From assembly GCA_965369625.1 (NCBI GenBank), contig CBDUQW010000002.1, forward strand, positions 27,708 through 91,707: 64,000 bases of DNA, in the 5' to 3' direction. This stretch comes from an uncultured Thermoplasmata archaeon (GTDB taxonomy: Archaea > Thermoplasmatota > DTKX01 > GCA-020343715). Under the pieces are notes generated by a model. The model was given only the letters and a program-made list of their open reading frames with translations. It was not told the origin of the DNA and made no database searches. The translations under genes and the position numbers were made by a program. Below are positions 1 through 64,000 of the stretch, one piece after another (within the stretch, counting starts at the first letter, position 1; each line of letters begins with the position of its first letter).

Positions 1-167
1 GACCCACTGGCTCGTACGCTTTACCGGGAGCCTCCCGGGCTCCTCCGGCGACACGGCCCACAGGGCCGTGGGAGGGGGTGTACGGCAGCCCGGAACGGGG
101 GTCGATCCACCCCCAACCCAGGGGGTAGCCAGGGGCGATTATTACCGCTGAAAATACGTCCCTTACC

Positions 168-177
168 TATTTATACA
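168..177 (+). promoter_or_regulatory. Putative archaeal TATA box (ctatttatac) in an AT-rich island upstream of the giant surface protein gene. A GGAGG-like RBS lies at about 251-259 before the ATG at 266.
   Basis: The only AT-rich stretch in the first 260 nt. TTTATA-type motif about 90 nt upstream of the ATG. GGAGGGTGTGAGG lies 7-15 nt before the start. Confidence 0.3.
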
Positions 178-265
178 GGTTGGCTAATGCTATCAAAAGA
201 AGTCTGGGGGCTCCCCTCAGGAGCCCTTGAACAACAGTCCGGGAGCACTTGGAGGGTGTGAGGTC

Positions 266-3200
266 ATGAAGAAAGGTAATATCGAAGGAAGGGAACCAAA
301 GAGCGGACGTAGGATCAAAGGGGTCGGTGCACTGACCGTGTCCGTGGTCCTGTTCATGCTCGTATCGCTGATCATGCCCACCGTGAGCGCAGCTCCCGCC
401 CCGGACCTGTTCGTCGACCCCTTGGACCTGTCCGTGGGACCAGAGCCCCTCGTGGAGGGCGTTCCTGCCACGGTGAGCTTCGTGGTCAACAACATGGGTG
501 ACCAGAGCGCCTTCAGCCTGAACATCTCCCTGTACGACCACGGCGAGCTGGTGGCCGACAAGTGGTTCAGGGATTGCATCATCGGTGAGAACATCACCGA
601 CACCCTCCCCTGGACGCCGCAGGCGGCCGGCACCTACGACCTCACCATCAGGGCCTGGTACGGTCCAGGCTCGACCAAGACCGACCAGAACTGGGATGAC
701 AACAACGGTAGCGTCAGCGTGACCGTGAGGTCGCGACCCGACGTGTACCTGACCTCCTCCGACATCACCCACACCGCCCCCGACCCCGACTACGTGGTCG
801 ACGGGGACCTGGTCACCGTCCGCGCCGTGCTGCACAACGCCGGGACCGCCGACGTGACCTCGTGCAACGTGACCCTCTGGGAGGCCGCCGTGGACGGCGG
901 GGGCGAACGTGTCGCCACGCTGGCCGCCATCACCATCCCAGGCTCCGGCCAGGTAACTGTCAATCTGCCCTGGAACACCACCGGCTTCTCGGGCAAGCGG
1001 AACCTGTACGTCCGCGTCACCGACGTCCTGCCCACCGAGACCGCCTTCGCGAACAACGTGGCGACCATAAGCATAAAGGTCCACACCGTGGAGGACAAGG
1101 TCTTCGACGGCGTGGACAGGGAGATCATCTCGTCCTTCAAGATACAGTTCTTCATCACCGTCAAGGGTGGCGGCACCCTGACGATAACCGACGTCGGCAA
1201 CGCCACGGTCTACCAGGACTACGGCGAGCAGTACGAGATCGAGGTGATGGACACTGGCAAGCTGATAATCGATGGTGGCATCCTCAACGCCGCCATGAAC
1301 TACACCGTTTCGCTTACCGACTCCGCCGAGCTCCATCTGCTCAACGGCGCCGAGTCCAACGTGAGGGTGGTGGCCTCTGGCAATGCCAAGGTCTTCATAC
1401 ATGACAGCACCCTGGACGCGCCCACCATCGAGATGACCGGGGGCGCCCTAACTGCCTCCGGTTCGAACATCACCGCTGGCCGTCTGGACCTCTTCTACAC
1501 CACCGTCGTGGTCGACTCCTCGAGCATCAGGACCGGGGAGACCATACGCATCGTTGGCCAGACCGCCTCGTTCAACGACACCGAGATCAAGGTGGCCCGA
1601 GAGTTCGAGGACATCGTTCTGGCCATCGAGGCCTTCCCGCAGCTGGAGGGCCACGACCCGGACACCAGGGAGGTCGAGATACTGCCCCCGGCACTGGTGG
1701 TCACGGACGGTGCCATGGTGGACCTGCGGAACGTCTCCGTCGATTCCACCATCTACATCACCTCCGAGGAAAGCAGCTACTGGACCTCCAACAGGCTCGA
1801 CGCCGAGGGGCGCACCTCCGTCGTGAACGTGCACAGGTACGTGGTCGTCCAGGTGAGGGACTGGTTCGGCGAGGTCGTGCCGAACGCCGAGGTCCAGGTG
1901 ATGGACTACTTCGACGACATCGTGATCATCAGCGGCACCACCAACCTCACCGGCGACGTGACGCTGGCGGTCAAGACCGACTACGTGACGGCCGCCCAGA
2001 AGCCCTACGTGGGGAACCTCAGGGTGAGGGCCTCCGCCTACGGCAGGAACTCCGACGACGTCTGGTTCGCCCACAGCAAGTACCCCGACATGGACTTCGA
2101 GAGCAACACGTTGTTCGTGGACATCGAGATGCCCCCCAACCCGCACCCGGACATGGGCCTGAGGTACAGGAGGTACGTGACCCCCCACCTGATAAAGAAT
2201 GACGAGTCGAGCATGGACAAGAACATCATCGTCGACAACACCGTGCTCACGCTGTTGAACACCACCTTCACCCTGGAGCAGGAGTTCCCGTACCAGTGGT
2301 ACATACTGATCACCGGCGAGCACGGCACCCTCAGGCTGCAGAACGCCACCATCATGAGCCAGTATCCCTTCAAGATCTACGTGGAGGAGAGCGGGACCCT
2401 CGTCATGAGCGAAGGGTCGGCGCTCCTCGACGTCCGGATCATCGCCAAGGACGATTCCAGCCTCGAGATAGTCGACGGCATCATAATGGGAGGCATCTTC
2501 ACCGAGTGCCAGTCCATCGATATCGCCGGCGCCTCCCGCCTCACGCTCTCCCATACCCACATGGAGGCCACCACTGTCAGCATCACCGGTGGCTATGTCC
2601 ACGAGCAGGCGGACATGTTGATCAAGGCCAACGACGTGATGCTGAGCGGCGTGGAGCTCTCCGCCGACTACGAGATCAGCGACACCGTGGGCGCGGAGGA
2701 CCTTTGGGACATCACCCTCTACTTCGGATGGAGCATCCTCAACGACGAGGAGTACCTCTTGAACATCAGCGCAGGCTTCTTCGACTACTTCGCCGCCGGG
2801 TCCGAGATCACCATCGAGACCTCGAGGCTCAACATCATCGATTCCTTCGTCTACGCGATAGACACCAACATCAAGGTGCGTCGCTCAAGCACGCCCAAGC
2901 AGACGTCCATCGAGGGCAGCTGGATCGGCGGCATCAACCTGACGGTCATCTCCGACGACATGGTGGCCATCGACTCCCACTTCAACAGGGTGCTGGACAA
3001 CTTCTCCGGCACCGACAAGATCCGCCTCGAGAGCGTGGAGGTCCCAGGGATCGTCTGCGAGGGCGAGGCCCTGGTGGAGCGGTACTGGTCCCTGACCGTC
3101 TACGCCTACGACGGCGCCGGGTCCGTGAGGCCCTGGGCCCTCCTGGAGGTGTTCTCCACCGAGACCAACGACAGGGTCTTCCCGCCCACGGGCGAGGAGG

Positions 3201-5425
3201 ACCTGGAATCCAGCCGTACCAATTCAGCAGGCATGATAACCGTCTCGCTCCTGGCCAACGTGACCGACAGCACCGGGGACTACTTCGTGGGCTCCTACTA
3301 CTTCTGGCTGGTCTACGATGGTCCCAACTTCGAGAACGACCCCGCCTACACCGAGACGAAGCAGGTGAACCTCAAGGGGGACAGCGTCTTCGAGGCCCGT
3401 TGGCCCATCGTGATAGCGCCCCTCGAGAAGGATATCATCTACTGCCTCTACACCGCAGAGGAGGCAGGCCCCTCCGTGGACATCAAGATGTACAACCACA
3501 CCTTCTGGTCGGAGGAGGAGGCCGAGCAGTTCCTCAACGAGAGCGCCTACATGTCCTACGACAGGATCAAGTTCAACAGGACCATCATCCGGAACACCAC
3601 CATCAGGATGACCTTCTACGCCTCGGCCAGGGTCAACGAGGTCTGGGAACCCCTCACGGAAGGCACGGTGAAGGTCTACGTGCTGACCACTCCCGACCCC
3701 AACCCCAACCGGCCCGCGACGGACTACAACGGCACGGCCCTCATCTACACCGTAGAGCCCCACCAGTTGGTGGACGGCATGGGGAACATCACGATATCCA
3801 TTCCCAACGGTGTCAGCGTGTACCAGCTGTACATCGCCATCGCTGGTGGTGACTACGACCCGATCTTCGAGCCCATCACCGAGCGGTTCATGGACCTGGA
3901 GGTCAAGCACCCCCAGACCATCCAGATCACCAGCGCCAAGATACAGGAGTATCCCATCCACGTGGGCGATGCGATATCCATCATGGGCTCGGTCAGGTAC
4001 ATCTACACCGACGAGCCCGTCCTCTACGCCGAGATCGAGGTCACCGGGACCTACGTCACCCCCGGACGCGGCCTGACCAACATGGACGGGGGTTTCACCA
4101 TCTCCATGCAGGCGCCGCTGCAGCCCCAGGAGAACGTCTCCCTCGAGATCATCGCGGTGGACCCCATCTCCGACGAGCAGTCCGCAATGATCATCAACTA
4201 CGCCGTCGAACCTCCCTACGAGGCCGAGGATGTGGTAGAATTCCCGTGGGGATGGGTCATCGTCGGTATCATCGCCGCCGTGATCGCCTTCTCCATCGTA
4301 CTGGGCGCGGTCATGATGTACCGCAAGCACTACGGCGAGGTGGTGGAGTGCGGCGAGTGCGGCGCCTTCATACCATCCAGCGCCACCTCGTGCCCCAAGT
4401 GCGGCATCGAGTTCGAGACTGACCTGGCCCGCTGCTCGGAGTGCGAGGCCTGGATACCTGCGAAATCATCCTCTTGCCCCGTGTGTGGAACCCCCTTCAC
4501 CATCCAGTCCCTGGAGGAGGCGGTGGCCATGGAGGAGGCGGAGGAGGACGTGGCCCCCATCGACCAGCTGACCACCTCCACCGCCCAGCTGGCCCCCCTC
4601 ACCCTTGAGGGCTCCACCCAGGCCTCCAAGTGGGGTGACAAGGTGGAGAAGCGCCGCCGCCGCATCAAGAAGCGGGTCAAGAAGCGCCTCACCGTCACCG
4701 ATGCCGAGGGCAACCTGGAGGAGGAGGCCCCCGAGGAGGCGAAGGACCTGTTCGTTGGCGACGAGGGTGATGAGGCGACCCGCCTGCCCGGTCTGGGCGT
4801 GGACGAGTCCATGCTCTCCGACGACGAGCTCTCCAGGCTCCTGCCCACAGAGGACATGCTCAAGGAACTCATGCTGACCAGCGACCAGCCTCCCAGCGAG
4901 GCCGCCCTCGAGGGCGAGGCCGACGAACTGGCCGACGAACTGGCCGACGAGGAGGCTCCCGAGGCGGACGAGGCAGAGGCCGATGCCGATGCTGATGCCG
5001 ATGCCGACGCGATGGAGGCGGGAATGGACCTGGAGGAGATCCCCTCAGAAGAGGGCGAGGTCCCCGAGCCTGACGCCGAGGACCTGGAGGAGATCCCGCC
5101 GCCCGAGGGGGCCGACGACGACCTGGACCTTCCCGAGGACGAGGAGACCATGCCCGGCCTTGGCCAGGTCCCCGACGAGGACAAGCCCGAGGAGGAGATG
5201 TACGAGGGACGCGAGCTGCTCAGCGAGCTGGGCCTGGTCGCCGAGGTGCCCAGCACCGCCGACCGGGATGAGGGAGGGGAACCCGCCGAGGAGGAGTCCC
5301 TCAAGGACCTGCTCACCGAGGAGGGGTCCAAGGAGACCCCCAAGCTCTGCCCCAACTGCGGTGGCAACTGGATCCTCTACAAGGACGGCGAGTACACCTG
5401 TCGCATCTGCGGCGAGAAGTGGTGA
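266..5425 (+). CDS. Giant (about 1719 aa) type I membrane surface protein. It has an N-terminal signal peptide, two CARDB-like domains, beta-helix-like repeats and many N-x-S/T sequons. A single TM segment (WGWVIVGIIAAVIAFSIVLGAVMMY, about nt 4246-4320) is followed by a ~370-aa cytoplasmic tail with three Cys4 zinc ribbons and an acidic low-complexity tract.
   Basis: Long ORF 227..5425 with non-shadow composition. The likely start is ATG 266 (MKKGNIEGREPKSGRRIKGVGALTVSVVLFMLVSLIMPTVSAAPAP, a signal peptide). CARDB-like motifs (VSFVVNNMGDQSA..., VRAVLHNAGTAD...). Zinc ribbons CGECG...CPKCG, CSECE...CPVCG and CPNCG...CRICG. Acidic tract EEAPEADEAEADADADADA. Confidence 0.8.
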   Translation: MKKGNIEGREPKSGRRIKGVGALTVSVVLFMLVSLIMPTVSAAPAPDLFVDPLDLSVGPEPLVEGVPATVSFVVNNMGDQSAFSLNISLYDHGELVADKWFRDCIIGENITDTLPWTPQAAGTYDLTIRAWYGPGSTKTDQNWDDNNGSVSVTVRSRPDVYLTSSDITHTAPDPDYVVDGDLVTVRAVLHNAGTADVTSCNVTLWEAAVDGGGERVATLAAITIPGSGQVTVNLPWNTTGFSGKRNLYVRVTDVLPTETAFANNVATISIKVHTVEDKVFDGVDREIISSFKIQFFITVKGGGTLTITDVGNATVYQDYGEQYEIEVMDTGKLIIDGGILNAAMNYTVSLTDSAELHLLNGAESNVRVVASGNAKVFIHDSTLDAPTIEMTGGALTASGSNITAGRLDLFYTTVVVDSSSIRTGETIRIVGQTASFNDTEIKVAREFEDIVLAIEAFPQLEGHDPDTREVEILPPALVVTDGAMVDLRNVSVDSTIYITSEESSYWTSNRLDAEGRTSVVNVHRYVVVQVRDWFGEVVPNAEVQVMDYFDDIVIISGTTNLTGDVTLAVKTDYVTAAQKPYVGNLRVRASAYGRNSDDVWFAHSKYPDMDFESNTLFVDIEMPPNPHPDMGLRYRRYVTPHLIKNDESSMDKNIIVDNTVLTLLNTTFTLEQEFPYQWYILITGEHGTLRLQNATIMSQYPFKIYVEESGTLVMSEGSALLDVRIIAKDDSSLEIVDGIIMGGIFTECQSIDIAGASRLTLSHTHMEATTVSITGGYVHEQADMLIKANDVMLSGVELSADYEISDTVGAEDLWDITLYFGWSILNDEEYLLNISAGFFDYFAAGSEITIETSRLNIIDSFVYAIDTNIKVRRSSTPKQTSIEGSWIGGINLTVISDDMVAIDSHFNRVLDNFSGTDKIRLESVEVPGIVCEGEALVERYWSLTVYAYDGAGSVRPWALLEVFSTETNDRVFPPTGEEDLESSRTNSAGMITVSLLANVTDSTGDYFVGSYYFWLVYDGPNFENDPAYTETKQVNLKGDSVFEARWPIVIAPLEKDIIYCLYTAEEAGPSVDIKMYNHTFWSEEEAEQFLNESAYMSYDRIKFNRTIIRNTTIRMTFYASARVNEVWEPLTEGTVKVYVLTTPDPNPNRPATDYNGTALIYTVEPHQLVDGMGNITISIPNGVSVYQLYIAIAGGDYDPIFEPITERFMDLEVKHPQTIQITSAKIQEYPIHVGDAISIMGSVRYIYTDEPVLYAEIEVTGTYVTPGRGLTNMDGGFTISMQAPLQPQENVSLEIIAVDPISDEQSAMIINYAVEPPYEAEDVVEFPWGWVIVGIIAAVIAFSIVLGAVMMYRKHYGEVVECGECGAFIPSSATSCPKCGIEFETDLARCSECEAWIPAKSSSCPVCGTPFTIQSLEEAVAMEEAEEDVAPIDQLTTSTAQLAPLTLEGSTQASKWGDKVEKRRRRIKKRVKKRLTVTDAEGNLEEEAPEEAKDLFVGDEGDEATRLPGLGVDESMLSDDELSRLLPTEDMLKELMLTSDQPPSEAALEGEADELADELADEEAPEADEAEADADADADADAMEAGMDLEEIPSEEGEVPEPDAEDLEEIPPPEGADDDLDLPEDEETMPGLGQVPDEDKPEEEMYEGRELLSELGLVAEVPSTADRDEGGEPAEEESLKDLLTEEGSKETPKLCPNCGGNWILYKDGEYTCRICGEKW
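4979..5008 (+). repeat. Hexanucleotide microsatellite (GCCGAT/GCTGAT)x5 encoding (Ala-Asp)n inside the cytoplasmic tail. An adjacent 12-nt direct repeat (gccgacgaactg x2, at 4921-4950) encodes ADELADEL.
   Basis: Direct reading of gccgatgccgatgctgatgccgatgccgac. Confidence 0.8.
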
Positions 5426-6007
5426 GGCGGGGGAGCGCCCCCCGTCCGTCACTCGTTACGGCACCAGCCTGCGGCCTGCATCTTCTGCAAGGGCTGCCCG
5501 GTGGGGATGGGCGCGCATTCCTTGACCCTTGGGGATGGTGATATGTCCAGGGTCGTGCAACCGGCCACCTGGGTGGATGAAGGGTCAGACACGATGCGGC
5601 CTCGGGGAACGCCCTGCCCCCGGGACCAATGATGCATGTGGAGGCGGCCGACGGCCTGGGATCAGGCCTGCGAACGTGGGCGGCGGCACGGTCGCGATGG
5701 GCTGCTGTGCGGTCACGTGGACGCCCCCATGTCAATGGGAGATATGGAGGGGAGGGTAGTCGCTGCCCCGCTGCACGGGACGTGCCTCTACGTTACCACG
5801 GTCAAGGACGATGGGGAGGGTCGGCTCGGGGGTGTCGTCGGTGCGATGGCGAAGGGGAGGAGGATGGGCTGTCCGATGATTGCCATCCGGACCCGTGACC
5901 CCCCCGCCTACTAGCTGCATGTCGATGGCGATGGGGACTGCGTTGCCCTGCCCCGAGCAGGGCTGTCGAGATGACGAATGCGGGCCCGATGGTGGTCCCC
6001 GATGGCT

Positions 6008-6910
6008 CTACATCTCGATGTCGGTCTTGATCAAGGCGTAGCCCAGGTCGAAGAACTGCACGTTCTTGATGTCCATGGTGATGAAATCGCCGGAGATGGA
6101 CAGGACGAAGTCGGTGCCCGGCACCAGGCCGGCGTCGATCATGGAGTTGTTGAAGTACCGGGACCACGCGATGGTGTACTCGGTGATCATGGTCAGGTTG
6201 AGCCACTCAGGGGGGTTGAACCGGTGGGATGCGGCGGTGTAGGTCACCAGCTGGGTCTGGAACAGGATGGTGCTGGTGCCCTGTATGGAGGTCTCGATGC
6301 CCGATATTGTGATCTGGACGAAGGTGACCTTGACGACGGGCCCGAACTTCTCCACGGTGAACTGGGGTCCTATGCGCACGATCTCGCCGGCGCCCTGGTT
6401 GAGGATGAGGGCGCCGTTCTCGTAGGCGATCTCCTGGTTGACGTAGTACTGGTTGTTGGAGGTGTACTTCATCCCGCCGGTGGCGGTGATGTTGACCTCC
6501 CCCGACTGGTTCTTGACGTTGCAATAGTACTCCAGCTCGTCGTTGCGGAAGTGGTTGATGGAGAATGTGCCGGACGAGTCGGTGCCGAACATGGCGTAGC
6601 CCTCGGTGCCCAGGGACACAGGGTTGGCCACGCTGAAGGCGGTGTCGCCCTGCAGGATCTGGTTGTCGATGGTGGCCTTGATGTTGCCGAAGTCGGCGGA
6701 GACCTTGTGTATCTGGTTGGCCTCCCTCTTCTCCATCCAGACGGGCATCCAGACCGAGGTGACCATGGTCACCAGCAGGATCACGATGAGGATGGACAGC
6801 ATGATGGCGACCACGCCGGCGGCGGCCTCGTCCTCTTCCCGGAGGTGGCATATCCTCCGTCTGAGGCGTCCTCCGCCGTGTCCAGCAGCCTGTCCCATCG
6901 ACCTGGTCAT
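6008..6910 (-). CDS. Archaeal type IV pilin-like protein (class III signal peptide / Pilin_N-like N-terminus), 300 aa. It is a paralog of the N-terminal 300 aa of the next gene.
   Basis: N-terminus ...EDEAAAGVVAIMLSILIVILLVTMVTSVW has a charged region followed by a hydrophobic helix, typical of archaeal prepilins. Realistic composition, versus Arg/His-rich antisense ORFs on the other strand. It aligns with 6938..8536 (KVSADFGNIKATIDNQILQGDTAF vs KVVNSQFDGMASSIDKQILNGDTKF). Confidence 0.65.
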   Translation of the reverse strand: MTRSMGQAAGHGGGRLRRRICHLREEDEAAAGVVAIMLSILIVILLVTMVTSVWMPVWMEKREANQIHKVSADFGNIKATIDNQILQGDTAFSVANPVSLGTEGYAMFGTDSSGTFSINHFRNDELEYYCNVKNQSGEVNITATGGMKYTSNNQYYVNQEIAYENGALILNQGAGEIVRIGPQFTVEKFGPVVKVTFVQITISGIETSIQGTSTILFQTQLVTYTAASHRFNPPEWLNLTMITEYTIAWSRYFNNSMIDAGLVPGTDFVLSISGDFITMDIKNVQFFDLGYALIKTDIEM

Positions 6911-6937
6911 TCCCGTCTTCCCCTTTTACAGCTTTCC

Positions 6938-8536
6938 CTATGGATGCAACATTTGATAATATCGGGCGATGTCCGCGTCGGACAGCGCCTTGTCGAATAT
7001 GATGAGCTCGTCCACCTCGCCCTCGAAGTGTCTCCTGTAGATGCCGGAGTGGTACTGGGCGCCCACCGTCAGTCCCTGGGCGACGATGTTGATGTCCCCG
7101 GCGAGCGCGGTGGTGTTCTCGAGGGTGCCGTTGACGTAGATCTTGAGGGCGCCCTCGGCCGTGCTGAAGACGCCTGTGACATGGTACCATATGTTGGGCC
7201 CGGGCACCGTTGAGGACCACACCCAGTCCCGTCTCACGTCCGTGCGGACCGAGAACTCGAAGCCATCGTTGGTGTGACTCGTGCCTACGGTGTTCCCGTT
7301 GTGCTGGAGGGACCACTGGTTCTCGCCCTTGGCCGCGATGGTCGCCCAAGTTGTCCCGTTCCACGGGTTCACGTCCCACCGGACCCAGCACATGACGGTG
7401 ACGCCGTCCTGGACGTTGTACTCGGGTATCTCGGGGATGCTCATGCGCGACCCGGTGCCGTTGAAGGTGTAGCCGCCGCTGTGCACGCCGGCGGTGAAGC
7501 AGCCGCTCCCCACCACGGTGCCGTGGTTGTGGTAGAAGCTGGAATCTGCCGCCAGGGGTCCCGTCCCGTCGTTGAAGTGCCAGAGGCCCACCACGTCCTG
7601 GAGGCCGGGACCGAGGGTGGAACCGCCTGCATTGTCCTGGATCTGGACGTTGACCAGTGCGTAGCCCATCTGGAGGGAGTTGACGTTCCTGATGGCAAGG
7701 TGGATGTCGTTGCCGCTCACGGTCATGATGTAGTCGACGCCTGGGGTGAAGCCCTCCTGGATGAGGGTGTTCTCGTAGTACCTCTGCCAGGCCACGGGGA
7801 ACTCCGTCACCATGCTGATGTTCATCCACTCCGGGGCCGCGAAGCGGAATTCGGCGGTGGTGTAGGTGACCAGCTGGGACTGGACGATGAGTGTGCCCAT
7901 CCCGGTGACCTCCGCCTCCACACCGGACACGGTGATCAGCACGTACGACATGTGGACCACGGGGCCGTGCTTCTCGATGATGAACTGGGGACGGGCCCGC
8001 ACCACCTGGCCCCCGCCCTGTTTGAGGACGATGGCGCCGTTCTGGTAGGCCAGGGTCTGGTCGACGTAGAGGGCGTTGGAGGAGGTGTACTTCATGCCCC
8101 CGGTGCAGGTGATGTTGACCTCGCCCGACTCGTTGCGGAGGTTCGTGTAGAACTCCAGGTCGCCGTCGCGGAAGGAGTTGATGGAGAAGGTGCCCACGGA
8201 GTCGGCGGCGAAGACGGAGGAGCCCTGGACCCCCAGGGTGATGGGGCTGCCGATCAGGAACTTGGTGTCGCCGTTGAGGATCTGCTTGTCGATGGAGGAC
8301 GCCATCCCGTCGAACTGGGAGTTGACCACCTTCATGTGGTCGCTCTCGGCGGTCTCCATCCACTCGGGGATCCACGTGGTGGTCACCATGGTGATGAGGA
8401 GGATCATTATCATGAGGCCCAGCATGATGGTGACGACCCCGGCGGACGCGTCCTCGTCATGCCTGAGCCTCCCCATCCTCCGCTTGGTGGACCAGGTCCG
8501 GTCCCCTGTCGGGCTGTCCCCCATCCCTTCTTCCAT
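6938..8536 (-). CDS. Type IV pilin-like protein (532 aa) with a C-terminal LamG/concanavalin-A-like lectin domain. Candidate pilus-associated adhesin.
   Basis: N-terminus DEDASAGVVTIMLGLMIMILLITMVTTTW (Pilin_N-like). C-terminal about 220 aa contain LamG_3 hallmarks (LWHFNDGTG...HGTVVGS...FNGTGSRMSIP...YHVTGVF...LKIYVNGT...GEVDELIIFDKALSDADI). Confidence 0.7.
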   Translation of the reverse strand: MEEGMGDSPTGDRTWSTKRRMGRLRHDEDASAGVVTIMLGLMIMILLITMVTTTWIPEWMETAESDHMKVVNSQFDGMASSIDKQILNGDTKFLIGSPITLGVQGSSVFAADSVGTFSINSFRDGDLEFYTNLRNESGEVNITCTGGMKYTSSNALYVDQTLAYQNGAIVLKQGGGQVVRARPQFIIEKHGPVVHMSYVLITVSGVEAEVTGMGTLIVQSQLVTYTTAEFRFAAPEWMNISMVTEFPVAWQRYYENTLIQEGFTPGVDYIMTVSGNDIHLAIRNVNSLQMGYALVNVQIQDNAGGSTLGPGLQDVVGLWHFNDGTGPLAADSSFYHNHGTVVGSGCFTAGVHSGGYTFNGTGSRMSIPEIPEYNVQDGVTVMCWVRWDVNPWNGTTWATIAAKGENQWSLQHNGNTVGTSHTNDGFEFSVRTDVRRDWVWSSTVPGPNIWYHVTGVFSTAEGALKIYVNGTLENTTALAGDINIVAQGLTVGAQYHSGIYRRHFEGEVDELIIFDKALSDADIARYYQMLHP

Positions 8537-8563
8537 GTCCTCTCAACACTCCCTTGTGCACCT

Positions 8564-11500
8564 CTAGGTGATCTCCCTCTCCAATGCTGCCAGCGGGAAC
8601 GCCGCCGTCGGTGTGATGGACAGGCCAGAGACCTGCCCCCTCGATTGTATGTCCCCTGTCATGTTGATGCCGAGTGTGAAGTTGCCAGCGCTTCCCGCAT
8701 TGGGAAGGATTATCACCAGCACGTTGTAGGCGATACGCTCCTTGACCTCGAACAGGGGCGACCTGATGAACTCCGCCGAGCCGAAGGAATCGAACCACTC
8801 GTCATCGATGTAGACGTCCTGGTTCGGTCCGGCCGCCAGGTCCCAGGCGCTGTTGTTCGTCCTGTCCCAGTAGAGGCCGATGCGGATCCTCGTCCAGTCG
8901 GCGGGGGGGTTGCCCGAGCTGTTGTAGGCCGCGAAGATCAGGCTGTTCACGTCGGCGTTCTCTCCCTCTGCCCAGAAGGTGAGCTTCATCCAGACGTAGG
9001 GCGTGGACTCCGAGGGGGCTGGCGGGCTCAGGTCCTCCATGTTGACCTTGACGGTGCCGCGGGTGCGGATGGGCACCGTGCCCGAGCTGGCGACCATGGG
9101 GGGGTTCCTGGGCAGATCGAGGCACAGGTTCGGATAGGCCGAAGCCAGGTTGGGCAAGGCTGTGGTGGTACCGATGCCACCCGCGTTGATGCTGCAACCC
9201 AGTGTCCATCCCGCTGTGCCCAGGTTCAGCGAGAACACGACCACGATGTTGAAGTCGGTGCCTGGCGTGACCCACCTCAGGGGAGCGGGTGTGAAGGTTA
9301 TCTGGTTAGCCACGAAGGAGCCCGCGTCCTCGGCATCCAGCTCGATGTCGTCGGGTCCCAGCTTTCTGTCGGTGTCGTTGTTCTGGTCCCAGTAGATACG
9401 CACGGTGACCAGGTTGCCCGCCACCGTGCCCAGCTTGTTGACCCTTATGGAGTTGATGAGCACATCCTGTCCCTCGGCGTTCAAGGTGATCTTGAACACG
9501 GGGACGTTCTGTGACGAGTCGACCAGGGGGTCGGGTATGAGGCCCTCTCCGTGGACGTAGAGCTGTCCGTTGACGGTCCTCCAGTAGGACCTGGACGGGA
9601 TGTCGCTTCCTCCGTAGCCCACAGGGGTGATCGGCAGGGTCGTGATCTGCCCGATCACCTCCGTCTGGGTCGCCAGCTCTATGCTGGTACGTATGGTCTT
9701 GCCCTCTGTCCCGTGGGCCAGGTAGGCGTACGAGTCGACCCGGACGTAACCGTAGAAGTTGGTGTCCATGGGCACCGTCCACATGGGCACGCCGGGGATG
9801 CCGTTGTCGAACAGGGCATGACCTGTGGCGTCGAAGGTGATGGTCTGGTCGTACGCCAGGGTCCCCGAGGATGAGGAGGATATCAGGATGCGGATGCCCG
9901 TGACCTCGTCCCAGGCGATGGTGCCTGCCAGGGTCACGTTGATGGAATGGAACTCGATGGGCTCGCCGTAGCACTTGTAGAGCCACCTGCGCTGGTAGGC
10001 CGTTCCGCCAGCCCTCGTGGGAAGCGTGGTGGTCCCCTCCATGTCGATGGTAACGTGGCCCGAGGAGGCCAGCGTCTTGATGGTGGGGGATGAGGGCAGC
10101 GGCACGCCGCCGGGGGTCTGGGGGTTGATGCCGTCGCCCGAGACCTCGGTGATGGCGAAGGTGTCCGCCGCAGTGTCCATCTGAACACCGACCGTGTCCC
10201 CGTTGTTGCCACGGATGTTGAAGTAGATGTACACATGGCGGTACGGCCACGCCTCGTCTATCCTCCAGCCTCCGGGCGGTGCGTTGACCTCGAGGCGTCG
10301 TGTGATGGCGTTGAAGGCCAGGGGGCCAGAGTCCAGGAAAGTACCGCCCGAGTCCTTGATGTAGCAGTCGACGTCGGTGACGTCGATGTTGCCGAGGAGG
10401 GTCAGGTTGAGCTGGTGGATGAAGACGGTCTCGCCCGTCGCCTGGTAGAGCAGCTCGATCATCTTGACGTCGTCGGTATGGGTCAGGATGCGGGTGGGAT
10501 GCCGGTTGTAGCCCCAGACCTTGAACACGCCCTTGATGGTCAGCACCGAGCTGTCGATGGGGAAGCTGCCGATGGGAAGGATCCTGATGGGGGTGGACAC
10601 ACCGACGGCGGTGATGCTGGTCTGCGACTCGATGCGGACGCCGATGGAGAAACCCTCGGTCCCGCCCGAGATGGAGACCAGGATCCAGACGTACGTGGGC
10701 TCGTCCTCGATGCAGGTGAAGAGGGGAGCCCCGATGAAGTCACGGTAGCCCCCGATGAAGTTGCCGCCCGAACCGGGCAGCTGGTAGTCGAGGACCGTGT
10801 TAAGGACCCCGTCGCGGTCCTTGTCCCAGTAGGCCCTCAGGACCACCTTGTTGTCGGCGATGGTCCCCAGTTTGCGGACGCGTATGCCGTTGACGTTGAT
10901 GGACTCGCCGTTGGACAGGAACTCCAGCTTGAGGAAGAGCTTGTTGGCATCGCCCGACTTGAGTATGGTGGGTGGGGGGACCTCGTCGGTGCCCGTCAAG
11001 CGGAGGGAGCTGAACGAGGTCGACACCGTCACCCTCACGGTGGCGGTGGCGGAGCGTCCAGTGTCGTCGGTGGCGGTGACGGTGAAGGAGTAGTCGCCGG
11101 GCAGCACGGTGGTGGCGATCTTGAGCAGGCCGGTTATGTAGACGCCGTCGCCCCTGCTGTCGACCATGGCGGTGCTGCCGGCACCGAAGGCGGTGACGGT
11201 GAAGGTGCCGTCGCCGTTGTCGGTGGAGGTGATGGTCGCGGTCACGCTGCCCGTGGTGGGCAGGTCGCCGTCGATGTCCTTGCAGACGGCGTAGAGGCGC
11301 CAGGTGGTGTAGTCGTTGTTGGGAAGCACGTCCACACCAGGCAGGGTGGAGTCGGCCCATGCGTAGGCTATGATGGGATCGTGGTCGCCGCCGGAGCTGA
11401 CGCCCCGCTGGACAACGGTGTAGAACAGAAGGCTGTTCGATGTCACGTCGACGATCTTGACGTCCAGCTTGGCCTGGGTGGAGATAGTGCCCAGGAAGTC

Positions 11501-11836
11501 CATGGTCCAGATGTCACCCGGTTCCATGACCTTCTTGCCGGCCGGCAGGCCATCCGATATCTCGAACCTTGTCGGTGTGTCATCTATGCTCACAAGGATG
11601 TAGGTCTCGCCTTCCTTGAGGGGCTCTCCTCCGGTGTGCTGCAGGTGCAGCGTGCCATCCACGGCCGAGGTCCGCTCCAGCATCGGAACGATGTCCGCCT
11701 GGATGGTGGCCTCGGGGCCAGGGATGCTGTACACAAAGGATAGGACCACCGAGAACAGGGACACGGTGATCACAAGGATGAGGAGATTCCCAACGACCTC
11801 GGAGACTGCGTCGTCTCCCGATCTTTTCCACAACAT
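8564..11836 (-). CDS. Large (1090 aa) secreted adhesin-like protein with an archaeal class III (pilin-like) signal peptide. Ig-like/Big-domain-rich, with Thr/Ser/Gly/Val-rich composition.
   Basis: N-terminus MLWKRSGDDAVSEVVGNLLILVITVSLFSVVLSFVY closely matches the archaeal Pilin_N consensus (D/E-R/D-A-V-S-E-V-I/V-G + hydrophobic helix). Long beta-rich repetitive body. A TATA-like GTATAAATAC sits at 11888-11897 upstream. Confidence 0.7.
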   Translation of the reverse strand: MLWKRSGDDAVSEVVGNLLILVITVSLFSVVLSFVYSIPGPEATIQADIVPMLERTSAVDGTLHLQHTGGEPLKEGETYILVSIDDTPTRFEISDGLPAGKKVMEPGDIWTMDFLGTISTQAKLDVKIVDVTSNSLLFYTVVQRGVSSGGDHDPIIAYAWADSTLPGVDVLPNNDYTTWRLYAVCKDIDGDLPTTGSVTATITSTDNGDGTFTVTAFGAGSTAMVDSRGDGVYITGLLKIATTVLPGDYSFTVTATDDTGRSATATVRVTVSTSFSSLRLTGTDEVPPPTILKSGDANKLFLKLEFLSNGESINVNGIRVRKLGTIADNKVVLRAYWDKDRDGVLNTVLDYQLPGSGGNFIGGYRDFIGAPLFTCIEDEPTYVWILVSISGGTEGFSIGVRIESQTSITAVGVSTPIRILPIGSFPIDSSVLTIKGVFKVWGYNRHPTRILTHTDDVKMIELLYQATGETVFIHQLNLTLLGNIDVTDVDCYIKDSGGTFLDSGPLAFNAITRRLEVNAPPGGWRIDEAWPYRHVYIYFNIRGNNGDTVGVQMDTAADTFAITEVSGDGINPQTPGGVPLPSSPTIKTLASSGHVTIDMEGTTTLPTRAGGTAYQRRWLYKCYGEPIEFHSINVTLAGTIAWDEVTGIRILISSSSSGTLAYDQTITFDATGHALFDNGIPGVPMWTVPMDTNFYGYVRVDSYAYLAHGTEGKTIRTSIELATQTEVIGQITTLPITPVGYGGSDIPSRSYWRTVNGQLYVHGEGLIPDPLVDSSQNVPVFKITLNAEGQDVLINSIRVNKLGTVAGNLVTVRIYWDQNNDTDRKLGPDDIELDAEDAGSFVANQITFTPAPLRWVTPGTDFNIVVVFSLNLGTAGWTLGCSINAGGIGTTTALPNLASAYPNLCLDLPRNPPMVASSGTVPIRTRGTVKVNMEDLSPPAPSESTPYVWMKLTFWAEGENADVNSLIFAAYNSSGNPPADWTRIRIGLYWDRTNNSAWDLAAGPNQDVYIDDEWFDSFGSAEFIRSPLFEVKERIAYNVLVIILPNAGSAGNFTLGINMTGDIQSRGQVSGLSITPTAAFPLAALEREIT

Positions 11837-12039
11837 GGTAGTCCCTCTTCTAACCTGGGTTCAGGCAGCCCTGACGTACCCCAGGTCCGTATAAATACTT
11901 TTTCGCATACTTCTCACGCGCGCGAAAAAAAGATATCGGCACTTTTGTTATCCTAGCCAAATAGATTCTGGAAAATCACATATTCTGATAAAAGCCCCTA
12001 AACCCATAACGCCTCCCATATCGCACTCTGGGTGGTAGG

Positions 12040-12063
12040 AAGTGCCGTCCCCTCGGGGGGACG
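12040..12063 (-). terminator. GC hairpin (7-bp stem) immediately downstream of the sepF stop. It is followed on the minus strand by oligo-T tracts at about 11985-11995 and 11925-11935. Likely an intrinsic terminator region.
   Basis: gtcccctcg-ggggga-cgaggggtc imperfect inverted repeat. T5-T7 runs on the minus strand follow it. Confidence 0.3.
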
Positions 12064-12070
12064 AGGGGTC

Positions 12071-12451
12071 TCAGTACGGTCCCCTGAGAACCTCTCTGTT
12101 GATGAACACGCCCGTCGGGGTGACGGCGAGGATGTTCTTGCCCACGCCGGCGACGTCGCCGTTGACGTCCCGGGCGACGGACTTGAGCTCGTTCGCGATA
12201 CGCCTCATCGCGGTGTCGTCGGTGGAGAGGGCCGAGATGTCCACGAGGATCATGTTACCATCGTAGACCTCTTCGATGACGGGGCCAAGGTCCTCGAAGG
12301 TGGTGACCTCCGCGACCCGCAGCTCCATGCCTCCGGCGCCGGATTCCAGCTCCAGGCCCTCGATGTCGATGTCCCCCAGGTCGATGAACTTCTCGCTTTC
12401 GGGAACAGGCCGTGGATCCGTCTTGAGCCGCTTGAGTAGACCCTTCTTCAT
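12071..12451 (-). CDS. sepF: Cell-division protein SepF (DUF552 family, FtsZ-interacting).
   Basis: 126 aa. C-terminal core ...NMILVDISALSTDD..RRIANEL...GKNILAVTPTGVFINRE matches the SepF fold signature (iLlNL...rriDfl.G...g.ifLltP..V). Confidence 0.7.
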   Translation of the reverse strand: MKKGLLKRLKTDPRPVPESEKFIDLGDIDIEGLELESGAGGMELRVAEVTTFEDLGPVIEEVYDGNMILVDISALSTDDTAMRRIANELKSVARDVNGDVAGVGKNILAVTPTGVFINREVLRGPY

Positions 12452-12604
12452 ACCCTACCCTCCGGGTGGTAAGCCTATAACCCATTCGGTGGTTATAAGG
12501 TTTAGGGGGAGCGCCTGGCGGGTCCGTGGCACGCCATCTGGTCCCCCTCCGCCGGTCAAGAGATATATACCCGTGGCCATATTGGGGGACTGGAGGATGA
12601 CCGG

Positions 12605-14140
12605 GTGAGGTTCGAACTTCGTGGCGCCATTCTCTTCAGCGCCGACCTGGGACCCGTCGCAGAGCACCTCGAGGGCTACGTCAGGGAGATCGAGGCGGGT
12701 CCCCTCCTAAAGGGCGTCCCAGAGGGCGAGGAGGGCCCCCGCGTCGAGGGGGCCGAGCCCAAGGGTCAGGAGCTGGCGCTGGTCATCGTCTCCGGTCGTT
12801 ACGTGCGGGCCCACGAGGCGCTGCTGAGGCTCCGCAAGGAGCTGTCCACCCGCATGGGCAAGGAGCACCGCATCGGGGCCCGCGGTGTGCGCATCGACCG
12901 CTACACCATCTCCTTCTCGGTGTCCAAGGAGCCCGCCCGGCCCGTCAAAGTGCCCTTCGCCACCTCCCTCGAGTTCCAGGGCGAGACCGCCGTTCTGACC
13001 CTCACCGACGTCTCCGAGGACTTCCTCAGCCGCAACTACGTCGACCGGCTGGTGGCCCTGGTCAGGGAGAAGGTGGACGCCCAGGGGTACGAGGGCAAGG
13101 AGGAGTTCTGGGAGCTCATCTGGACCTCGCCGCCCAGGGAGATGCCCTACCAGGAGGACCCCACCGAGGACATGGCGGGGCGGGGATGGGTCCAGCAGGG
13201 CCCGGGGAAGGGCCGGTGGTTCTTCCGGCCCCAGGCCGCCGCCGTGATCCGGACGATGGAGCGCATCGCCCTGGAGAAGGTGCTCCACCCCCTCGGCTTC
13301 CAGGAGGTCATCTCGTCCTCGCTGGTCCCCTTCGAGGTCTGGCTGAAGACGGGCCACCTCAAGGGCGTGGCCAACGAGATCTACTACTTCTCCGAGCCCG
13401 CCACCCGCAACGAGGAGGCATGGGAGGAGCTGCGCGACCTGGTGAAGGTAACCCGGGAGGTGCCCCGTGAGAAGCTGGTCGACCTCCTCGACGCGCCCAG
13501 GGCGGGCATGACCTACGCCCAGTGCCCCAACATATACTGGTCCTTCCAGAAGCGCACCCTGGCCGACGAGGACCTGCCCATCATGGTATACGACCGCACC
13601 GCCAACTCCTACCGGTACGAGTCCGGGGGGCGTCACGGCATCGAGCGGGTGGACGAGTTCCACCGCATCGAGCCCGTCTACATCGGCACCATGGACCACC
13701 TGGTGGAGCTCCGCGAGGCCCTCATCGACCTCTACAAGCGCGTGTTCAACGAGATCCTCGAGCTGGAATGGCGCATGGCCTGGGTGTCCCCCTTCTACCT
13801 CCAGCAGGCGGGGATGGCCGGGGGAGAGGAGGAGGAGGCCCCCGTCCCCGACGAGCGACGGGAGGGCACCATCGACTTCGAGGCCTACCTGCCCTACCGG
13901 GGCACCCGCGAGGAGAGCGAATGGCTGGAGTTCCAGAACCTGTCCATCCTGGGCGACATCTACACCACCGCCTTCAACATCAAGGCCCAGCGGCACGAGC
14001 TGGTCTCGGGATGCTCCGGCATAGGGCTGGAGCGGTGGACCGCCGTCTTCCTGGCCCAGAAGGGCCTCGACCCCGCCGGATGGCCCGATGGGTTCAAGGC
14101 CTTCCTGCCCGACCTCCCCAAGGGCTTCACCTTCCACTGA
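12605..14140 (+). CDS. serS: Seryl-tRNA synthetase, methanogen-type (atypical class II SerRS).
   Basis: GTG start preceded by GGAGGA. Class II motif 2 SYRYESGGRHGIERVDEFHRIE and motif 3 GCSGIGLERW. Zn-ligand candidates (AQCPN about aa 303, ERVDEF about aa 350, SGCSG about aa 468) sit at positions matching Cys306/Glu355/Cys461 of the Methanosarcina barkeri atypical SerRS. Length 511 aa and a non-canonical N-terminal domain. Confidence 0.75.
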   Translation: MRFELRGAILFSADLGPVAEHLEGYVREIEAGPLLKGVPEGEEGPRVEGAEPKGQELALVIVSGRYVRAHEALLRLRKELSTRMGKEHRIGARGVRIDRYTISFSVSKEPARPVKVPFATSLEFQGETAVLTLTDVSEDFLSRNYVDRLVALVREKVDAQGYEGKEEFWELIWTSPPREMPYQEDPTEDMAGRGWVQQGPGKGRWFFRPQAAAVIRTMERIALEKVLHPLGFQEVISSSLVPFEVWLKTGHLKGVANEIYYFSEPATRNEEAWEELRDLVKVTREVPREKLVDLLDAPRAGMTYAQCPNIYWSFQKRTLADEDLPIMVYDRTANSYRYESGGRHGIERVDEFHRIEPVYIGTMDHLVELREALIDLYKRVFNEILELEWRMAWVSPFYLQQAGMAGGEEEEAPVPDERREGTIDFEAYLPYRGTREESEWLEFQNLSILGDIYTTAFNIKAQRHELVSGCSGIGLERWTAVFLAQKGLDPAGWPDGFKAFLPDLPKGFTFH

Positions 14141-14195
14141 GGGCACCGGACCGGCGCCTCCAGGGCCCTGGCATCCCTTCGCCTTGGACGCAAAC

Positions 14196-14207
14196 TAATA
14201 TAAAGGG
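14196..14207 (+). promoter_or_regulatory. TATA box (ctaatataaagg) plus a GGAGGG RBS upstream of rps3ae.
   Basis: AT-rich element about 40-50 nt upstream of the GTG start at 14246. aaggaggg lies 10 nt before the start. Confidence 0.4.
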
Positions 14208-14245
14208 GTCCCTCTTTACGGGAAACACCCCCAAGGAGGGCTCAA

Positions 14246-15235
14246 GTGGCCAAGAAATCAGCCCGCGCTGAGGCGAGGAAGGTAAAGGACCGCTGGAAGT
14301 CCAAGGTCTGGTACAACCTGTACGCCCCCGAGATATTCGGGGCGAGCCAGATCGGCGAGACCCTGGCGGACACCCCCGAGAAGCTGAACGGTCGCGTCAC
14401 CCAGATCACCCTTCAGGACATAACCGGTGACTTCTCGCAGATGCACGTCAAGCTGAACTTCCAGATCAACCGCGTGGTGGGACTGGACGCCCACACCGCC
14501 TTCGTCGGCCACGACCTGACCTCCGATTACATCCGCCGCCTGACGCGCAGGAAGCACTCCAAGATGGACGGCATCTACGATGTCACCACCCTCGACGGCT
14601 ACCGCGTGCGCATCAAGCCCATGGCCATCACCGAGCGGCGCATCAAGTCCTCCCAGCAGGAAGCCATCCGTGCCCAGATGATGCAGGTGGTCAACGACAG
14701 CGCCAGTCGCGCAACCCTCCCCGAGGTCATCAGGGCGATGATCTCCGGAGAGATGTCCAAGTCCATCTTCCGCAAGTGTAAGCCCATCTACCCCATCAAG
14801 CGGGTGGAGATCCGTCGCAGCCAGGTGATCGGTCGCGAGTTCGTCCCCGACGGCCCCGTCCGCGAGGGTGGCGACGGCTACGTGCTTGGAGGTCCCGAAC
14901 CAGAACCCGAGCCGGAAGGCGAGGAGGCTCCCGCCGAGGGCGAGGTACCCGTCGAGGCTCCCGCCGAGGAGACCCCTGCAGAGGAGGCTCCCGCGGAGGT
15001 TCCCGCCCCCGCCGAGTCGGAGGAGGAGTCCGAGGTGGACCCCGAGACGGTGGCCGCCATCATAGCCTCCTTCGGGGACATCCCGGGCATCGGCCCGTCC
15101 AAGGCCCAGGCCCTCTTCGACAGCGGTTACACCTCCGTCGAGGAGATCAAGGCCCTCTCCGCGGAGGACCTGGCCAAGGTCGAGGGCATCTCCGAGGCCC
15201 TGGCCAAGAGCGTCCACGAGGCCCTCAACGAGTAG
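14246..15235 (+). CDS. rps3ae: 30S ribosomal protein S3Ae (eS1) fused to a C-terminal acidic Pro/Glu/Ala-rich linker and a helix-hairpin-helix (HhH) domain.
   Basis: N-terminus MAKKSARAEARKVKDRWKSKVWYNLYAPEIFG... is the canonical S3Ae start. It is about 210 aa, followed by EPEPEPEGEEAPAEGEVPVEAPAEETPAEEAPAEVPAPAESEEESE and then IASFGDIPGIGPSKAQALFDSGYTSVEEIKALSAEDLAKVEGISEALAK (two GIG-type HhH motifs). Confidence 0.8.
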   Translation: MAKKSARAEARKVKDRWKSKVWYNLYAPEIFGASQIGETLADTPEKLNGRVTQITLQDITGDFSQMHVKLNFQINRVVGLDAHTAFVGHDLTSDYIRRLTRRKHSKMDGIYDVTTLDGYRVRIKPMAITERRIKSSQQEAIRAQMMQVVNDSASRATLPEVIRAMISGEMSKSIFRKCKPIYPIKRVEIRRSQVIGREFVPDGPVREGGDGYVLGGPEPEPEPEGEEAPAEGEVPVEAPAEETPAEEAPAEVPAPAESEEESEVDPETVAAIIASFGDIPGIGPSKAQALFDSGYTSVEEIKALSAEDLAKVEGISEALAKSVHEALNE

Positions 15236-15268
15236 GCCTCGCCGCCGTGGGAGGTCTCGCAGAACAGC

Positions 15269-16522
15269 TCAGATGAGCTTGCCCCAGGTGTGCTCGGTGT
15301 TGCACCGGGTCCATCCCAGGTCCTCGAGGTCGGTCACGTCGGAGCCCACCTTGAGCCGGAAGGTGTTGACCTGGGTCGGGTACTCGTTGTAGTGGAGGAT
15401 GGACCTGGCGATGCCGAAGCGCTTGGGCTGTTCGAAGCGCCAGTAGGCCCTGGAATACGCCTCCAGCTCCAGGTCGATGGTGGCCTCGGCGCTCTCGCCC
15501 CGGACGGTGAACACGGGGTAGTCCTCGTCGGTGAGGACGTGCTTGATCTTGGGCTTCTTGAACTTGTACAGCCGCTGGGCGGTCTCGTCCCAGAACTGCA
15601 GGCTGCGGTTGAGGAAGATGTCGCCGAAGTCCCATCGGCTCCTCGGCCGCTCGTCCTTCCGGTGCAGCTGGGGTCCGACGTGGGGGAAGAAGTAGTCCAG
15701 GTAGTCTCCCCTCTGGGTGTGCATCACCGTCCAGTACCAGGGTATGGCGGGGGCGTTGACGCGGACCTTCTGGAAGTACGCGGTGGAGCCCGCGGCGTCC
15801 ACCTCCTCTCCGTCCACCTTGTAGGTCCCCTCCACCTTCATCCCGTAGATGCGCAGGATGTTGTACGAGTACTTCTTGGAGTAGGCGTTGGCCCGGTAGC
15901 GGTGGTCGGACATGAAGGGGGTCCAGTCCGTCATGTCCAGGTGGAAGCCGTGGCCGTCCTCGGGCATGTCGATGTCGAGCCTGTACCTGCCGGGCCTTCC
16001 GGAGAACCGGAGGTCCTTGGGGGACTGGGGGTCCAAGAGGCCATCAGCGCCTCGCTTTTCGACCCTGAACCAGTTCGGCTCGAGGATGACGGGGTCCTTC
16101 ATCCTCCTTCCATCGTACCACCAGGCGGCGGTCATCCCGTTGAACTTGAGGTCGATGTCATCCCCCTCGGCCTTTCGCTCTATCTTTCCCTCGGGGGTCC
16201 AGTCAAAGTAGTCCACCTTTATCCAGTCGGTGTACTTGGTGGACCACAGGATCATCAGCTGCCGCGTCCGTCGCGGGTTGTCCGGGTCGGGGAAGAAGAA
16301 GAGCCACCACCACCACCACCAGGTGAGCCCCTGGTGGATGTTCGAGAGGTCCAGGTCCCACATCAGGGCCTCGGCCTCCGGGCCCAGGACCTCCTTGGCG
16401 TCGGTGGTGTGGCCCCTGGGCCTCTCCACAGTCTGGTGACCGACCGGCTCCTCCATCACGGGTGAATCCCCCGTTCGATACATAAAGGTGCCGTGGGGTC
16501 CCCACCCAGCAAGATGGTTCAC
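15269..16522 (-). CDS. Conserved hypothetical cytoplasmic protein, Trp/Tyr-rich, containing a hexa-Trp run. The start could be M1 (16522), M14 (16483) or M23 (16456).
   Basis: Coherent non-shadow composition over 417 aa. A TATA-like cttataaagg at 16548-16557 is appropriately placed upstream on the minus strand. Confidence 0.55.
   Translation of the reverse strand: MNHLAGWGPHGTFMYRTGDSPVMEEPVGHQTVERPRGHTTDAKEVLGPEAEALMWDLDLSNIHQGLTWWWWWWLFFFPDPDNPRRTRQLMILWSTKYTDWIKVDYFDWTPEGKIERKAEGDDIDLKFNGMTAAWWYDGRRMKDPVILEPNWFRVEKRGADGLLDPQSPKDLRFSGRPGRYRLDIDMPEDGHGFHLDMTDWTPFMSDHRYRANAYSKKYSYNILRIYGMKVEGTYKVDGEEVDAAGSTAYFQKVRVNAPAIPWYWTVMHTQRGDYLDYFFPHVGPQLHRKDERPRSRWDFGDIFLNRSLQFWDETAQRLYKFKKPKIKHVLTDEDYPVFTVRGESAEATIDLELEAYSRAYWRFEQPKRFGIARSILHYNEYPTQVNTFRLKVGSDVTDLEDLGWTRCNTEHTWGKLI
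16303..16320 (-). repeat. (TGG)6 trinucleotide repeat encoding WWWWWW. It is followed by CTC(TTC)3 encoding LFFF within the hypothetical gene.
   Basis: Plus strand reads ccaccaccaccaccacca immediately after gaagaagaagag. Confidence 0.85.
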
Positions 16523-16762
16523 CTTTTGCTAAACGAACCCGTCTCGCTTATAAAGGAAGAGGGCGGTCCTCTGTTACGGCAACAGCCGGAAATGTGGTGG
16601 CAAGAGGCGACATACAAATTTCCGATCCCTCCCTCAAAATTGGAAAATTTTTGGAACCATCCTCGGTTTCAATCCCCCCCCCTCCTGTCCCTCTTGCCCC
16701 CCGTTTCCTTTCTCATGTTCTGACACGTAGAGCGGGTACGTTCCACGTCCTCCCTGAGATCC

Positions 16763-19700
16763 TCATCGATGCTTCAGCATGTGCCCTATCAGGAAACCCA
16801 ACACGAGCAGTGCAAGGGCGGTCAAGAGCAGTATGATGATGACCTTGGCGTCCTCCGTGGGTCCCCAGACGGGCTGTGCCTCAGGTTTCCCCCTCACCAA
16901 TAGGTCCGTCTCCGAACGGGCGGAGGCGGTCCCGTCCGTAACGATGGCCGAGATCCGGTGCGCGCCCGCAGCAAGGTCGTTGACCGTGAACTCCACATCA
17001 CGGTCCGTCTCGATGGTGAGCAGGATGCCCGAGATGTTCGAGATGAGGGTGAGAGTCACCATCTCGCCGTAAATGAAGTCGGGGTCCTCGACGGAGATCC
17101 TGAAGGTCACCGGCGCCCCCTCGTCGAAGGCGCTACCGTCGCGAGGTGCCAGGAAAATCGGGGGCAGGGGTGGCTCCCCAATCTTCGTTACATGTACGGT
17201 GATGTCCTCCGATGCCGAACCCCCACGGCCGTCCGTTCCAGAAAGGGTGACATGGTGGGTGCCCAGGTCCCCCGCATCCGCTGAGAGCCTCAACGAACCG
17301 TTCCCAAGGAGGCTTGCGCCGTCCCAGTCCGACTCGATGGATAGATGGACCCGGTCCCCGTCCTTGTCAATGGTGAGGACATCGAGGACCAGCTCCTCTC
17401 CCACCTGCATCTCGATCTCTGCCGGGAGGTGGTAATCGCCGACGGCCAGTAGGTCCGGGTTGTGGTTCCTATCGATGACCCGTATGGGTAGGAGTCCCAC
17501 CGTGGTCTCGTACCCGTCCGATACCCTGAACTCGATCTGGTGGGGTTCCTCGTAACTTGGGTAGTACAGACGTATCATCAGGTCCGTGATGTACAATACC
17601 GCAGGGTCCCCGGAGCTCAGTTTGAGGTCGTGCTTGGCGTCGTCCACGTCGTAGATATAGGGACCCAGGTCCACTTCCTTCAACATCCTCACCGATATGT
17701 TGAACTGTGGGATCTCCATGATGCTCGGCGGTGAATTCAGGTGCGTGAACTTGAAGGGTTCCGACCATGGACCGCCACGTTTGGGTGGACGCGAATAGAG
17801 CGTCGCCACCCGCCAGTAGAGCTCACCCTTGCGGGTCCCCGAGACATTGGCGTAGGGATCTGGAACATCCGAGGTCAACGTGACGAGGTCGAAGTCAGGG
17901 TCGAGGGCCAGCTGGAACCTGTAGCCCCATACATCCCCGTTGGTGGTCGACCCGTGGACCGGCGACCATGTGAAAAGGGGAACGTCCTTGCTCTCGTGCC
18001 CGTTCCACGGGGTCTGCAGGGCGGTCATGCTCATGGGGACGTACCGGTGGGCGCGTCCCTTGGATGTCATCCTTCCCGTCCCCTCCCCGCCCGTTGGTCC
18101 CAGGGCGGCGGACCTCCAGCAGAACCCACCATCGCCTCCGGTGGCGCCCAGGTGATTGTTGGCGTGGATGACCGGCTCAATGACCACCAGGCGCATCGAG
18201 GCATCTCCTCCGTCTCCAACCCCCTGCTCGATGACACCGGTCCCGCCACCGTGGCTGATCCAGAGGCCATCCTCGATGATACATCCACCACCACCGCCGG
18301 AGTAGGAGCCGCCGCCCCCACCTCCCCTCCATTCGTTCCTAGCGGCCATCATGTGAGAGCGTCCAGCCCTTCCTCCGGGGCCACCTCCACCAGCGTGGAC
18401 GTTGACATCCACGAGGAAGAACGTTCCCTGGGTCGATGTAACCTCCAGTCGGGCATCTCCTCCCGAGGCCACGTCACCCTCCACCGTGCCACCAGACCCC
18501 CCGTTCACGGTGAGCGGGTCTGATGCGGACGGGATCCATCCTGCCCCTCCACCTCCGGAGTGCCCACCCCCTCCAGCTCCACTGGGACCTGTGGATGTCC
18601 CTCCATCACCTGCCCTGCCCCCTTGGCCCGCGGTCACGTTCAGGATGCCATCGGAAAGATGGACGGAATGCGACACGATGGTCGCGGTGGCGTCGCCCCC
18701 TGAACCCACGTGACCTTCGACCGTTCCTCCGTTTGCTCCCCCGTTCCGAGATTCATGACTGCCACCTCCGCCTCCCGAGTAACCTCCACCACCGGCACCG
18801 CCGAGACCCGCCGTGTCACCACCGTCGCCAGCATCACCACCGTCACCCGCCTGGATGGCCACCTCCGAGGCCTGCATGGAAACCTCGACCGCAAGGATGT
18901 ACAGGGTCGAATCGCCGCCGACGCCAACCCATCCCGAGACCTGTCCACCTGGACCCGCGGGATGCTCGGGGTCCGAGGCCCCCGTGCCTCCCGAGTAACC
19001 GCCACCTCCGGCGCCCAGGCCGGCGTTGGACTTCACGGAGCCACCGTCGCCCGCATCACCTCCGTCACCGCCCACGACATGGACCACAGAGCCCTGGACA
19101 TCGACCTTGTTCGTGGTCATACCGATGAAGGCGTCCCCTCCGGAACCAACCCTGTCCGAGACAGACCCACCCTGGGTATAACCCCCGCCGAGGACTTGGG
19201 CGGTGCCCTCGGAGGTCACGCCGTCGGGGGCGTCCCCTCCCACTCCCGCCTGGACGAGGACGGTGGAGTTCAATATGGCGAGGGAGGCGAAGTCCAGTGT
19301 GGTCTTCAGGACGAAGCGGGCATCGCCCCCGGCGTACCTACGACCGTCCAGGTCGTCGAGCGTCACCGGGATATCCGGGCCCATTCCATCGCCCGCCGAC
19401 AGGACCACGGACGCGTTCTCGATCAATATCTCCCGGCTGGCCCTCACGTTCATCTCCACGCTCACTCCCTGACCGTCCCAACGGTTCGAGCCGTCAGGTC
19501 CCTCGATGATGATCGAGGATCCATCGGTGACGCGCATGTGCCTGCACGTCCCGTTGATGCCGATGACCTCCCCTGCCGTCCAAGGAGAGATGACCAGGTC
19601 GCCCCCTGTGAGATCGACGGTGGCCAGTCCTTCCATGGTCATTTGGGATACCGACAGCGTCGTCCCCTCGGGTATCACCAGGTGACCAAAGGTCGTTATC

Positions 19701-19891
19701 TTGACGGAGCTCCACGACTCCGTCCCCGAGACGACGTACTCCTGGTTCACGTAGAGGCTGGCATCGGTGGTGGGAGGGCGATCGGCACCAAGGTCGGAGG
19801 GCGTCACGGGTGGGTCTATTAAGGGTACGACGGTCACCATGAGCATTGTGAGGGCCACGACGAGCGGGACCAAGGGGCACGGACGTTTCAT
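16763..19891 (-). CDS. Paralog B' of the giant Gly/Asp-repeat surface protein family (1042 aa). Domain order: signal peptide, beta-helix-like N-domain, about 370 aa of Gly-rich repeats, Fn3-like domain, Ig/cadherin-like domains, then a C-terminal TM anchor (VIIILLLTALALLVLGFLIGHMLKHR).
   Basis: ORF composition. N-terminal signal MKRPCPLVPLVVALTMLMVTVVPL. Repeats of the type AGDGGDAGDGG...GGAGGGGYSGGGGG...VGSGGDA. FTWSPVHGST...ELYWRVATLY is Fn3-like. The start ATG overlaps the stop of the upstream paralog (ATGA at 19888-19891). Confidence 0.8.
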   Translation of the reverse strand: MKRPCPLVPLVVALTMLMVTVVPLIDPPVTPSDLGADRPPTTDASLYVNQEYVVSGTESWSSVKITTFGHLVIPEGTTLSVSQMTMEGLATVDLTGGDLVISPWTAGEVIGINGTCRHMRVTDGSSIIIEGPDGSNRWDGQGVSVEMNVRASREILIENASVVLSAGDGMGPDIPVTLDDLDGRRYAGGDARFVLKTTLDFASLAILNSTVLVQAGVGGDAPDGVTSEGTAQVLGGGYTQGGSVSDRVGSGGDAFIGMTTNKVDVQGSVVHVVGGDGGDAGDGGSVKSNAGLGAGGGGYSGGTGASDPEHPAGPGGQVSGWVGVGGDSTLYILAVEVSMQASEVAIQAGDGGDAGDGGDTAGLGGAGGGGYSGGGGGSHESRNGGANGGTVEGHVGSGGDATATIVSHSVHLSDGILNVTAGQGGRAGDGGTSTGPSGAGGGGHSGGGGAGWIPSASDPLTVNGGSGGTVEGDVASGGDARLEVTSTQGTFFLVDVNVHAGGGGPGGRAGRSHMMAARNEWRGGGGGGSYSGGGGGCIIEDGLWISHGGGTGVIEQGVGDGGDASMRLVVIEPVIHANNHLGATGGDGGFCWRSAALGPTGGEGTGRMTSKGRAHRYVPMSMTALQTPWNGHESKDVPLFTWSPVHGSTTNGDVWGYRFQLALDPDFDLVTLTSDVPDPYANVSGTRKGELYWRVATLYSRPPKRGGPWSEPFKFTHLNSPPSIMEIPQFNISVRMLKEVDLGPYIYDVDDAKHDLKLSSGDPAVLYITDLMIRLYYPSYEEPHQIEFRVSDGYETTVGLLPIRVIDRNHNPDLLAVGDYHLPAEIEMQVGEELVLDVLTIDKDGDRVHLSIESDWDGASLLGNGSLRLSADAGDLGTHHVTLSGTDGRGGSASEDITVHVTKIGEPPLPPIFLAPRDGSAFDEGAPVTFRISVEDPDFIYGEMVTLTLISNISGILLTIETDRDVEFTVNDLAAGAHRISAIVTDGTASARSETDLLVRGKPEAQPVWGPTEDAKVIIILLLTALALLVLGFLIGHMLKHR

Positions 19892-22800
19892 CGCCTGACC
19901 TCCTCCAGATAGGGATCCTCGACCCCACTCGAGCCTGCCAGGTAACCTATCGTGACCACAATGATGAAGATGAAGGCGAACAACACATAGAGCCAGGTGT
20001 GGTCCTGCCCCGGCGGGGGCGATGATTCCTCCGCCTCATCCACCGTGAGATGGAGGGTGACGCTCTTCTCGTACGTCCCATCGTCGACGGTGATCACTAT
20101 CCTGTGGTCTCCCGGGGAGAGCCGGTCCGTGGCGAGGGATGCGAACGACTGGGTTGACGTTTGACCCAGCGTCCCCGATGTGTCCGACCAGAAGGTGACG
20201 TTGAGCCACGCTCCCGAAGGGATGTCCGGGTCCGATACCCTCACCGAGAAGACCACCAGATCCCCCTCCCTGAACACCGACCGGTCTGCAGGGCTGAAGA
20301 CCTCTGGCGGTTCCGGCGGTCGGTTCGACCTCACGACGACGATCCAGACGACCACTGAGGCGGTACCTCCCCTTCCATCATCCACGATGACCTTCAGTCT
20401 GTTCGAACCCAGGTCATAACTGTCAGGATGGAGCACGATGACCCCGGCGGGGGTGATCTCGACCCCTATCATGTCCGATGTGAGCGTGTATGTCAGGGGA
20501 TCGTCGTCCGGGTCGTCGGCCTCCACCTTCAACCACTCCTCCTCGAGCTCGGCCATCGTCCATTGATAGGGGGCCAGCCTCTCACCCACGCTCACTATCA
20601 CGGGTGCCTCGTTCGCGTCGATCACCTCGACGATGACATGCCCCATAGTGGTGCTGACCCCGTCGGACACGCTATAGTGGACACGGTGGGGCGCCTCCCA
20701 CCATTCGTAGTAGAATATGACGAACAGTCCCGTGATCGATTCCACCCCGGGATGGTCGATCTCGACCACCAAATCGTCTATGAAGGTGTCCCTGTCGTGA
20801 AAGTAGTATCCCAAGTAGATGGATTTGGGCTGGTCCTCTATCACCGTCACAGTAGGGTAGTCATCGATCTCCGGTGGCTCGTTGTAGAACCTGAAGGAAC
20901 TGAACCTGACCTCTGGCCCATTGACCTGCGGGGGGCCTCTGTAGACCGCGATGACCTTCCAGTAGTACGTCCCCATCTGCAGGTCAGGGATGGAAAGGTC
21001 CGGTCTGACGGACGTGGTCTCCGTCACGATTTCGGTGAACGGGATGTCACGGGCCATCTTGAACAGGTAGTGGACCACATCACCGTCCTCCGTGGACCTG
21101 TGGACGGGCATCCACTCGAAGCTGGGCACGAAGTGTAGTTCCAACCTGTCCCCAGGGCTCCAGAGGATGACCTCGCTCTTGGGGATGTACTCCCACCTCG
21201 TTCCGTCCCTGGTGCTCCGCACCCGGGCTTTTCCCTGGGGGTCCTCGAGGTTGAGCGAGCGAGTGGAGCCACAATCTCCCCAGAGCACGTAGATCATGGT
21301 GTTCCTATGCAAGGAAAGCCTCTCGCTCTGGATGTCCAGCGAGGCGTTGCCGCCATCCCCCACCTTCCCGAGGACGTCCGATGCACTACCGCCTGAACCG
21401 TAGGTCTGACCCTCATGGCCTGCACCACCTCCCCCGCCGGAGGAGTGGCCACCGGCCCCACCACCACAGGCCGGTCGCTGGTTCTCATCGATCCTCGCGT
21501 TCCCATAGCCTCCCTCGTCACCTCCCGACCCTCCCACGACGTTGAACACGGAGGTCGTCGAGACGAGACGGGGTGACTCCAGGAGGAGACTTGCATCGCC
21601 ACCGCTCCCCACCGACCCTCTCAGAGCGCCTCCTGCGCCACCGTCGGTGCCAGGCGTTCCCCCGGATGAGTTCCCGTCGGCGCCACCACCCCCTCCGGTG
21701 TAACCACCGCCTCCTCCTCCTGCGAGGGCACCCGCATCGCCACCATCACCGCCTTCACCCCCGTTCCCTGCAGTGGCCAGGACCCTTGACGTTCCTATAT
21801 CCATGGTGTCTGCGCCCGTCAAGGTGGCGCTGACATCCCCGCCCCTCCCCACAGACCCCGTGACCGTGCCACCGTCGCCACCGGGCATGAGCCCGTGATT
21901 GCCACCTCCGCCGCCCGAGTAGCCGCCGCCGCCGGCCCCGCCACCTCCATCCGTGAGCGAGCCTCCGTCGCCAGCATCTCCACCGTCGCCTCCCAGCATC
22001 TCGATGCGGGCGCCTTCCAGTTCCACCCATCCCCCTACGAGGTTGAAACTCACGTCACCTCCCTTGCCCACGCCTTCTGACACGGAACCCCCTGGGCCCG
22101 GGGGGTCCTGGGCGTTGGAGGCGCTGGCACCGTCCCCACCGGAGTAGCCCCCGCCACCGCATCCGGCGTCGGTCGTCCACTTGGTGCTCCCCCCGTCACC
22201 AGCGTCCCCGCCGTTCCCAGCCGTCATGTTCAACGTGGTGTCCGTGATCATGATGTGGTCGGAAGAAAGGACGCCGTCCACGTCGCCTCCCGAGCCCACG
22301 TTGCCAGATACGTCGCCGCCCCGGGTGTAGCCACCACCAATCCCCCCACGGTCACCATCCCCTCCGCGAATAGGGGATTGGCCATCGGGAGCCCGGCCGC
22401 CGTTCCCCGCGGTCAGGGCGATCTTGCAGTTGGAGAGGATGAGCATGTCGTTGTCCTTCACGAGGGTAACGCTCATCGTTACATCCCCTCCCGCGAAGGA
22501 GTATCCGTCCAGGTCCCCATCGGTCAATGACTCCGGGGGAGAGAACCCATTCCCCGCGGTCAAGGAGATGGTGGAATCCATCCACATCATCGTTCGGGTG
22601 GAGGTGAGGTTCAGACCCACCGAGCAGCCCCTGCTGGTGGGGACGTCGTACCCTCCGTCGGGACCCCGGATGTTCACCAGGCTGCCCTTGGTGATTTCGA
22701 ACCAGCTGCAATGCCCCGAGATCCCCACGAACTCCCTGTACGTTCGGGGTTCGATCTCGAGCACACCCCCCTGCAGGTGCATCTGGGCGTTGTCGAGGAG

Positions 22801-23046
22801 GGTGACGCTGTCGGCCACCAGGTGACCGCCATCGCCGATGATGAGCGAGCCCGTGGACTCCACCACCACATTGGACCACACCTCGTAGTGGTCCACGGAG
22901 CAGTTCGAGTCGATGACCATGGTTTCACCAGAACGGGTCCCCGGCGAGGCCGATACCAAGGAGGGATGGTCCACCTCCAGCATCCCCAGCGGACAGGCTA
23001 GGAGGAACATCGAGACAACAAGCGCAAACGAAACCCCCGCGCGCAT
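19888..23046 (-). CDS. Paralog A' of the giant Gly/Asp-repeat surface protein family (about 1052 aa from ATG 23046).
   Basis: The 6-frame ORF extends to 23115, but the signal peptide MRAGVSFALVVSMFLLACPLG begins at ATG 23044-23046. Same architecture as above. The Fn3-like segment (MGTYYWKVIAVYRGPPQVNGPE) groups it with the 26326..29478 paralog. A TATA-like attattat at about 23066-23078 sits in the 113-nt gap upstream. Confidence 0.8.
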   Translation of the reverse strand: MRAGVSFALVVSMFLLACPLGMLEVDHPSLVSASPGTRSGETMVIDSNCSVDHYEVWSNVVVESTGSLIIGDGGHLVADSVTLLDNAQMHLQGGVLEIEPRTYREFVGISGHCSWFEITKGSLVNIRGPDGGYDVPTSRGCSVGLNLTSTRTMMWMDSTISLTAGNGFSPPESLTDGDLDGYSFAGGDVTMSVTLVKDNDMLILSNCKIALTAGNGGRAPDGQSPIRGGDGDRGGIGGGYTRGGDVSGNVGSGGDVDGVLSSDHIMITDTTLNMTAGNGGDAGDGGSTKWTTDAGCGGGGYSGGDGASASNAQDPPGPGGSVSEGVGKGGDVSFNLVGGWVELEGARIEMLGGDGGDAGDGGSLTDGGGGAGGGGYSGGGGGNHGLMPGGDGGTVTGSVGRGGDVSATLTGADTMDIGTSRVLATAGNGGEGGDGGDAGALAGGGGGGYTGGGGGADGNSSGGTPGTDGGAGGALRGSVGSGGDASLLLESPRLVSTTSVFNVVGGSGGDEGGYGNARIDENQRPACGGGAGGHSSGGGGGAGHEGQTYGSGGSASDVLGKVGDGGNASLDIQSERLSLHRNTMIYVLWGDCGSTRSLNLEDPQGKARVRSTRDGTRWEYIPKSEVILWSPGDRLELHFVPSFEWMPVHRSTEDGDVVHYLFKMARDIPFTEIVTETTSVRPDLSIPDLQMGTYYWKVIAVYRGPPQVNGPEVRFSSFRFYNEPPEIDDYPTVTVIEDQPKSIYLGYYFHDRDTFIDDLVVEIDHPGVESITGLFVIFYYEWWEAPHRVHYSVSDGVSTTMGHVIVEVIDANEAPVIVSVGERLAPYQWTMAELEEEWLKVEADDPDDDPLTYTLTSDMIGVEITPAGVIVLHPDSYDLGSNRLKVIVDDGRGGTASVVVWIVVVRSNRPPEPPEVFSPADRSVFREGDLVVFSVRVSDPDIPSGAWLNVTFWSDTSGTLGQTSTQSFASLATDRLSPGDHRIVITVDDGTYEKSVTLHLTVDEAEESSPPPGQDHTWLYVLFAFIFIIVVTIGYLAGSSGVEDPYLEEVRR

Positions 23047-23159
23047 GGGAACTACTAAGGACGCATGCTGATAATAATCCCATCGATGCGTGACACCCGC
23101 GTCGTCCGAGGCCAAGGTCCAGGACCGACGAGGGAAAGGATGGGGTCATAATCCCAGGC

Positions 23160-26100
23160 TCACTCCGTAGGCCTTCCCCTCCGTGTTTGCCACCGTCCTG
23201 CACCGTAGGCCACCGCGAAGAGGGCGATGGTTGCCATCAGGTAGAGGGTGGGGTCCACCTCCTCGGTCTGGGGAAGGACCACGTTGGAGGGCTCTGGTGG
23301 CCCCTCCACCGTCAGGATGAACCAGGTGTTCGACGAGTAGCGGCCATCGGTGGCGACCACGCTGATCCTGTGGTTGCCAGGTTGTAGCCCGGAGTGGCTG
23401 AAGGATGCCACCCCGTCGGTCTCGATGGTCTTGAGGACCCCCGAGGAGTTGGAGATGAACGACACGTTGAGCCGCTGACCGAACCGGACGTCGTCATCCT
23501 CGACGGACACCACGAACCGGACCAGGGTCCCAAGGGGGACCGTGGTCCCGTTGTCCGGGCTGATGACCACCGGGACACGGGGCGGGTCGTTCACGTTCGT
23601 CACGACCACCGTGATCTCCATCTCGGCGGTCTGGCCCTCCTCGTCCGTCACCGTCAGGATGGCCTTGAAGGTGTCCACCTCCCCCTTGCCGGCCGCCACC
23701 TGGAGGGTCCCGTTCTCGTGGGCGATCACCCCCGGCCACCCGTAGGTGCTGTAGTTGAACTCGTCGCTGTCCACGTCGTGGACGAGGATGTCGTACCACT
23801 CCGAGGTCCCCTCCTCGATGGTGAGCCTTGTGGGAGGACGTATCCCCTCGAGCCCCCTGATGTAGGGCGGGTGCATGTGCCTGAGCGCCTGGACGGCGAA
23901 CTCCCCGTACACCCTGCTCAACCCGTCGGTCACCGAGAACCGCACCACGTGACCCGTGTCCTCCTCCCCGAAGTAGACGCTCAGGTTCAGATCGGATATC
24001 CTGAACAGGTGAGGGTCATGGCATTCGAGCACCAGACGGTCATCGTCGTCGTCGGGGTCGTCGATGTAGGGCGCGAGGTCGATCCTCGTCACCGTCTCGA
24101 TCTGGACCGTCATCAGCGGGATATCCCCGATCACGGGTGGCAGGTTCACGTACTCGAAGACGCGAGGTTCGGACCAGATCCCCCTGGGGTTCGGAGGGTT
24201 GGCGTAGCGTGGGGCCACCCTCCAGTAGAAGGTGAAGTTGGGCACCCAGATGGCATCGTAGCTCTCGGTCGGGACGATGACCGTCCACTCCGGGCTGGAG
24301 AAGTCCGGGTCGTCGTCGACCGTGAGCTCGTGCCCCACAACGGCCCCGCCGTCGGAAGAGGGATGGATGGGAGCCCATGTGAATTTCGGAAGGCTTGAGT
24401 CGATGGTGCCGTCCTCGGGGAGGATCGGAACTCCCCTGCTCCTCGGGATATATACCTCCGTCATACCGTTGGAGGTCAAACGGCCCTCTCCCCTCCCGGA
24501 CAGCGGTCCGAGCTCGGGGGAGACCAGGCACGGACCTTTCTTACCACGGGTCGCCCCAAAGAGGTTATCGAGGAGGACCGTGGCATTCTCAGGCTCGAGA
24601 AGGAGGGATGCGTCCCCGCCGTCCCCTACGGTCCCGAGGGCACCACCGCTCCTGCCGCCTGTGCCCCCGGATCCCGTCCGACCCGTGCTGCCGGCACCTC
24701 CCCCTCCCGAGTAGGAGCCACCACCTCCACCTGCCATCTCGTTCTCGATGTCACCGATCCACAGGCTCCTGCCATGGACCCCTCCCCGTCCCCCGTCACC
24801 TCCACCGACCGAGAAGCCCCATCCGTGGAGGCGTGCATCCTCCGCTGCAAGCTTGACCTTTGCGTCCCCGCCCATTCCCACCTCGTGGGTGACGGGTCCA
24901 CCGTCCCCCCCGTTCGTGCCACGGTCCAGGGTCAGGTTTCCTGCCATGCGGCCCGCTGCACCTCCGCCGCCGCCCGAGTAGCCGCCGCCGCCAGCGCCGC
25001 CCATCGGCAACGGAAGGGGAGCCCGGACCACGGACCCACCATCGCCAGCATCACCGCCGTTGCCACCAAGGGCCTGGACCAGTGAGGACCCGGTCCTCAG
25101 CTCGCCGGAGAGGCCGTACCTGATGGAGGCATCACCGCCATGTCCCACTGCGAAACCGACACGTCCGCCTTCCGCCCCATCGGCGGACGCGGAGCTTCCA
25201 CCGCCGCCACCGGAGTACCCGCCTCCTCCTCCACCTCCCTCGCCGGTGGAGCTGCCGCCGTCGCCCGCGTCGCCGCCTCTCCCACCATGGACCTGGATGT
25301 CCGTGCCCACCTGAGAGCAGTTCCCTCCCGACACGCGTAGGGTGGCGTCACCTCCAGCCCCGACGCGGCCCGTGACATCTCCGCCTGGCGTCGCCTGGAG
25401 GGCGCCAGCGTCCGCTCCGGGGCCGCCGGAGTAACCTCCACCTCCACCTCCCGCGGTGACGTCAGGACCCACCGAGGCCCCGTCACCCGCATCGCCGCCG
25501 TCACCACCGCTGATGTTGATGGATGTGCCGTCCAGCACGATAGAGCGAGCTGAAAGATGGACCCTGCTGGTTCCCCCGGTGGCGACATCACCCGTTACCT
25601 GACCGCCTTCGGTGAACCCACCTCCCCTGCCTCCGGTCGCGCTGTGGGCCGCCGTCCCGTTGGGGGCGTCCCCACCGTCACCTCCTTTGACGTCGATGCG
25701 GGAGTCGATGATCTTGAGGGAGGTTCCCGAGGAGCCCACGGTCAGGGAGATAGAGGCGGGGCCACCCGCCGATACCTCGCCTTCCAGGTCACCGTCGGTG
25801 TACGGCCTGCTGGGGGAATGACCAGCACCTCCCGTCAACCAGATGAGGGAGCCCTCTATCTGGATCCTCACGCTGGCGGTGAGATCGATGGAGGTGCTCT
25901 CTCCATGGCTGCCCTCGATAGTCCCGTTACCGGCCCCACCGATGGCCGAGATGATCGAGCCTGGCGACATCGTCAGCTCGCGACACCCCCCTGAAAGGCT
26001 CCTCGGACCGCGGTCGAAGGACCCGCCCAATATCAGGGACCCCCCCCTGATCTCCAGCACGCCCCTGAGGGAGACGCTTCCGGCGAAGAGGGTCGAGTTC

Positions 26101-26336
26101 GCCTCGATCACGAGCCTCCCGTCCCTCCCGACCTGGATCTGGTCCCAGGACTCCGAACCGGTCACCGTGTAGGTCTCGTCGACCACCAGCACATCCCCGG
26201 AACGATGGGTGCCCTCTCCGGCGACGTCCATCGTCGCCATCGGGAGCATGAGGGCCAGGACCACCAGGAGATTGACCAGGACCGGCACCGCCGAGGACCG
26301 CGGGTACGGGCCCCACGGACCGAGCCTAATCGGCAT
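23160..26336 (-). CDS. Paralog B of the giant Gly/Asp-repeat surface protein family (1058 aa). Most similar to 16763..19891.
   Basis: Signal peptide ...SAVPVLVNLLVVLALMLPMATM, Gly-rich repeats, FTWAPIHPSS...FYWRVAPRYANPPNPRGIWSEPRVF (compare P1 ELYWRVATLYSRPPKRGGPWSEPFKF), C-terminal TM LYLMATIALFAVAYGAG. The start overlaps the 3' end of the upstream gene by 11 nt. Confidence 0.8.
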   Translation of the reverse strand: MPIRLGPWGPYPRSSAVPVLVNLLVVLALMLPMATMDVAGEGTHRSGDVLVVDETYTVTGSESWDQIQVGRDGRLVIEANSTLFAGSVSLRGVLEIRGGSLILGGSFDRGPRSLSGGCRELTMSPGSIISAIGGAGNGTIEGSHGESTSIDLTASVRIQIEGSLIWLTGGAGHSPSRPYTDGDLEGEVSAGGPASISLTVGSSGTSLKIIDSRIDVKGGDGGDAPNGTAAHSATGGRGGGFTEGGQVTGDVATGGTSRVHLSARSIVLDGTSINISGGDGGDAGDGASVGPDVTAGGGGGGYSGGPGADAGALQATPGGDVTGRVGAGGDATLRVSGGNCSQVGTDIQVHGGRGGDAGDGGSSTGEGGGGGGGYSGGGGGSSASADGAEGGRVGFAVGHGGDASIRYGLSGELRTGSSLVQALGGNGGDAGDGGSVVRAPLPLPMGGAGGGGYSGGGGGAAGRMAGNLTLDRGTNGGDGGPVTHEVGMGGDAKVKLAAEDARLHGWGFSVGGGDGGRGGVHGRSLWIGDIENEMAGGGGGSYSGGGGAGSTGRTGSGGTGGRSGGALGTVGDGGDASLLLEPENATVLLDNLFGATRGKKGPCLVSPELGPLSGRGEGRLTSNGMTEVYIPRSRGVPILPEDGTIDSSLPKFTWAPIHPSSDGGAVVGHELTVDDDPDFSSPEWTVIVPTESYDAIWVPNFTFYWRVAPRYANPPNPRGIWSEPRVFEYVNLPPVIGDIPLMTVQIETVTRIDLAPYIDDPDDDDDRLVLECHDPHLFRISDLNLSVYFGEEDTGHVVRFSVTDGLSRVYGEFAVQALRHMHPPYIRGLEGIRPPTRLTIEEGTSEWYDILVHDVDSDEFNYSTYGWPGVIAHENGTLQVAAGKGEVDTFKAILTVTDEEGQTAEMEITVVVTNVNDPPRVPVVISPDNGTTVPLGTLVRFVVSVEDDDVRFGQRLNVSFISNSSGVLKTIETDGVASFSHSGLQPGNHRISVVATDGRYSSNTWFILTVEGPPEPSNVVLPQTEEVDPTLYLMATIALFAVAYGAGRWQTRRGRPTE

Positions 26337-29300
26337 GGTCCACCCCCTTCCTTCCCAGGTAGTAGCCGAGGAGCGGCATGGCGATGAGCAGGACGATGAT
26401 GTAGGGAGGGATCTCCTCGGCGACCCTCTCCTCCGGCTCGTGCTCGATCTCCCGCTCCTTGACCCTGATGTCGAGGTACGTCTCCTTCTTGTACGTCCCG
26501 TCCCACACGGTGATGGTTATCCTGTGGTGACCCACCGGGAGGTCGTTGATATGGAAACTGGCGATGTCCGTTGTCTTGATGGACATCAGCTGGCCTGTGA
26601 CGTTGGAGGTCCAGGTCACCCACAGCTCCTCGCCCCAGACCAGGTCCGGGTCGTTCACCTTCACGGTGAAGGGGATGCTGTCCAGCTCCTTGTGGACCGA
26701 CCTGTTCCAGGGGGAGTACACCTCTATGGGTCCGGGTGGGTCGCACACGTTGTTGACGAGGATGGTGATCTCGGCGACGGTGATGGCCCGTCTCTTGTCC
26801 TCCACCTCGAGGCGCGCGTGGAACTGGCCGAACCTCTCCTGCCTCGTCGTGACGCGGATGCTCCCGTTGGAGAACAGCCTGATGCCCCTCCAGCTGGAGT
26901 AGAGCGACATGGTCATGTCATCGCCATCGGGGTCGAGCAGTTCGATCTCGAACCACCTCACCGTCCCCTCGTCCACCTGGAGGGTGACGGGAGGGGGAAG
27001 GCCGCCGATGGACACCACCTCGGGGGGTTCGTTGACGTCCCACACGACGACGGGGAGCTTGAACAGCTTGCTGGTATAACCGTCGGAGAGGCTGAACTTG
27101 ACCCACCGGATGTCGCTGGGCTCGTCGAAATAGAGGGTCATGGTCAGGTTCTCGATGTTCCGAACGGCCGGGTCGCCGGTGGTCATCGTGAGGTTCTCGA
27201 GCTCGGTGTCGACGTCGGTGATGAAGGGAGCAAGGTCCACGACGGTCTCGGTCATCTCGTTGATGTAGAGGGGCTCGAACATGTGGAAGGTCGGGGGCGC
27301 GTTGTCGAACCCGAAGTTGTTGATGATGGATTCCGGCCCCAAGTGCCCCGGGGGCTCGGAGTAGATGGCCCTCACCCTGACGTAGTACGAACCAAAGGAC
27401 AGGCCCGTGACCTCCGCCCAAGGGTCCGTGGTCGTGATAGAGAATTCGACGCGGTCGAACGTCGGGTAGTCATCGACCTCGACCAAGTACGCGGAAATGG
27501 GACCATGGAGGGTGGAATCGTGTACGTCGACCCATCTGCATACGGGGAGCGAGTAGGTAAGCGTGCCATGCTGTGGCCATGTGATCAGCGGTCTGCTCAT
27601 CGGGATGTGGAGGACGGTGGACCCGTACTGTCCACTGCGGTGGGCCGAATCGCCGCACAGCGGGTCATAGGGCGGCTCAACACCATCCGACCCGGGTTCA
27701 CCAGGATGGGCGAAGAGGCTCGAGCTCCTGGTGATGGTGGGCAATGGGCTGTAGCAGATGACGCTGGCGTCACCACCATCGCCGATGTGACCCACCAGGT
27801 CACCACTGGAACCGGGGTTCCCGTATGCAGTGCCGGTGGTTTCCGTGCCCGCTCCCCCTCCGCCGGAGTATCCTGCGCCTCCACCGCCGCCCTTGGGCCC
27901 ATCGTCGGTACCCTCCTTGCCCTCGCCGGCGTCACCCTGGTCGCCTCCATGACCGGCGAACGCTGAAAGGTTGCAATCGAAGACCAGGGCGTAGTAAGAG
28001 ACGAGGACCACGGTCGCGTCACCTCCCGCCCCCAGGTTGCGCTTGACATCGCCCCCGTCACCACCATCGGACCCGGACCCATCGGTTCCCGCCGTACCCT
28101 GACGGCCTCCGCCTCCGCCACTATATCCGCCACCCCCGCCTCCTGCAGGACCCAGGGCATCGCCGCCATCGCCCGCGCTGCCGCCAGCGCCACCCGTCGA
28201 GGACAGGTAACTGGCGTTCAGGAGGACCGAGGACCACAGGGTGATGTTGATCAGGGCGTCGCCCCCGGAGCCAACGTCGCCGTGGACGTTCCCTCCGTCC
28301 CCGCCGGGGGACGAGATGGTGCCTCCACCGCCTCCAGTGTACCCTCCGCCGCCACCCCCTGCGTTGGAGGCGCTGGTCGCGCCGTCACCGGCATCGCCGC
28401 CCTTGCCTCCGGTGACATCGATGGTGGTCCTCGAGATGGTCGCGACCATGCCACGGACCAGGGCCGTTGCGTCGCCGCCGGTGCCCACCTCCCCCGACAC
28501 GTTGCCGCCGTTCCCGGCCGCGTTGGATGGGTGGTACCTCGTACCCCCATCGCCGCCGGAGTAGCCGCCGCCACCGCTTCCGTAGAAGTTCTGGGAGGGA
28601 TCGATGTCCCCGCCATCGCCCGCGTCCCCCGCCTTGCCGCCGACCAGCTCCACGAGGGTGTCCATCACGGTCAATGACCGGGCCCGCAGTACGAGTTCGG
28701 CGTCTCCGCCACTGCCCACGGTGCCCGACACGTCACCGCCCCTGGTGTAGCCCCCACCGCGACCTGCGGTCTCGGGAGCCATCGGCGGCTGCCCGTCCGG
28801 TGCCTTGCCGCCGTCGCCCCCCTTGACCCTGATGGAGGACGACTTGATCTCAAGGACCGGGTCGTAGGCGGTGACGTTGATGGACATCTCGGCGTCGCCT
28901 CCCGCGAAGGCGTCACCACCCAGGTCCCCGACGGTCATGGGATAGCCGGGCGAGAGGCCGTTCCCGCCGGTTATCTCGACCGTGGAACCCTTTACCCTCG
29001 CCGAGATGTACACGACCACGTCGATACGTGCCTTCCCGCCCCTGCTGTGGGGGACGTCATAGACGCCATCCGTCCCCGAGATGGTCACCCGGGACCCTCC
29101 GAGCAAGTCGAACCGGTTGCACTCGCCGAAGATCCCGACCTCGGAGGCGTAGGACCGGTCCGAGATGGCGAGGGTGGCCCTGCGCACCTCCAACGAGGAG
29201 GAGCCCTCGAGGTGGATAGAGCGGGTCTCCAGGACGGCACCGTTCATCACGAGGAGCCGCGCGCCGGAGCGGACGGTGACGTCCCTCCATACCTCGTGTC

Positions 29301-29478
29301 CCGTGACCTTGTAGGTGCCATCCACGTAGAGGGTGGCGTCGGGGTCGCCCCCGATCCCCTGGGCCTCGACGGCGACATCTTCGAGCAATATTTGTAACGA
29401 TGAGAGAAGGAACAGGAGAAGAATCAACACTACTGGAATGCAAACCCCCTTTCGCATCAAGGTTACTAGGCCCCACAT
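26326..29478 (-). CDS. Paralog A of the giant Gly/Asp-repeat surface protein family (1050 aa). First gene of the four-gene array.
   Basis: Signal peptide MWGLVTLMRKGVCIPVVLILLLFLLSSLQ (an alternative start is M8 at 29457). Gly-rich repeats (GGDAGDGG, GGGGYSGGDGG, VGSGGDA). SYYVRVRAIYSEPPGHLGPE is Fn3-like. C-terminal TM IIVLLIAMPLLGYYLG. Confidence 0.8.
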   Translation of the reverse strand: MWGLVTLMRKGVCIPVVLILLLFLLSSLQILLEDVAVEAQGIGGDPDATLYVDGTYKVTGHEVWRDVTVRSGARLLVMNGAVLETRSIHLEGSSSLEVRRATLAISDRSYASEVGIFGECNRFDLLGGSRVTISGTDGVYDVPHSRGGKARIDVVVYISARVKGSTVEITGGNGLSPGYPMTVGDLGGDAFAGGDAEMSINVTAYDPVLEIKSSSIRVKGGDGGKAPDGQPPMAPETAGRGGGYTRGGDVSGTVGSGGDAELVLRARSLTVMDTLVELVGGKAGDAGDGGDIDPSQNFYGSGGGGYSGGDGGTRYHPSNAAGNGGNVSGEVGTGGDATALVRGMVATISRTTIDVTGGKGGDAGDGATSASNAGGGGGGYTGGGGGTISSPGGDGGNVHGDVGSGGDALINITLWSSVLLNASYLSSTGGAGGSAGDGGDALGPAGGGGGGYSGGGGGRQGTAGTDGSGSDGGDGGDVKRNLGAGGDATVVLVSYYALVFDCNLSAFAGHGGDQGDAGEGKEGTDDGPKGGGGGAGYSGGGGAGTETTGTAYGNPGSSGDLVGHIGDGGDASVICYSPLPTITRSSSLFAHPGEPGSDGVEPPYDPLCGDSAHRSGQYGSTVLHIPMSRPLITWPQHGTLTYSLPVCRWVDVHDSTLHGPISAYLVEVDDYPTFDRVEFSITTTDPWAEVTGLSFGSYYVRVRAIYSEPPGHLGPESIINNFGFDNAPPTFHMFEPLYINEMTETVVDLAPFITDVDTELENLTMTTGDPAVRNIENLTMTLYFDEPSDIRWVKFSLSDGYTSKLFKLPVVVWDVNEPPEVVSIGGLPPPVTLQVDEGTVRWFEIELLDPDGDDMTMSLYSSWRGIRLFSNGSIRVTTRQERFGQFHARLEVEDKRRAITVAEITILVNNVCDPPGPIEVYSPWNRSVHKELDSIPFTVKVNDPDLVWGEELWVTWTSNVTGQLMSIKTTDIASFHINDLPVGHHRITITVWDGTYKKETYLDIRVKEREIEHEPEERVAEEIPPYIIVLLIAMPLLGYYLGRKGVDHAD

Positions 29479-29490
29479 GATTTATAAGGG

Positions 29491-29499
29491 CTGCGAATG
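29491..29499. promoter_or_regulatory. Near-palindromic TATA element (gatttataaggg) in the divergent intergenic region between the surface-protein array (minus) and the ferredoxin-AOR operon (plus).
   Basis: TTTATAA motif 13-35 nt from the minus-strand start codons (leaderless-type spacing) and 80 nt upstream of the plus-strand ATG at 29578. Confidence 0.35.
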
Positions 29500-29577
29500 A
29501 GGACATCAGCGGCGAAGGTCCGGTCCGTCCGTGAGGTTCTTTAGCCCTTCCCGCCATTCGGTACGCGGTCGGTCCCC

Positions 29578-30036
29578 ATGGTGAAGGTCCTCGTTCCCGT
29601 CCCCGAGAGGTGCTCCGGATGCGGCCTGTGCGAGATGGTGTGCACCATCACCCACGGTCACGGCCTCGCCCCGACGCGGTCGAACCTCCGTCTCGAGAAG
29701 CGCTGCATAGACCTGGACCTGGTGGTGGTGTGCTCCCACGGCGAGGGTTGCGAGCTGGAGTGCATCGAGGCCTGCCCCGCCGACGCCATCAGCGTGGGCA
29801 GGACGGGGGCCGTCCTCATCGACTACAACGATTGCATAGCCTGCGGCTCGTGCGGCCGGGCCTGTCCCTTCCACGTGATCTGGTCCGACGAGGGCGAGAA
29901 GGCATGGAAGTGCGACCTGTGCGGCGGCGACCCCGCCTGCGTCAGGTACTGCAAGCTGGAGGCCCTGGAGTACAGGGAGGCCACGTGGAAGGACTTCGAG
30001 CTCATCCGCTCCCACGTCGAGGAGGTGTGCGAGTGA
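29578..30036 (+). CDS. 2x[4Fe-4S] ferredoxin-domain protein (152 aa). Putative electron-transfer partner of AOR.
   Basis: Cys motifs CSGCGLCEMVC, CIEACPADAI, CIACGSCGRACP and CDLCGGDPACVRYC. Its stop overlaps the AOR start (GTGA). Confidence 0.8.
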   Translation: MVKVLVPVPERCSGCGLCEMVCTITHGHGLAPTRSNLRLEKRCIDLDLVVVCSHGEGCELECIEACPADAISVGRTGAVLIDYNDCIACGSCGRACPFHVIWSDEGEKAWKCDLCGGDPACVRYCKLEALEYREATWKDFELIRSHVEEVCE

Positions 30037-31877
30037 AGGGCTACGGCGGCACCGTCCTCCACGTGGACGTGACCACCGGGGAGGTGGAAAGGCGGCCCCT
30101 CGACCCCGAGGAGGCCCGGCTGTGGCTGGGAGGGGCCGGCCTGGGGGCCTACCTGGTCTACACCAACGTCCCCCGGGGCGCCGACCCCCTGGGGCCCGAC
30201 AACGCCCTGGTGTTCACCCCCGGCCTGGTCAACGGGGTACCCCTCATCACCCCGGGCAAGTGCACCTTCTCCGCCCGCAGCCCCCTCACGGGCACCATCG
30301 GCGACGCCACCATGGGCGGCCGCCTCGGCGTGGCGACCCGGCACGCCGGCTACGACGCCATCGTCGTCAAGGGCCGGTCGGTCAAGCCCGTGACCATCGT
30401 GGTGGACGACGACGAGGTCACCCTCCGGCCCAGCTCGGACCTGTGGGGCCTGGACACCCGGCAGGCGTCCGAGGACCTGCGGCGGGAGCTGGGCCACGAG
30501 TTCGCGGTGGCCACCATCGGCGTGGGCGGCGAGAACCTGGTCAAGTACGCCTGCATCGACTGCGACGACCGGCAGTCGGGGCGCGGCGGCATCGGTGCCG
30601 TGATGGGCTCCAAGCTGGTCAAGGCCATCGCCGTCCGGGGCACCAAGCGCCTCCGCATCGCCCACGAGGACGAGCTGCCCGGCCTGCTGGAGAGCAACCA
30701 CGAGAAGCTGGCGGGGGACCCAGGATGGGACGACACGCGCAAGCACGGCACCGGCGGCTTCACCAACTGGGTCAACGAGGAGCGGGGCACCTTCCCCACC
30801 CGCAACTGGCAGGAGTCGGTGTACGAGGACCGGGACCGCATCGTCCCCCAGCACTGGGCGCCCAAGTACGGCGTGCGCAGCAAGGCATGCCACGGCTGCA
30901 TGAAGCCCTGCGGCAAGCTGTTGCGCATCGAGGATGGCCCCTACGAGGGCACCGTGGTGGACGGCGTGGAGTACGAGACCATCTACTCCCTGGGGGGCGT
31001 GATCTGCAACCCCGACCCCGAGCTGCTGGCCCACCTGAACGAGCTCTGCGACGTGTACGGACTGGACACCATCTCCGCCGGCGTCGTCATCGCCTGGGCC
31101 ATGGAGGCGACGGAGCGGGACCTCCTCACGAAGTTCGACCTGGGAGGCCTGGACGTGGGCTTCCACAACCCCGCCTGCGCCCCCGAGCTGCTCCGTCGCA
31201 TCGCCCACCGCGAGGGCATCGGCGACCTCCTCGCCGAGGGCGTCGCCAAGGCATCGGCCATCGTGGGCCAGGGCTCGGAGGAGTTCGCCATCCACGTCAA
31301 GGGGCTGGAGCCCCCCGCCTACGACGTGCGGGGCATGAAGACCCTGGCCCTGGGCTTCGCCGTCAGCTCCCGGGGCGCCTGCCACCTGAAGTCCGGCGGT
31401 TACCTGGTCGACCTGATGGGCAAGTTCGGACCCTTCAAGGACGTGGACCGGTTCTCCGCCGAGGGCCGGGGCGAGATGGTGATGTACCTCGAGGACCTGT
31501 TCGCCTACTACGACTGCATCGGCGTGTGCAAGTTCTCCCGCCGCATGTACGGGAACGAGGACCTGGCCGACGCCGCCCGCCTGGTGACGGGACGCCAGCT
31601 GACGGAGGAGGAGATGTTCCGCATCGGCGAGAGGGTGACCAACCTGCGCCGGCTGTTCAACTGCCGCGAGGGCTTCACCCGGGCGGACGACAGGCTGCCC
31701 CACCGCGTCATGAACGAGCCCGTCAAGGATGGCCCCTCCAAGGGGCACATGGTGACCGAGGAGGAGCTGCAGACGATGCTGGACGACTACTACGCCCGGC
31801 GGGGCTGGGACGGGGACGGTCGACCCACCGAGGAGAAGCTGGCCCAGCTGGGCATAGCTGACATGGCGTACTGGTGA
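30033..31877 (+). CDS. aor: Tungsten-containing aldehyde:ferredoxin oxidoreductase (AOR family), 614 aa.
   Basis: N-terminus (M)KGYGGTVLHVDVTTGEVERRPL... is the classic AOR start. Conserved AOR segments (DTISAGVVIAWAME, GCMKPCGKL, GACHLKSGGYLVD, ELQTMLDDYYARRGWD). GTG start at 30033 within gaGTGa, overlapping the ferredoxin stop. Confidence 0.9.
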   Translation: MKGYGGTVLHVDVTTGEVERRPLDPEEARLWLGGAGLGAYLVYTNVPRGADPLGPDNALVFTPGLVNGVPLITPGKCTFSARSPLTGTIGDATMGGRLGVATRHAGYDAIVVKGRSVKPVTIVVDDDEVTLRPSSDLWGLDTRQASEDLRRELGHEFAVATIGVGGENLVKYACIDCDDRQSGRGGIGAVMGSKLVKAIAVRGTKRLRIAHEDELPGLLESNHEKLAGDPGWDDTRKHGTGGFTNWVNEERGTFPTRNWQESVYEDRDRIVPQHWAPKYGVRSKACHGCMKPCGKLLRIEDGPYEGTVVDGVEYETIYSLGGVICNPDPELLAHLNELCDVYGLDTISAGVVIAWAMEATERDLLTKFDLGGLDVGFHNPACAPELLRRIAHREGIGDLLAEGVAKASAIVGQGSEEFAIHVKGLEPPAYDVRGMKTLALGFAVSSRGACHLKSGGYLVDLMGKFGPFKDVDRFSAEGRGEMVMYLEDLFAYYDCIGVCKFSRRMYGNEDLADAARLVTGRQLTEEEMFRIGERVTNLRRLFNCREGFTRADDRLPHRVMNEPVKDGPSKGHMVTEEELQTMLDDYYARRGWDGDGRPTEEKLAQLGIADMAYW

Positions 31878-31898
31878 GGAAAGGGTCCGTCGGCCCGC

Positions 31899-34800
31899 TC
31901 AGTCCACGGCGGTGGGCACTGTGGAGGGCGGCGCGTCGGTGGCGTACACCCGGCTCTTCCTGCGGGTCCGGTCCACCTTGATGAGTTTGCCCTCCTCCAT
32001 GATCTTGATGTGGTAGTTGATGACCTGGGAGCTGGCGCCGATGCGCTTGGCGATGTCCTTCTGGGAGAGGCCCTGGTTGTTCTTGACGATGGTCAGGATG
32101 ACCTCCTGGAAGGAGCTGATGTTGTGCTGGGTGCGGGGCAGCTTCATGTCCGCCGGGTAGAACCGCTTGTAGATGCCGTCCATCCGGGACCGGACGTAGC
32201 CCTCCCGCTCGAGGACGCGGAGGTGGTACGACAGCGCGCCGTTGGTCACGTCCAGCTGGTCCTTGATGGCGTTGTAGTGCTCCCCCGGATTCGCGATTAT
32301 GTAACCATGGATCTTACCACGCAGGTAGTGGTCCAGGACCCGGTCCTTCTTGATCTTGGTGTAAAGGGGGAGGAAGATGACGGTGAGGAAGGCGTACCTG
32401 CCCACCTCGGTCCCGCCCACCAGGCCGAGGATGGAGACGGTGATCACGGCGGCCACCGAGACATGCACCACGGCGGGCGGGATGGCCTGGTCGGGGGCGC
32501 CGTCCACGTACACGTGGCGCTTGACCAGGTTGTTCGCCTCGTTCCGCTCGCGGATCTCATCCGCTGGGTCCACCTGCAGCACCAGCGTCCTTCTGCCCTG
32601 GTTCGGGACCATGTACAGGACGACCTCCAGCTGTCCCATGCGGGGCACGATGGACAGGGTGTCCCGGTCCATGACGGTGGAGCCGTCCTTGAGGACCACG
32701 GTGACGTCCTCGGCGTCGGCCATGCCCAGGTTGAAGACGGTGGCGCGCACGGTCAAGGGCGTCCCCTCGTGGGGCTCGTAGGGGAGGATGGTGAAATCGA
32801 CGACGGCCAGGTCGGGGAACCGCAATCTCACGTAGAGGATCTGTCGGAGGATCTGGCCTCCCTGCTCGCTCCACAGGACCATGTCGATAGCGTGGTCGCC
32901 GTCGGCGCCGGCGGGCACCTTGAGGGCGAGCCGGGCGGACCGGACGCCGCCCATCTCCATCGGGAACGTGACCGTGGGCTCACCATCGGCGTCCTGGAAG
33001 GAGTAGTCCCAGCCGTAGGGCAGTCCCTCCAGGGCGAGGCGCGCCGTCCCTGCGGAGTTGCCCACGCTGTGCATCTCGAAGGGGAAGGTCACCGTCGCGG
33101 GTGGCGTCAGCGTCCTGGTGGTCTCCTCGATCACCAGGTCCACGTCGAACACCTGGGGCACGTGGACGTCGCACCACGAGCTGTAGTAGCCGATGGAGCC
33201 GCGCACCTGCACGGCCACGGGAACCCTTCCAGGCATGGTGTCCCTGGGGGCCGTTATCGTCACCTCGAGGGTGCGGCTCTCCCCCGGACCGAGGATGATG
33301 GGGCCGGTGACACCGGCGGCCTTCGCCCTCCATCCCTCGGGAAGGCCCAGGAACGAGATGGACAACCGCTCGAAGGAGTTGCCATTGTTGTTCAGCACGA
33401 GGTCTGTCACCGCGGTGCCGTCCATGAGGGGCACGGACATGGGCATGAACAGCCCCTCGTACTCCACCTTCAACCCCACGGTGGCGGTGAAGTACTCCAC
33501 GGCCAGGGTGGGTCCCTCCTCGCTGGCGGCCACGACCATGATCCTCGCGGGGGTCTGGTAGGGCACCCCCTCGGGGGCCGTCACCCATACCAGCACGGGG
33601 GCCTGGGAGCCCGGGGTCAGCACGAGGGAGGGCTCGCTCACCTCGACGGTCCAGCCCTCCTTGTTGGGCTGGGCGTACATCCTCACCGTCACCGGCTCGT
33701 TGCCGGTGTTCCTGACCATCGCCTCGAGGCTGGTGGGAGCGGTGGGCGATATCTCCAGCTTGCCCTCGCCCAGGTCCAGGGCTACGCCGGCGTGCGGGAC
33801 CACGACGGCGGGCAGGCTCGTCCCAGCGCCCTCATCGCCGTCCTCGGTGTGGCCGATGACCTTGATGACGGCCTCTGTCCCGGCGGCGGCGCCCTCGGGG
33901 GCCGTCACCTTCACCTCGACGTCGACGGTCTCGCCGGCGGGGAGGTTGACGGGGGCGGGCGCCTCGGCGGACCAGCCGCGGGGCACCTCCACCTCGACGG
34001 TCACCGTCTCGTCGGTGTCGGACCAGCTCTCCAGGGTCAGCGTCACGGACACGGGGTCGCCCGGCAGAGCCGACAGGGGCTCGTCAGGGCCCCTGACGAT
34101 GAAGGGATGGTGCTCGGGCACCTGGACCGGGATGTCGATGCTGGAGACCGCCTCGGGCCAGCCCTCGGGGTGGGCCGTGACGGTCACGGTGTCCCGGGCG
34201 CCCGTGGTGGCGGTCATGGAGGCGATGATGCGTACGGTGACGAGGGCGGAATCCCCGCCCTCCATCTCGATGAGGTCGTCCCCGAGTATCTCGGCGCCGA
34301 AGGGGGTCTCCAGGCCATCGGCGATGCCCAGCTGGACCCTGTGGGGATACCCCACCTTGCTCTCGACCAGCACCGTGGTCTCCAAGGTGGTGCCCGCCCG
34401 GAGCAGCACGGGCTCCAGGGGGTCGATGGACGCGGGCCTTCGCATCATGGTGTCGGTGGCCCTGTCGATGATCCAGAAGCGAACGGAAAGGTCGGGATCC
34501 CAAGAGGAAACCGCGTGGGCAGTCCTAGAGTGATCCGCGTGGGCCATATAGGTCTGACCCCTTCCATCGGTGGTGGTGGAAGCTGACTGGATAGGAGGAA
34601 TATACTCGTGTATTACGATGAAAGGGAAGGTGCCCTCGAGCTTGCCCTCGGGTGTGGCATAGATCGGAGCGTGTACGAATTTGAAGGTGCCCACAGCCAG
34701 GTAACCACCGTTTAGCACAGTGGCCAGGTCGGATGCCCTCACGGAGTTCAGTATGCCGCCCGAGCCCTCGTAGTCGGTGATGTTAACCACCTCTCCGATA

Positions 34801-35672
34801 CCGTCCTCACCCAGATCCCGCTGCCAGACGTTCGATGCGGATGAGGGTCCGTCTACCCACACGGCGGTGGGGACACCGTTCGGGACGGGCAGGATGACGG
34901 GCAGCGTGCCCTCGTCGGCTCCATGGACCAGATGGATGTCGAAGCCGTCCTCGCCGTCGGGGACGGCCCAGTGGTCGCCGTCCTCCCCGATGAAGGTCAC
35001 GTGGGGCTGGCCGTCCAGGTCGAGGGCCACGTCGACCGCGGACGGGCCGTAGTCGCCGAGGATGCCGTCCACCAGCTCGGAGGTGAGGATGTTGCCGTCC
35101 CTGCTGAGGGAGACCAGCCGGACGTGGGTGCCGACCCGGTCCTTCTCCTCGACCCAGGTCATCCAGGCCGCGGCGCCGTCCTCGGAGACGGTGGCGGCTA
35201 TGGCCGGGGCCGAGGCGGTGACGTCGGTGGCACTGAACCTGTGATTGTTGGAAAGGACGTTGCCGTAGTCGTCGTAGGTCTTGTGCCAGACGGCGCCCTG
35301 GCCGTCCTCCCACACCACGTGGAGGACGCCCTTGGCGTCCATGGCGACCACGTCGACCTGGCCGTCGATGGGCTCGGGAGCGACCCGGGGCAGGTTGGAC
35401 AGCTCTACGCCGATCTTGGAGTCGGCGGTGAGGTTGAGCCGGGAGAGGTAGAGCTTGCCGTCCTCGTCCTCCCAGGTGGCCAGGGGGACGTCGTCGGGAC
35501 CGATGAACAGGGTGACGTTGGACTCGTCGCCTGGACCGTAGGTGACGTGCCATCCCATCTTGGGCTGCTCGCCATCGGCAGCGCTGGTGGACAGCGCCGC
35601 CAGTGGGGCGATGATGAAGAGGGCGACGATGACGACGGCCCACGACCGGTTCCCGGGCGGAGACAACTTCAT
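31899..35672 (-). CDS. Membrane-tethered transcriptional regulator (about 1258 aa from ATG 35672). Signal peptide, beta-propeller-like WxDxxG repeats, multiple DUF11/CARDB-like beta-sandwich domains, a TM segment, then two cytoplasmic winged-helix HTH domains (ArsR/HTH_20-like and MarR-like).
   Basis: MKLSPPGNRSWAVVIVALFIIAPLAALS is a signal peptide. W-containing repeats (WEDEDGKLYL, VVWEDGQGAVW, AAWMTWVEEKDRVG). Repeated ...VTVT..PEGW... domains. TM AIPPAVVHVSVAAVITVSILGLVGG. wHTH 1 is GEHYNAIKDQLDVTNGALSYHLRVLEREGYV. wHTH 2 is QGLSQKDIAKRIGASSQVINYHIKIMEEGKLIKV. Confidence 0.75.
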   Translation of the reverse strand: MKLSPPGNRSWAVVIVALFIIAPLAALSTSAADGEQPKMGWHVTYGPGDESNVTLFIGPDDVPLATWEDEDGKLYLSRLNLTADSKIGVELSNLPRVAPEPIDGQVDVVAMDAKGVLHVVWEDGQGAVWHKTYDDYGNVLSNNHRFSATDVTASAPAIAATVSEDGAAAWMTWVEEKDRVGTHVRLVSLSRDGNILTSELVDGILGDYGPSAVDVALDLDGQPHVTFIGEDGDHWAVPDGEDGFDIHLVHGADEGTLPVILPVPNGVPTAVWVDGPSSASNVWQRDLGEDGIGEVVNITDYEGSGGILNSVRASDLATVLNGGYLAVGTFKFVHAPIYATPEGKLEGTFPFIVIHEYIPPIQSASTTTDGRGQTYMAHADHSRTAHAVSSWDPDLSVRFWIIDRATDTMMRRPASIDPLEPVLLRAGTTLETTVLVESKVGYPHRVQLGIADGLETPFGAEILGDDLIEMEGGDSALVTVRIIASMTATTGARDTVTVTAHPEGWPEAVSSIDIPVQVPEHHPFIVRGPDEPLSALPGDPVSVTLTLESWSDTDETVTVEVEVPRGWSAEAPAPVNLPAGETVDVEVKVTAPEGAAAGTEAVIKVIGHTEDGDEGAGTSLPAVVVPHAGVALDLGEGKLEISPTAPTSLEAMVRNTGNEPVTVRMYAQPNKEGWTVEVSEPSLVLTPGSQAPVLVWVTAPEGVPYQTPARIMVVAASEEGPTLAVEYFTATVGLKVEYEGLFMPMSVPLMDGTAVTDLVLNNNGNSFERLSISFLGLPEGWRAKAAGVTGPIILGPGESRTLEVTITAPRDTMPGRVPVAVQVRGSIGYYSSWCDVHVPQVFDVDLVIEETTRTLTPPATVTFPFEMHSVGNSAGTARLALEGLPYGWDYSFQDADGEPTVTFPMEMGGVRSARLALKVPAGADGDHAIDMVLWSEQGGQILRQILYVRLRFPDLAVVDFTILPYEPHEGTPLTVRATVFNLGMADAEDVTVVLKDGSTVMDRDTLSIVPRMGQLEVVLYMVPNQGRRTLVLQVDPADEIRERNEANNLVKRHVYVDGAPDQAIPPAVVHVSVAAVITVSILGLVGGTEVGRYAFLTVIFLPLYTKIKKDRVLDHYLRGKIHGYIIANPGEHYNAIKDQLDVTNGALSYHLRVLEREGYVRSRMDGIYKRFYPADMKLPRTQHNISSFQEVILTIVKNNQGLSQKDIAKRIGASSQVINYHIKIMEEGKLIKVDRTRRKSRVYATDAPPSTVPTAVD

Positions 35673-35862
35673 GGAGACCCGACCACCTGGTTCAACCTCA
35701 CTCCTTGCATCCATTCCTGCCTGGCCCATATATACAGTCTTGTACGGTTCTTTATCGTTCCCATACGGGGTATGGGGTCCTGGCACTCGCTCACGTGGTG
35801 CCATGTGCGACCGTACGCCTTAAGGGTTGCGACGTGGTTTTCCTCGGGGCGAACCCAGTTAT

Positions 35863-35874
35863 TACCTTTTATAA
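35863..35874 (+). promoter_or_regulatory. TATA box (cttttataaagg) about 57 nt upstream of the ATG of the tandem-Roadblock membrane protein gene.
   Basis: TTTATAA in the divergent intergenic region 35673-35930. Confidence 0.4.
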
Positions 35875-35930
35875 AGGGGACGCAAACCCTTTATGGCCGC
35901 TGGGTCCTTCCGTACCTAGGTGGTCAGCGG

Positions 35931-37571
35931 ATGGCGAGGAGGTCGCGTCCTATCGGGTCTCAGAAGAAGATGACCAAGAAGAAGGACTGGACGTACAAAC
36001 TGGAGACGGGGAAGATATTCCTCTACATCCTCCAGATCATCCTGGTCATCCTCTACATCATCCGGGCGACCATCGACGACATGGAGGAGATCAAGGACGG
36101 CTACTTCAACCTCCTCGACGTCCTGGTCCCCCTGAGCCTCCTCATCGTCGTCATCGGCGTGGAGGAGGTGCTGATCTCGACCATGGTGGGCGCCTTCCGG
36201 AAGGACCTCTCCGACAGGTACCGGTACCTGGAGGCCGCGAAGCGGGGCGCCATCACCACCGCCGTCGTGGCCTTCATCATCGCCATCATAATGCTGGCGC
36301 CCCCGGTCCACGACATGATAGAGGACGCCTCCGGGCTCAACGAGACCGAGACCTCCCCCGAGCTTTTCAAGAACTTCAGGTCCAAGGACCCGCTGAACCT
36401 TACGGGGTTGGACAGGATGTTCGTGACCACCGAGGACAACGTCCTGTTCAACGTCACGCTGTACCGCGGGGACAAGCTGACCGACGGGTTGGTGGTGGAC
36501 AACGCCAGTCGCGTGCGGGAGTGGGAGTACAACTTCGACGTGGACGAGGTGGATGACTACATCATCCTCGCCACCCCCGTCTCCGCCTCGGGTGATATCA
36601 CCTGGGTCCTGGAGATGGAGACCAAGGTCCGGCAGGAGTTGATCTACGGCGTCGCCGTGCCCTTCCTCATCCTGGGCATCGTCAACCTCTGCTTCTACCC
36701 CCTGGCCCGCTTGTGGTCCCGGTCCACCGAGGACGAGTACGTCGAGACCCAGACCAAGAGGCTGCGCGCCCGGTTCAAGATAGAGGAGGCCTTCCTCATC
36801 TACGAGGACGGCAGGCTCATCGCCCACAACTCCCGTCGCCTCAAGCCTGAGAGGGACAAGGACATCATGACGGGCATGCTCACCGCGGTCCAGAGCTTCG
36901 TCACCGACACCCTCATCGACGAGGAGAGGGGGACCCTGGACCAGCTGAGGTACGGCTCCCTCAGCATCCTGGTGGAGGGCAAGGGCAGGGTGAACCTGGC
37001 CACCATCATCTCCGGCGACGAGTCGCCGGCGCTGCGCCAGGGCATGACGAACATCGTGTCCTACATAAGCGGCCAGTACCGCCAGTACCTGGAGGACTGG
37101 GACGGCGACGTGGACCACTTCAAGGACGTGAAGCGCTACATCGGCCACCTGGTCTCCACCGGCCAGGAGAAGGCCGTGCTGCCCGACGAGCTGTACCTGT
37201 TCCACCGTGACGGCCGGCTGGTGGCCCACCAGAACTCGCGCCTCGAGCCCTCCATCGACGACGGCCTGCTCCAGGACTGGGTGGACCAGATAGTGGGCGC
37301 GGTGCGCCGGTCGATGGCCGACCCCTCCAAGTCGATGCCCGCCCAGCTCAACGTGATGGGCTACGACGTCTACCTGGAGTACACCAACTACCTGAACATG
37401 GCCTTCATGACCACGCGCAAGGACGTCGAGGCGCGCAGGGACCTGATGTCCGACGTGCTCCACGACATCGACGCCCAGTTCCACGACACCCTCTACCAGT
37501 GGGACGGTGCGACCCAGGAGCTGGCGGACCTCAAGCTGATGCTGGAGTCGGTGTTGACCGAGAGGGTATAG
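35931..37571 (+). CDS. Membrane protein (546 aa) with about three N-terminal TM helices and two tandem Roadblock/LC7 (MglB-like) domains in the cytoplasmic C-terminal half.
   Basis: The ATG at 35931 is in frame with the long 6-frame ORF 34923..37571, whose upstream part is antisense noise. TM segments IFLYILQIILVILYII, LLDVLVPLSLLIVVIGV and AITTAVVAFIIAIIML. Roadblock repeat 1 is EEAFLIYEDGRLIAHNSRRL...MLTAVQSFVTDTL...GSLSILVEGKGRVNLATII. Repeat 2 is LYLFHRDGRLVAHQNSRLEP...WVDQIVGAVRRSM...YDVYLEYTNYLNMAFM. Confidence 0.75.
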   Translation: MARRSRPIGSQKKMTKKKDWTYKLETGKIFLYILQIILVILYIIRATIDDMEEIKDGYFNLLDVLVPLSLLIVVIGVEEVLISTMVGAFRKDLSDRYRYLEAAKRGAITTAVVAFIIAIIMLAPPVHDMIEDASGLNETETSPELFKNFRSKDPLNLTGLDRMFVTTEDNVLFNVTLYRGDKLTDGLVVDNASRVREWEYNFDVDEVDDYIILATPVSASGDITWVLEMETKVRQELIYGVAVPFLILGIVNLCFYPLARLWSRSTEDEYVETQTKRLRARFKIEEAFLIYEDGRLIAHNSRRLKPERDKDIMTGMLTAVQSFVTDTLIDEERGTLDQLRYGSLSILVEGKGRVNLATIISGDESPALRQGMTNIVSYISGQYRQYLEDWDGDVDHFKDVKRYIGHLVSTGQEKAVLPDELYLFHRDGRLVAHQNSRLEPSIDDGLLQDWVDQIVGAVRRSMADPSKSMPAQLNVMGYDVYLEYTNYLNMAFMTTRKDVEARRDLMSDVLHDIDAQFHDTLYQWDGATQELADLKLMLESVLTERV

Positions 37572-37583
37572 CGCTAGGGCGGC

Positions 37584-38144
37584 CTACCCCTGGTTGGGGT
37601 ACCTCTTCCTCTGGTCCTGCTCGAGCATGAGCTCGGCGAGGCGGTAGAAGGCGATCTCCACGTTGTTGCCTGTCTTGGCCGAGGTCTTGTAGTAGACCGT
37701 GTTGTACTTGGCGGCCAGGGCCTCCATGCCGTGCTCGTCCATGGTCCAGTATCCCTCCAGGTCCGTCTTGTTGTACACCAGGAGCACCGTCTTGTCGCCC
37801 ACGGCAGACCTGAAGGATTTGACCCACATCTCGAAGTTCTCGATGGTGGAGAGGCGGGTGATGTCCGCGATCACGATGGCACCGTCGGCGCCCCTGTAGT
37901 ACATCTCGTGAAGGCGGGTGGACTCCCTGGAGCCGATGAGGTCCCAGATCATCATGTCCATCTTGACGGTGTACACCATGGTGGGTACCTCGATCTTCTT
38001 CTTGGAGACGCGGGCGCCGATGGTGGACACGTACTTATCGTCGAAGGTGTTGAGCACGAACCTGCAGATGAGGCTGGTCTTTCCCACTGCCGGGTCTCCC
38101 AGCAGGACGATCTTCTTCTTGACCCTCTTGGTTGGCTCGTCCAT
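37584..38144 (-). CDS. Ras-like small GTPase (archaeal MglA/Arf/Rab-like), 186 aa.
   Basis: G1 GDPAVGKTS, G3 WDLIGSRE (DxxG), G4 NKTD. RBS GGAGTGA 7 nt upstream. Only 12 nt downstream of the nadX stop, suggesting co-transcription. Confidence 0.85.
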   Translation of the reverse strand: MDEPTKRVKKKIVLLGDPAVGKTSLICRFVLNTFDDKYVSTIGARVSKKKIEVPTMVYTVKMDMMIWDLIGSRESTRLHEMYYRGADGAIVIADITRLSTIENFEMWVKSFRSAVGDKTVLLVYNKTDLEGYWTMDEHGMEALAAKYNTVYYKTSAKTGNNVEIAFYRLAELMLEQDQRKRYPNQG

Positions 38145-38156
38145 CGAGTATCACTC

Positions 38157-38963
38157 CTAGGATCCTACCCAGAACGCCCCGGCGATCTTCCGGACCATCG
38201 AGATCGCGGCCAGGGCTGAGAGGTAGGAGGTCTTCTTGTTGTCCGGGTGGGGGTAGTTGCTCACCCAGCTGCGCATCTCCCCGAAGCTCCCCTTCAGGGT
38301 GATGGTGTGCTGGTTGGTGTCCACGTGGGGGTCGGCGATGATGCGCACCTTGGTCGCGTCGAAGCCCACCCCCGCCAGGGACAGCGCGGCGGCCACGTTG
38401 ATGTTCTGGGGGAAGTCCTTCACCGCCTGGCGGGCGGTCCCGTCGAAGAGGACCGTCTCCTCCTCGAGGGCGTCCAGGTCTATGCCCATCCTCGCCACGG
38501 CCTCGTTGCCCACCAGGGCCCGGGGCGGCTTGCGGGTCTCCAGCATGACCTCGTCGATGCGACCCTCGGCGGCGCACCTGACGCCGTCCACCCCCGCGAT
38601 GGCGCCGGTGGGGATGTAGATCTTGCACCCCTTCTCCCGGGCTATGCGGCGGAGGTGGTCTGCCAGCTTGTCGTCGGCCAGGGCGCCCACCGACATCATC
38701 ATCAGGTCGCGACCGGCCCACAGCACCTGGGGGGCGAACTCGGTCACGGCCCCCTGGGACGCGGCCTCGACCACCAGCTCGCTGTTCTTGATGAGCACCT
38801 CTATCGAGGTGACGTGCACCGCCTTGTCCAGGCGGGTGGCCAGGGAGCGGGCCGACTCCTCGCTGTGGTCGAACAGGAAGATGGAGCCGATGGCCTCGGT
38901 CCGGTCCATCGCCACGGCGATGGTGCGTCCGATGGCGCCACAGCCTATCAGTCCTATCTTCAT
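38157..38963 (-). CDS. nadX: L-aspartate dehydrogenase (NadX), 268 aa from ATG 38963.
   Basis: MKIGLIGCGAIGRTIA Rossmann start with a perfect GGAGGA-6nt-ATG. Overall similarity to NadX (...IYIPTGAIAGVDGVRCAAEGRIDEVMLETRKPP...HVDTNQHTITLKG). Confidence 0.8.
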   Translation of the reverse strand: MKIGLIGCGAIGRTIAVAMDRTEAIGSIFLFDHSEESARSLATRLDKAVHVTSIEVLIKNSELVVEAASQGAVTEFAPQVLWAGRDLMMMSVGALADDKLADHLRRIAREKGCKIYIPTGAIAGVDGVRCAAEGRIDEVMLETRKPPRALVGNEAVARMGIDLDALEEETVLFDGTARQAVKDFPQNINVAAALSLAGVGFDATKVRIIADPHVDTNQHTITLKGSFGEMRSWVSNYPHPDNKKTSYLSALAAISMVRKIAGAFWVGS

Positions 38964-39049
38964 AGGGCATCCTCCCGGGACTCGATTCGGCACGTCGGTA
39001 TTTCAAGGTATGGGAAAGAGAACCATCATTGGAAGGAAGGGACGGTCCC

Positions 39050-40105
39050 TCAGTCGAGGCCGATGTGCCCGATGGCCTCGGCGTGGCGGTACGCCCTCAG
39101 GAACTCCCCCGTGGTGGGCCGCCTCGAGATGTCCTCGTGCTCCCGGGCCCGGTACACCGGTCGGTACTGGTCCATCACGTTGACCCGGAGGGGCCCGATG
39201 CTCTCGCGGAGCCAGTCGAGGACCGGGACGGAGCAGCAGTCCACGTGGTTCGGCAGGACCAGGTGGCGGACGATGAGCTCGGCCTGGTCGAAGGCGTGCA
39301 GGTGGTTCCGGGACACCACCTCGAAGTAGCCCTCCACGTGGGACAGGCGGCGGGCGCAGTCGTCGTTGCCGTACTTGAAGTCGGTGAGGTAGAGGTCCAT
39401 GGTGGCGTCGAGCAGCGCGATGGTCCTCTCGGTCATGTACATGTTGGAGTTGAACACCTGGGGCCTGGGACGGTCCGACCGGAGCACGCCAAGGGTCCGG
39501 AGGATGAAGGGCACGTTGGGGATGGGGTCCCCACCCACCCAGTTGACGTTCCGCGAGGACCACTCCTCCCCGACGATCAGGTCGGCGCAGTCCTCGGGGG
39601 TCAGGGCCGTGCCCGACCGGGGGTTGCGGGAGATGTCGTGGTTCTGGCAGAACTGGCACTCCAGGTTGCACCCCGAGAAGAAGATGGTGTGGGAGGGGAC
39701 CAGCTCGTACTCCTCGCCGTGGTGCAGAAAGGAGGAGGACACCCGGGACTCGACCACACCGCACGTTCCCGCCTCGCCCCCCGCACGGTCGGCCCGGCAG
39801 CGCCGCTCGCACAGCTCGCACACCGCCCCCAGCCGGCCAGCCAGCTCTATCTTCAGGTCCAGCAGACTACCCTCGACGGGCTCGGGGGGAGGCGTGCCCT
39901 CCTCGGGCCCGCGGTCGAGGATGCCCGAGGCCCTGAGCCGGGACACCTCCTTCTCGTGGAGGGCCCAGAGCTCATCGGCGTCGTCCCCGGGGTCGAAGGT
40001 GACCTCCCTCGCCCTGGCGTGGACGTACTGGGGCCATCGTTCACCTGCCAGGATTGCGGCGTACCTGGGCAGGTGGGACAGGTCCTCGCGGGTCCGGCCG
40101 AACAC
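39050..40105 (-). CDS. Radical SAM enzyme of the pyruvate formate-lyase activating enzyme-like (PflX/AmmeMemoRadiSam-type) family. The start is uncertain: candidate GTG at 40103-40105 or about 40153.
   Basis: CNLECQFCQN radical-SAM cluster motif preceded by CELCERRC...GTCG. The 604-aa 6-frame ORF (to 40864) is an over-extension whose N-terminal 200 aa is antisense-type noise. It would also collide with the divergent subtilase start at 40248. Confidence 0.65.
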   Translation of the reverse strand: MFGRTREDLSHLPRYAAILAGERWPQYVHARAREVTFDPGDDADELWALHEKEVSRLRASGILDRGPEEGTPPPEPVEGSLLDLKIELAGRLGAVCELCERRCRADRAGGEAGTCGVVESRVSSSFLHHGEEYELVPSHTIFFSGCNLECQFCQNHDISRNPRSGTALTPEDCADLIVGEEWSSRNVNWVGGDPIPNVPFILRTLGVLRSDRPRPQVFNSNMYMTERTIALLDATMDLYLTDFKYGNDDCARRLSHVEGYFEVVSRNHLHAFDQAELIVRHLVLPNHVDCCSVPVLDWLRESIGPLRVNVMDQYRPVYRAREHEDISRRPTTGEFLRAYRHAEAIGHIGLD

Positions 40106-40247
40106 GCCAGAAGGCAGGACCTCTGGGCCCAATAAAGGCTTCGGAGCCGCTTCGACGCCCCTGACCCGTGTCCATCCGTTGCCCGCCGATGGGAGAACAG
40201 TAAAATAACCGGAACGACCTGAACCACCGTACTGGAGAGCTGATGCA

Positions 40248-42758
40248 ATGTCTTGGGTCAACGGGTCCGCCGCGAAGGCCATCGTCGCCACCATGCTCGT
40301 CGCGATGATGGTGCTGCCCGCGGCCTCCATCGCGCTGCCTATCGACGGACCCCTCTCCGGGCCACGGGACGATGGTCCCGACGGCGATGCGCCCCCCGGC
40401 GACAAGGTCTGGCCCGTGGTCGAGGCGGAGCGGGTCCCCATGTCCGAACGGTCATGGCTGGTGGACATCCACGGGTCGGGTCGCCCATATCCGCCCCAGC
40501 TGCTCACCGCCCTGGCCCCCAAGGGCTTCGACGAGGTGGTGTCGGTGATCGTGCAGTTCCGCGACGGCACCGACGCCGGCGACAGGGCCCTGCTCCAGCG
40601 GCTGGGGCTGCGCCTGGTGCACCGGTACGTGGGCGTGGACGCCTGCCACGTCGAGGGCCCCGTGGGCGCGGTGTGGACCCTTGTTGACTCCGGCCGCACC
40701 TGGTACGTGGAGCCCGACCTCCCCCTGGTGCACGACATGGAGGTGGGCACCAGGGTGGTGAACGCCACCCGGGTCTGGGCCAGCGAGGTCCAGCAGATGA
40801 TGGCCACCCCCAGCGCCCCCATCGACGGCACCGGCGTGACCTGCGTGGTGGTGGACACCGGCATCGACGCCAGCCATCCCGACCTGGACTACGGGACCAA
40901 GACCATCTTCAACCTCCGGTCGGACACCGGCGAGGGCCCGTACTACGAGACGGAGAACAGCGACCTGGGCTACGGGCACGGCACCCACGTGGCGGGCACC
41001 GTGGCGGGCAACGGCGACGGCTCGGCGGGTGCGAGGCGCGGCGTCGCCCCCGGGGCGAACCTCATCGGCATCACCGTCGACACCGACAACAGCGCGGGCT
41101 ACATGGGGTCCCTGGACTGGATATGGCAGAACTCCCGCCCGGGGGGCAACCCCCACAACATCCGGGTGTTCACCAACTCCTGGCACAGCACCGTGGAGGA
41201 GTACGACCCCCAAAAGGCCCTCATCGTGCTCATCAACAACATCGCCTTCGAGAACAGCGTGGTCTCGACCTGGTCGGCGGGCAATGACGGCCGGGACGAC
41301 CCCGAGGGCAACGCGCTGACCACCTCGGGCCAGGGCAACACCCCCGTGGGCATCATGTGCGCCGCCTTCGAGCGGGACGGGACCGGCGTGGCCGACTTCT
41401 CGTCCCGGGGCAAGCGGGGCGACAGCCACACCTACCCCGACGTGGGCGCCCCCGGCGTGCGGATCTGGAGCTGCGCCGCGCGGCGGACCATCATCAGCGC
41501 CGGGTCGTACGCGGGCAGCAACACCAACCCCTACTACCTGGCTATCTCCGGGACCTCGATGTCCACCCCCCACCTGGCGGGGCTGGTGGCGCTGGTCTGG
41601 CAGGCCGCCCCGTCCATGAGGATGTCGGACAAGCACGAGGACCACAGCGGCGACCCCGGCGACTGGTTCGAGCGGCCCGACACCCGCATCCACGAGGCGG
41701 AGTGGATCATCGAGGCCACCGCCAACTACCTGCGCGGCGGTACCGGCGGAGGCAGCGGCATCCCCCAGCACGACCCGGAGCTGGACGGTTACGGGGTGGA
41801 CGGCGAGCCCATCGACTTCGTGCAGGGCTACGGTCTGATCAACGCCGACCGCGCGGTCGCCGTGGCGCTGACCCTGGAGCAGCTGCGGATGGAGAACCCC
41901 GACAAGGACATCACGGTGGCCGACGCCCTGGAGGCCTACGAGGACGCCCTCGAGGAGGGCGAGCGGGAGGTGGCCACCGACCGGCTCTCCACCTCCTGGG
42001 AGGGCGAGTGGGGTCGCTTCACCGAGAACGAGGACGCTGCCTACCAGCCCTACAGCGCCAACCAGACCAAGCTCCTGTGGGTCCCCGCGGGCACCGAGAG
42101 CCTGGACGTCGAGGTGTTGTACCCCCCCATCGACCTGCTGAAGAAGAACGTGGGCACCATCACCTGGACGGTGGACTTCGGCGCTGACGGGACCGTGGAC
42201 GTGCAGGGCGAGATGACGCCGTCGATGACGGGCGCCCGGCGGGGTACCGTTTCCGCCAGCGGCCACGACGGCGAGTTCTGGGCCGTCGGCGTGATGGGCC
42301 AGGGCATCAAGGTGCAGCGGCCCACCCAGGACCACACCTACATGGAGGTGCGCGTCGAGTACGTGACCTCGGTGGTGGCCCACCTGTCCTCGGGGTCGGG
42401 TGCGCTGGCCGTCGACCCCCCCAACCTGGGGAGCGGTTACTACCACGCCTACTCAGAGCAGTGGCACGTCGTGGAGCCCACCGTGGATTACGGTGGCGGC
42501 ACCGTCATCGTCCCCTACCTGGCGTACAACATGACCAAGGTGGAGCTGGGCGGGCAGGGTCCCTCCATCGACGACCAGGCCTCCGGCTCCGGTGGGATGG
42601 GATGGCTGTGGTGGCTCCTCCTGGCCGTCGTGATCGTGGTCCTGGCCCTCCTCTACTGGAGGTACCGCGAGCGCATCGACCTCAAGCACAGGGCGGGCCG
42701 GATCACCCAGCGGGCCAGGGCGGCAGTGGGCCGCGTGACCCGGCGTTCCACGGGTTGA
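40248..42758 (+). CDS. Subtilisin-like serine protease (S8 family), 836 aa, with a signal peptide and a C-terminal TM anchor.
   Basis: Catalytic triad motifs VVDTGIDASHPDL (Asp), HGTHVAGTVAG (His) and GTSMSTPHLAGLVALVWQA (Ser). N-terminal MSWVNGSAAKAIVATMLVAMMVLPAASIA. C-terminal MGWLWWLLLAVVIVVLALLYW followed by a basic tail. Confidence 0.85.
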   Translation: MSWVNGSAAKAIVATMLVAMMVLPAASIALPIDGPLSGPRDDGPDGDAPPGDKVWPVVEAERVPMSERSWLVDIHGSGRPYPPQLLTALAPKGFDEVVSVIVQFRDGTDAGDRALLQRLGLRLVHRYVGVDACHVEGPVGAVWTLVDSGRTWYVEPDLPLVHDMEVGTRVVNATRVWASEVQQMMATPSAPIDGTGVTCVVVDTGIDASHPDLDYGTKTIFNLRSDTGEGPYYETENSDLGYGHGTHVAGTVAGNGDGSAGARRGVAPGANLIGITVDTDNSAGYMGSLDWIWQNSRPGGNPHNIRVFTNSWHSTVEEYDPQKALIVLINNIAFENSVVSTWSAGNDGRDDPEGNALTTSGQGNTPVGIMCAAFERDGTGVADFSSRGKRGDSHTYPDVGAPGVRIWSCAARRTIISAGSYAGSNTNPYYLAISGTSMSTPHLAGLVALVWQAAPSMRMSDKHEDHSGDPGDWFERPDTRIHEAEWIIEATANYLRGGTGGGSGIPQHDPELDGYGVDGEPIDFVQGYGLINADRAVAVALTLEQLRMENPDKDITVADALEAYEDALEEGEREVATDRLSTSWEGEWGRFTENEDAAYQPYSANQTKLLWVPAGTESLDVEVLYPPIDLLKKNVGTITWTVDFGADGTVDVQGEMTPSMTGARRGTVSASGHDGEFWAVGVMGQGIKVQRPTQDHTYMEVRVEYVTSVVAHLSSGSGALAVDPPNLGSGYYHAYSEQWHVVEPTVDYGGGTVIVPYLAYNMTKVELGGQGPSIDDQASGSGGMGWLWWLLLAVVIVVLALLYWRYRERIDLKHRAGRITQRARAAVGRVTRRSTG

Positions 42759-42945
42759 CGTACCACGGGATGTATTGACATGGTCATTACGGGCCATGGC
42801 AAGGGGTCGTCGCAGGTATCTAGACCGTAATAAACAATACCAATAGGCATAAATACGAGCGTGCCGTCTTGCCCATCGGGGTCATTGGCGTCCTGGAAAC
42901 TGCCGGGGGTGTCTTGTAGACCAGGTCATTTATTGGGAGAATGGT

Positions 42946-42964
42946 CATCAGCGGGGGCTTCGCG
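42946..42964. terminator. Perfect GC hairpin (gggggc-ttcgc-gccccc) in the convergent intergenic region between the subtilase and alaX. Possible bidirectional terminator.
   Basis: 6-bp G/C stem with a 5-nt loop, read directly. AT-rich flanks (cattattggg / tattgg). Confidence 0.3.
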
Positions 42965-43005
42965 CCCCCGTCCACCATCTTCTCACCATGGCCCCACCTC
43001 TCCTC

Positions 43006-43731
43006 TCACTGCTCTTCCAGGGTGAAGTGCACCCTCTCCTTCTGGGCACCCTTGGACTCGCGACCCAGGGGCTTGAGGTGACCCAGCTCGGAGAGGTTGC
43101 GCACGTGGGTGCCGGCGCAGGGGCACAGGTCGTAGCCCTCGATGTCGACGACCCGCATCCGGGTGATGTGCTTGGGCAGCAGGTCCAGCTGGGCCCGCCC
43201 CACCTTGACCCGGGTCTCCATCTCGTCCCGGTCCATCTCGTACACCGAGACCGGGACGGCGGCGTCCACCAGAGCGTCGAAGCGGACCTTGACCCTCTCC
43301 AGGTCCTCGTCGGTCAGCCGGGCCCGGTCGAAGTCGATGCGGGACCGGTCGGCATACAGCTGGTTGCCCACGGTGTGGGCGTCGTAGAGCTCGAGGATCA
43401 CGGCGGAGATGAGGTGCTGGGCGGTGTGCATGCGCATGTGGGCGTAGCGCAGGTCCCAGTCCAGCACTCCGCGGACCTGGTCGGGGACCGAGTGGGGGTC
43501 GCCGTCCACCACGTGCTTGACGATGCCCTTCTTCAGGACGTGGCCAACTGGGATGGAGCCTCCCTCCCACTCCAGGGTGCCGCGGTCGCTGGGCTGGCCC
43601 CCTCCCTCGGGGTAGAAGGCGCTGGCCTCGAGGACCACGTAGTCCTTCTTCCGCTTGATGACGCGGGCGTCCCACTCCCTGATGTAGTTGGCCTCCACGT
43701 CGGGCATGTAGAGCATTTCGGTGTCCGCCAT
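43006..43731 (-). CDS. alaX: Alanyl-tRNA editing protein AlaX (AlaRS editing-domain homolog), 241 aa.
   Basis: Zn-binding HxxxH (MHTAQHLISA) and CPCAGTHV motifs. Length and overall pattern of AlaX-M. Confidence 0.8.
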   Translation of the reverse strand: MADTEMLYMPDVEANYIREWDARVIKRKKDYVVLEASAFYPEGGGQPSDRGTLEWEGGSIPVGHVLKKGIVKHVVDGDPHSVPDQVRGVLDWDLRYAHMRMHTAQHLISAVILELYDAHTVGNQLYADRSRIDFDRARLTDEDLERVKVRFDALVDAAVPVSVYEMDRDEMETRVKVGRAQLDLLPKHITRMRVVDIEGYDLCPCAGTHVRNLSELGHLKPLGRESKGAQKERVHFTLEEQ

Positions 43732-43868
43732 AGGGGGTCCCCGGGCATCGAAGGGGCCTCGGCTTACTTGATGGTTTGGGCCGAACGAACCAGCGTCGCT
43801 TTATATAGCCGAGGGACATAGATCCACGTGGAAGCCGTTTTCTCCATACGCTGAAACGCACGGGAATA

Positions 43869-43880
43869 CTCTTAAATAAT
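43869..43880 (+). promoter_or_regulatory. TATA box (ctcttaaataatg) about 30 nt upstream of the lonB GTG start. A second TATA (gctttatatagcc, 43798-43810) on the opposite side may serve alaX.
   Basis: AT-rich elements in the divergent 178-nt intergenic region. Confidence 0.35.
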
Positions 43881-43909
43881 GACGGCAACATAATCAGCGA
43901 CCCCAGTGA

Positions 43910-45955
43910 GTGTTACCATTGTCCGATGAACTGAACGAGGAGGAACTGAACGAGAACGGCAGCGACGAGGTCATCCACGAGCCCGTCGACCAGTGGGTGC
44001 GTCGCCATAGGTTCTCGGACACCTGCGATGTGGAGATACCCGACCGACTGGTGGAGCAGGTCATCGGCCAGGACCGCGCGGTCCAGGTGGTGCGCAAGGC
44101 CGCCGAGCAACGTCGCCACGTCATGCTCATCGGCTCCCCTGGCACGGGCAAGTCCATGCTGGCCAACTCCATGGTGGAGATGCTGCCCCGGGGCGAGCTC
44201 CAGGACGTCATCTGCTACCACAACCCCGAGGACGCCAACCAGCCCAAGGTCAGGGCCGTTCCCGCGGGGAAGGGCAAGGAGATAGTGGCCGCCCAGAAGG
44301 CCGAGGCCTTCCAGCGCAAGAAGGAGCGCCAGTCCATCTTCATAGTCTTCGTGGCCCTCATCCTCATCATGTTCGTCCTGTTCGCCTTCAAGCGGGACGA
44401 GGACGGCGAGCTCTACTTCGACACCACCGTCCTGTTCTGGGGCATCCTGGCCGCCATCATCGTGCTGGTGTTCATGCGATGGTCCGCCGGCAAGGGCGAG
44501 GTCGCCATGGTGCCCAAATTGCTCATAACCAACGACCCCGACGACCCGCCGCCCTTCATAGACGCCACCGGCGCCCACGCCGGCGCGCTGCTGGGGGACG
44601 TGAAGCACGACCCCTTCCAGTCGGGAGGCCTGGAGACACCGTCCCACGACCGGGTGGAGGCCGGGGCCATCCACAAGGCCAACAAGGGCGTGCTGTTCAT
44701 CGACGAGATCAACATGCTGCGCATCGAGTCGCAGCAGTCCCTGCTCACCGCCCTGCAGGAGGGCGAGTTCTCCATCGTGGGACAGTCGGAGCGCAGCTCC
44801 GGGGCCATGGTCAAGACCGAGCCGGTGCCCACCGACTTCGTCCTGGTGGCCGCGGGCAACCTGGACGCCGTCAGCGGCATGCATCCCGCCCTGAGGTCCC
44901 GCGTGCGCGGCTACGGATACGAGGTGTTCGTGCGCGATACCATGGACGACACCCCCTCCAACCGGGCCAAGATGGTCAGGTTCATCACCCAGGAGGTCGT
45001 CAAGGACGGCAAGATCCCCCACTTCGGCAAGGGGGCGGTCGCCGAGATACTCCTGGAGGCCCAGCGGCGCAGCGGGACGTCGGGCAAGCTGACCCTGCGC
45101 CTGCGCGAGCTGGGCGGCCTGATACGCACCGCCGGCGACATCGCCAGCGAGGCCTCCGCCGACATGGTCACCGTGGAGCACGTGCTGGAAGGCAAGAAGA
45201 TCGCCCGCAGCCTGGAGCAGCAGATAGCCGACCAGTTCATCGAGAGGAAGCTGGAGTACAAGAGCTACATCACCGATGGCTTCGAGGTCGGCCGCGTCAA
45301 CGGCCTGGCCGTCATGGGCGCCGGGGACCAGGGCGTGTCCGAGGTGGCGGGCGTGGTAATGCCAATAATGGCCGAGGTCACCACCTCCTCCTCGTCCTCC
45401 GAGGGCCGCATCATCGCCACGGGCAAGCTGGGCGAGATCGCCAAGGAGGCGGTGATGAACGTCAGCGCCCTCATCAAGAAGTACACCGGGCAGGACATCC
45501 GGAAGTACGACATCCACATTCAATTTATAGGCACCTACGAGGGAGTGGAGGGCGATTCGGCCTCCATATCCATCGCCACCGCCGTCATCTCCGCCCTGGA
45601 GGATGTGGAGGTCGACCAGAGCCTGGCGATGACAGGGTCCCTCTCCATCCGCGGGCAGGTGCTGCCCGTCGGTGGCGTCACCGCCAAGGTGGAGGCCGCC
45701 GCCGAGGTCGGTATAAAGAAGGTCATCGTGCCCGCCGCGAACGTGAAGGACCTGATGCTCCAGCGGAAGTACAAGGACAAGATAGAGATCATCCCTGCCG
45801 CCACCCTCGGGGACGTGCTGGACGCGGCCCTGCTCGCGGGGCCCCGCAAGAAGTCCCTGGTGGACCGGTTGGCGGCGGTGGTGAAGAAGCGGGAGGACCC
45901 CGACGTCCCTTCCCCCGAGAGGAAGGACATCGTCGGCGTCCCTCACCCGCAGTGA
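43910..45955 (+). CDS. lonB: Archaeal membrane-bound ATP-dependent Lon protease (LonB).
   Basis: Walker A GSPGTGKS. Two TM helices inserted in the AAA+ domain ([19 protein letters not shown] and [18 protein letters not shown]). C-terminal Lon protease domain with the catalytic Ser context [17 protein letters not shown] and Lys (KKVIVP). Confidence 0.9.
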
Positions 45956-45977
45956 GCTGTGACGGGGGTGGGAGCAC

Positions 45978-46484
45978 GTGCGTGCTCTGGTGATAGGGCG
46001 GTTCCAGCCATTCCATGACGGGCATCTGGCAGTGGTCCGAGAGACAGCGCCCGGGGTGGACGAGGTACTGGTCTGCATCGCCGCCGCCGCGGACTCCGGC
46101 ACCAAGGACAACCCCTTCACCTCGGGCGAGAGGCGGGAGATGATCTCCCTCGCCCTCGAGGGTGCGGGCATCGGCAACTTCTCCATCATCGACATCCCCG
46201 ATATCCACAACCCGCCGGTGTGGGCCAGGTACGTCGCCTCGCTGTGTCCCCCCATCGATGTGGTCGTGGCCCACAGCGACGATACCCTGGACCTCTTCCG
46301 CGGGGAGGGGTACGAGGTCAGGCAGGCCACCCCCTACGAGAGGGACACCCACTCGGGCACCCATGTGCGCCAGCTGATGGCGGAGGGCGGCGACTGGCAG
46401 CGGCTGGTGCCGCCCGCCGTGGTCGAGTACCTGGGCAGGATCGATGGCGCCGAGAGGGTGCGACGGCTCACCATGGATGCCTGA
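45978..46484 (+). CDS. nadM: Nicotinamide-nucleotide adenylyltransferase (archaeal NMNAT).
   Basis: MRALVIGRFQPFHDGHLAVV (the (H/T)xGH nucleotidyltransferase motif in the archaeal NMNAT context GRFQPFHxGH). 168 aa. Confidence 0.85.
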   Translation: MRALVIGRFQPFHDGHLAVVRETAPGVDEVLVCIAAAADSGTKDNPFTSGERREMISLALEGAGIGNFSIIDIPDIHNPPVWARYVASLCPPIDVVVAHSDDTLDLFRGEGYEVRQATPYERDTHSGTHVRQLMAEGGDWQRLVPPAVVEYLGRIDGAERVRRLTMDA

Positions 46485-46526
46485 TGGGATACCCCCTCGA
46501 TGCGTATCACAAAGAGGTCCAGAGGC

Positions 46527-49500
46527 TCAGTACTCCTCCCAACCACCTTTGGGTGGCTCCTCCGGCGGGGCCTGCTCGGGTGGTGACCGTGGGTCCGGAC
46601 CGGATGGCCCGCGGAGCCCTTCGTCCCCTCCGCCGCCGTCCCGTCGTCCGAGGACGTACATCACCACGATGCCGATGACCACCCCGATGACCAGGGCCAT
46701 TGCCATGGTGCCCACGCTGGACTCGGAGACCGCCTCGGCCTCCATGCGCTCCACGGTAACCTCGGTGGAGGCCTCGTTGCCGGCCCTGTCGGCGTTGCGC
46801 ACGGAGAAGGTGTTGTCGCCCCAGCTCAGGCCCACCACCATCTCGAAGGTGCCGTCGGACTTGATGCCCACCGGGTTGTCGTTCACCCACACCTTGGACG
46901 AGGGGTCGTCGGTCACGCCCCGGAGGGTCAGCTCGCCCTCGGAGGTGGTGAAGCTGCCGGTGGGGTAGGTGATGGCGATCTTCGGTGCCTGCACGTCGTA
47001 GTCGATGACGTAGGTGTGGGTGGTGCCCAGGTTGCCCATGCGGTCGGCCACCTCGATGGTGATGGCGTTGGTCCCCTCCACCAGCTTGTGGGAGAAGGAG
47101 AAGGAGCCCACGCCCTCGTGGACCGCAGACCCGATGGAGAAGAAGGCGTACTCGTCCACCTTCACGTGGAACACCAGGTTGTCGCCGGTGGCGAACTTGT
47201 CCGCACCCACGACGATGATCTCGCCGTTGGTCACCTCCTCGTCCTCCACGGAGTACTTGGGGGCCCGGGTGTCGCGGGTGATGGTGACCGAGGTGCGGTT
47301 CTCGTTGCCCGCGGCGTCGCGGACCACGATGTTGAAGGGGTTCTCTCCCTCGATGAGGTTGACCTGGATGGCGAACTCTCCTGGGAGGGCGGCCTCCGAC
47401 TTGCCGTTGATGAAGACGTGATCGATCTCCGGGTCCATACTGCCGGCGATGAAGGCGGAGTCCTCCGTCGTGATGAGGCCCTCCCCCGAGGGGGAGTCGA
47501 CCACGAGCATGGGGTCGGTGGTGTCCACCGTGACATCGCGGAACTGGACCGCCTTGTTGCCGGCCATGTCGGTGGCCTCGACGGTGATGGTGTGGGTGCC
47601 CTCCCCCAGGGTGACGTCGGTGGAGAAGCCTCCCTTGAAGGGGGTGATGACGACCCCGTCGATGGTGACGGTGGCGTCGATGTCCGTGGTGCCCGCGACG
47701 GTGACCAGGGGGTCATCGGTGACCATCCCTTGCTCCGGCTTGGTCACCGTCAGGGAGGGCGGGGTGATGTCGAGGATGACGGTCAGCACCGTCTGGTTCC
47801 AGTTGCCCGCCACGTCCTGCACCTTGAGCACCAGGCCGTTGGTGCCCTCGGACAGGGGGAACTCCAGGGTGAAGTAGCCATCCTCGTCCGGCCATGCTAG
47901 GGACTGCCCCATGTAGATGGTGGCGCCCGCCTCGGTCCTTCCACTCAGCACCAGCAGGGGCTCGTTGGTCGCCAGCGGCGGCTCCTCGTCCAGGTCTATC
48001 GGTGGTGCCTCGGTGTCGACGATGACGCCCTCGCGGACCAGCTGGCCCACGTTGCCGGCCCGATCGGTGGCCCGCACCGTGACGTCGTACCTGCCGTCGT
48101 TCACCCGGTTGAAGGCGAAGTCCCACATCCCGCCGGTGACGCTTGCCGCGTGCCAGGTCTCGCCGTCCAGGCTGACCTCGACGGATGCAAGGCCCCTGCC
48201 CCGCTCGATGACGGAGCCGTCGAGGATGAGGTATGACACGTTGACCTTGGCCCCGTCCTCCAGTCCAGACATCGTCAGCTTGGGGGCGAAGTCGTCGGTG
48301 AAGATGATCTCCTGGGGCCGGCTCTCCATGTAGTCCAGCTCCGCGGCGCGGAACCAGGTGTCCACGTCCAGCAGGGCGGGGTACACGTGGATGTTGTACC
48401 AGACGTACGACCGCTTGGCCTCCCAGCGCTTGAAGTCCAGGGAGGCCGGGCCCAGGGACAGGTTGATCGACCCGATGCGCACGTCCGTCTCGTTGAGGAG
48501 GTAGATGGTGCCCTGGGAGATCGAAGTGCCGTCGGACCATTTGACGGAGGTGATGTTCAGCCGCTGCCAGGCCGTGATGCGGCCTCCGGTGTTGTCCACG
48601 AAGCCCGAACCCACATGGTGCTCTGTGTTGTAGACGTCGAAGGTGGCGCCGTACGCGACGTAGAAGTTGACGTTGGTGGTGTTGATGTAGCTGTCGACCA
48701 CGTCGGTGTTGCCGAAGACGGCCCGGACACCGTAGTAGGTGTTCCAGATGGACACGTCCTTGACCAGGTGCACGCCCGTGCCCGCGCCCTCGAGGTAGAC
48801 GCCGGTCCCGGAGCCCTGGCTGGCGCCCCGGATGTCCTCGTGGCGCCAGGTGCAGTTGCCGTAGCTGCCCTGGTAGAGGCGGATGCCGTAGCCGCCCCCG
48901 CGGACGATGTAGAGGTTGTGGTGCATGGTGATGTCGATGGACTTGGTGTAGGCCCGCACGCCGTAGACGTTGCGGTCGAACTCGTTGTAGGTCATCTCCA
49001 CCACGCCGTTGCGCCACTCGGGGTCGAGGTACACCCCGTAGCTGAGGCCCTCGAACTTGCAGTAGCTGATGTTGAGGTCCCTGACGTACTGGCCCGCGTA
49101 GTTGTCGGAGTTGTACACGCCGTAGCTGTAGGGGTCGTTGACGTTGGCCCGGAAGGTGCAGTTGTCCAGCACCCAGTACATGTCCCTAAACCCCTCATTG
49201 CCAGTGGTGGAGATGCCGAAGCGGGACCAGCCGGTGCCGCTGATGGTGGTCCTCCTCATGGTGATGGGCGCCTTGGTGTAGATGCCCCACGTCCGGCTGT
49301 CGGAGATGGTGCAGTCCTCGATCAGGTGGGTTCCGTCGAAGAACCTGAGGCCGCCCTGGTTGTCGTTGTTCCAGCCGTAGAGGCGGGAGATGCTGGTGTC
49401 CTTGAAGATGGTGTCGTTGCTAATGTCGAAGAAGAACCGCTCGTCGTTGTTGCCAGAGTAGCGGTTGGTGATGACCGATGAGTACGCGTACAGGTTGCCC

Positions 49501-49772
49501 GTCTCCTCCACGGTCAGACGGAAGCGGTCCCCCCTGCGGGAGTCCACCAAGAGGGTGGAGTTGCGCAGCGTCAGGACCCCCCCGTCCCTGATGTTTATGT
49601 TGCCCCGGACGATGATCTCGTCCCCCTCGTACTCCAAGATGGTGTCCACCACCCAGTCGGAGTCGATGTAGTAGTCCGCGGCGTGGGCTGGCGTCGCTAG
49701 GAGCAGGAAGGCGAGGGCCGTTCCCAGGGCCATGAACATTATAGCCACCACTATCCGATAGGAGGACCTCAT
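46527..49772 (-). CDS. Giant (1081 aa) surface protein with a cleavable signal peptide, right-handed parallel beta-helix (pectin-lyase-fold) repeats, multiple Ig-like (Big) domains, and a C-terminal TM anchor plus Pro-rich cytoplasmic tail.
   Basis: MRSSYRIVVAIMFMALGTALAFLLLATPAHA. Asn/Tyr/Gly-rich PbH1-like repeats (NISYCKFEGLSYGVYL..., MHHNLYIVRGGGYGIRLY...). Repeated TVT..D.AGN... Ig-like modules. C-terminal AMALVIGVVIGIVVMYVLGRRDGGGG...PPEEPPKGGWEEY. Confidence 0.8.
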   Translation of the reverse strand: MRSSYRIVVAIMFMALGTALAFLLLATPAHAADYYIDSDWVVDTILEYEGDEIIVRGNINIRDGGVLTLRNSTLLVDSRRGDRFRLTVEETGNLYAYSSVITNRYSGNNDERFFFDISNDTIFKDTSISRLYGWNNDNQGGLRFFDGTHLIEDCTISDSRTWGIYTKAPITMRRTTISGTGWSRFGISTTGNEGFRDMYWVLDNCTFRANVNDPYSYGVYNSDNYAGQYVRDLNISYCKFEGLSYGVYLDPEWRNGVVEMTYNEFDRNVYGVRAYTKSIDITMHHNLYIVRGGGYGIRLYQGSYGNCTWRHEDIRGASQGSGTGVYLEGAGTGVHLVKDVSIWNTYYGVRAVFGNTDVVDSYINTTNVNFYVAYGATFDVYNTEHHVGSGFVDNTGGRITAWQRLNITSVKWSDGTSISQGTIYLLNETDVRIGSINLSLGPASLDFKRWEAKRSYVWYNIHVYPALLDVDTWFRAAELDYMESRPQEIIFTDDFAPKLTMSGLEDGAKVNVSYLILDGSVIERGRGLASVEVSLDGETWHAASVTGGMWDFAFNRVNDGRYDVTVRATDRAGNVGQLVREGVIVDTEAPPIDLDEEPPLATNEPLLVLSGRTEAGATIYMGQSLAWPDEDGYFTLEFPLSEGTNGLVLKVQDVAGNWNQTVLTVILDITPPSLTVTKPEQGMVTDDPLVTVAGTTDIDATVTIDGVVITPFKGGFSTDVTLGEGTHTITVEATDMAGNKAVQFRDVTVDTTDPMLVVDSPSGEGLITTEDSAFIAGSMDPEIDHVFINGKSEAALPGEFAIQVNLIEGENPFNIVVRDAAGNENRTSVTITRDTRAPKYSVEDEEVTNGEIIVVGADKFATGDNLVFHVKVDEYAFFSIGSAVHEGVGSFSFSHKLVEGTNAITIEVADRMGNLGTTHTYVIDYDVQAPKIAITYPTGSFTTSEGELTLRGVTDDPSSKVWVNDNPVGIKSDGTFEMVVGLSWGDNTFSVRNADRAGNEASTEVTVERMEAEAVSESSVGTMAMALVIGVVIGIVVMYVLGRRDGGGGDEGLRGPSGPDPRSPPEQAPPEEPPKGGWEEY

Positions 49773-49873
49773 GCTGGCCCGATTGGCGCCCCCCCGAGAT
49801 ATACCTTTGGGTGATGTTGACCGGCCCTGGCGTTATCGAAAGGCCTATAGAGGGACCCGCCTCTCGGGGTGGC

Positions 49874-50845
49874 ATGCGCTGCCTCGTCACCGGCGCGGAC
49901 GGGTTCCTGGGCTCCCACCTGGTGGAGGCCCTGCTCAAGTGGGACCGCTGCGAGCACGTTTACGCCATGGTCCACCGCCCCCAGGTGAAATGGCTTCCAG
50001 CGCGGCCGGGCCGCCCCATGGACATCATCGTTGGGGACGTCACCAGGACCCCCTCGGTCGCCAGGCTCCCCGACGTGGACGTCGTGTTCCACCTGGCCGC
50101 CGTGGCCTCCCCCGCGAGGTGCGAGATCCGGCCCGAGATGGCCAGGCTCACCAACTTCCAGGGCACCATCAACATGCTCAACAGGTCCCTCCAGATGTCC
50201 ACGGACCCCGTCTTCGTGTACGTGTCCACCGCAGCCCTCTACGGCGAGCCCGAGTACGTGCCCATCGACGAGGACCACCCCGTCGAGCCCCGGGACTCGT
50301 ACACCTATTCCAAGTTGAGCGCCGAGATAACCGTCATGTCCTACCACCGTGAACAGGGCCTTCCGGGGGTCATCGTCCGCCCTTTCAACATCTATGGCCC
50401 CAGGCAGGCCGAGGATTTCGTCATCCCCACCATCATCACCCAGTGCCTGCAGGGCGTGGAGCTGCGCCTCGGCGACGGTCGCCCGGTGCGCAACTTCACG
50501 TACGTCACGGACGCCGTCGACATGCTGGCGAGGGCCGGCACCAGCAGGGAGGCCAGGGGCAAGGTGTTCAACCTGGGCAGCCGGCGGATACTCCCCATCT
50601 CCCGGGTGGCGGAGATGGTGGTGGACATCACCGGCTGCGGTCTCGAACCCATCTACGACCGGGCCAAGTTCCGGGAGGACGACCCGTCGGTGCTGGAGAT
50701 GGAACCCCGGCTGGCCGAGAGGGTGCTCGGGTGGCGTCGCAAGGTCCCCATCGAGGTCGGCCTCCAGCGGACGGTGGAGTTCCACAAGGGACGCATGGAC
50801 GCGCTGAGGGCGAAGGCCGCCGAGGAGCTGTACGGCAGCTACTGA
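49874..50845 (+). CDS. NAD-dependent epimerase/dehydratase (SDR extended family, GalE/dTDP-sugar-like), 323 aa.
   Basis: MRCLVTGADGFLGSHLVEAL (GxxGxxG). YxxxK region (YTYSKLSAE). The ATG at 49874 is in frame within the 6-frame ORF 49811..50845. Confidence 0.8.
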   Translation: MRCLVTGADGFLGSHLVEALLKWDRCEHVYAMVHRPQVKWLPARPGRPMDIIVGDVTRTPSVARLPDVDVVFHLAAVASPARCEIRPEMARLTNFQGTINMLNRSLQMSTDPVFVYVSTAALYGEPEYVPIDEDHPVEPRDSYTYSKLSAEITVMSYHREQGLPGVIVRPFNIYGPRQAEDFVIPTIITQCLQGVELRLGDGRPVRNFTYVTDAVDMLARAGTSREARGKVFNLGSRRILPISRVAEMVVDITGCGLEPIYDRAKFREDDPSVLEMEPRLAERVLGWRRKVPIEVGLQRTVEFHKGRMDALRAKAAEELYGSY

Positions 50846-50852
50846 GGGCGCC

Positions 50853-51863
50853 TCACAGGGTCAGGTCCTGGGCCTCCGGGTCGGAGCGGAACCACTCCAA
50901 GAATCTGCCCAGCCCCTCCTCCAGGGTGGTGGAGGGCGAGTACCCGAAGATGCGCTGGGCCTCGTCGATGGCCGCCCAGGTGTCCCGGGCGTCCCCCACC
51001 GCCGTGTCCTCGTACACCGCCTCGACGTCGGTGCCGGTCAGGTCCCGCAGCACGTCCAGGAGCTGGTTGATGGAGATGCGGCGCGAGGAGCCCACGTTGA
51101 CGGACTGGCCAGTGAGCTCGACCATGGGGTCCATCAGGGCCAGGTTGGCCTCGACCACGTCCCCTACGTACGTGTAGTCGCGGGTCTGCTCGCCGTCACC
51201 GAAGATCACGGGGGCCTCGCCGGCCAGCAGCCGCTTGGTGAAGCGGGGCACCGCCAGGTCGGGCCGCATGCGGGGCCCGTAGACGGTGAAGTAGCGCAGC
51301 GAGATGGTGGGCAGGCCGTACACCTCGTACCACACCCGGCAGTACTGCTCCGCCGCCAGCTTGGACACCCCGTAGGGGGAGACGGGCTTGGTGGGATGGT
51401 GCTCGTCGAAGGGCAGGTACGCCACGGTGCCGTACACCGATGACGAGGACGCGTTGACCACCCGCTGCACCCCGGCGTCGCGAGCCACCACAAGGACGTT
51501 AAGGGTCCCCTCCACGTTCACCCGGTTGGGCTTGAAGGGGTCCTCCACCGAGGCCCGGACCCCCGCCTGGGCCGCCTCGTGGTAGATCACGTCGGGCCGG
51601 TGGCCCATCACGATGTCCCGCATGGTGGCCAGGTCGGTCACGTCGGCGTCCAGGTACTCGTACGCCCCGGCGTCATCGGTCCTGGCCGCCGCCTCCACCG
51701 CCTCCAGGTTCTTGCGCTTGAGCCGGACGTCGTAGTAGGGGTCCAGGTTGTCGACCACCACCACGTCCATGCCCTCCCTCAGGAGGCGGTCCGCCAGGTG
51801 GGACCCGATGAAGCCCGCGCCTCCGGTAAGCAGCACTCTGTCCATGGTCACCAGAACGCCCAC
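50853..51863 (-). CDS. NAD-dependent epimerase/dehydratase (UDP-glucose 4-epimerase-like), about 330 aa. A GTG start at 51863 or an ATG at 51845.
   Basis: MDRVLLTGGAGFIGSHLADRLL. YGVSKLAAE (YxxxK). It lies convergent with the other epimerase. Confidence 0.8.
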   Translation of the reverse strand: MGVLVTMDRVLLTGGAGFIGSHLADRLLREGMDVVVVDNLDPYYDVRLKRKNLEAVEAAARTDDAGAYEYLDADVTDLATMRDIVMGHRPDVIYHEAAQAGVRASVEDPFKPNRVNVEGTLNVLVVARDAGVQRVVNASSSSVYGTVAYLPFDEHHPTKPVSPYGVSKLAAEQYCRVWYEVYGLPTISLRYFTVYGPRMRPDLAVPRFTKRLLAGEAPVIFGDGEQTRDYTYVGDVVEANLALMDPMVELTGQSVNVGSSRRISINQLLDVLRDLTGTDVEAVYEDTAVGDARDTWAAIDEAQRIFGYSPSTTLEEGLGRFLEWFRSDPEAQDLTL

Positions 51864-52060
51864 GGGCCTATTTTACTTTCCCGATGGCCGGACCGACGGA
51901 GGATGTCCTCGAGGGTCGGTCATGGAAAAGGGGCCGCCCGCCCCCCCGTCCGATCCAGAGGAGGAGAGACGCACGGGAAGGTCGGGGGGGCGGAAGCGGT
52001 GGGTCCTTGGGGCATCTGTCGGGGCCTGTCGCGGCCGAACCGGTCGCGCCGGACCCCTTG

Positions 52061-52081
52061 GGGGGCTTTCGGGGGGGGGGG
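52061..52081. repeat. Homopolymeric G tract (G5-ctttc-G11) within a G-run-rich 457-nt intergenic region (51864-52320).
   Basis: Read directly: ggggggctttcggggggggggg. Further G6-G7 runs occur at about 51975-52000. Confidence 0.8.
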
Positions 52082-52320
52082 TTGAAGGATGTTGAGGGTC
52101 AACCCCATAAGAGGGAGGAGGAACACCTACCACGGCCCTCCCCCCTCAGGGGGGGTGAACACTGTGACCTGATTATCGATGGTGCCTTTAAAAAGGGGAT
52201 TCCCTCCGATATCAAGGTCAATTATCACGCCCTAGCTGGGCGGGCCATAAACCCATATTATCGGGCCTTGGAGAGGGTCCCCTGCAACATGCAGGGGCCT
52301 CCCCGTCCCATGGGGACGGC

Positions 52321-52800
52321 TCAGAAGAACGCGAAGGCGAGGAGCAGTACGCCGCTCAGGATCATACCGAATCGGACTATGTCGCCCACCTTGTCGTAGT
52401 AGAGGCCGGTGATGACCATGGGCACGCCGATCATGAAGGCGCTGATGGTCCGGAGTATCCTGCCGGCCTTGATCAGGCCCTGGTCGTCGTACTCGGCCAC
52501 GTCCAGCATGATCTGGCCGACCAGTATCAGTATACCGCCGATTAGCACCAGGAACCACAGGGACTTCCAGAAGATGGTGCTCATCATGTCCTGGGGCGGT
52601 TGCGTGGGCGGTTGCGCATATGCGGCCGGTTGACCATAGGGCTGCTGGCCCTGGGGGGGGTAGGGGGGCGGGGTGCCGTACGGTGGCGGCTGCTGATGGG
52701 TCGGCTGACCCTCGACAGCGAAGGGCGCCTGTTGTTCGCTACCTTCATCGCTCGCTTCCTCGGCCTCCTTCGAAACCTCTTCATCCTCCACCATTTCCAT
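52321..52800 (-). CDS. Small membrane protein (159 aa) with an acidic N-terminus, a Pro/Gln/Tyr-rich low-complexity region and three predicted TM helices. Function unknown.
   Basis: QQPPPYGTPPPYPPQGQQPYGQPAAYAQPPTQPPQ followed by FWKSLWFLVLIGGILILVGQIM, ISAFMIGVPMVITGLYY and FGMILSGVLLLAFAFF. A hairpin ccgtccc-atg-gggacgg lies just downstream. Confidence 0.5.
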   Translation of the reverse strand: MEMVEDEEVSKEAEEASDEGSEQQAPFAVEGQPTHQQPPPYGTPPPYPPQGQQPYGQPAAYAQPPTQPPQDMMSTIFWKSLWFLVLIGGILILVGQIMLDVAEYDDQGLIKAGRILRTISAFMIGVPMVITGLYYDKVGDIVRFGMILSGVLLLAFAFF

Positions 52801-53048
52801 TCCTCAAGGGAAAATGACCCCTCCACAGGAAATAAAGGTTGCCCATCCATTATCAAAATGAAATATCTCGCGTGATATCAACGGATACGGCATGGGCCAG
52901 GTGGTGCCTGGATGGGTCGGAGTGCGGGCTCATGCCACCCATTGTCACTGGTGAACAATGCGGCAGCAATTTAAATAATAAGTCCCCACATTAGAAGGCC
53001 GTTCTGTAGGAGGTTAGAGGAATCTCTCGTTCCCGGAGTACCATCGTC

Positions 53049-53810
53049 GTGGCCCTCTTCGTCGTTCTGGGCCTGGCCGCATGTTGCATGGTCAGCCTTG
53101 GCGAGGACATCGAGGTGCCATACATCCCTGGCGACGGTGACGCCGGTGACGGTGGCAGCGGGGACCCGACGGGGTCCACCGGTACCGAGGTGCCAGCAGA
53201 GCCCGGGGTCCCGACCGTCCCGGGGGACGACGACGACCAGGATGGTCCAGGTCCCCGAGATGGCGGTGACGACGCCGGAGCGTACGACGGCGGAGGGTAC
53301 GACGCCGGAGCGTACGACGGCGGAGGGTACGACGCCGGAGGGTACGACGGCGGAGGGGACGACGGGGGAACATCCAGCCTTCCCGTCGAGACCATCCCCC
53401 GCAAGGGCGCCGACACCTACGATCCCTTCCCCACCTTGGACCCCCTGATAATCGTGGTGATGATCGTGGTGTTCGGGGCGCTGGCCCTCTACGCGCCCGG
53501 CGAGATCCAGCGGATGCGCATCGAGTCCGCCTTCCGCGAATCCCTGGACGCGCGACTTGCCCTGGCCAAGGGCGAGTTCGTGATGGCCCTGGCGGGCTTC
53601 GACCGGGCCATCGAGCAGGCCCATCCCGCCTACACCCGCAGGCTGAGGGTGGACCGGCCCGCCGACTGGACCCTGATGCCCGACGACTTCTACATCTCCC
53701 TATGGCGGGGTCGCGCCTCGGCCCTCAGGGGGATAGGTCGTGAGAAGGCGGCGGTGGCGACGGCCCGCCTCGCCGATGAGCTGGAGGCCGTCGTCCTCAA
53801 CGGACACTGA
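53049..53810 (+). CDS. Secreted/membrane protein (253 aa) with a signal peptide, a Gly/Asp/Tyr-rich repeat region, one TM helix, and a C-terminal alpha-helical domain of unknown function.
   Basis: MALFVVLGLAACCMVSLG. GAYDGGGYDAGAYDGGGYDAGGYDGGGDDGG. TM LIIVVMIVVFGALALY. Confidence 0.5.
   Translation: MALFVVLGLAACCMVSLGEDIEVPYIPGDGDAGDGGSGDPTGSTGTEVPAEPGVPTVPGDDDDQDGPGPRDGGDDAGAYDGGGYDAGAYDGGGYDAGGYDGGGDDGGTSSLPVETIPRKGADTYDPFPTLDPLIIVVMIVVFGALALYAPGEIQRMRIESAFRESLDARLALAKGEFVMALAGFDRAIEQAHPAYTRRLRVDRPADWTLMPDDFYISLWRGRASALRGIGREKAAVATARLADELEAVVLNGH
53277..53366 (+). repeat. 30-bp tandem direct repeat (ggagcgtacgacggcggagggtacgacgcc, about 3 copies, the last degenerate) encoding (GAYDGGGYDA)n.
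   Basis: Read directly from the sequence. Copies at 53277-53306, 53307-53336 and 53337-53366. Confidence 0.8.
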
Positions 53811-53920
53811 GCACTACTGTTCGCCGTCACCCTCGGGGCCCCACGGGTCAACCAAAGCCTTATACGCACTACAGGGAATCCACGGCAGGCCTTGTCCGTA
53901 GTGGGACCAAGGGTGATGGC

Positions 53921-55957
53921 TTGCGATCGAGATTCGGGGTAGACAGGGTCCGCCACCGTGGTTCGGAGGATCAGCGGGAGTACATCCAGCTCAGCATCCT
54001 CGCCGTCTTCATCGGGCTGGTGGTGGCCTTCATCGCCGTCCTGTTCCGCTACCTCATCGAGTTCATCTACGAATGGGTGTTCATCGGCGGCGGGGAGGCG
54101 ATGTCCTTCCTGGGTCCAGCCCAGTATGCCATCATCCCCGCCATTGGCGGCCTGATAGTGGGCCCCATCATTTACTTCTGGGCCCGGGAGGCCAAGGGCC
54201 ACGGCGTGCCCGAGGTGATGGACTCCGTCATCAGGTTCGGGGGCAGGATCCGGATGAGGGTCGTGGCCATCAAGGGTGTGACCGCCGCGATAACCATAGG
54301 CACGGGCGGTTCCTCCGGCCGCGAGGGCCCCATCATTCACATGGGCTCGGCCGTGGGCTCCAACGTTGGCCAGGCCCTCAAGATGACCCCCGCCCGGACC
54401 AAGATCCTCCTGGGCTGCGGTGCGGCGGCGGGCATCGCGGCCACCTTCAACACACCCATCGCGGGGGTGCTGTTCGCCATCGAGCTCATCCTCATGGAGT
54501 TCAAGACCCGCAGCTTCATCCCCATCGTCATATCCTCGGTCATCGCCACCCTGGTGGCCCCCGTTCTCGACGCCGGGATCGTGTTCATCCAGACGGGCGT
54601 CTGGTCCGACAACCCCTGGGCCTCCTACCCCGCCTTCGACGTGCCCATCTTCACCCTGGTGAGCCCCTGGGAGCTGGTGGCGTACCTGTTCCTCGGCATC
54701 ATCTGCGGGTTCCTGGCCCTCCTCTACATCAAGTCCCTGTACAGGATGGAGGACTTCTTCGACGATCTCAAGACCAAGCCCTGGGTCAAGCCCGCCATCG
54801 GCGGCCTTCTCCTTGGCGGCGTGGGCATCATTTTCCCCTGGGTCCACGGGGTGGGTTACGAGAGCGTCGAGGAGGTGCTCAACGGCAGGCTTGACATCGT
54901 CGCCAACCCGTACCTCATCGGCCTGATGGCGATACTGGCCCTGGTAAAGATCCTGGGCGTGAGCCTCACACTGGGTTCCGGGGGCTCGGGCGGCATCTTC
55001 GCCCCGGCACTGTTCATCGGTGCCATGGCGGGAGGCGCCTTCGGGGGGGTGCTGAACCACTTCTTCCCCGACAGCACCGCGATGTACGGCGCCTACGGCC
55101 TGGTGGCCATGGCCGCCGTGGTGGCCGCCTCGACCCGGGGCACCCTCACCGCCATCCTGATAATATTCGAGATGACCCGGGTGTACGAGATAATCCTGCC
55201 CCTGCTCTTCGCCTGCGTCATCGCCGACATGGTGTCGAGCCTGGGCTCCCCAGAGACCATCTACACCCGGAAGCTGCTCCGCCGTGGCGTGAAGATCGTC
55301 CACGACCTGGAGCCCAACGTGATGCAGCTGTTCTCCGTCAAGGACGTCATGGTCCAGCGGGAGGACGTGGTGACCATCGGTCCCGAGGACCAGCTCCACA
55401 AGGTGGTGGCTATCATCCGCCGGACGGGACACAACGGCTTCCCGGTCCTTGACGACGACAACAGGCTGGTGGGCATCGTTACCCACGAGGACGCAAGGAA
55501 CGCCCACAACCGGGGTGAGCTGTTCTTGAAGGCCAAGGAGTTCATGACAACGGACATGGTCTCAGTGACCCCCTACCAGACGGGCGAGGAAGCTTTGAGG
55601 GCCATGGGGGACCGGAGGGTATCCCACCTGCCCGTGGTGGACCCCTTCGACAAGGCCAAGCTGATGGGATGGCTCTCGAAGGGCGACCTGGTGTTCGCCT
55701 ACGAGGCCTACCACCGGAAGATGGAGGCCCCCTTCTGCGAGGACGATGATGGTCTGGCCGTCTGCGAGGAGGACGAGCTGACCACCGAGGACGTCCTGGA
55801 ACCCCCCAGCCTGCTGGAGCGGCTCTTCGGGAGGAAGGGAGACAAGGGAGACAAGGGCGGTCCCCCAGCTGACCAGGGAGTGGTCAAGGAAGGGGATGCG
55901 GAGGGAGAGATCGAGGCCTACGAGGTGCAGGCGGTCGAGGAGGAAGGGTCCGACTAG
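53921..55957 (+). CDS. ClC-family voltage-gated chloride channel / H+-Cl- antiporter with a C-terminal tandem CBS-domain pair.
   Basis: ClC selectivity motifs GSSGREGP, GIFAP and GxFxP-like segments. About 10 TM helices. C-terminal CBS pair (VKDVMVQREDVVTIGPEDQLHKVVAII...HNGFPVLDDDNRLVGIVTHED and TTDMVSVTPYQTGEEALRAMGDRRVSHLPVVD). Confidence 0.85.
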   Translation: MRSRFGVDRVRHRGSEDQREYIQLSILAVFIGLVVAFIAVLFRYLIEFIYEWVFIGGGEAMSFLGPAQYAIIPAIGGLIVGPIIYFWAREAKGHGVPEVMDSVIRFGGRIRMRVVAIKGVTAAITIGTGGSSGREGPIIHMGSAVGSNVGQALKMTPARTKILLGCGAAAGIAATFNTPIAGVLFAIELILMEFKTRSFIPIVISSVIATLVAPVLDAGIVFIQTGVWSDNPWASYPAFDVPIFTLVSPWELVAYLFLGIICGFLALLYIKSLYRMEDFFDDLKTKPWVKPAIGGLLLGGVGIIFPWVHGVGYESVEEVLNGRLDIVANPYLIGLMAILALVKILGVSLTLGSGGSGGIFAPALFIGAMAGGAFGGVLNHFFPDSTAMYGAYGLVAMAAVVAASTRGTLTAILIIFEMTRVYEIILPLLFACVIADMVSSLGSPETIYTRKLLRRGVKIVHDLEPNVMQLFSVKDVMVQREDVVTIGPEDQLHKVVAIIRRTGHNGFPVLDDDNRLVGIVTHEDARNAHNRGELFLKAKEFMTTDMVSVTPYQTGEEALRAMGDRRVSHLPVVDPFDKAKLMGWLSKGDLVFAYEAYHRKMEAPFCEDDDGLAVCEEDELTTEDVLEPPSLLERLFGRKGDKGDKGGPPADQGVVKEGDAEGEIEAYEVQAVEEEGSD

Positions 55958-55971
55958 GCCTGGACGTGGCG

Positions 55972-57441
55972 TTATTCTCGTATGGCCCTGGGCGAGAACA
56001 GCAGCAGGCACCCCAATATCTCGAGCCGACCCACCCACATCAGGAAGGCCAGCACGATCTTCGACAGCGCGGGCAGGTGGGCGAAGTTCTCCGCCGGCCC
56101 CACGTCGCCCAGGCCGGGCCCGACGTTGCTTATGGCGGTGACGGAGGCCGAGGCCGCTGTGACCAGGTCGGCGCCCTGCATGGCGAGGATGAGCATCCCT
56201 CCCGCGGCGAGGCCCAGGTAGAGCATCACGTAGGCGGCGGTGTTGGCCACCTGCCCGTCGTCGATGGTCACCTTGCCCAGCTTGACGTGGAACACGCCCC
56301 GACGATGGGTGGCGCGGTAGAACAGCACCCTGATGCTCTTGAGGATGATGAGCATCCTCAGCATCTTGATGGAGCCGCCGGTGGAGCCCAGGGTGCCTCC
56401 GAAGAACATCAGGAACAGCAGGATGAGCTGGCTGCCGAGGGGCCAGAGGTCGTAGTTCGCCGTGGCGTACCCCGTGGTCGTCGTTATCGAGATGACCTGG
56501 AAGGAGGCGAACCGAACGCTGTCGCCCAGGGAGTAGATGCCCCGGACGGCCAGGTCGCCGGTGATGAACAGGATGCCGAAGGCAATGATGAGCACGGCGA
56601 AGCGGAACTCTGGGTCCTTGAGGTACATGCGCCACTTGCCGCGCAGGACGTGGAAGTGGAGCACGAAGGAGGTCCCGCTGATGAAGGTGAAGGTCATGAT
56701 GGTCAGCTCGATGGCCGGGTTGTGCCAGTAGGCGATGGACGCATCGTGGGTGGAGAACCCTCCCGTGGGCAGGGTGGTGAAGGCGTGGTTGATGGCGTCG
56801 AAGGCCCCCATGCCCAGGAACAGCAGGATCAGGGCCTCCACCGCGGTGAACAGGACGTAGATGCCCCAGAGGAGGCGGGCGGTCTGGGCCATCCGGGGCG
56901 CCATCCGGGTCACCCTGTCACCGGGGACCTCCGCCTGCATCAGGAGGGGGTTGGCGCGGCCACCGAAGAACCGGGACAGGATGGCCACCGACAGCACGAT
57001 GACGCCCATCCCTCCCAGCCACTCGGTCAGCGAGCGCCAGAGCAGGATGCTCTTGGGCATGGTGTCCAGGCCGCTGAGGACCGTGGAGCCGGTCGTTGTG
57101 AAGCCCGACATGGACTCGAAGAAGGCGTCGACCCAGCCGCTGGTGAGGCTTCCCGGGATGACCACCATGTAGGGGATGATCCCGATGATGGCAAGCATCA
57201 GCCAGGCCACCGCCACGAGCACCATCGCCTCGGTGGTCCGGAGCTGCTCGTACTGGCGCTTCATGATGAGACGGAGGCCCAGGCCTCCCACGAAGGAGAT
57301 GATGAGGGGGATGCCGTAGGCCTGGAACAGCAATGCCCGGTCCTCGTTGAAGTACACCCCTGCCATGATGGGCAGGACGTAGGCGAAGGACATGCCCATG
57401 AGTACGAGGCCCAGCCCGTCCGCGATGACCCTGAACCGCAT
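55972..57441 (-). CDS. trkH: TrkH/KtrB-family K+ uptake transporter subunit (about 489 aa from ATG 57441).
   Basis: MRFRVIADGLGLVLMGMSFAYVLPIMAGVYF. Repeated M1-P-M2 units with selectivity-filter Gly motifs (TTTGYAT, GFSTHD, TTTGSTV-like). The 6-frame ORF extends to 57570, but the first 43 aa lack a TM segment or signal. Confidence 0.85.
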   Translation of the reverse strand: MRFRVIADGLGLVLMGMSFAYVLPIMAGVYFNEDRALLFQAYGIPLIISFVGGLGLRLIMKRQYEQLRTTEAMVLVAVAWLMLAIIGIIPYMVVIPGSLTSGWVDAFFESMSGFTTTGSTVLSGLDTMPKSILLWRSLTEWLGGMGVIVLSVAILSRFFGGRANPLLMQAEVPGDRVTRMAPRMAQTARLLWGIYVLFTAVEALILLFLGMGAFDAINHAFTTLPTGGFSTHDASIAYWHNPAIELTIMTFTFISGTSFVLHFHVLRGKWRMYLKDPEFRFAVLIIAFGILFITGDLAVRGIYSLGDSVRFASFQVISITTTTGYATANYDLWPLGSQLILLFLMFFGGTLGSTGGSIKMLRMLIILKSIRVLFYRATHRRGVFHVKLGKVTIDDGQVANTAAYVMLYLGLAAGGMLILAMQGADLVTAASASVTAISNVGPGLGDVGPAENFAHLPALSKIVLAFLMWVGRLEILGCLLLFSPRAIRE

Positions 57442-57615
57442 GTGTCCCACCCGATCGAACGCCGTTCCACCCTTGCTGGCGGAAAACCGCCAGCAGACCT
57501 CCAGAGGGGGCCTGGTATCCGGGCGAGCGATGCGAATGCCCCCATAAATACATTGCGAACAGGCTTCCAACGGCTGGAATCAACGTCTCCGGAACCCTCT
57601 TTACACCCCGCTGCG

Positions 57616-58839
57616 ATGGGGGTTCCGATGACCCCTGGCAACACCCTCGACGTGGCCGTGGTGGGAGCCGGTCCCATGGGTTCCCGCACCGCAGAGCTGC
57701 TGGCAAGGGCCGGCCTGGACGTGGTGGTGGTCGAGGAGCACGGGGAGGTGGGCCGCCCGGTGGCGTGCGCTGGCCTCCTCTCGAACAGGGTGTCCGAGCT
57801 GCTGGGTGAGGAGATTGCCGTCCTGAACCGTGCCAACGGTGCCCGCCTCCACGCGCCATCGGGCCACGTGGTGGCCTTCGACGCGGGGGGTCCCCGTGCC
57901 CAGGTGGTCGACCGGGCGGCCTTCGACCAGGCCCTGGCCCGCAAGGCCGTGGCCGCGGGAGCCCGCCTGGACATGGAAAGGCGTGTGCTCGAGGTCAGGG
58001 CCAGCTCCTCCGGGTGTGCCCTCGTGGTCCGGGACCTGGCCACCGCAGGGAACGCCAGGGAGGAGGTCCGATGCAGGGTCGTGGTGGGGGCCGACGGCCC
58101 CTCGTCCCTGGTGCGGCGCTCGGTGGGCATCCAGCGTCCCAGGCGCAAGCTGACGGGCTACCAGGTGGCCTTCGCATCCCCTGGGCCCATCGACACCGCT
58201 GTCGTGGACCTGTACGCGGGCCACGACGTGGCCCCCGGCTTCTTCGCGTGGGTCGTCCCCCACGACGACCACTCCGGCCTCGTGGGTCTGGCCCAGGAGC
58301 CTGGAGGAATGTCGCCGAAGGCCCGTCTGGAGGCCTTCATGGAGGGACCGGTCTTCAAGGGGGCGTTCCCCGATGTCCAGCCCCTCGCCACCTTCGCGGG
58401 CACCATCCCCATCGGCCCCATCAACAAGCCCGTCGCGGACGGCGTGGTCCTGGTGGGCGACGCCGCCGCCCAGGTGAAGGCGACCTCGGGGGGAGGCGTC
58501 TTCCCTGGCCTGGTGGCGGCCAAGCACGCCTCCGAGGCCATCGTGGACGCCCTGGGGAAGGGGGACCCCACGGCCCGGGCCCTCATGGCCTACCCCAAGG
58601 CCTTCGACAGGGAGGTGGGAGCGGAACTCCGGAAGGCGGCCCGCCTGCGGAGGTCGTTCGGGGTGATGTCAGACCGGATGGTCGACGACCTGATCGAGGC
58701 CCTGGACGACCCGGAGCTCCTGGACCTCATCGTCACCGAGGGGGACATCGAGTTCCCCTCCCGGCTCCTCCGGTCCCTCCTCCGGAAGTCCCCCCGCCTC
58801 GTCCGCATCGCCGGTCCCCTCTTCAGGGGCTTCTTCTGA
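57616..58839 (+). CDS. Geranylgeranyl reductase family FAD-dependent oxidoreductase (e.g. digeranylgeranylglycerophospholipid reductase), 407 aa.
   Basis: MGVPMTPGNTLDVAVVGAGPMGSRTAELLARAGLDVVVVEE (FAD Rossmann GxGxxG). GADGPSSLVRR and GDAAAQVKATSGGGV motifs are typical of GGR. The long 6-frame ORF 55966..58839 upstream of 57616 is antisense to trkH. Confidence 0.8.
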   Translation: MGVPMTPGNTLDVAVVGAGPMGSRTAELLARAGLDVVVVEEHGEVGRPVACAGLLSNRVSELLGEEIAVLNRANGARLHAPSGHVVAFDAGGPRAQVVDRAAFDQALARKAVAAGARLDMERRVLEVRASSSGCALVVRDLATAGNAREEVRCRVVVGADGPSSLVRRSVGIQRPRRKLTGYQVAFASPGPIDTAVVDLYAGHDVAPGFFAWVVPHDDHSGLVGLAQEPGGMSPKARLEAFMEGPVFKGAFPDVQPLATFAGTIPIGPINKPVADGVVLVGDAAAQVKATSGGGVFPGLVAAKHASEAIVDALGKGDPTARALMAYPKAFDREVGAELRKAARLRRSFGVMSDRMVDDLIEALDDPELLDLIVTEGDIEFPSRLLRSLLRKSPRLVRIAGPLFRGFF

Positions 58840-60189
58840 ACCGTCTCCGATGGTATCCGCGTCCACCCCGTGGTCCGGGATGTCGTCCTCCACGTTGCGG
58901 ATGCTCTTGACGAAGTAGGCCAGGAGGCCGATCACGATACCGATGATCCCTATGATGAAGATCATCAGGCCCATCCCCGCCCCGGGCCCCGACCCGAAGA
59001 GGACCTCCAGGGGCCCTGTGGCGTCCTCCATGAAGGGCTCGAAGACCTTGTCCGCCAGGGGGCCAGCGATCATCAGGGCGGGGCCCTGGCCCACCAATGC
59101 GATGAAGAACCGGGCCGAGAACACCCTGCCCTGGAGGTCGGGGGGGACCTTGGACTGCCAGATGGACTGGCTCGCGGCGAAGACCAGGGGTCCTAAGACC
59201 GAGAAGATGAACACCCCCACCGCCCATCCGGGGATCCACACGTCCAATCCCAGGATGAGGGCGCCCACGAACGAGAGGGTCAGTCCGATGATGAGACCCT
59301 TGATCTTGCGCTTGAACCCTCCCCATATGGAGACGACGGCGCCACCGACGATGCCTCCCATGCCGCCTATCAACATGACCGTCCCGAGGATGACCTCGTT
59401 GTTGCCTGTCTTCACCAGGATCATCGGCTGCATCAGCACCCATGCCATCACCCCGACGAAGTTGGAAGCGGCGAAGGTCAGCAGCAGCCCCAGCAGGCCC
59501 TTCCGGGCCCTGATGTAGCGGAAGCCGAATGTGAGGTCGGCCTTCCAGTCGGCCTGGGCCTCCTTCCCCTCCTCGGACCTCTTGGGCTCGGGTATCGGGA
59601 TGACGAGCAACGTGCCGATGGCCACGAAGAAGGTGATGATGTCGATGACGAGGATGCCACCGAGGCCTATGGGCCCGATGAGGACGGCGGCGGTGATGGG
59701 TGCCATCATCTCCGATATCGACCAGCCAAGGGAGATCAGGCCGCTGGCCCTGCCGTAGTGCTTCTTGGGGACCAGCAGGGTCGTGGCTGCGGAGAGGGCG
59801 GGGAACTGGAAGGCCCGGAAGACATCCCCGAAGGCCAGGAGCACCAGGATGTAGATGAACTCCAGGTTGTCCGTCATGTACAGGACGAGTATCCCGAAGG
59901 TCGAGGCCGCCGCGATGGCGTCGGTGATGGCCATTATCCATTTGCGGCTGTAGCGGTCGACGATGACGCCGGCCAGCGGGGCGAGGACGACCGAGGGCCC
60001 GAAGGCGGCCAGGAAGAGCAGCGAGACCGATGTGACCTCGCCCGTCTCCTCGAAGATCCAGACCATGATGGCGAACATGGTCATCCCCGAGCCGAGGATG
60101 GAGGCGACCTGGCCCGACCAGATGACGAGGTAGTTCCGCATCTCGCCAACTGCCTTGAGCTTAGAGCGGAATCCATCGCCTTCGGTCAT
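58669..60189 (-). CDS. MFS transporter (12 TM helices) with an about 80-aa acidic C-terminal tail.
   Basis: Typical MFS topology. The 3' end (58669-58839) overlaps the 3' end of the convergent geranylgeranyl reductase gene by about 170 nt. Confidence 0.75.
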   Translation of the reverse strand: MTEGDGFRSKLKAVGEMRNYLVIWSGQVASILGSGMTMFAIMVWIFEETGEVTSVSLLFLAAFGPSVVLAPLAGVIVDRYSRKWIMAITDAIAAASTFGILVLYMTDNLEFIYILVLLAFGDVFRAFQFPALSAATTLLVPKKHYGRASGLISLGWSISEMMAPITAAVLIGPIGLGGILVIDIITFFVAIGTLLVIPIPEPKRSEEGKEAQADWKADLTFGFRYIRARKGLLGLLLTFAASNFVGVMAWVLMQPMILVKTGNNEVILGTVMLIGGMGGIVGGAVVSIWGGFKRKIKGLIIGLTLSFVGALILGLDVWIPGWAVGVFIFSVLGPLVFAASQSIWQSKVPPDLQGRVFSARFFIALVGQGPALMIAGPLADKVFEPFMEDATGPLEVLFGSGPGAGMGLMIFIIGIIGIVIGLLAYFVKSIRNVEDDIPDHGVDADTIGDGSEEAPEEGTGDADEAGGLPEEGPEEPGGELDVPLGDDEVQELRVVQGLDQVVDHPV

Positions 60190-60270
60190 TCAAACCACCA
60201 CCCGGAACCCTACCTACGGGACCGGACACCGACACGAAGCACTGGCGTCATAAAAGGATGGCGGTCCACC

Positions 60271-61644
60271 TCAGGCGTCATCGTCCTCGAGGTCGTCGTC
60301 CTCGGCCTCCTGGTCGGCCCTGATGTCCTCGAGCCGCTGCCGCGCCAGCCGCTTCCGCTGCTGGTACTTGCCCGACCAGTACTGGAGCCCCTTCTTGAGC
60401 CGGGGGTACTGGTCCCCGTGCTCCTCGGCCAGGTAGAACACCACCGCCAGCACGCCCAGGATGATGCACAGGGTGATGAGGGTCGCCAGGGGCCAGAGGG
60501 GCACCGGGTCCTTGACGGAGAAGGAGGAGTCGGGAACGATGCCCGCGGTACCCAGCTGGTAGTACAGGTTGGTGTAGTCGAAGCCCTCCCACTGGTCCCA
60601 GGTGTAGTAGCCACGGGATTCCATGACGAAGGTCTCGTTCTCGTAGACGAACTCGATGCGGTGGCGCACGAAGTAGGTGCCCTTGGGCGTGTCCTCCTCC
60701 GTGGCGATGTCAAGCCGCACGGGCTCATTACCGCCCGGCGGGATGTCCGGCAGGAGGATCCTGTTGACGGGCTCCCCGATCCCATCGATGACGGGCACCG
60801 GGCCATCAAGGTCCTCGATGGGCTTGGACTCCTCGATGGTCGCCCACATGTAGAACTCCACCGTGACGAACACATCCGTGATGGTCATGTTGTAGCGGTT
60901 GGTGACGGTGAAGTTGTACCTGCCCATCTCCCCGGGCCTGATGACGGGGGTGGTGAAGTCGCCGAAGTCGGGGACCAGGTTGGGCATTTGCACGTACGTG
61001 AAATGCTCGGGGACGACGGTGAAGCCCGCCTCGGACACCAGGTAGTCGGTGCCGTTGGGATCCTCGCCGCTGCGGACCAGCTCGATGTTGTCAGCCCACT
61101 TCTGCTGGGTGAAGTGTCCCATAGACAACGCCTTTTCACCGACGGCGGTTAGGTCCAGGGAGACACGAATCCGGTAGTAACCGTGGTCCGCATCTTCCGG
61201 AACCACGACCTTCGGCAAGGTGATATCGATGGCGAGGTCGTTTTTCCATTCCTTGGTCGTCGTCCAGGAGAGCGATTCCACGGTCACGTTCAGACCCGGG
61301 GAGAAGAAGCTGAACTTGGGTGGAGGCCCATCGAGCTCATCGAGTTCCTTCTCCAGTCCGTACTCGCCCCATCGATAGATCTCGACAGTGATGTTGATAA
61401 CATCCTCCTTGTCATCCGACGAATTGATGATGAACCCAAAGAGGGTGACCTTCAGGATGTCGAACTCACCCACGGTCCCCACCTCGAAGGTCTCGTTCTT
61501 GAACATCACCACGGGATGGGTGTCGTCATCGCCGTACAGGTCCGCCGGCACCCGCGGGTCGATGCCGCCGTCCGAGAGGGCCACGAGGGGAAGGAACGCC
61601 ATGGCGAGGAGGAAGATGGCGACCGAAATAGAGGGGACCCTCAT
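60271..61644 (-). CDS. Type I membrane surface protein (about 458 aa from ATG 61644). Signal peptide, N-glycosylation sequons, C-terminal TM anchor and an acidic cytoplasmic tail.
   Basis: MRVPSISVAIFLLAMAFLPLVALS. NETF, NFTV, NMTI and NETF sequons. TM LWPLATLITLCIILGVLAVVFYL. Tail ...EAEDDDLEDDDA. Confidence 0.6.
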   Translation of the reverse strand: MRVPSISVAIFLLAMAFLPLVALSDGGIDPRVPADLYGDDDTHPVVMFKNETFEVGTVGEFDILKVTLFGFIINSSDDKEDVINITVEIYRWGEYGLEKELDELDGPPPKFSFFSPGLNVTVESLSWTTTKEWKNDLAIDITLPKVVVPEDADHGYYRIRVSLDLTAVGEKALSMGHFTQQKWADNIELVRSGEDPNGTDYLVSEAGFTVVPEHFTYVQMPNLVPDFGDFTTPVIRPGEMGRYNFTVTNRYNMTITDVFVTVEFYMWATIEESKPIEDLDGPVPVIDGIGEPVNRILLPDIPPGGNEPVRLDIATEEDTPKGTYFVRHRIEFVYENETFVMESRGYYTWDQWEGFDYTNLYYQLGTAGIVPDSSFSVKDPVPLWPLATLITLCIILGVLAVVFYLAEEHGDQYPRLKKGLQYWSGKYQQRKRLARQRLEDIRADQEAEDDDLEDDDA

Positions 61645-61866
61645 CGGGTTGCGAGAGGACCATCGGCGGAAATAAAGGCTTGGGTCCGGCCAGGCCCCAT
61701 GGGTGTCGTTGGTCCCTGCGACAGGGAGTGGCCAGGGCTTCCGATTATCCATTCTGATTATCTCTAACTGATAATAATGGGGTCGGAACGTTTATCTATT
61801 TCATTCGTTGTATCCGGGGGTAGTAGGCGCAGCCAGCGCACGCAAATTAGTAGACCGGGGTGTTGG

Positions 61867-62229
61867 ATGACTTCCCCCAATAAAGCGATCCGGGAAGTGC
61901 TGAACGAGCTTCGCAGCCTTGGCGAGGTCACCAACGCGGCCGTCGTCTCGCGGAGCGGGATGCTCATCGACGGGGACGCCCCGGACCACCTCCACATGGA
62001 GACCTTCGGCGCCATGATGGCGATCATGCTCGGTGCCGCCGAGACGGCCACCGCCGACTCCATCGACCCCCTCAAGCACATCGACGTGGAGCTGACCAAC
62101 TCCCACCTCATCATCACGGGAGCGGGGCAGCGGATCCTTCTGGCCTGCTTCATCTCCGACAAGGCCGCCATGCCCGAGGTGCTGCCCTTCGTCGAGGAGG
62201 CCGCGAAGCGCCTCAAGACCCTCGTGTGA
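61867..62229 (+). CDS. Roadblock/LC7 (MglB-like) domain protein, about 120 aa.
   Basis: AIREVLNELRSLGEVTNAAVVSRSGMLIDGDAPD...FGAMMAIMLGAAETA...IDVELTNSHLIITGAGQRILLAC is the classic Roadblock fold signature. ATG at 61867 within the 6-frame ORF 61777..62229. Confidence 0.75.
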   Translation: MTSPNKAIREVLNELRSLGEVTNAAVVSRSGMLIDGDAPDHLHMETFGAMMAIMLGAAETATADSIDPLKHIDVELTNSHLIITGAGQRILLACFISDKAAMPEVLPFVEEAAKRLKTLV

Positions 62230-62314
62230 GGTCATGCCGTGGGCTGTTCATTCTCTTGACCGTGCACCGTGGGTGCCGCTCGTGCCGCTCCCCCGTGTTA
62301 CCGACCGTCCTACC

Positions 62315-64000
62315 CTACCGGCGCCTGCGCCGGAAGGAGACCAGCAGGGCGATGGTGGCGATGGCCAGCATGGCCATGGTCCATCCGCCGGGCGTGTCCT
62401 CCGTCTTGTACTGGGCCACGTCGGGGCTGGTCCCCGAATTGCCATCTCCCGCGCTGGGACCGCCGGCGTCGTTGCCGAAGGAGTCCTTGCCTCGGAAGTA
62501 GTACGTGTGCTCGCCCTTGACCATGGTCGTCTCGTAGGTGAACTCCTGACCGTCGGTGGTGTCGGTGTCGGCGGGGTCCGCCGTCATGAGGATGCTATCG
62601 CCGTCGATGACCACCCAGACCTCGCCGTTGTCCCCGTCGGGGTCGGTGAAGGTCACGGTGAAGGTGAACTTGGTCTTCGTGGTCCCCTTGGCCGGACCCA
62701 GGTCGCCCAGCCGCAGGGTCGGGGCCTGGTTCTTGGAGAAGATGTCCACCTCCAGGACGTCCGAGGCGGTGTTGCCCGCCACGTCGGTCACGGTGAGGGT
62801 CACCTCGACGACGACGACGTCGGGGAAGGTGTAGGTGGCCGTCTCGCCGTCCAGCACCACATCGGTGCCGTCGAGGGTGAAGGTCCACTTCCACTCCACG
62901 ATGCCCCGGTTGTCCGCAGAGGCGGAGCCGTCGAAGGTGATCTCGTCCTCCTCGATGTTGGTGATATCGTCACCCGCCGCGGGGACGGGGTCCTCGGTGT
63001 CGAGGATGACGGTGACGCCGGAGGAGTCATCGCCCATGTTGCCCGCCAGGTCGGTGGCGCGTAGGGTGATGACGTTCTCACCCTCGCTCAGGTCGAACTC
63101 GAACTCCCATGCGCCGCCCTCGCCGGCGACCACGGTGCCCTCCTGGGCGTCTCCCACCAGGATGGTGACGGTGGAGCCGATCTCGGCGGTGCCGGAGACG
63201 GTGATGGTGGCCACGTTGGTGTACTCCGGGACCTCGTCCATCCCGGGGACGTCGGGGGCGATGGAGTCGAAGGCGACGCTCAAGGGCAGGGACAGATCGC
63301 CGGTGTTCAGCGACTCGTCGGTTGCCCATGCGGTCATCACGTTCACTCCCTGGTCCTCGAGGGTCAGCTCGAACTCCCAGGTGCCGTCGGGGTCGGTGTA
63401 GGTGGTGCCCACCTCCTCGTCGTTGACGAAGATGGTGATCATGGACCCCGCCTCGGCGGTGCCGGTCAGGGCATGGACCGCCTCGTTGGTCAGCTCGGGC
63501 AGCGTCCCGAGGACCGGGGCGTCGGGAGCCGTGACATCGAGGGTCATCACCTCGAGGACCTGCGAGTACGGCGATTCGTTGGGCACCTCGTCGAAGGCTG
63601 TCAGGACGAAGTAGTAGAACGTCTCGCTGTCCAGGTCCGTGACGTCGAAGGTCGTGGTCGTCAACCCGGCCACGGGCGACAGCTGCGTCCACGGGCCGGC
63701 CCAGTCGTTGCCTATGTAGAGGTGGTAGCCCTCCAGGTCCACGTCCTCGTTGGCGTTCCACTCCAGGGTGATGGAGTCGCCAGCGACGCTGAATGCCTGG
63801 AAGCCCGTGGGTGCCAGGGGCGACTTGCCGTCGACGTGGATCACGCTGACGACCGCCGTCATCGGTGACATGAGGGGCACCTCGTCCCAGGCCGCGACCT
63901 TGAAGCTGTACTCCGTGCCGTGGACCAGGCCGGTGTCTATGGCGTGCAGGTTGGTGGTTAAGTCTCCGAGCAGGACCCAGTCGCCTGCGCCCTGGTCCCA
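62315..64000 (-). CDS. Fibronectin-III/Ig-domain surface protein with a C-terminal TM anchor and an RRRRR tail. It is 5'-partial: the reading frame continues past the window end.
   Basis: Fn3 strands (SPLAPTGFQAFSVAGDSITLEWNANEDVDLEGYHLYIG...FYYFVLTAFDE). The frame stays open upstream of the listed GTG at 63880 and encodes ...GLVHGTEYSFKVAAWDE. C-terminal GWTMAMLAIATIALLVSFRRRRR. Confidence 0.7.
   Translation of the reverse strand, partial: WDQGAGDWVLLGDLTTNLHAIDTGLVHGTEYSFKVAAWDEVPLMSPMTAVVSVIHVDGKSPLAPTGFQAFSVAGDSITLEWNANEDVDLEGYHLYIGNDWAGPWTQLSPVAGLTTTTFDVTDLDSETFYYFVLTAFDEVPNESPYSQVLEVMTLDVTAPDAPVLGTLPELTNEAVHALTGTAEAGSMITIFVNDEEVGTTYTDPDGTWEFELTLEDQGVNVMTAWATDESLNTGDLSLPLSVAFDSIAPDVPGMDEVPEYTNVATITVSGTAEIGSTVTILVGDAQEGTVVAGEGGAWEFEFDLSEGENVITLRATDLAGNMGDDSSGVTVILDTEDPVPAAGDDITNIEEDEITFDGSASADNRGIVEWKWTFTLDGTDVVLDGETATYTFPDVVVVEVTLTVTDVAGNTASDVLEVDIFSKNQAPTLRLGDLGPAKGTTKTKFTFTVTFTDPDGDNGEVWVVIDGDSILMTADPADTDTTDGQEFTYETTMVKGEHTYYFRGKDSFGNDAGGPSAGDGNSGTSPDVAQYKTEDTPGGWTMAMLAIATIALLVSFRRRRR

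Follow-up and report, generated by a model that had tools for sequence, protein, structure and literature searches.

A conserved chromosomal stretch of a high-GC Thermoplasmata archaeon is dense in genes for large, membrane-anchored surface proteins

We analysed a 64-kb stretch of DNA (hereafter, the window) with a GC content of 65%. The host is a high-GC Thermoplasmata archaeon, and the nearest genomes are Thermoplasmata metagenome-assembled genomes. The window contains 13 genes for surface proteins, each either anchored in the membrane at its C-terminus or carrying a pilin-type signal at its N-terminus. An earlier note on this DNA had listed 12 of these genes and described several as exceeding 1,000 aa and together covering about half of the 64 kb. 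The coordinates, sizes and coverage proved right: the 12 genes occupy 33.6 kb (52.5%), and eight of the encoded proteins are longer than 1,000 aa (1719, 1090, 1042, 1052, 1058, ~1043-1050, 1257 and 1081 aa). One gene had been overlooked, an S8 subtilase with a C-terminal transmembrane segment (TM) at 40248-42758, and with its addition the surface genes add up to 36.1 kb, or 56% of the window. All 12 genes of the original list are true coding frames, with GC3 values of 0.75-0.94 and with Pfam matches or orthologues, and AlphaFold2 (AF2) models of two surface proteins were of high confidence (pLDDT 87.6 and 86.9).

Signal peptides and TM segments were assigned from hydropathy and inspection, without a trained predictor. 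On this basis, Sec-type signal peptides were assigned to the products of 266-5425 (..VSA/A), 31899-35672 (..TSA/A), 46527-49772 (..AHA/A), the four par genes described below and 60271-61644. A lone hydrophobic C-terminal anchor was found by hydropathy in surfA (residue ~1331), par1-4, surf_wHTH (~1068), bhelix_surf, TM493 and Ig_surf. None of 10 surface proteins matched a CTERM sorting-signal model (PGF-CTERM and related models; NCBIfam, E<=0.01), and no match to a known S-layer family was found among the surface proteins in Pfam or NCBIfam.

The leftmost surface gene, surfA (266-5425, plus strand), encodes a protein of 1719 aa with a Sec signal peptide, an ectodomain composed of two CARDB/Ig domains, two right-handed beta-helix domains and beta-sandwiches, a TM at residue ~1331 and a cytoplasmic tail. 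The tail consists, in order, of a double zinc ribbon (DZR), a basic KRRRRIKKRVKKR patch, an acidic disordered part and a C-terminal zinc ribbon (CPNCG..CRICG). The orthologue identity of surfA is 61%, and this Zn-ribbon tail is its most conserved part.

An operon of three genes for pilin-like proteins lies on the minus strand. Its first gene, pilD (8564-11836; 1090 aa), has a TATA-like element, TATTTATA, ~60 nt upstream, and encodes an ectodomain of ~1000 aa behind an archaeal type IV pilin N-terminal domain. The match to Pilin_N (PF07790) scored 50.3 bits (cutoff 25.2), the protein has the short charged leader, peptidase motif and hydrophobic helix that define class III membership, and the N-terminus MLWKRxGDDA/VSEVVGNLLILVITV is kept in relatives, with orthologues 69-80% identical. 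The second gene, pilC (6938-8536; 532 aa; orthologues 56-69% identical), combines a pilin-like signal and DUF7289 with a C-terminal Laminin_G_3 domain (ConA-like lectin; Pfam, 69.7 bits). The last gene, pilB (6008-6910; 300 aa), has a class III-type pilin-like N-terminal signal and DUF7289 (Pfam); the protein shares 50% identity with the first 300 aa of pilC, and its motif RxDEDA/AAGVV and the following hydrophobic helix are kept in orthologues. No Pfam match to Pilin_N was obtained for pilB or pilC, which share only DUF7289 and an analogous N-terminus. Neither the window nor the 10 kb on either side of the relatives' operons contained an assembly ATPase (PilB/FlaI-like), a platform protein (PilC/FlaJ-like) or a prepilin peptidase.

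Four paralogues, par1-4, form a further minus-strand operon. The first gene, par4 (26326-29478), encodes 1050 aa, or ~1043 aa if translated from M8 (29457), and overlaps par3 by 11 nt. It is followed by par3 (23160-26336; 1058 aa), with a par1-like architecture and weak Big_3_5/PKD/Big_9 matches (Pfam), by par2 (19888-23046), which encodes ~1052 aa from M24 in a frame that is open to 23115, and by the last gene, par1 (16763-19891; 1042 aa), whose start is overlapped by the stop of par2 (4 nt). Two of the three gene junctions are therefore overlapping. A TATA box, TTATAAAT, lies ~25 nt upstream of the second ATG of par4, and the starts are probably M24 (23046) for par2 and M8 (29457) for par4. 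The layout of par1 comprises a signal peptide, a right-handed beta-helix of ~570 aa (~29% Gly), an fn3 domain, three cadherin/Big_9-like domains and a C-terminal TM. The helix is built of unusual glycine-rich repeats of ~75 aa (GGxGGDAGDGG...GGGGGGYSGGGGG...VxGxVGxGGDA). Where alignable over their full length, the paralogues are ~34-36% identical to one another (par2 and par1, 34%; par3 and par4, 35%). All four are kept 1:1 and in unchanged order in every relative seen, with orthologue identities of 42-54% (positional orthologues: par2, 45-49%; par3 in L046, 50%; par4, 54%). From this identity, the conserved 1:1 order and the overlapping junctions, we infer that par1-4 are co-expressed, non-redundant partners, perhaps forming a hetero-oligomeric spike. 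Their GC3 (0.75-0.83) is the lowest in the window and the sole sustained dip; the low value recurs in L046 and is absent in L047, which points to drift in codon bias and not to foreign origin.

A further surface gene, surf_wHTH (31899-35672, minus strand), encodes 1257 aa with a signal peptide, an ectodomain of ~1030 aa, a TM at residue ~1068 and two cytoplasmic winged-helix domains. The ectodomain contains two NPCBM_assoc domains, a CARDB domain and further Ig-like domains (Pfam), and the cytoplasmic pair consists of HTH_HVO_0163_N (45.6 bits) and an HTH_24/MarR-like domain (53.3 bits), whose nearest PDB sequences are the small archaeal wHTH proteins 5duk and 1ub9. We found 18 full-length orthologues with unchanged architecture. 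Identity in relatives is 50-52% for surf_wHTH, with 85-94% in the wHTH module versus 51% in the ectodomain. The module of a TM with a double wHTH is present on thousands of archaeal-type surface proteins, in 5722 representative clusters with varied ectodomains. The sole literature mention of HVO_0163 is in an acetylome list, and no characterised member of this type of wHTH protein was found there. On the basis of family resemblance, the winged helices are assumed to bind DNA.

Four surface genes stand apart from these groups. The S8 subtilase (40248-42758, plus strand; 836 aa) has a signal peptide, a Peptidase_S8 domain (Pfam, 135 bits), a C-terminal TM (784-802) and a basic tail, and its 833-aa orthologue, 69% identical, keeps its position in relatives. 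The product of bhelix_surf (46527-49772, minus strand; 1081 aa) comprises a signal peptide, a right-handed beta-helix, Ig-like domains, a TM and a Pro/acid-rich tail, with matches to Beta_helix, Big_13 and three Glucodextran_B domains (Ig-like) in Pfam and to Ca_tandemer in NCBIfam. TM493 (60271-61644, minus strand), of 457 aa from M37, has a signal peptide, an ectodomain of ~380 aa, a TM and a basic then acidic tail; no family match was obtained in Pfam or NCBIfam, and the L052 orthologue is kept in position at 53% identity. Finally, Ig_surf (62315-64000, minus strand; >560 aa, with its N-terminus beyond the window end) contains fn3, Big_6, Big_13 and PKD domains, a TM and RRRRR. Its end (..TPGGW-TM-RRRRR) only loosely resembles PGF-CTERM and matched no sorting-signal model. 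In L052, Ig_surf is absent from the equivalent position, which is occupied by a gene for a 1902-aa Zn-ribbon/TPR protein.

Core genes, ~20 inside the block and mostly identified by Pfam, separate these surface genes. Between pilD and par1 lie SepF (12071-12451, minus), a methanogen-type SerRS (12605-14140, plus), ribosomal protein S3Ae with an HHH tail (14246-15235, plus) and a conserved protein of no given family (15269-16522, minus); all four are 76-94% identical in relatives, where their order is kept. A 4Fe-4S ferredoxin (29578-30036, plus) and an aldehyde:ferredoxin oxidoreductase (~30033-31877, plus; AFOR_N/C) fill 29578-31877, and this Fer4 and AOR pair is also found in relatives. The order is likewise kept for the genes of 35931-40228, namely a conserved multi-TM protein (35931-37571, plus), a Ras-like small GTPase (37584-38144, minus), aspartate dehydrogenase (38157-38993, minus) and a radical SAM protein (39050-~40228, minus). 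It is also kept for an AlaX-like editing protein (43006-43731, minus) and LonB protease (43910-45955, plus), which are followed by an NMN adenylyltransferase-like protein (45978-46484, plus). The interval 49811-60189, assigned by Pfam and ORF inspection, encodes two NAD-dependent sugar epimerases/dehydratases, two small membrane proteins, a ClC channel, TrkH, an MFS transporter and a geranylgeranyl-reductase-like FAD protein (~57655-58839, plus).

Related metagenome contigs keep the gene order of the window over ~0.3-46.0 kb and ~51-62.3 kb. The order is FtsZ x2 ... surfA-pilB-pilC-pilD-SepF-SerRS-S3Ae in L051, Fer4-par4-par3-par2-par1-unk417-S3Ae-SerRS-SepF-pilD-pilC-pilB in L046 and L047, and LonB-AlaX-S8-rSAM-AspDH-Ras-unkTM-wHTH-AOR-Fer4-par array in L048, L049 and L103, and in L052 the window order is kept from epim2 to Roadblock. 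The longest contigs listed for the surfA, wHTH and par orthologue clusters coincide in length (92,483 and 110,917 bp in all three, 102,631 bp in surfA and wHTH and 120,590 bp in wHTH and par). These coincidences are consistent with shared contigs, which were directly confirmed for those of 120,590 and 110,917 bp. The shared order spans at least four related lineages with a housekeeping identity of ~80%. In the same relatives, housekeeping proteins are 65-94% identical versus 42-74% for surface proteins, the highest values (69-74%) being those of pilD, and the ectodomains have diverged at about twice the rate of the adjoining housekeeping proteins.

To compare densities, a single crude gene caller and classifier was run on every sequence. 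By this classifier, surface genes take up 56% of the bases of the window, compared with 16.6% in 10 non-syntenic Thermoplasmata loci and 7.1% in 13 other archaeal loci, and genes of at least 1000 aa number 8 of 35, 6 of 168 and 4 of 249, respectively. The differences from the Thermoplasmata loci and from the other archaeal loci have Fisher P values of 5e-4 and 9e-6 for genes of at least 1000 aa and of 1e-5 and 1e-7 for surface-like genes. The enrichment of surface genes in the window exceeds chance.

How this concentration is to be read depends on several considerations. Spurious long ORFs are common in 65%-GC DNA, and the window holds 186 ORFs of at least 100 aa, many overlapping on opposite strands; that the giant genes are mere products of this kind is nevertheless virtually inconceivable in view of their coding GC3/GC2 signature, domain matches, full-length public orthologues and confident structure models. 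The earlier note had regarded the region as a cell-surface island, for example, of a symbiont or biofilm-former. A horizontally acquired or variable island marking such a lifestyle could account for the very high density of surface genes, the depressed GC3 of par1-4 relative to their neighbours, the exchange of Ig_surf at the right edge for another gene in L052 and a distant relative in which the genes are dispersed and two are truncated. However, the marks of an island (a compositional departure; borders of tRNA, integrase or repeats; presence or absence of the block without core interleaving) were not found. The GC content varies between 0.60 and 0.70 without a step and the tetranucleotide distance is flat; GC3 is 0.87-0.97 in most genes, including all surface genes except par1-4, and 0.81-0.86 in four short non-surface genes. 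No tRNA, tmRNA or Rfam match was detected in the window, the Pfam results contain no integrase or transposase, there is no flanking repeat, and the only tandem repeats in the window are three short intragenic ones. Comparison with relatives for presence or absence of the block gave the same order of interleaved surface and core genes in all seven of the contigs named above, each par gene has its own positional orthologue, no phage match was found for par1, and the par GC3 is low in L046 but not in L047. A related complete genome, at 2.28 Mb, is not reduced, and the symbiont or biofilm-former lifestyle is not supported. We therefore consider an acquired island very unlikely.

Alternatively, the genomes of this clade could be full of giant surface proteins throughout, the window being typical and without local concentration. 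The Thermoplasmata loci do exceed the other archaeal loci 2.3-fold, and in the distant complete genome CP070808.1 two loci are 32% and 48% surface genes by the same classifier, among them genes for Kelch/PKD, CARDB, S8/CARDB and 1668-aa proteins unrelated to those of the window. Both loci were picked around a surface gene, however, and are biased for that reason. In addition, the 12 genes that occupy the 10 kb on the left side of surfA in the nearest long relative include none of surface type, and the window keeps up its surface fraction over 64 kb, at 3.4 times the average for the non-syntenic Thermoplasmata loci. A pure lineage trait thus appears improbable. What bears on the genome-wide density comparison proposed by the earlier note is divided: the surface-free flank favours a local concentration and the distant-relative loci speak against one. 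Together they suggest that a tendency of the lineage is combined with a conserved concentration at this locus; the contrast with the genome-wide density rests on the 10-kb flank of a single relative and on loci from other species. In our judgement, the window is quite probably a normal, vertically transmitted part of the core chromosome, in which housekeeping genes alternate with at least seven separate transcription units for an exposed protein coat. Judged by sequence comparison, its surface genes are old, vertically inherited and fast-evolving envelope genes.

We propose that these proteins would be exported via Sec, with the three pilin-like proteins processed by a prepilin peptidase, and that all would remain on the external side of the membrane. 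In that position they would act as adhesins or as polymer-binding, possibly polymer-cleaving, proteins in attachment to particles, polymers or other cells, and selection by ligands or viruses at the cell surface would drive the fast divergence of the ectodomains. The predicted folds give an adhesin-like build, with right-handed beta-helix heads on Ig/fn3/cadherin-like stalks and one TM anchor, for surfA (two helices), par1-4 and bhelix_surf; the helix is taken from the AF2 model in par1 and from full-length homology to par1 in par2-4. The earlier note had also pointed to cytoplasmic zinc ribbons, wHTH domains and acidic tails, all of which are present (in surfA, in surf_wHTH as a double wHTH, and in surfA and TM493, respectively), and had read them as signalling across the membrane. 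This reading is plausible for surfA and surf_wHTH only, which would be bitopic transducers with the zinc ribbons and basic patch or the winged helices facing the cytoplasm. Their cytoplasmic modules are 85-94% identical versus 49-51% for the ectodomains, and given this much stronger constraint, the modules probably pass events at the surface on to the cell interior or link the ectodomain with a partner in the cytoplasm.

The beta-helix fold serves adhesins, enzymes and structural, S-layer-like proteins alike, so the fold alone cannot separate these roles. The proteins could instead be chiefly structural, with no adhesive or signalling role, and together make up an envelope of S-layer or glycocalyx type in an archaeon that lacks a cell wall. 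Several archaeal S-layer proteins are large, beta-rich and held by a C-terminal TM; four co-expressed par paralogues could build a lattice or spike, and the conserved gene positions are those expected of essential envelope parts. On the other hand, there is no S-layer family match, the ectodomains evolve fast, the codon bias of the par genes is the weakest in the window, unlike that of typical highly expressed S-layer genes, and the lectin domain, the protease and the adhesin-like beta-helices suggest external ligands. A purely structural coat is consequently an unlikely explanation.

The attachment proteins proposed here can be compared with several known systems. Like archaeal type IV pilin-like proteins, pilB, pilC and pilD have a charged-then-hydrophobic N-terminus and DUF7289 or Pilin_N and share an operon, as is common for sets of minor and major pilins. 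However, pilD, at 1090 aa, far exceeds structural pilins in size, and assembly genes are not adjacent and may be encoded elsewhere. The three may be surface proteins anchored by a pilin signal, or tip adhesins, pilC having a lectin domain at its end, instead of fibre subunits. The right-handed parallel beta-helix is common to the window proteins and to the bacterial TpsA adhesins (HMW1, FHA, EtpA and HxuA) and autotransporter passengers (pertactin, Vag8, UpaB and Ag43), but identities of 5-16% amount to no sequence relationship, no TPS-domain or autotransporter family was matched by the surface proteins in Pfam or NCBIfam, and the A1 profile retrieved only cadherin and fn3 chains from the PDB. 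Archaea have no outer membrane, and the window proteins have no TpsB partner or beta-barrel translocator, being type I membrane proteins with a Sec signal and a C-terminal TM. We regard the likeness as an analogy of fold and not as membership. Polysaccharide lyases, epimerases and phage tailspikes have the right-handed beta-helix as well, and an enzymatic role of the par and other beta-helix proteins is possible by the same analogy.

The arrangement of surf_wHTH recalls the bacterial bitopic one-component regulators ToxR, CadC and TcpP, which likewise join an extracytoplasmic domain, one TM and a cytoplasmic winged helix. The orientation is opposite, with the wHTH C-terminal after a cleaved signal peptide instead of N-terminal as in ToxR. 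The winged helices are a tandem pair of MarR/ArsR-like and HTH_HVO_0163_N domains, whereas those of the ToxR/CadC type are OmpR-like (no Pfam match to Trans_reg_C, the N-terminal OmpR-type winged helix, was found in surf_wHTH), and the ectodomain, unlike those of the three regulators, comprises ~1000 aa of Ig-like adhesin-type modules.

At the level of the whole region, the window resembles the 'dark matter islands' of archaeal genomes (Makarova et al. 2014, PMC4158269) in being rich in secreted or membrane proteins that evolve fast and are poorly annotated, some of them pilin-like, and it lies far above the ~18% of TM proteins and ~2% of signal-peptide proteins among ordinary archaeal genes (PMC4158269). 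Those islands, however, consist of rare genes and are marked by rapid rearrangement and horizontal mobility (PMC4158269), whereas the genes of the window alternate with core genes, in an order that is conserved across related lineages. A further parallel comes from other uncultured Thermoplasmatota such as Marine Group II/Poseidoniales, where the genomes of planktonic or sediment members have been taken to show investment in adhesion and in polymer and peptide degradation (PMC6461757). Adhesion genes in that group include archaellum operons, thrombospondin and flotillin (PMC6461757), whereas the par array, surfA and the TM-wHTH protein belong to other families, which are restricted to another high-GC clade of Thermoplasmata.

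The surface-protein genes listed in the earlier note all proved to be real and correctly placed: surfA (266-5425, forward strand) and, on the reverse strand, the pilin-like genes pilB (6008-6910), pilC (6938-8536) and pilD (8564-11836), the four par genes par1 (16763-19891), par2 (19888-23046), par3 (23160-26336) and par4 (26326-29478), surf_wHTH (31899-35672), bhelix_surf (46527-49772), TM493 (60271-61644) and Ig_surf (62315->64000). Sec-type signal peptides with AxA-like cleavage sites were found in surfA, surf_wHTH and bhelix_surf, hydrophobic leaders of a similar kind start par1-4 and TM493, and all three genes of 6008-11836 have pilin-type N-termini; the single C-terminal hydrophobic anchors claimed previously were also recovered. 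A thirteenth surface gene, absent from that list, encodes an S8 subtilase with a C-terminal transmembrane (TM) segment (40248-42758, forward strand). The 13 genes occupy 36.1 kb (56%), eight of them encoding proteins of more than 1000 aa, in agreement with the claim that such genes, several of them giant, cover about half of the window. When one crude caller and classifier was run on the window and on unrelated loci alike, surface-gene bases amounted to 16.6% in ten non-syntenic Thermoplasmata loci and 7.1% in thirteen other archaeal loci, against 56% in the window, and genes of at least 1000 aa numbered 6 of 168, 4 of 249 and 8 of 35, respectively (Fisher p = 5e-4 for the window versus the Thermoplasmata loci and 9e-6 versus the other archaeal loci), indicating that the surface-gene enrichment is real. 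As background, about 18% of ordinary archaeal genes encode TM proteins and about 2% signal-peptide proteins (PMC4158269).

This richness had been interpreted as a cell-surface island of a symbiont or biofilm-former. An island was not borne out: approximately 20 core genes are scattered among the surface genes, GC and tetranucleotide composition displayed no step within the window, no integrase or transposase was present among the window's domain matches, and relatives keep the block in the same gene order; nothing supported a symbiont or biofilm-former lifestyle. The window also contains no tRNA and no match to an Rfam family. Among related metagenome contigs, a 137-kb ENA contig (L051) carries surfA-pilB-pilC-pilD-SepF-SerRS-S3Ae, two JGI contigs (L046 and L047) carry Fer4-par4-par3-par2-par1-unk417-S3Ae-SerRS-SepF-pilD-pilC-pilB, three loci (L048, L049 and L103) carry LonB-AlaX-S8-rSAM-AspDH-Ras-unkTM-wHTH-AOR-Fer4 followed by the par array, and L052 carries epim2-...-ClC-TrkH-GGR-MFS-TM493-Roadblock, in each case in the order of the window. 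These syntenic loci jointly span approximately 0.3-46.0 kb and 51-62.3 kb of the window, NMNAT-bhelix-epim1 (46-51 kb) lying outside them, and the sole synteny break seen was beyond Roadblock, L052 having a zinc-ribbon/TPR protein of 1902 aa in place of Ig_surf. This protein (L052:10882-16590, forward strand) has a zinc ribbon (MAKCPKCGTDNPPGSNECSNCG) at its N-terminus and TPR-like repeats at its C-terminal end.

Housekeeping proteins were 65-94% identical to those of the syntenic relatives, and the surface proteins 42-54% (par), 50-52% (wHTH), 53% (TM493), 61% (surfA), 56-69% (pilC) and 69-74% (pilD). The shared order together with the lower identity of the surface proteins indicates that the surface genes are old, fixed in place and fast-evolving in sequence. 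The GC3 of par1-4 is lower (0.75-0.83), a dip common to one relative and absent from another, which argues for weak codon bias and not for foreign origin. A viral origin of the beta-helix genes was considered and rejected, as a tblastn search of 50,697 phage records with par1 gave no match. The genes for the exported, membrane-tethered beta-helix and Ig proteins, the protease gene and the pilin-signal operon occupy conserved positions between core genes, and we consider it likely that the window is a conserved surface-gene neighbourhood of the core chromosome rather than an island; our confidence in any single functional assignment is far below that in this descriptive core. A dense set of giant surface genes need not signal an acquired island, and the case sets conservation of position apart from conservation of sequence in the envelope genes of an uncultured archaeal clade. 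SepF (12071-12451) lies just past the pilin-like operon, and in L051, the closest long relative, two FtsZ paralogues (L051:7190-9651) lie directly upstream of the surfA orthologue, so that surfA and the pil operon are flanked on both sides by cell-division genes, which may be coincidence.

As far as can be told, the surface-gene richness is both a local concentration and a lineage trait. The 10 kb to the left of surfA in L051 encode two FtsZ proteins, SecE, Spt5, ribosomal proteins L11, L1, L10 and L12 and an MFS transporter, with zero surface genes. A distant complete Thermoplasmata genome, CP070808.1, has its surfA and wHTH orthologues 390 kb apart, and both are flanked by other large exported proteins. 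These comprise two S8/CARDB proteases (1384 and 900 aa), a Kelch/PKD protein of 1152 aa, a protein of 1668 aa and CARDB proteins; the two loci are biased because both were chosen around surface genes. What follows surfA in this genome is a pilB orthologue reduced to residues 109-300 (77% identical; L102:15315-15893, reverse strand), and what follows Fer4-AOR is a par4 orthologue reduced to residues 16-110 (46%; L050:16065-16349, forward strand). The two remnants are likewise 390 kb apart, and the approximately 22-kb segment that lies between them in the window, with the essential SerRS, S3Ae and SepF genes, must sit elsewhere; either rearrangement breakpoints fell inside surface genes, or the 'complete' MAG is misassembled there.

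The window DNA is 65% GC and contains many overlapping spurious ORFs, among which a GC3/GC2 frame filter and domain searches resolved approximately 35 real genes. Its archaeal housekeeping genes encode SepF, a methanogen-type seryl-tRNA synthetase (SerRS), ribosomal protein S3Ae, LonB, an AlaX-like protein, aldehyde:ferredoxin oxidoreductase (AOR) and ferredoxin, aspartate dehydrogenase, a ClC channel, TrkH and a geranylgeranyl-reductase-like protein. In a scan of species-representative genomes, the SerRS was 80% identical to those of two cold-seep MAGs and 51-59% identical to those of other Thermoplasmata, which places the host, on this sequence marker, among uncultured Thermoplasmata. A published MAG survey likewise left the relative GCA_020343715 without a finer classification than Thermoplasmata. 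This SerRS (12605-14140, forward strand) is of the rare 'methanogen-type' with a tRNA_bind_4 N-terminal domain, and its relatives (L002-L045) include Thermoplasmata, Methanoperedens, Thorarchaeota, Undinarchaeota and Ignisphaera MAGs; its distribution therefore extends beyond the methanogens. The 329-aa S3Ae (14246-15235, forward strand) joins a normal domain of approximately 195 aa to a C-terminal helix-hairpin-helix (HHH_5, residues 278-328), and the extension is kept in relatives of 329-339 aa.

Several other gene arrangements were observed. The long 755-aa 'AOR' ORF (29535-31877, forward strand) is misleading: its first approximately 140 codons overlap a separate gene in another frame for a 152-aa 4Fe-4S ferredoxin (29578-30036, forward strand), AOR proper begins near 30033, and relatives carry Fer4 (152 aa) and AOR (609 aa). 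The geranylgeranyl-reductase-like gene (forward strand, ending at 58839) and the MFS gene (reverse strand, ending at 58669) overlap convergently by approximately 171 nt, with a comparable overlap of approximately 165 nt for the same pair in L052 (6087-7268 versus 8660-7104). A small gene (53049-53810, forward strand) contains a 15/30-nt tandem repeat (53269-53369; 6.7 copies of the 15-nt unit); its product has an N-terminal hydrophobic segment with a lipobox-like LAAC|C, as well as one internal TM segment, and its conservation in L052 is limited to the C-terminal half (61%). A Ras-like small GTPase gene (37584-38144) adjoins that of a conserved 546-aa membrane protein (35931-37571), a pairing kept in relatives; this protein, which matched no family, has hydrophobic segments at approximately residues 25-43, 60-78, 104-122 and 229-257, as well as a pair of cytoplasmic repeats that resemble each other. 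The suspicion that it carries Roadblock-like repeats was dropped (BLASTP against the window's Roadblock protein, E 0.8; Pfam empty at E<=5). The Roadblock/LC7 gene itself (61777-62229) lies beside TM493, 24 kb from the GTPase gene.

The par genes are paralogues, and four of their six pairings align over the full length at approximately 34-36% identity; the alignments of par1 with par3 and of par2 with par3 span only approximately 310-360 residues, at 36-40%. All 124 database matches to the family were unnamed or from Thermoplasmata/Thermoplasmatota MAGs, several cluster representatives listing the same longest contig. The consensus comprises five or six glycine-rich repeats of approximately 75 aa (GGxGGDAGDGG...GGGGGGYSGGGGG...VxGxVGxGGDA; approximately 29-32% Gly across the repeat region), and the AF2 model of par1 is confident (pLDDT 87.6). 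Residues 600-1000 form one fn3 and three cadherin-like domains, followed by the TM segment. With its glycine-rich beta-helix head, its cadherin-like stalk and its genes always four in a row, this family stands as a candidate for the principal structure that the cells expose. Within the operon, par4/par3 and par2/par1 overlap by 11 and 4 nt, and a TATA box lies approximately 25 nt upstream of the second ATG of par4; the four products may be co-expressed, non-redundant partners. In L103, which represents a third related lineage, the par4-position gene (10001-13070) is split into 915-aa and 135-aa ORFs, the other three paralogues being intact, which reflects a frameshift, a pseudogene or a sequencing error. 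In the pilin-like operon, pilD matched Pfam Pilin_N (50 bits; cutoff 25), pilB and pilC matched DUF7289, and pilC ends in a ConA-like lectin domain; the trio, including the lectin-bearing member, would use the type IV pilin pathway for its anchoring or assembly. The bhelix_surf protein combines Pfam Beta_helix, Big_13 and three Glucodextran_B domains, and Ig_surf has fn3, Big_6, Big_13 and PKD domains. Among the surface proteins searched, no PGF-CTERM or other archaeosortase sorting-signal model and no S-layer family was matched. Collectively, the surface proteins would form an adhesive, polymer-binding outer face of the cell.

The ectodomains are diverging rapidly, and two of the surface proteins have strongly constrained cytoplasmic modules. 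The part of surfA that follows the TM segment comprises a double zinc ribbon (85% identical across 17 orthologues), a KRRRRIKKRVKKR patch (85%), a long acidic disordered stretch (34%) and a terminal zinc ribbon (94%), against 49% for the ectodomain. In surf_wHTH, the module of TM segment, HTH_HVO_0163_N and HTH_24 was 85-94% identical versus 51% in the ectodomain. A search with this 198-aa module against 1.84 billion representatives returned 5,722 clusters (defined at 50% identity) at E<=1e-3 and 609 at E<=1e-30. The matched proteins are up to 1,568 aa long, and the module lies at their C-terminus or close to it. The ectodomains of eight sampled members differed widely (NosD/beta-helix; seven PKD; seven Big_7 with CARDB; FG-GAP; NPCBM_assoc; He_PIG/Big_9). 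This breadth and variety point to a widespread modular anchoring of adhesin-like ectodomains with a cytoplasmic DNA-binding-type tail. The tail may bind DNA, be set free by proteolysis or simply dock the ectodomain to a partner in the cytoplasm. Our literature search, which yielded little on Thermoplasmata surface proteins, found no experimental work on the TM and double-wHTH anchor, and one acetylome paper for HVO_0163.

Signalling across the membrane had also been proposed for this window, and that part of the interpretation survives, without its island, symbiont and biofilm components, as a predicted signalling-capable architecture in surfA and surf_wHTH, which may pass surface events inward. 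The very widespread TM and double-wHTH anchor could be a common archaeal route of cross-membrane signalling. A more ambitious joint reading, which we hold only tentatively and think rather unlikely, is that proteins with a large adhesin-like ectodomain, a single TM segment and a tandem wHTH would constitute a major and still uncharacterised class of membrane-tethered transcription factors in archaea, that the surfA zinc-ribbon tail would be a second such transducer, and that the par operon would encode a hetero-oligomeric spike specific to this Thermoplasmata clade. If this were true, the TM-wHTH proteins would convert cell-surface contact directly into gene regulation.

These findings do not overturn current knowledge, and the functional roles suggested here derive from sequences and models. 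Archaeal lineage-specific surface-protein clusters, beta-helix adhesins, pilin-like proteins and bitopic regulators are already known kinds; the particular surface families in the window are uncharacterised. In its predicted function, surf_wHTH resembles the bacterial ToxR/CadC-type bitopic regulators; however, it lacks their defining N-terminal OmpR-type domain and is therefore an analogue, not a member, of the ToxR/CadC regulators.

Follow-up and report, generated by a model that had tools for sequence, protein, structure and literature searches.

The ring formed by FtsZ is held at the membrane in bacteria by bitopic anchors such as ZipA and EzrA. An anchor of FtsZ1 has recently been described in Haloferax volcanii, namely CdpC (HVO_0399, UniProt D4H025), whose C4 ribbon binds FtsZ1 and whose disordered linker is 243 aa long, and whose relatives in the Thermoplasmatota have, according to the authors, no apparent linker (bioRxiv 10.64898/2026.07.16.738847). 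In Caulobacter the cytoplasmic Cys4 ribbon of the single-pass protein ZitP recruits PopZ (PMC5182063, PMC5182065), and the Myxococcus protein GltJ has, besides a GYF domain, a ZnR that binds MglB and a flexible linker to which MglA-GTP binds (PMC11135422).

The window analyzed here, by which the whole 64-kb stretch of DNA is meant, contains a gene for a giant membrane protein with a long cysteine-bearing tail. This tail is read below, tentatively and with a confidence somewhat short of even, as a tether that would recruit a cytoplasmic partner, most likely the Z ring. The gene and the parts of its product are as follows.

165 to 265, forward strand: promoter and leader, recognized by invariant columns in the alignment of 6 orthologous upstream regions.
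266 to 5425, forward strand: gene of 1,719 codons and a stop for the giant type I membrane protein, GC3 0.90.
266 to 391, forward strand: signal peptide, from hydropathy and reading of the sequence, with a basic n-region, a hydrophobic core and a cleavage-type site VSA/AP.
392 to 4243, forward strand: all-beta, extracellular ectodomain of 1,283 aa, from Pfam, a PDB match, AF2 and sequons.
4244 to 4318, forward strand: single TM helix, residues 1327-1351, with YRKH next to it and a Kyte-Doolittle maximum of 2.93.
4337 to 4504, forward strand: membrane-proximal double zinc ribbon with four CxxC pairs, VECGECGAFIP..CPKCGIEFETDLARCSECEAWIPA..CPVCGT.
4628 to 4696, forward strand: basic helix KWGDKVEKRRRRIKKRVKKRLTV, 57% K+R, from composition, hydrophobic moment and an AF2 helix of pLDDT about 84.
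4778 to 4882, forward strand: short helical motifs TRLPGL..DES.LSD.ELSRLLPTEDMLKELMLTS, with invariant residues and short helices in AF2.
4883 to 5200, forward strand: variable, acidic disordered linker, 45% D+E, AF2 pLDDT below 50.
5204 to 5242, forward strand: conserved helical motif (E)GRELLSELGLVA, with invariant L/E/G residues and a helix in AF2.
5333 to 5422, forward strand: terminal C4 zinc ribbon PKLCPNCGGNWILYKDGEYTCRICGEKW at the extreme C-terminus, AF2 pLDDT about 77.

The mechanical open reading frame (227..5425, forward strand) is opened by the first TTG, but ATG 266 is the most likely translation start, as the SD-like GAGGGTGTGAGGTC followed by ATG is kept in 7 loci. This element lies at the end of a 5' leader of about 90 nt with weak predicted structure, which is preceded by a TATA box TATTTATA at 168-175 and, upstream of it, a BRE-like stretch.

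The topology of the product can be read from several features. The hydropathy profile has just two hydrophobic segments, the N-terminal signal (residues 1-42) and the one TM helix, and the latter is a helix in AF2 with pLDDT above 90, so that the single TM segment of the initial annotation is borne out by both measures. There are 24 N-glycosylation sequons in the ectodomain, where 9.8 are expected from composition, and none in the tail, a pattern which is the same in 18/18 orthologues (the full-length set, 39-100% identity). In the 1,326 residues that precede the TM helix there are 5 Cys and no CxxC, so that the Cys4 zinc sites are confined to the tail. The location of the tail inside the cell, which had been proposed beforehand, is thus well supported by the Sec-type signal, the single TM helix, the positive residues behind it, the sequons and the Cys4 sites, and the product is identified from its sequence as a predicted type I membrane protein, in which a cleavable signal precedes a glycosylated ectodomain and a lone TM helix leads to the cytoplasmic tail. 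The lengths first estimated for the two main parts, about 1300 and about 370 aa, are accurate, since the ectodomain measures 1,283 aa and the tail 368 aa. The ectodomain comprises two CARDB/Ig-like domains (CARDB, Pfam 43.6 bits), two beta-helix segments and further beta-sandwiches; it has a mean AF2 pLDDT of 87.4 and matches a cell surface protein in the PDB (2l0d, E=1.2e-5), and a Foldseek search with it returned generic Ig tandems and nothing else.

The tail, which has a net charge of about -74, runs from the double ribbon through the very basic helix, the short helical motifs and the acidic linker to an invariant C4 ribbon in the last 25-30 residues or so. Its 12 Cys, a number found in 18/18 orthologues, all fall into six CxxC pairs, and shuffling the tail produced six such pairs in 0/20,000 cases. 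The three ribbons of the initial annotation can be recognized in this arrangement: four pairs form the double ribbon, which begins about 6 residues past the TM helix, and the last two pairs, CPNCG...CRICG (nt 5348-5410), form the terminal ribbon. The first four pairs (nt 4349-4486), which span about 46 residues, match Pfam DZR (PF12773) with 28.8 bits for the tail alone, above the gathering score of 27.3, while the full-length protein reaches 24.5 bits; AF2 models them as two beta-hairpin pairs with pLDDT about 76-80. DZR is a structural definition without an assigned function, and it is the archaeal family described below, not DZR in general, that has it in a fixed place directly behind a TM helix. 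The linker varies between about 100 and 230 residues in length and contains a conserved LEEIPxPE motif at about 5084-5104. The repeats that were initially reported in this region exist, as Tandem Repeats Finder identifies a 12-bp unit in 2.8 copies at 4918-4950 (ADEL) and a 6-bp unit in 4.8 copies at 4979-5007 (AD), but they are not conserved, being absent in 17/17 orthologues, where the region is variable and acidic. By this comparison the (AD)n/(ADEL)n repeats appear to be lineage-specific, and their role would be that of an acidic spacer at most.

Against Pfam the terminal ribbon gives only sub-threshold matches, all of them to TFIIB-type ribbons (Zn_Ribbon_TF E=0.008, RRN7 E=0.043). These matches and the 57% K+R content of the basic helix are the features expected if the tail were a membrane-tethered platform for nucleic acids or transcription factors, in which the ribbon and the Arg/Lys helix would bind RNA polymerase, DNA or RNA, or in which a regulator would be sequestered as by a zinc-binding anti-sigma factor and surface events thereby relayed to gene expression. 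Membrane-tethered regulators do exist in this organism, since another giant surface protein in the window (31899-35804) has a cytoplasmic tail with two winged-helix DNA-binding domains. Such a function is nevertheless very unlikely for the present tail: every ribbon match is far under its gathering score, the charge of the tail as a whole is strongly negative, neither an HTH domain nor a ZAS motif (HxxxCxxC) is present in the tail, and no conserved regulator gene adjoins the giant gene.

The distribution of conservation along the protein is uneven. Column identity among the 18 orthologues is 0.92 in the double ribbon, 0.97 in the basic helix and 0.98 in the terminal ribbon, compared to 0.66 in the ectodomain and 0.46 in the acidic linker, and the cytoplasmic tail thus appears from the alignment to be under unusual conservation relative to the ectodomain. 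A second subfamily with no more than about 23% identity in the ectodomain keeps the terminal ribbon as CPNCGGNW..DG..CR.CG..W and also has the EDML(R/K)ELLM-like motif of the tail. The initial annotation had offered two functions for the tail. Recruitment of an intracellular partner gains indirect but strong support from the 92-98% identity of the ribbons, basic helix and motifs against 66% in the ectodomain, and from the retention of the terminal ribbon in the second subfamily. Transmembrane signalling is left without specific support, as no domain for an output, such as a kinase or an HTH, was found in the tail.

The membrane-near part of the tail belongs to a much wider family. The TM plus double-ribbon module was found in 296 matching stretches in GTDB species-representative genomes, and the taxa among the matches listed are all Thermoplasmata or Methanomassiliicoccales. 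The module is C-terminal in open reading frames of 650-2,800 aa, and the spacing from the TM helix to the double ribbon is 5-10 residues across all subfamilies. These matches show the predicted module to be a common C-terminal anchor of giant surface proteins in the Thermoplasmata. It could be argued that anchoring is all that the tail does, the zinc knob and basic helix serving to stop an ectodomain of some 1,300 aa from leaving the wall-less membrane and the acidic tail being a mere spacer or brush. This would fit the fixed spacing, which holds whatever comes next, the attachment of the module to very different ectodomains, and the unconserved sequence and repeats of the linker. It would leave unexplained the invariant ribbon 300 residues away, the conserved helical motifs in the linker, and the retention of these features alongside an ectodomain of about 23% identity, and purely passive anchoring is accordingly judged to be distinctly unlikely.

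In 50 fetched loci from other Thermoplasmata the giant with this module lies in a canonical cluster, in the order KaiC-like, coiled-coil Zn-ribbon protein, giant, PilB, PilC, PilC, PilB, DUF7289, KaiC-like, and the motor layout of this cluster, in which two ATPases go with a split PilC, equals that of the Cuniculiplasma CdiP machinery (PMC12448462). Across the family the giants have type IV pilin-like genes as neighbours, and in most lineages such a motor cluster as well. The canonical giants of these CdiP-type type IV pilus loci (e.g. L034 5963-10699; P0020, P0021) share with the window protein homologous ectodomain blocks (CARDB, beta-helix), the TM helix, the VECGECGA..CPKCG.EFE..C..C..C..C unit at equal spacing, six CxxC pairs in the tail, a basic [KR][KR][IV][IV][KR][KR] motif and a nearby DUF7289 pilin-like gene. 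They differ in having PilB/PilC/KaiC-like neighbours, a Trp-rich helix behind the double ribbon, a third ribbon inside the tail, and a tail that ends in a basic motif and an acidic end where that of the window protein ends in a ribbon; the window protein differs from them in its ftsZ/sepF setting, its early basic helix and a far longer acidic linker. A terminal ribbon at the tail end occurs in no canonical pilus-linked protein, but solely in the subfamily of the window protein and the second subfamily.

The partner of the tail might on these grounds be sought in the pilus machinery. The tail would then dock type IV pilus-like motor parts (PilB-type ATPases, PilC platform, KaiC-like) encoded elsewhere in this lineage, and its extracellular part would consist of the pilin-like proteins together with the giant ectodomain, as may be compared with bacterial GspL or PilM/N and with ZitP. 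Besides the 50 canonical loci, this is favoured by the DUF7289 pilin-like gene near the giant in every subfamily locus (as well as in most canonical loci with a flank of sufficient length), by the Thermoplasmatales pilins that are sometimes about 500 kb away from the motor operon, by the Zn-ribbon membrane proteins and double-Zn-ribbon proteins noted in archaeal type IV pilus loci (PMC4858521), and by the precedent of ZitP, through which a cytoplasmic scaffold is linked to Cpa pilus biogenesis (PMC5182063). PilB, PilC and KaiC-like genes are, however, absent from the 64-kb window and from the 8-10 kb around the gene in every locus of the two terminal-ribbon subfamilies, and the canonical Trp-rich helix, internal ribbon and basic motif with acidic end have been replaced in the window subfamily, which suggests a changed partner. 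A motor partner is therefore considered doubtful, if still a serious candidate.

The genes that do accompany the giant in the window are the following.

6008 to 6910, reverse strand: pilin-like protein (DUF7289) whose N-terminus bears a TM/class III-like signal, from Pfam and phmmer synteny.
6938 to 8536, reverse strand: pilin-like protein with DUF7289 and a lectin-like Laminin_G_3 domain (Pfam 69.7 bits), also from synteny.
8564 to 11836, reverse strand: protein of 1,090 aa carrying an archaeal type IV pilin N-terminal domain (Pfam Pilin_N 50.3 bits), also from synteny.
12071 to 12454, reverse strand: SepF, an FtsZ membrane anchor (Pfam SepF 52.4 bits), which closes the conserved block.

The order of the conserved block is ftsZ-ftsZ, giant, pilin-like genes, sepF, with the ftsZ pair just outside the left edge of the window. 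The divergent ftsZ-ftsZ pair lies upstream of the giant in 10/11 loci in which the upstream side is visible, and sepF follows the pilin genes in 10/11 loci. The same ftsZ/sepF order is found in the second subfamily, where SepF is about 60% identical as judged by eye, and the outer flanks differ, being PUA/Lhr in the second subfamily and otherwise an aaRS-like gene and S3Ae. In one complete genome (CP070808.1) the giant and a DUF7289 gene are located elsewhere, and the tail is fully conserved nonetheless. That the gene lies between ftsZ and sepF could also reflect one ancestral insertion that merely persisted, and in the wider family the genomic association that reaches deepest is the one with pilin and pilus genes rather than with those of division.

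Two further genes of the window, for a Ras-family GTPase (37584-38144) and a Roadblock/LC7 protein (61777-62229), recall the partners of the GltJ ribbon and linker (PMC11135422), and the tail might by analogy bind a Roadblock/MglB-like protein through its ribbon and a Ras-like GTPase through a linker motif, toggling a surface machine. This is scarcely probable, given that the two genes lie apart, at distances of 32 and 56 kb from the giant, that they are near it in no other locus, and that neither an MJ0042-type ZnR nor a GYF domain was detected by Pfam.

The FtsZ/SepF ring is taken to be the most likely partner because of the fixed place of the gene between ftsZ and sepF together with a layout like that of CdpC and ZipA. 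In the proposed tether, the double ribbon and basic helix would form a rigid platform on the inner face of the membrane, the acidic linker would be pushed off the membrane by repulsion and act as a flexible leash, and the terminal ribbon and short motifs would grip the cytoplasmic partner, which would be the FtsZ/SepF ring. If this is true, the division ring is physically coupled to a giant, pilin-associated extracellular structure in cells without a wall. The motifs of the tail have no detected likeness to the FtsZ C-terminal peptide. When 1.84 billion representative proteins were searched with a profile of the C-terminal module, the matches were confined to members of the giant family and some few further proteins, short and for the most part with several ribbons, with no CdpC-like protein of about 350 aa among them, although a domain of 30 aa is not expected to reach so far.

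Among the described systems, ZitP and GltJ resemble the window protein in that their extracytoplasmic part works on a type IV pilus or surface motility machine, and in having a linker with a binding motif. They are bacterial, their ribbon is N-terminal and of the MJ0042 type, a Pfam family with no match in the window protein, as is true of the ribbon families of both proteins, and they are without a double ribbon, a terminal ribbon or a giant ectodomain. ZipA has the same layout, in which one TM helix is combined with a charged stretch, a long flexible linker and, at the C-terminus, a small domain, which in ZipA captures FtsZ; its N-terminus is in the membrane with almost nothing extracellular, and its FtsZ-binding domain is an alpha/beta fold rather than a zinc ribbon, with no sequence relationship to the window protein. 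CdpC is a soluble or peripheral protein with an amphipathic helix, as opposed to a true TM helix with 1,283 extracellular residues, its N-terminal ribbon is a single C3H site where the window protein has a double C4, and its association with FtsZ is experimental, that of the window protein being by gene position. The window tail also has a linker, unlike the Thermoplasmatota relatives of CdpC as reported. In their layout of elements, CdpC (346 aa) and the window tail (368 aa) are nevertheless alike: they are of similar size, have a variable linker (243 aa in CdpC, about 230-280 aa in the window tail) with an inner island of conservation, and follow the same order of membrane attachment, membrane-near zinc ribbon, long disordered linker and C-terminal C4 ribbon of about 30-40 aa.

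The gene for the giant surface protein was called mechanically as an open reading frame at 227..5425 (+), and its codon-position GC pattern is that of the window's real genes (the GC content of the window is 65%). The true start is almost certainly the ATG at 266, because a TATA box and, directly before this codon, an SD-like motif are conserved in orthologous loci; translation from this start gives a product of 1,719 aa. The elements upstream of the gene are the following.

140-265: promoter and 5' leader of about 90 nt, strongly conserved across orthologous loci
168-175: TATA box TATTTATA, upstream of the giant gene
Directly 5' of ATG 266: SD-like motif GAGGGTGTGAGGTC

The region 140-265 is common to the giant gene and the divergent ftsZ gene, and its conserved elements are CTGAGAAA..CACCTATTTATAC, GGCTAATG and GGGAGCAC..GAGGGTGTGAGGTC-ATG; the left edge of the window falls within the giant gene's promoter. 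The consensus RNA fold of the 5' leader is weak (-6.6 kcal/mol, two covarying pairs), Rfam gave no match over window positions 1-6000, and a search for an intrinsic terminator downstream of the gene found none.

The initial annotation had described a single TM helix followed by a tail inside the cell, and each line of topological evidence supports this arrangement. Hydropathy analysis of the giant yields two hydrophobic segments only, which are listed here.

N-terminus: signal, ending in VSA before AP
nt 4244-4318 (+), residues 1327-1351: TM helix, with YRKH directly after it

Judged from the sequence and the AF2 model together, the tail is cytoplasmic, because the signal and single TM helix with positive residues after it, the bias in N-glycosylation sequons (24 in the ectodomain, compared with 9.8 expected from composition, and 0 in the tail), the confinement of the Cys4 sites to the tail, and the modelling of the TM segment as a helix with pLDDT >90 all agree. 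The sequon bias recurs in all 18 orthologues (the window giant and 17 others), which have 21-25 sequons in the ectodomain and 0-2 in the tail.

The ectodomain is modelled by AF2 with a mean pLDDT of 87.4 as an all-beta chain of two CARDB/Ig domains, two beta-helix segments and more beta-sandwiches. Pfam CARDB (PF07705) matches residues 59-143 with 43.6 bits (gathering score 22.7), and a PDB sequence search with the whole giant returned a CARDB-like chain as its sole match, the cell surface protein of entry 2l0d (E=1.2e-5). A specific fold homologue of the ectodomain was sought with Foldseek against the PDB, which returned generic Ig tandems (TM-scores 0.08-0.12). The giant has neither the C-terminal PGF-CTERM nor the short anchor without cytoplasmic domain of archaeal S-layer or PGF-CTERM-anchored surface proteins; its last 368 residues are a cytoplasmic tail with a zinc ribbon at the end.

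Large envelope proteins are unusually abundant in the window. A second giant surface protein (31899-35804, -; 1,301 aa) combines a signal, an NPCBM_assoc/CARDB ectodomain and a TM segment (residues 1107-1135) with a cytoplasmic part of about 165 residues that contains two winged-helix DNA-binding domains (HVO_0163 N-terminal HTH, HTH_24/MarR), and by its domains it looks like a membrane-tethered transcription regulator. Four tandem open reading frames of about 1,050 aa each (16763-29478, -; 16763-19891, 19888-23115, 23160-26336 and 26326-29478) are a likely paralogous surface-protein array: all four have N-terminal signals, three end in a TM anchor and a short tail, and Big_9/Ig-like domains occur in three. 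Two further surface proteins with C-terminal TM anchors carry a right-handed beta-helix, Big_13 and Glucodextran_B (46527-49772, -) and Big_13, Glucodextran_B, fn3, Big_6 and PKD domains (62315-63880, -).

The last fifth of a very long gene encodes the tail, which comprises 368 residues with a net charge of about -74. Its 12 cysteines all belong to six CxxC pairs, a number that 20,000 shuffles of the tail never reached, while the 1,326 residues before the helix hold five cysteines and no CxxC. The first four pairs are the two adjacent CxxC ribbons already noticed in the initial annotation, and they match Pfam DZR (PF12773) with 28.8 bits in the tail alone against a gathering score of 27.3 (24.5 bits in the full-length giant); precomputed DZR matches exist for the orthologues P0004, P0008, P0013 and P0015. 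With two CxxC-(n)-CxxC pairs over about 45-50 residues, this double ribbon has the DZR pattern; AF2 models it as two beta-hairpin pairs, and its cysteines are predicted zinc sites. The last two pairs, CPNCG-x13-CRICG, form the terminal ribbon that had also been described from the sequence, and they occupy the final 25 residues of the giant. A profile search of the PDB with the tail gave a single match, the zinc finger protein HVO_2753 (6ydh), at a non-significant E=0.28. Between the ribbons lies the acidic region for which disorder had been proposed: 45% of the linker is D+E, and for most of tail residues 242-372 the AF2 pLDDT stays below 50. The micro- and minisatellites reported in this region were recovered by Tandem Repeats Finder as a 12-bp ADEL repeat (4918-4950) and a 6-bp AD repeat (4979-5007). 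What the initial annotation had observed in the sequence is therefore right in every particular.

Conservation was evaluated with the 17 further full-length orthologues (39-62% identity) that a search of 5.8 billion proteins returned, all of them metagenomic, the only one with a source name being from a Thermoplasmata MAG. Cysteines 1362/65, 1376/79, 1390/93 and 1404/07 are invariant in 18/18 orthologues, the terminal ribbon is likewise invariant, and column identity varies strongly along the protein.

Terminal ribbon PKLCPNCGGNWILYKDGEYTCRICGEKW: 0.98
Basic helix KRRRRIKKRVKKRLTV: 0.97
Double zinc ribbon: 0.92
Ectodomain: 0.66
Acidic linker: 0.46

The stretches between the structured parts contain the short invariant motifs TRLPGL, LSRLLPTEDMLKELML, LEEIPxPE and GRELLSELGL; in the AF2 model these are single helices, and the chain around them is disordered. 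As read from the aligned sequences, strong purifying selection acts on the ribbons and motifs of the tail. The (ADEL)n/(AD)n repeats occur only in the window's giant, the corresponding region of the orthologues being acidic and variable in length, and since the orthologues lack them the repeats are local spacer expansions and not functional elements themselves. The tail offers short defined pieces: a 56-aa double ribbon, a 23-aa basic helix and a 30-aa terminal ribbon. The basic helix was considered as a membrane-inserting amphipathic helix, but its hydrophobicity is very low despite a moment of about 0.5, and it is better described as an electrostatic patch. A tail that acts as a passive stopper would account for the membrane-proximal knob, but it does not account for the distant invariant ribbon, and we regard this explanation as improbable.

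Binding of nucleic acid or of the transcription machinery by the tail is a function that we consider very improbable. The tail lacks the HxxxCxxC motif of zinc-binding anti-sigma (ZAS) transmembrane regulators, its sole histidine (in YRKH) lying outside such a motif, and archaea, to our knowledge, have no sigma factors.

The combination of a TM helix and a double ribbon extends well beyond the orthologues of the giant. Double-ribbon patterns gave 296 confirmed stretches in GTDB species-representative genomes, and among the matches listed all loci are from Thermoplasmata or Methanomassiliicoccales MAGs; three of the loci listed belong to the window's subfamily, and the others match the TM helix and double ribbon alone. 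The host open reading frames of this family encode proteins of 650-2,800 aa that carry the module at their C-terminal end, and in all of them a constant 5-10 residues separate the TM helix from the first cysteine. The window giant belongs to this family, having a signal and ectodomain, a TM helix and, at most 10 residues on, the double ribbon V(E/Q)CGECGA..CPKCG.EFE. The relative at locus L034 has a DZR score of 37 bits. The canonical, pilus-linked tails have 190-260 aa with six CxxC pairs, and they include a Trp-rich helix, an internal third ribbon and a basic [KR][KR][IV][IV][KR][KR]P motif followed by an acidic end. A DUF7289 pilin-like gene lies nearby both in the window (6008-6910, 6938-8536) and in related loci. 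At 50 of the loci examined the canonical giants are part of a conserved cluster with the following order.

Part 1: small KaiC-like ATPase, coiled-coil zinc-ribbon protein, giant
Part 2, other strand: PilB, PilC, PilC, PilB, DUF7289; then large KaiC-like ATPase

The cluster is found at positions 3812-20233 of L034 (OW818644.1) and at about 50 other loci within L013-L085, in Methanomassiliicoccales and other Thermoplasmata, and its large KaiC-like ATPase is also annotated as KaiC-like/DUF7504. The coiled-coil protein has 390 aa, a zinc ribbon and the basic C-terminus KRSVSIRKIIKRK; the ending of this protein and of the giant tails in the same basic motif suggests a shared binding partner. The motor layout of the cluster is exactly like that of the CdiP pilus machinery of Cuniculiplasma, which has two ATPases and a split platform protein and was described without mention of a giant zinc-ribbon protein (PMC12448462). 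Zinc-ribbon membrane proteins and double-zinc-ribbon proteins were noted in other archaeal T4P loci by Makarova et al., who assigned them no function (PMC4858521). Our literature searches found no published mention of CARDB together with zinc ribbons in archaea, nor of DUF7289, and a word-indexed search with the TM and double-ribbon profile returned short DZR fragments alone. Even if the partner of the tail proves to be the pilus motor, the TM helix with double zinc ribbon stands as a widespread anchor module of surface proteins in Thermoplasmata that had not been described before, and as an accessory component hitherto missing from the CdiP-type pilus loci with two ATPases.

The synteny of this wider family suggests a pilus motor as partner, which for the window giant would have to be encoded elsewhere: no two-PilB/two-PilC/KaiC-like motor cluster adjoins it, there are no PilB, PilC or KaiC-like genes in the 64-kb window, and none of these motor genes lies within 8-10 kb of the giant in the loci of either subfamily whose giants end in the terminal ribbon. 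This is the main rival explanation, and we judge it unlikely. The genes that do accompany the giant downstream are given here.

6008-6910 (-): DUF7289 pilin-like gene, 300 aa, convergent to the giant gene
6938-8536 (-): gene with DUF7289 and Laminin_G_3, 532 aa
8564-11836 (-): Pilin_N protein gene, 1,090 aa
12071-12454: sepF, beyond the three pilin-like genes

The three pilin-type genes (6008-11836) are tightly spaced, with 27-nt gaps, and encode pilin-type N-termini on bodies far larger than those of filament-forming pilins, one with a Laminin_G_3 lectin fold. Upstream of the giant gene and divergent from it, orthologous loci carry two ftsZ genes, with secE, spt5 and the L11-L1-L10-L12 genes beyond them. 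The place of the giant gene between ftsZ and sepF is fixed: ftsZ adjoins the giant gene in 10/11 loci with a visible upstream side, counting both subfamilies, and sepF follows the pilin genes in 10/11. The exception is the complete genome L001 (CP070808.1), in which the giant and DUF7289 genes lie between subtilase genes, so that in this lineage the gene moved while the tail remained unchanged.

The two neighbouring FtsZ paralogues score 379 and 391 bits against M. jannaschii FtsZ1, and because these similarities are about equal the FtsZ1/FtsZ2 split cannot be assigned to them. Adjacent paralogues are seen in the orthologous loci L002, L003, L004, L008 and L010 (in L003 at 7190-8122 and 8455-9651), and the C-terminus of each is a conserved L(D/E)(L/V)DF(I/V)(R/K) peptide. 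The tail motifs were compared with this SepF-binding peptide as possible mimics, and ELLSELGLVA and TEDMLKELML bear no convincing likeness to the FtsZ ends GLDFIR and LDVDFVR; DDELSRLL was considered as a MIT-interacting motif and rejected, since by eye its register does not fit the MIM1 consensus.

Among 1.84 billion representative proteins, a profile search with the C-terminal module identified the second subfamily (P0034, P0035 and P0040; about 1,500 aa), whose ectodomains are only 19-25% identical to that of the window giant and whose linker is different and less acidic. These proteins keep the double ribbon, an EDML(R/K)ELLM motif and a like terminal ribbon, VCPNCGGNWVVQRDGKNSCRVCGTRW, and their loci have the order giant, DUF7289, Pilin_N, sepF, with an FtsZ N-terminus at the left contig edge. 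Beyond sepF, PUA and Lhr genes follow in the second subfamily, whereas an aaRS-like gene and S3Ae follow in the window's (S3Ae, 14246-15235, +, is fused to a C-terminal HHH_5 domain of 51.7 bits, a fusion present also in L002-L004). A metagenome scan with the C-terminal module returned only four loci, all with the same synteny. The terminal ribbon is found only in the two division-locus subfamilies, and none of the canonical pilus-linked tails ends in it.

Taken as a whole, the statement that the tail is a partner-binding tether with the FtsZ/SepF ring as its first-choice partner is one that we put forward tentatively, as a serious possibility. The ring is placed first because the terminal ribbon and the position at the division locus vary together in lineages that are very divergent, and because the layout of the tail repeats that of a proven FtsZ anchor; the ftsZ-sepF position could also stem from one ancestral insertion. 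In the proposed mechanism the double ribbon and basic helix would make up a rigid platform against the membrane's anionic inner surface, the acidic linker would serve as a leash, and the terminal ribbon and short helices would capture the cytoplasmic partner. It is possible, if doubtful, that the terminal ribbon, perhaps with the helical motifs, binds FtsZ filaments or SepF, in which case the giant would be a bitopic Z-ring anchor coupling the ring to the glycosylated ectodomain and the pilin-like proteins, derived by remodelling of a T4P accessory tail, with a layout either converging on or distantly related to that of the haloarchaeal protein CdpC.

The only archaeal FtsZ-ring anchors known to us are SepF and, very recently, CdpC, neither of which crosses the membrane, and we believe the attachment of the archaeal ring to the membrane and its communication with the cell surface to be a largely open field. 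The literature searches found no description of this zinc-ribbon-tailed giant, which is a concrete candidate for a trans-membrane link between Z ring and cell surface. If the tail binds the ring, the giant would be the first archaeal membrane-spanning protein that ties division to an extracellular structure, and a pilus-associated surface protein would have been recruited to the division locus; a true FtsZ/SepF reading would establish a trans-membrane divisome link in wall-less archaea.

Among known systems, two bacterial proteins join a cytoplasmic Cys4 ribbon to an outer part with another task: in ZitP the ribbon recruits PopZ and the outer part acts on the pilus (PMC5182063), and in GltJ the ribbon recruits MglB and the outer part acts on the motility machine (PMC11135422). 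In both, an MJ0042-type ribbon stands at the N-terminus before the TM helix, whereas the ribbons of the giant follow it, and the MJ0042-type Pfam families zinc_ribbon_4/5 have no match in the giant at E<=0.1. A GltJ-like small-GTPase switch we consider extremely improbable. The window has MglA/MglB-like parts, a Ras-family small GTPase (37584-38144, -; 124 bits) and a Roadblock/LC7 protein (61777-62229, +; 35 bits), whose genes are 23 kb apart and far from the giant; they are of interest here because the GltJ zinc ribbon binds MglB. The closer comparison is with Haloferax volcanii CdpC (HVO_0399, D4H025, 346 aa), which anchors FtsZ1 to the membrane: its N-terminal part, an amphipathic helix and a C3H zinc ribbon, binds the membrane, a disordered linker of 243 aa follows, and the C-terminal C4 zinc ribbon binds the globular domain of FtsZ1 at about 0.1 uM, both zinc sites being essential (preprint of July 2026, 10.64898/2026.07.16.738847). 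Set against this description, the giant tail is alike in order and dimensions, with an anchor, a membrane-proximal ribbon, a long variable disordered linker and a terminal C4 ribbon; it differs in being attached by a TM helix instead of an amphipathic one, and in having a double C4 ribbon near the membrane where HvCdpC has a single C3H ribbon. The search of the 1.84 billion proteins with the C-terminal profile brought up no CdpC-like protein (E<=1e-3), and a domain of this length is too short to detect remote relatives. Bacterial ZipA is built on the same principle, with a TM helix. By analogy with these two proteins, the giant's tail is best regarded as a membrane-anchored tether of the CdpC or ZipA kind, one that ends in a zinc ribbon and is here fused to a giant pilin-associated ectodomain.

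Follow-up and report, generated by a model that had tools for sequence, protein, structure and literature searches.

An operon of three pilin-type genes, one encoding a modular Pilin_N protein of 1090 residues, in an uncultured Thermoplasmata archaeon

Three adjacent pilin-type genes are located on the minus strand of the window (the whole 64-kb stretch of DNA analysed, from an uncultured Thermoplasmata archaeon), at 11836..8564 (gene 1), 8536..6938 (gene 2) and 6910..6008 (gene 3). The open reading frames, which an earlier note had described as consecutive, 27 nt apart and likely to form one operon, are all borne out and carry a strong coding signature (GC3 0.88-0.93). The two spacers (6911-6937 and 8537-8563) are exactly 27 nt each, compared to 14-27 nt in relatives, and each terminates in a purine-rich Shine-Dalgarno-like stretch. 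A candidate promoter-like leader (11837..11900, minus strand), AT-rich and read from the sequence only, is found within the 234-nt gap after SepF; it holds a BRE/TATA-like cgaaaaagtatttatac about 50 nt 5' of the ATG, and a purine-rich 'agaagaggga' immediately precedes the start codon of gene 1. The three genes are arranged as one operon behind a single AT-rich promoter-like region.

Gene 1 (8564..11836, minus strand) encodes a modular, 'VSE'-type protein of the PilA family, 1090 aa long, with a single hydrophobic helix, located at the N-terminus, and a Pfam Pilin_N match at residues 9-86 (50.3 bits, cut-off 25.2), in agreement with the pilin-like giant of the earlier note. Its family comprises 29 proteins that are at least 53% identical, the full-length members all being 1078-1110 aa. 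The predicted class III leader (residues 1-10, MLWKRSGDDA; 11807..11836) would be cut after Ala10, D-A|VSEVVGN, leaving a mature N-terminus VSEVVG with Glu at +3; the usual Pilin_N motif is VSPVIG. The AlphaFold2 model (mean pLDDT 75) matches the 8fj5 pilin fold and shows a helix at residues 9-36 followed by a small beta domain, the confidence being weak in this N-terminal part (pLDDT 34-78). The mature hydrophobic helix and pilin head domain (residues 11-150; 11387..11806) constitute the most conserved part of the protein, with 91-92% identity to the L003 ortholog, and its first 145-220 aa show homology to the ~515-aa Pilin_N proteins that accompany DUF7289 in other loci (E = 1e-13 and 4e-13). 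The description of the remainder as about 1050 aa of Ig-like repeats holds roughly, as the segment in fact consists of the head domain (40-150), one PKD/cadherin-like Ig domain (151-286; 10979..11386) and five beta-sandwich repeats (287-1090). Scanned alone, residues 151-286 match K319L-like_PKD (28.3 bits) and He_PIG (23.6 bits). The putative stalk repeats R1-R5 (287-430, 431-585, 586-750, 751-912 and 913-1090; 8567..10978, all on the minus strand) are ~145-178 aa each, mutually homologous (hhalign probability 93-99% for most pairs, using sub-alignments) and modelled with a pLDDT of about 75-92, while a Pfam scan of them returned no family even at E <= 10.

Gene 2 (6938..8536, minus strand) encodes 532 aa, combining a DUF7289 pilin module (about 31-300) with a C-terminal LamG/ConA-like domain, and gene 3 (6008..6910, minus strand) encodes a 300-aa DUF7289 pilin-like protein. 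Both DUF7289 matches (28.2 and 29.4 bits, respectively) exceed the Pfam model cut-off, so that the Pfam comparison proposed in the earlier note assigns the giant to Pilin_N and the two smaller proteins to DUF7289. The same note had regarded genes 2 and 3 as paralogs over their first ~300 aa and had placed a LamG domain at the C-terminus of the former; the two align without gaps over 283 aa at 50% identity (E = 7e-115), and Laminin_G_3 matches residues 360-524 of gene 2 (nt 6965-7459; 69.7 bits, E = 4e-19). The model of the gene 2 product has a single long helix (18-85) and a confident jelly-roll (315-530), the closest folds being the lectin-like HCN domains of clostridial neurotoxins, and is of low confidence in the pilin module. 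Leaders are predicted at residues 1-30 in gene 2 (cut after Ala30, D-A|SAGVV) and 1-29 in gene 3 (cut after Ala29, E-A|AAGVV).

The processing site of the giant, D-A|V-S-E, fits the rule of a charged residue at -2 and Ala at -1, and V11, S12, E13, V15, G16 and N17 are invariant throughout its family. An identical DAVS processing site is found in PilA1/PilA3 of Haloferax volcanii (PMC4371748 Table 1). The family of the DUF7289 paralogs is large, with 1003 cluster representatives retrieved by the family profile (E <= 1e-3), and 53 of 70 sampled representatives match DUF7289. A charged residue followed by G/A/S is kept in this family at a fixed distance ahead of the hydrophobic domain: the last charged residue lies 28 aa before the conserved Pro in 132 of 175 members, and the residue right after it is G, A or S in 144 of the 175. 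The family profile also aligns with the N-terminal helix (residues 2-59) of the mature PulG pseudopilin (E = 1e-4), with the invariant Pro of the DUF7289 profile falling on pilin Pro22. Atypical features are the acidic rather than basic residue at -2 in all three proteins and the long leaders (29-30 aa) of genes 2 and 3. The class III signal peptides of the earlier note are thus supported by the Pilin_N match, the site motif and the PulG helix, although strict FlaFind-like regular expressions did not match; cleavage of the three proteins by a prepilin peptidase is suggested by these sequence features. The unmatched patterns and the long leaders of the two paralogs would also agree with N-termini that are ordinary Sec signal-anchors of unrelated surface proteins, their likeness to pilins being fortuitous. 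This explanation is largely refuted, as the giant is far over the Pilin_N cut-off and its model matches a pilin fold, the charged residue and G/A/S keep their register with the invariant Pro across about 1000 clusters, the profile finds the PulG helix, and DUF7289 directly adjoins PilB3/TadC genes.

In other archaea, the genes immediately following DUF7289 encode a PilB3-type ATPase and TadC proteins; about 45 metagenomic loci have an operon that begins with DUF7289 and continues with a PilB3-like ATPase, two TadC proteins and a second ATPase. The order in L026 and L071 is DUF7289, T2SSE+PilB3_C, T2SSF, T2SSF and a second T2SSE+PilB3_C, a layout shared, with the exceptions of L055 and L068, by all DUF7289 loci that extend 5 kb or more downstream. 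These motor operons face a convergent CARDB/zinc-ribbon giant. The pilin operon of the window likewise converges with a CARDB/zinc-ribbon gene (227..5425, plus strand; 1732 aa, or 1719 aa from the ATG at 266), the product of which, recognised by CARDB and DZR matches, combines surface domains of CARDB and beta-helix-like type with a transmembrane helix, followed on the cytoplasmic side by a double zinc ribbon and an acidic tail. Its counterpart at PilB3-TadC operons, a convergent CARDB/DZR protein of ~1400 aa, is homologous to it both in the transmembrane and DZR region (49% identity, 95 aa, E = 2e-25) and towards the N-terminus (22% identity across 575 aa, E = 2e-11); such a homolog is present in 22 of the 24 DUF7289 loci having about 9-10 kb of downstream sequence, and the synteny of the pilin operon and the CARDB/DZR gene is retained in L001, L003, L004 and L008. 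Between the last pilin gene and this neighbour lies a non-coding gap of 582 nt (5426..6007), at the site occupied in L026 and L071 by the PilB3-TadC-TadC-PilB3 motor genes. Conservation of the gap is poor even in close relatives, and no ATPase or TadC remnant was detected in it. Among the GC3-supported open reading frames of the window, none encodes a T2SSE ATPase, a T2SSF/TadC platform or an A24 peptidase, and local ATPase and TadC HMMs gave no match to its six-frame open reading frames, confirming the earlier note as to the lack of an assembly ATPase, PilC-like platform and prepilin peptidase. Nor was a small major pilin found in the window, and all four components are absent within 10 kb in relatives. 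As the motor is absent exactly where other lineages have it, a loss of the motor in this lineage is possible.

The main alternative to a pilus is a motor-independent surface fibril, in which the proteins, processed or merely anchored by their N-terminal helices, would remain membrane-bound as a heterotrimeric stub that resembles a pseudopilus and displays the long stalk and the LamG head, possibly with the CARDB/zinc-ribbon membrane protein as a partner. Such a stub could belong permanently to the coat of a Thermoplasmata cell that has no S-layer, or act as a capture device comparable to the bindosome. It would account for a syntenic place that is free of motor genes while the pilin and CARDB/DZR genes stay together, and several further loci with DUF7289 and Pilin_N likewise have no motor within 10 kb; in these motor-less loci DUF7289 is paired with a large 'VSE'-type Pilin_N protein, the extension of which varies (DUF11/CLIPPER, VWA or FG-GAP). 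The rates of evolution of the giant and the 300-aa protein are about as low as those of the housekeeping genes nearby (identities of 75/58% and 82/60%, respectively, and 85/63% for S3Ae), and this, together with the constant length of the giant, is more in keeping with a core structural part than with an adhesin, which would typically evolve fast. Further, H. volcanii without PilB3/PilC3 retains some adhesion via membrane-associated pilins, sugar-binding proteins carry class III signal peptides in Sulfolobus (PMC4371748), and Thermoplasmatales have an unordered glycoprotein layer instead of an S-layer (PMC12448462). However, the missing motor is weak evidence, because euryarchaeal pilins are as a rule encoded far from it, the distance being about 500 kb in Cuniculiplasma (PMC4858521, PMC12448462), and the tight linkage of DUF7289 to the motor in about 45 loci also speaks against the fibril, which we consider a tentative and rather doubtful explanation.

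The lack of a small major pilin in the window, the highly conserved helix and head domain of the giant and its membership of the PilA/Pilin_N family, a source of major pilins (PMC4858521), could also be taken to mean that the giant itself is the repeating subunit of a thick bottle-brush-like filament, with the helices as core, the 1000-aa stalks radiating and the DUF7289 proteins as minor subunits. This is quite improbable, since known type IV pilus major subunits are small, a chain of seven beta-sandwiches per subunit would be sterically demanding, and related proteins paired with DUF7289 each bear a single adhesive module (VWA, FG-GAP), as is typical of tip-located modular pilins (PMC9934059).

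The best reading, to which we give a probability of roughly 0.55, is a set of modular minor-pilin adhesins belonging to a type IV pilus, with the motor encoded elsewhere. It is favoured, besides the family assignments, the site motif, the operon layout and the linkage of DUF7289 to motor genes, by the varied adhesive modules on the Pilin_N partners of DUF7289 in motor-less loci, for which the tip complex of Streptococcus sanguinis is a precedent (PMC9934059). Independent lines of evidence support the proposal in the earlier note of a minor-pilin/adhesin operon with class III signals and no motor nearby, while tip location and adhesive function are suggested by analogy. Counted against this reading were the absence of a motor and a major pilin nearby, the slow evolution, the atypical signals and the weak models of the pilin modules. 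As minor pilins, the three proteins would represent the pilin/adhesin part of a euryarchaeal (PilB3-type) system, each being inserted via Sec and relieved of its leader by a PibD-type prepilin peptidase at the [D/E]-A| site just ahead of the hydrophobic helix. The three helices may then pack together, giving a complex of minor pilins that initiates or caps a pilus; this pilus would be assembled from a small major pilin by an ATPase/TadC motor, both presumably supplied in trans from elsewhere in the genome. The two DUF7289 proteins would be conserved 'signature' minor pilins and the giant a modular pilin of the PilA family, with a stalk tens of nanometres long formed by the PKD domain and the five repeats. 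With the LamG domain of the second protein as a putative glycan- or ligand-binding head, the complex would serve attachment.

Among known systems, the Sulfolobus bindosome is similar in that prepilin-type N-termini hold ligand-binding proteins at the cell surface and not in a long pilus (PMC4371748), but it has its own ATPase/TadC locus, and its binding proteins are ABC-transporter solute receptors, none of which was found in the window. The large DUF2341/LamG-like (PilY1-like) proteins of clade-1 archaeal type IV pilus loci in Methanococci and Thermococci, proposed tip adhesins (PMC4858521 section 9), are also secreted, carry a ConA/LamG-type domain and are encoded among pilin genes, but belong to a different pilus clade, are not built on a DUF7289/Pilin_N module and showed no sequence match to the window proteins. 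The giant resembles the adhesion pilins PilA1-PilA6 of H. volcanii (pilus structure 8fj5; assembled by PilB3/PilC3), with a Pilin_N domain, a D/R-A|V-S site, a conserved hydrophobic domain and genes located away from the motor; PilA1/PilA3 are substrates of PibD, and their assembly is carried out by PilB3/PilC3, which are encoded in trans (PMC4371748; PMC4858521 section 11). The giant differs in its length (1090 aa versus 133 residues in the 8fj5 chain), its PKD domain and five unmodelled repeats, and its role, probably that of a minor or tip pilin and not a major one. DUF7289 probably corresponds to arCOG02911, known from clade-2 type IV pili of euryarchaea as their 'signature minor pilin' (Makarova et al. 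2016). Proteins of this group have 250-550 aa and an all-beta body behind a class III signal, tend to tandem duplication and in many genomes are encoded next to TadC and ATPases of the PilB3 type (PMC4858521 sections 11-12). The DUF7289 pair agrees with this in size, tandem duplication, all-beta body and the adjacency of its family to PilB3/TadC, whereas the combination of two copies, one with LamG, and a giant Pilin_N protein without a motor sets the window apart from arCOG02911 loci. In Streptococcus sanguinis, the minor pilins PilA, PilB (vWA module) and PilC (ConA-like lectin module) form a tip-located complex (PMC9934059), and there too three minor pilins include two with an adhesive module grafted on a pilin moiety, one of them a ConA/LamG-type lectin; the vWA of PilB has a parallel in the VWA module of the giant's relative L014. 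This system is bacterial, its pil locus includes the motor, its sequence relationship to the window proteins is limited to the N-terminal helix, and its modules are single domains as opposed to a stalk of roughly 940 aa. The locus can be recognised as a known kind of archaeal pilus adhesin module, though in an unusually elaborate form.

The three pilin-like genes follow one another on the minus strand of a window with a G+C content of about 64%, in which a third-position GC of 0.75-0.97 marks true genes, and all three fit this pattern: gene 1 (11836..8564), which encodes a giant protein of 1090 aa, gene 2 (8536..6938, 532 aa) and gene 3 (6910..6008, 300 aa). Both intergenic spacers are exactly 27 nt long and purine-rich at their end. 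The 234 nt between gene 1 and sepF (12071-12451, minus strand), which lies directly upstream of the pilin genes on the same strand, are AT-rich and contain a BRE/TATA-like element, cgaaaaagtatttatac, about 50 nt 5' of the gene 1 ATG. As related contigs also keep the gene order in their orthologous operons, where the spacers measure 14-27 nt, the short spacers and the upstream promoter-like region are most simply read as parts of one transcription unit, and the earlier note, which had regarded the three consecutive genes as a likely operon, is borne out on this point.

Class III (prepilin) signal peptides had been proposed for all three gene products. The published minimal rule for PibD-type sites, under which a charged residue at position -2 precedes G, A or S at -1 (PMC4371748), holds in each of them (a slash marks the predicted cut): D9-A10/V11 in the giant, D29-A30/S31 in the 532-aa protein and E28-A29/A30 in the 300-aa protein, and every predicted site directly precedes the protein's only hydrophobic segment. 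The proposal thus stands by the minimal rule but not by stricter FlaFind-like patterns with their fixed +1 to +3 classes, since strict and relaxed regular expressions of this kind matched none of the three proteins; these patterns were replaced by the minimal rule (PMC4371748) combined with family statistics. Distant members of the family to which the two shorter proteins belong carry textbook sites (KKG/IASVIGT, DDA/VAGVIGA, KNA/VSNVIGALL). In 132/175 family members the last charged residue precedes an invariant proline by 28 residues, and in 144/175 this charged residue is followed by G, A or S. The two window proteins keep the same register (E28-A29/AAGVVAIML and D29-A30/SAGVVTIML), and their leaders of 29-30 aa, though long, lie within the family span of 3-40 aa. 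Searched against PDB sequences, the family profile picks out the mature PulG pseudopilin over its residues 2-59 (5wda, E = 1e-4) as well as the type IV pilin 8tob, and its invariant proline aligns with the conserved Pro22 of bacterial pilins. Together with the pilin fold found here, in which a beta-rich head comes after a long N-terminal helix, these sequence features support the assignment of all three proteins as archaeal type IV pilin-like, with predicted cleavage by PibD/FlaK/EppA.

The 532-aa and 300-aa proteins align gap-free over 283 residues at 50% identity (E = 7e-115), in agreement with the earlier view that they are paralogous over about 300 aa. Neither is matched by the Pilin_N model in the Pfam scan. 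Both match DUF7289 (PF23960) marginally, with 29.4 and 28.2 bits against a gathering cut-off of 27, over only about 100-130 of the 238 model positions. These scores are reinforced by a family profile search against 1.84 billion cluster representatives, which returned 1003 of them at E <= 1e-3 and 566 at E <= 1e-10, mostly 270-340 aa long and aligned end to end; DUF7289 was matched by 53/70 sampled hits, a few of which carry additional C-terminal LamG, PKD or beta-propeller domains. Close homologs (>=51% identity) come exclusively from uncultured Thermoplasmata MAGs and metagenomes, many under the JGI name 'pseudopilin PulG', and a profile search of genome contigs gave three loci, all close relatives. 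The LamG domain noticed at the C-terminus of the 532-aa protein was recovered as Laminin_G_3 at residues 360-524 (E = 4e-19). In an AlphaFold2 model of this protein the DUF7289 part is too weak for fold comparison; the LamG part is informative and comes nearest, among solved folds, to the lectin-like HCN domains of clostridial neurotoxins.

The giant is a pilin of another family. Pilin_N (PF07790) covers its residues 9-86 with 50.3 bits against a cut-off of 25.2 (E = 4.5e-13), which substantiates the prepilin-type N-terminus ascribed to it, MLWKRSGDDA/VSEVVGNLLILVITV, a motif invariant in the giant family. PilA1 and PilA3 of H. volcanii are listed with the same 'DAVS' site (PMC4371748). The family is narrow, comprising 29 proteins with at least 53% identity and full lengths of 1078-1110 aa. 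In the AlphaFold2 model (mean pLDDT 75, rising to 75-92 past residue 290) a helix at residues 9-36 and a small head domain are followed by a string of beta-sandwiches. Residues 151-286 are PKD/cadherin-like according to Pfam, and residues 287-1090 form five homologous repeats (R1-R5) of 145-178 aa each, which were missed by self-BLAST and detected only when sub-alignments were compared profile to profile (hhalign probability 93-99% for most pairs). None of the repeats matches any Pfam family, even at E <= 10. The beta-sandwich string therefore upholds the gist of the earlier description of about 1050 aa of Ig-like repeats, but its composition has to be amended to one PKD domain plus five unmodelled repeats. 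A Foldseek search of the whole giant against the PDB gave generic tandem beta-sandwich proteins only, at very low TM-scores, and giant-family profile searches of PDB sequences returned nothing useful. The giant hence brings a repeat domain of about 160 aa that lies outside every Pfam model.

The genomic surroundings were compared with those of two close relatives, L003 (249-kb contig) and L004 (GCA_964353355.1). As the earlier note had stated for PilB/FlaI-like ATPases, PilC-like platforms and prepilin peptidases, no T2SSE ATPase, T2SSF/TadC platform or A24 peptidase was detected in the 64-kb window (Pfam on GC3-supported ORFs; local HMMs), which consequently lacks the T2SSE, T2SSF/TadC and A24 set of a complete type IV pilus locus; nor did a motif scan find a further pilin-like ORF in the window. 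In L003 and L004, likewise, no motor is encoded less than 10 kb from the orthologous operon, so that linkage to a PilB-type ATPase and TadC is absent both here and in close relatives. On the far side of sepF the window carries a class II aminoacyl-tRNA synthetase (12605-14140, plus strand) adjoining it, whose N-terminal tRNA_bind_4 domain marks the methanogen-type seryl-tRNA synthetase (SerRS), and a 329-aa ribosomal protein S3Ae (14246-15235, plus strand) with an acidic linker and a C-terminal helix-hairpin-helix domain (HHH_5); the same S3Ae-HHH_5 fusion occurs in L003 and L004. The block in these relatives runs S3Ae, methanogen-type SerRS, sepF, the three pilin genes and a convergent giant with CARDB repeats, and beyond it ftsZ, ftsZ, secE, spt5 and L11. 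A functional tie of the pilins to cell division, suggested by sepF upstream and by two ftsZ genes just outside the window, was considered and rejected: the sepF to ftsZ block is conserved in this lineage only, and the surroundings of distant DUF7289 pairs are unrelated to it. As it is limited to close relatives, the synteny is regarded as coincidental.

The usual setting of DUF7289 genes is different. Scanning metagenomes with a sub-alignment of DUF7289 yielded 80 loci, and the conserved operon begins with DUF7289, followed by a PilB3-like ATPase (T2SSE+PilB3_C), two consecutive TadC genes and a second PilB3-like ATPase. Then comes a convergent protein of about 1400 aa, in which CARDB repeats are combined with a transmembrane helix and a double zinc ribbon (Pfam, loci L026 and L071). 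Local HMMs applied to 50 loci detected two ATPase and two TadC genes in every one that has at least 5 kb downstream, except L055 and L068, motor linkage of DUF7289 amounting to about 45/50, and a homolog of the CARDB/zinc-ribbon protein was present in 22/24 loci with about 9-10 kb downstream. The window gene convergent to the pilin operon (227..5425, plus strand) encodes such a protein: its transmembrane and zinc-ribbon region is 49% identical to that of the L026/L071 type over 95 aa (E = 2e-25), and its N-terminal part aligns with the same protein over 575 aa (E = 2e-11). The window accordingly keeps both ends of a PilB3-type locus, with the motor between them absent. The idea that the 582-nt gap holds a decayed motor was rejected, as local HMMs detected no remnants and the gap is poorly conserved. 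In the CARDB/beta-helix-like giants (227-5425, plus strand, in the window; 16592-20764 in L026) the double zinc ribbon is cytoplasmic and is accompanied by a long acidic tail. As to the operon itself, the presence of two ATPases in a single pilus operon of an archaeon has been called unique to Cuniculiplasma (Gaines et al., PMC12448462); the occurrence of two PilB3-like ATPases and two TadC behind DUF7289 in L026, L071 and about 45 other loci among L016-L095 suggests that such operons are widespread.

Where the motor is missing, a large Pilin_N protein accompanies DUF7289. The partner gene lies directly upstream of DUF7289 in L010-L015 and L088, with two tandem pairs in L014, and adjoins it on the opposite strand in L055 and L068; no such partner occurs within 10 kb in the motor-linked loci. 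The mature N-terminus of the partners reads VSE(V/I)(V/L/F)G, as in the giant, whose first 145-220 residues are homologous to them (E = 1e-13 and 4e-13). Their C-terminal extensions differ by lineage, being DUF11/CLIPPER, DUF11 with VWA, FG-GAP, or, here, PKD with five repeats; the FG-GAP type is seen in L088, an unrelated metagenomic contig, as a Pilin_N-headed ORF of about 1390 aa (179-4357). A paper on Methanothermobacter aggregation did not contain a DUF11-pilin link. Both DUF7289 with Laminin_G_3 and Pilin_N with PKD and repeats join a pilin module to a separately folding domain, the combination by which modular pilins are recognized, a term for an architectural class and not a homologous family.

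Other surface and signalling genes were observed elsewhere in the window. Four tandem paralogous surface-protein genes (16763-29478, minus strand) encode about 1040-1075 aa each, with an N-terminal signal/transmembrane segment, Gly/Asp-rich 'GGDGGDAGDGG' repeats, Big_9/PKD domains and a C-terminal transmembrane helix. A 1301-aa protein (31899-35804, minus strand) combines NPCBM_assoc/CARDB domains of extracellular type with two C-terminal winged-helix DNA-binding domains, one HVO_0163-like and one MarR-like. A Ras/Roc-family small GTPase (37584-38144, minus strand; E = 4e-36) and a Roadblock/LC7 protein 24 kb from it (61777-62229, plus strand) would be parts of an MglA/MglB-like pair. The opposite-strand ORFs of a radical SAM protein (39050-40864, minus strand) and an S8 subtilase (40248-42758, plus strand) have about 600 nt in common; at least one start codon is probably mis-assigned.

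The conservation of the operon bears on what the proteins may do. Identities to the L003/L004 orthologs are 75%/58% for the giant and 82%/60% for the 300-aa protein, about as high as for S3Ae (85/63%) and SerRS (80/67%), with faster divergence in the LamG paralog (69/44%) and the CARDB giant (63/41%). Such conservation, the nearly constant length of the giant across its family and the absence of the motor exactly where other lineages carry it are consistent with a surface structure that would be anchored in the membrane, need no motor and perhaps belong to the envelope of a cell without an S-layer. In one version of this, which we consider unlikely, the pilus motor would have been lost from the locus, perhaps from the genome, and the pilin-derived proteins and the CARDB giant repurposed as a constitutive motor-free structure, a pseudopilus-like anchor bearing a lectin-tipped stalk of about 30 nm in the core envelope of an S-layer-less archaeon. 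This version would explain why the giant evolves as slowly as its ribosomal and tRNA-synthetase neighbours, its fixed length and the place of the operon in the conserved sepF-ftsZ block. The favoured reading is instead that of a modular minor-pilin/adhesin set for a pilus whose motor is encoded elsewhere. It draws on the published description of the ancestral pilus, on precedents for pilins encoded in trans and on an analogy with Streptococcus sanguinis; the protein families, the motor linkage of DUF7289 and the modular pairing all support it. The earlier observation is confirmed and its interpretation as a minor-pilin/adhesin locus supported. The set would prime or cap a pilus built by the distant motor, the giant would serve as a stalk, and the LamG domain may be a binding head, with a glycan as a possible ligand.

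Understanding of archaeal type IV pili comes mainly from their small major pilins. The Pilin_N, DUF7289 and LamG families and the modular-pilin logic of bacteria are already known. New are the 1090-aa PilA-family pilin with five unmodelled repeats, the fusion of DUF7289 to LamG, the repeated pairing of DUF7289 with modular Pilin_N proteins of the 'VSE' type, and a locus that retains pilins and a CARDB/zinc-ribbon partner without a motor. With its exchanged extensions the pairing forms an archaeal counterpart of bacterial modular pilins and offers a hypothesis for how uncultured sediment Thermoplasmata may attach to particles or glycans, and the locus is a natural test case for pilin sets working without a linked motor.

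Among known systems, the ancestral euryarchaeal pilus has been described as an ATPase, TadC, a PilA-family major pilin and the 'signature' minor pilin arCOG02911, an all-beta protein of 250-550 aa prone to duplication, with an S-layer-like protein in PilA-based loci (Makarova et al., PMC4858521). The properties shared with this description indicate that DUF7289, a near-universal minor pilin, is probably arCOG02911. ATPase/TadC modules are commonly served by pilins encoded in trans (PMC4858521), and in Cuniculiplasma (Thermoplasmatales) the pilin lies about 500 kb from the motor (PMC12448462). The closest functional analogue is the tip complex of S. sanguinis, composed of three minor pilins of which two are modular, one carrying a vWA module and another a ConA-like lectin (PMC9934059).
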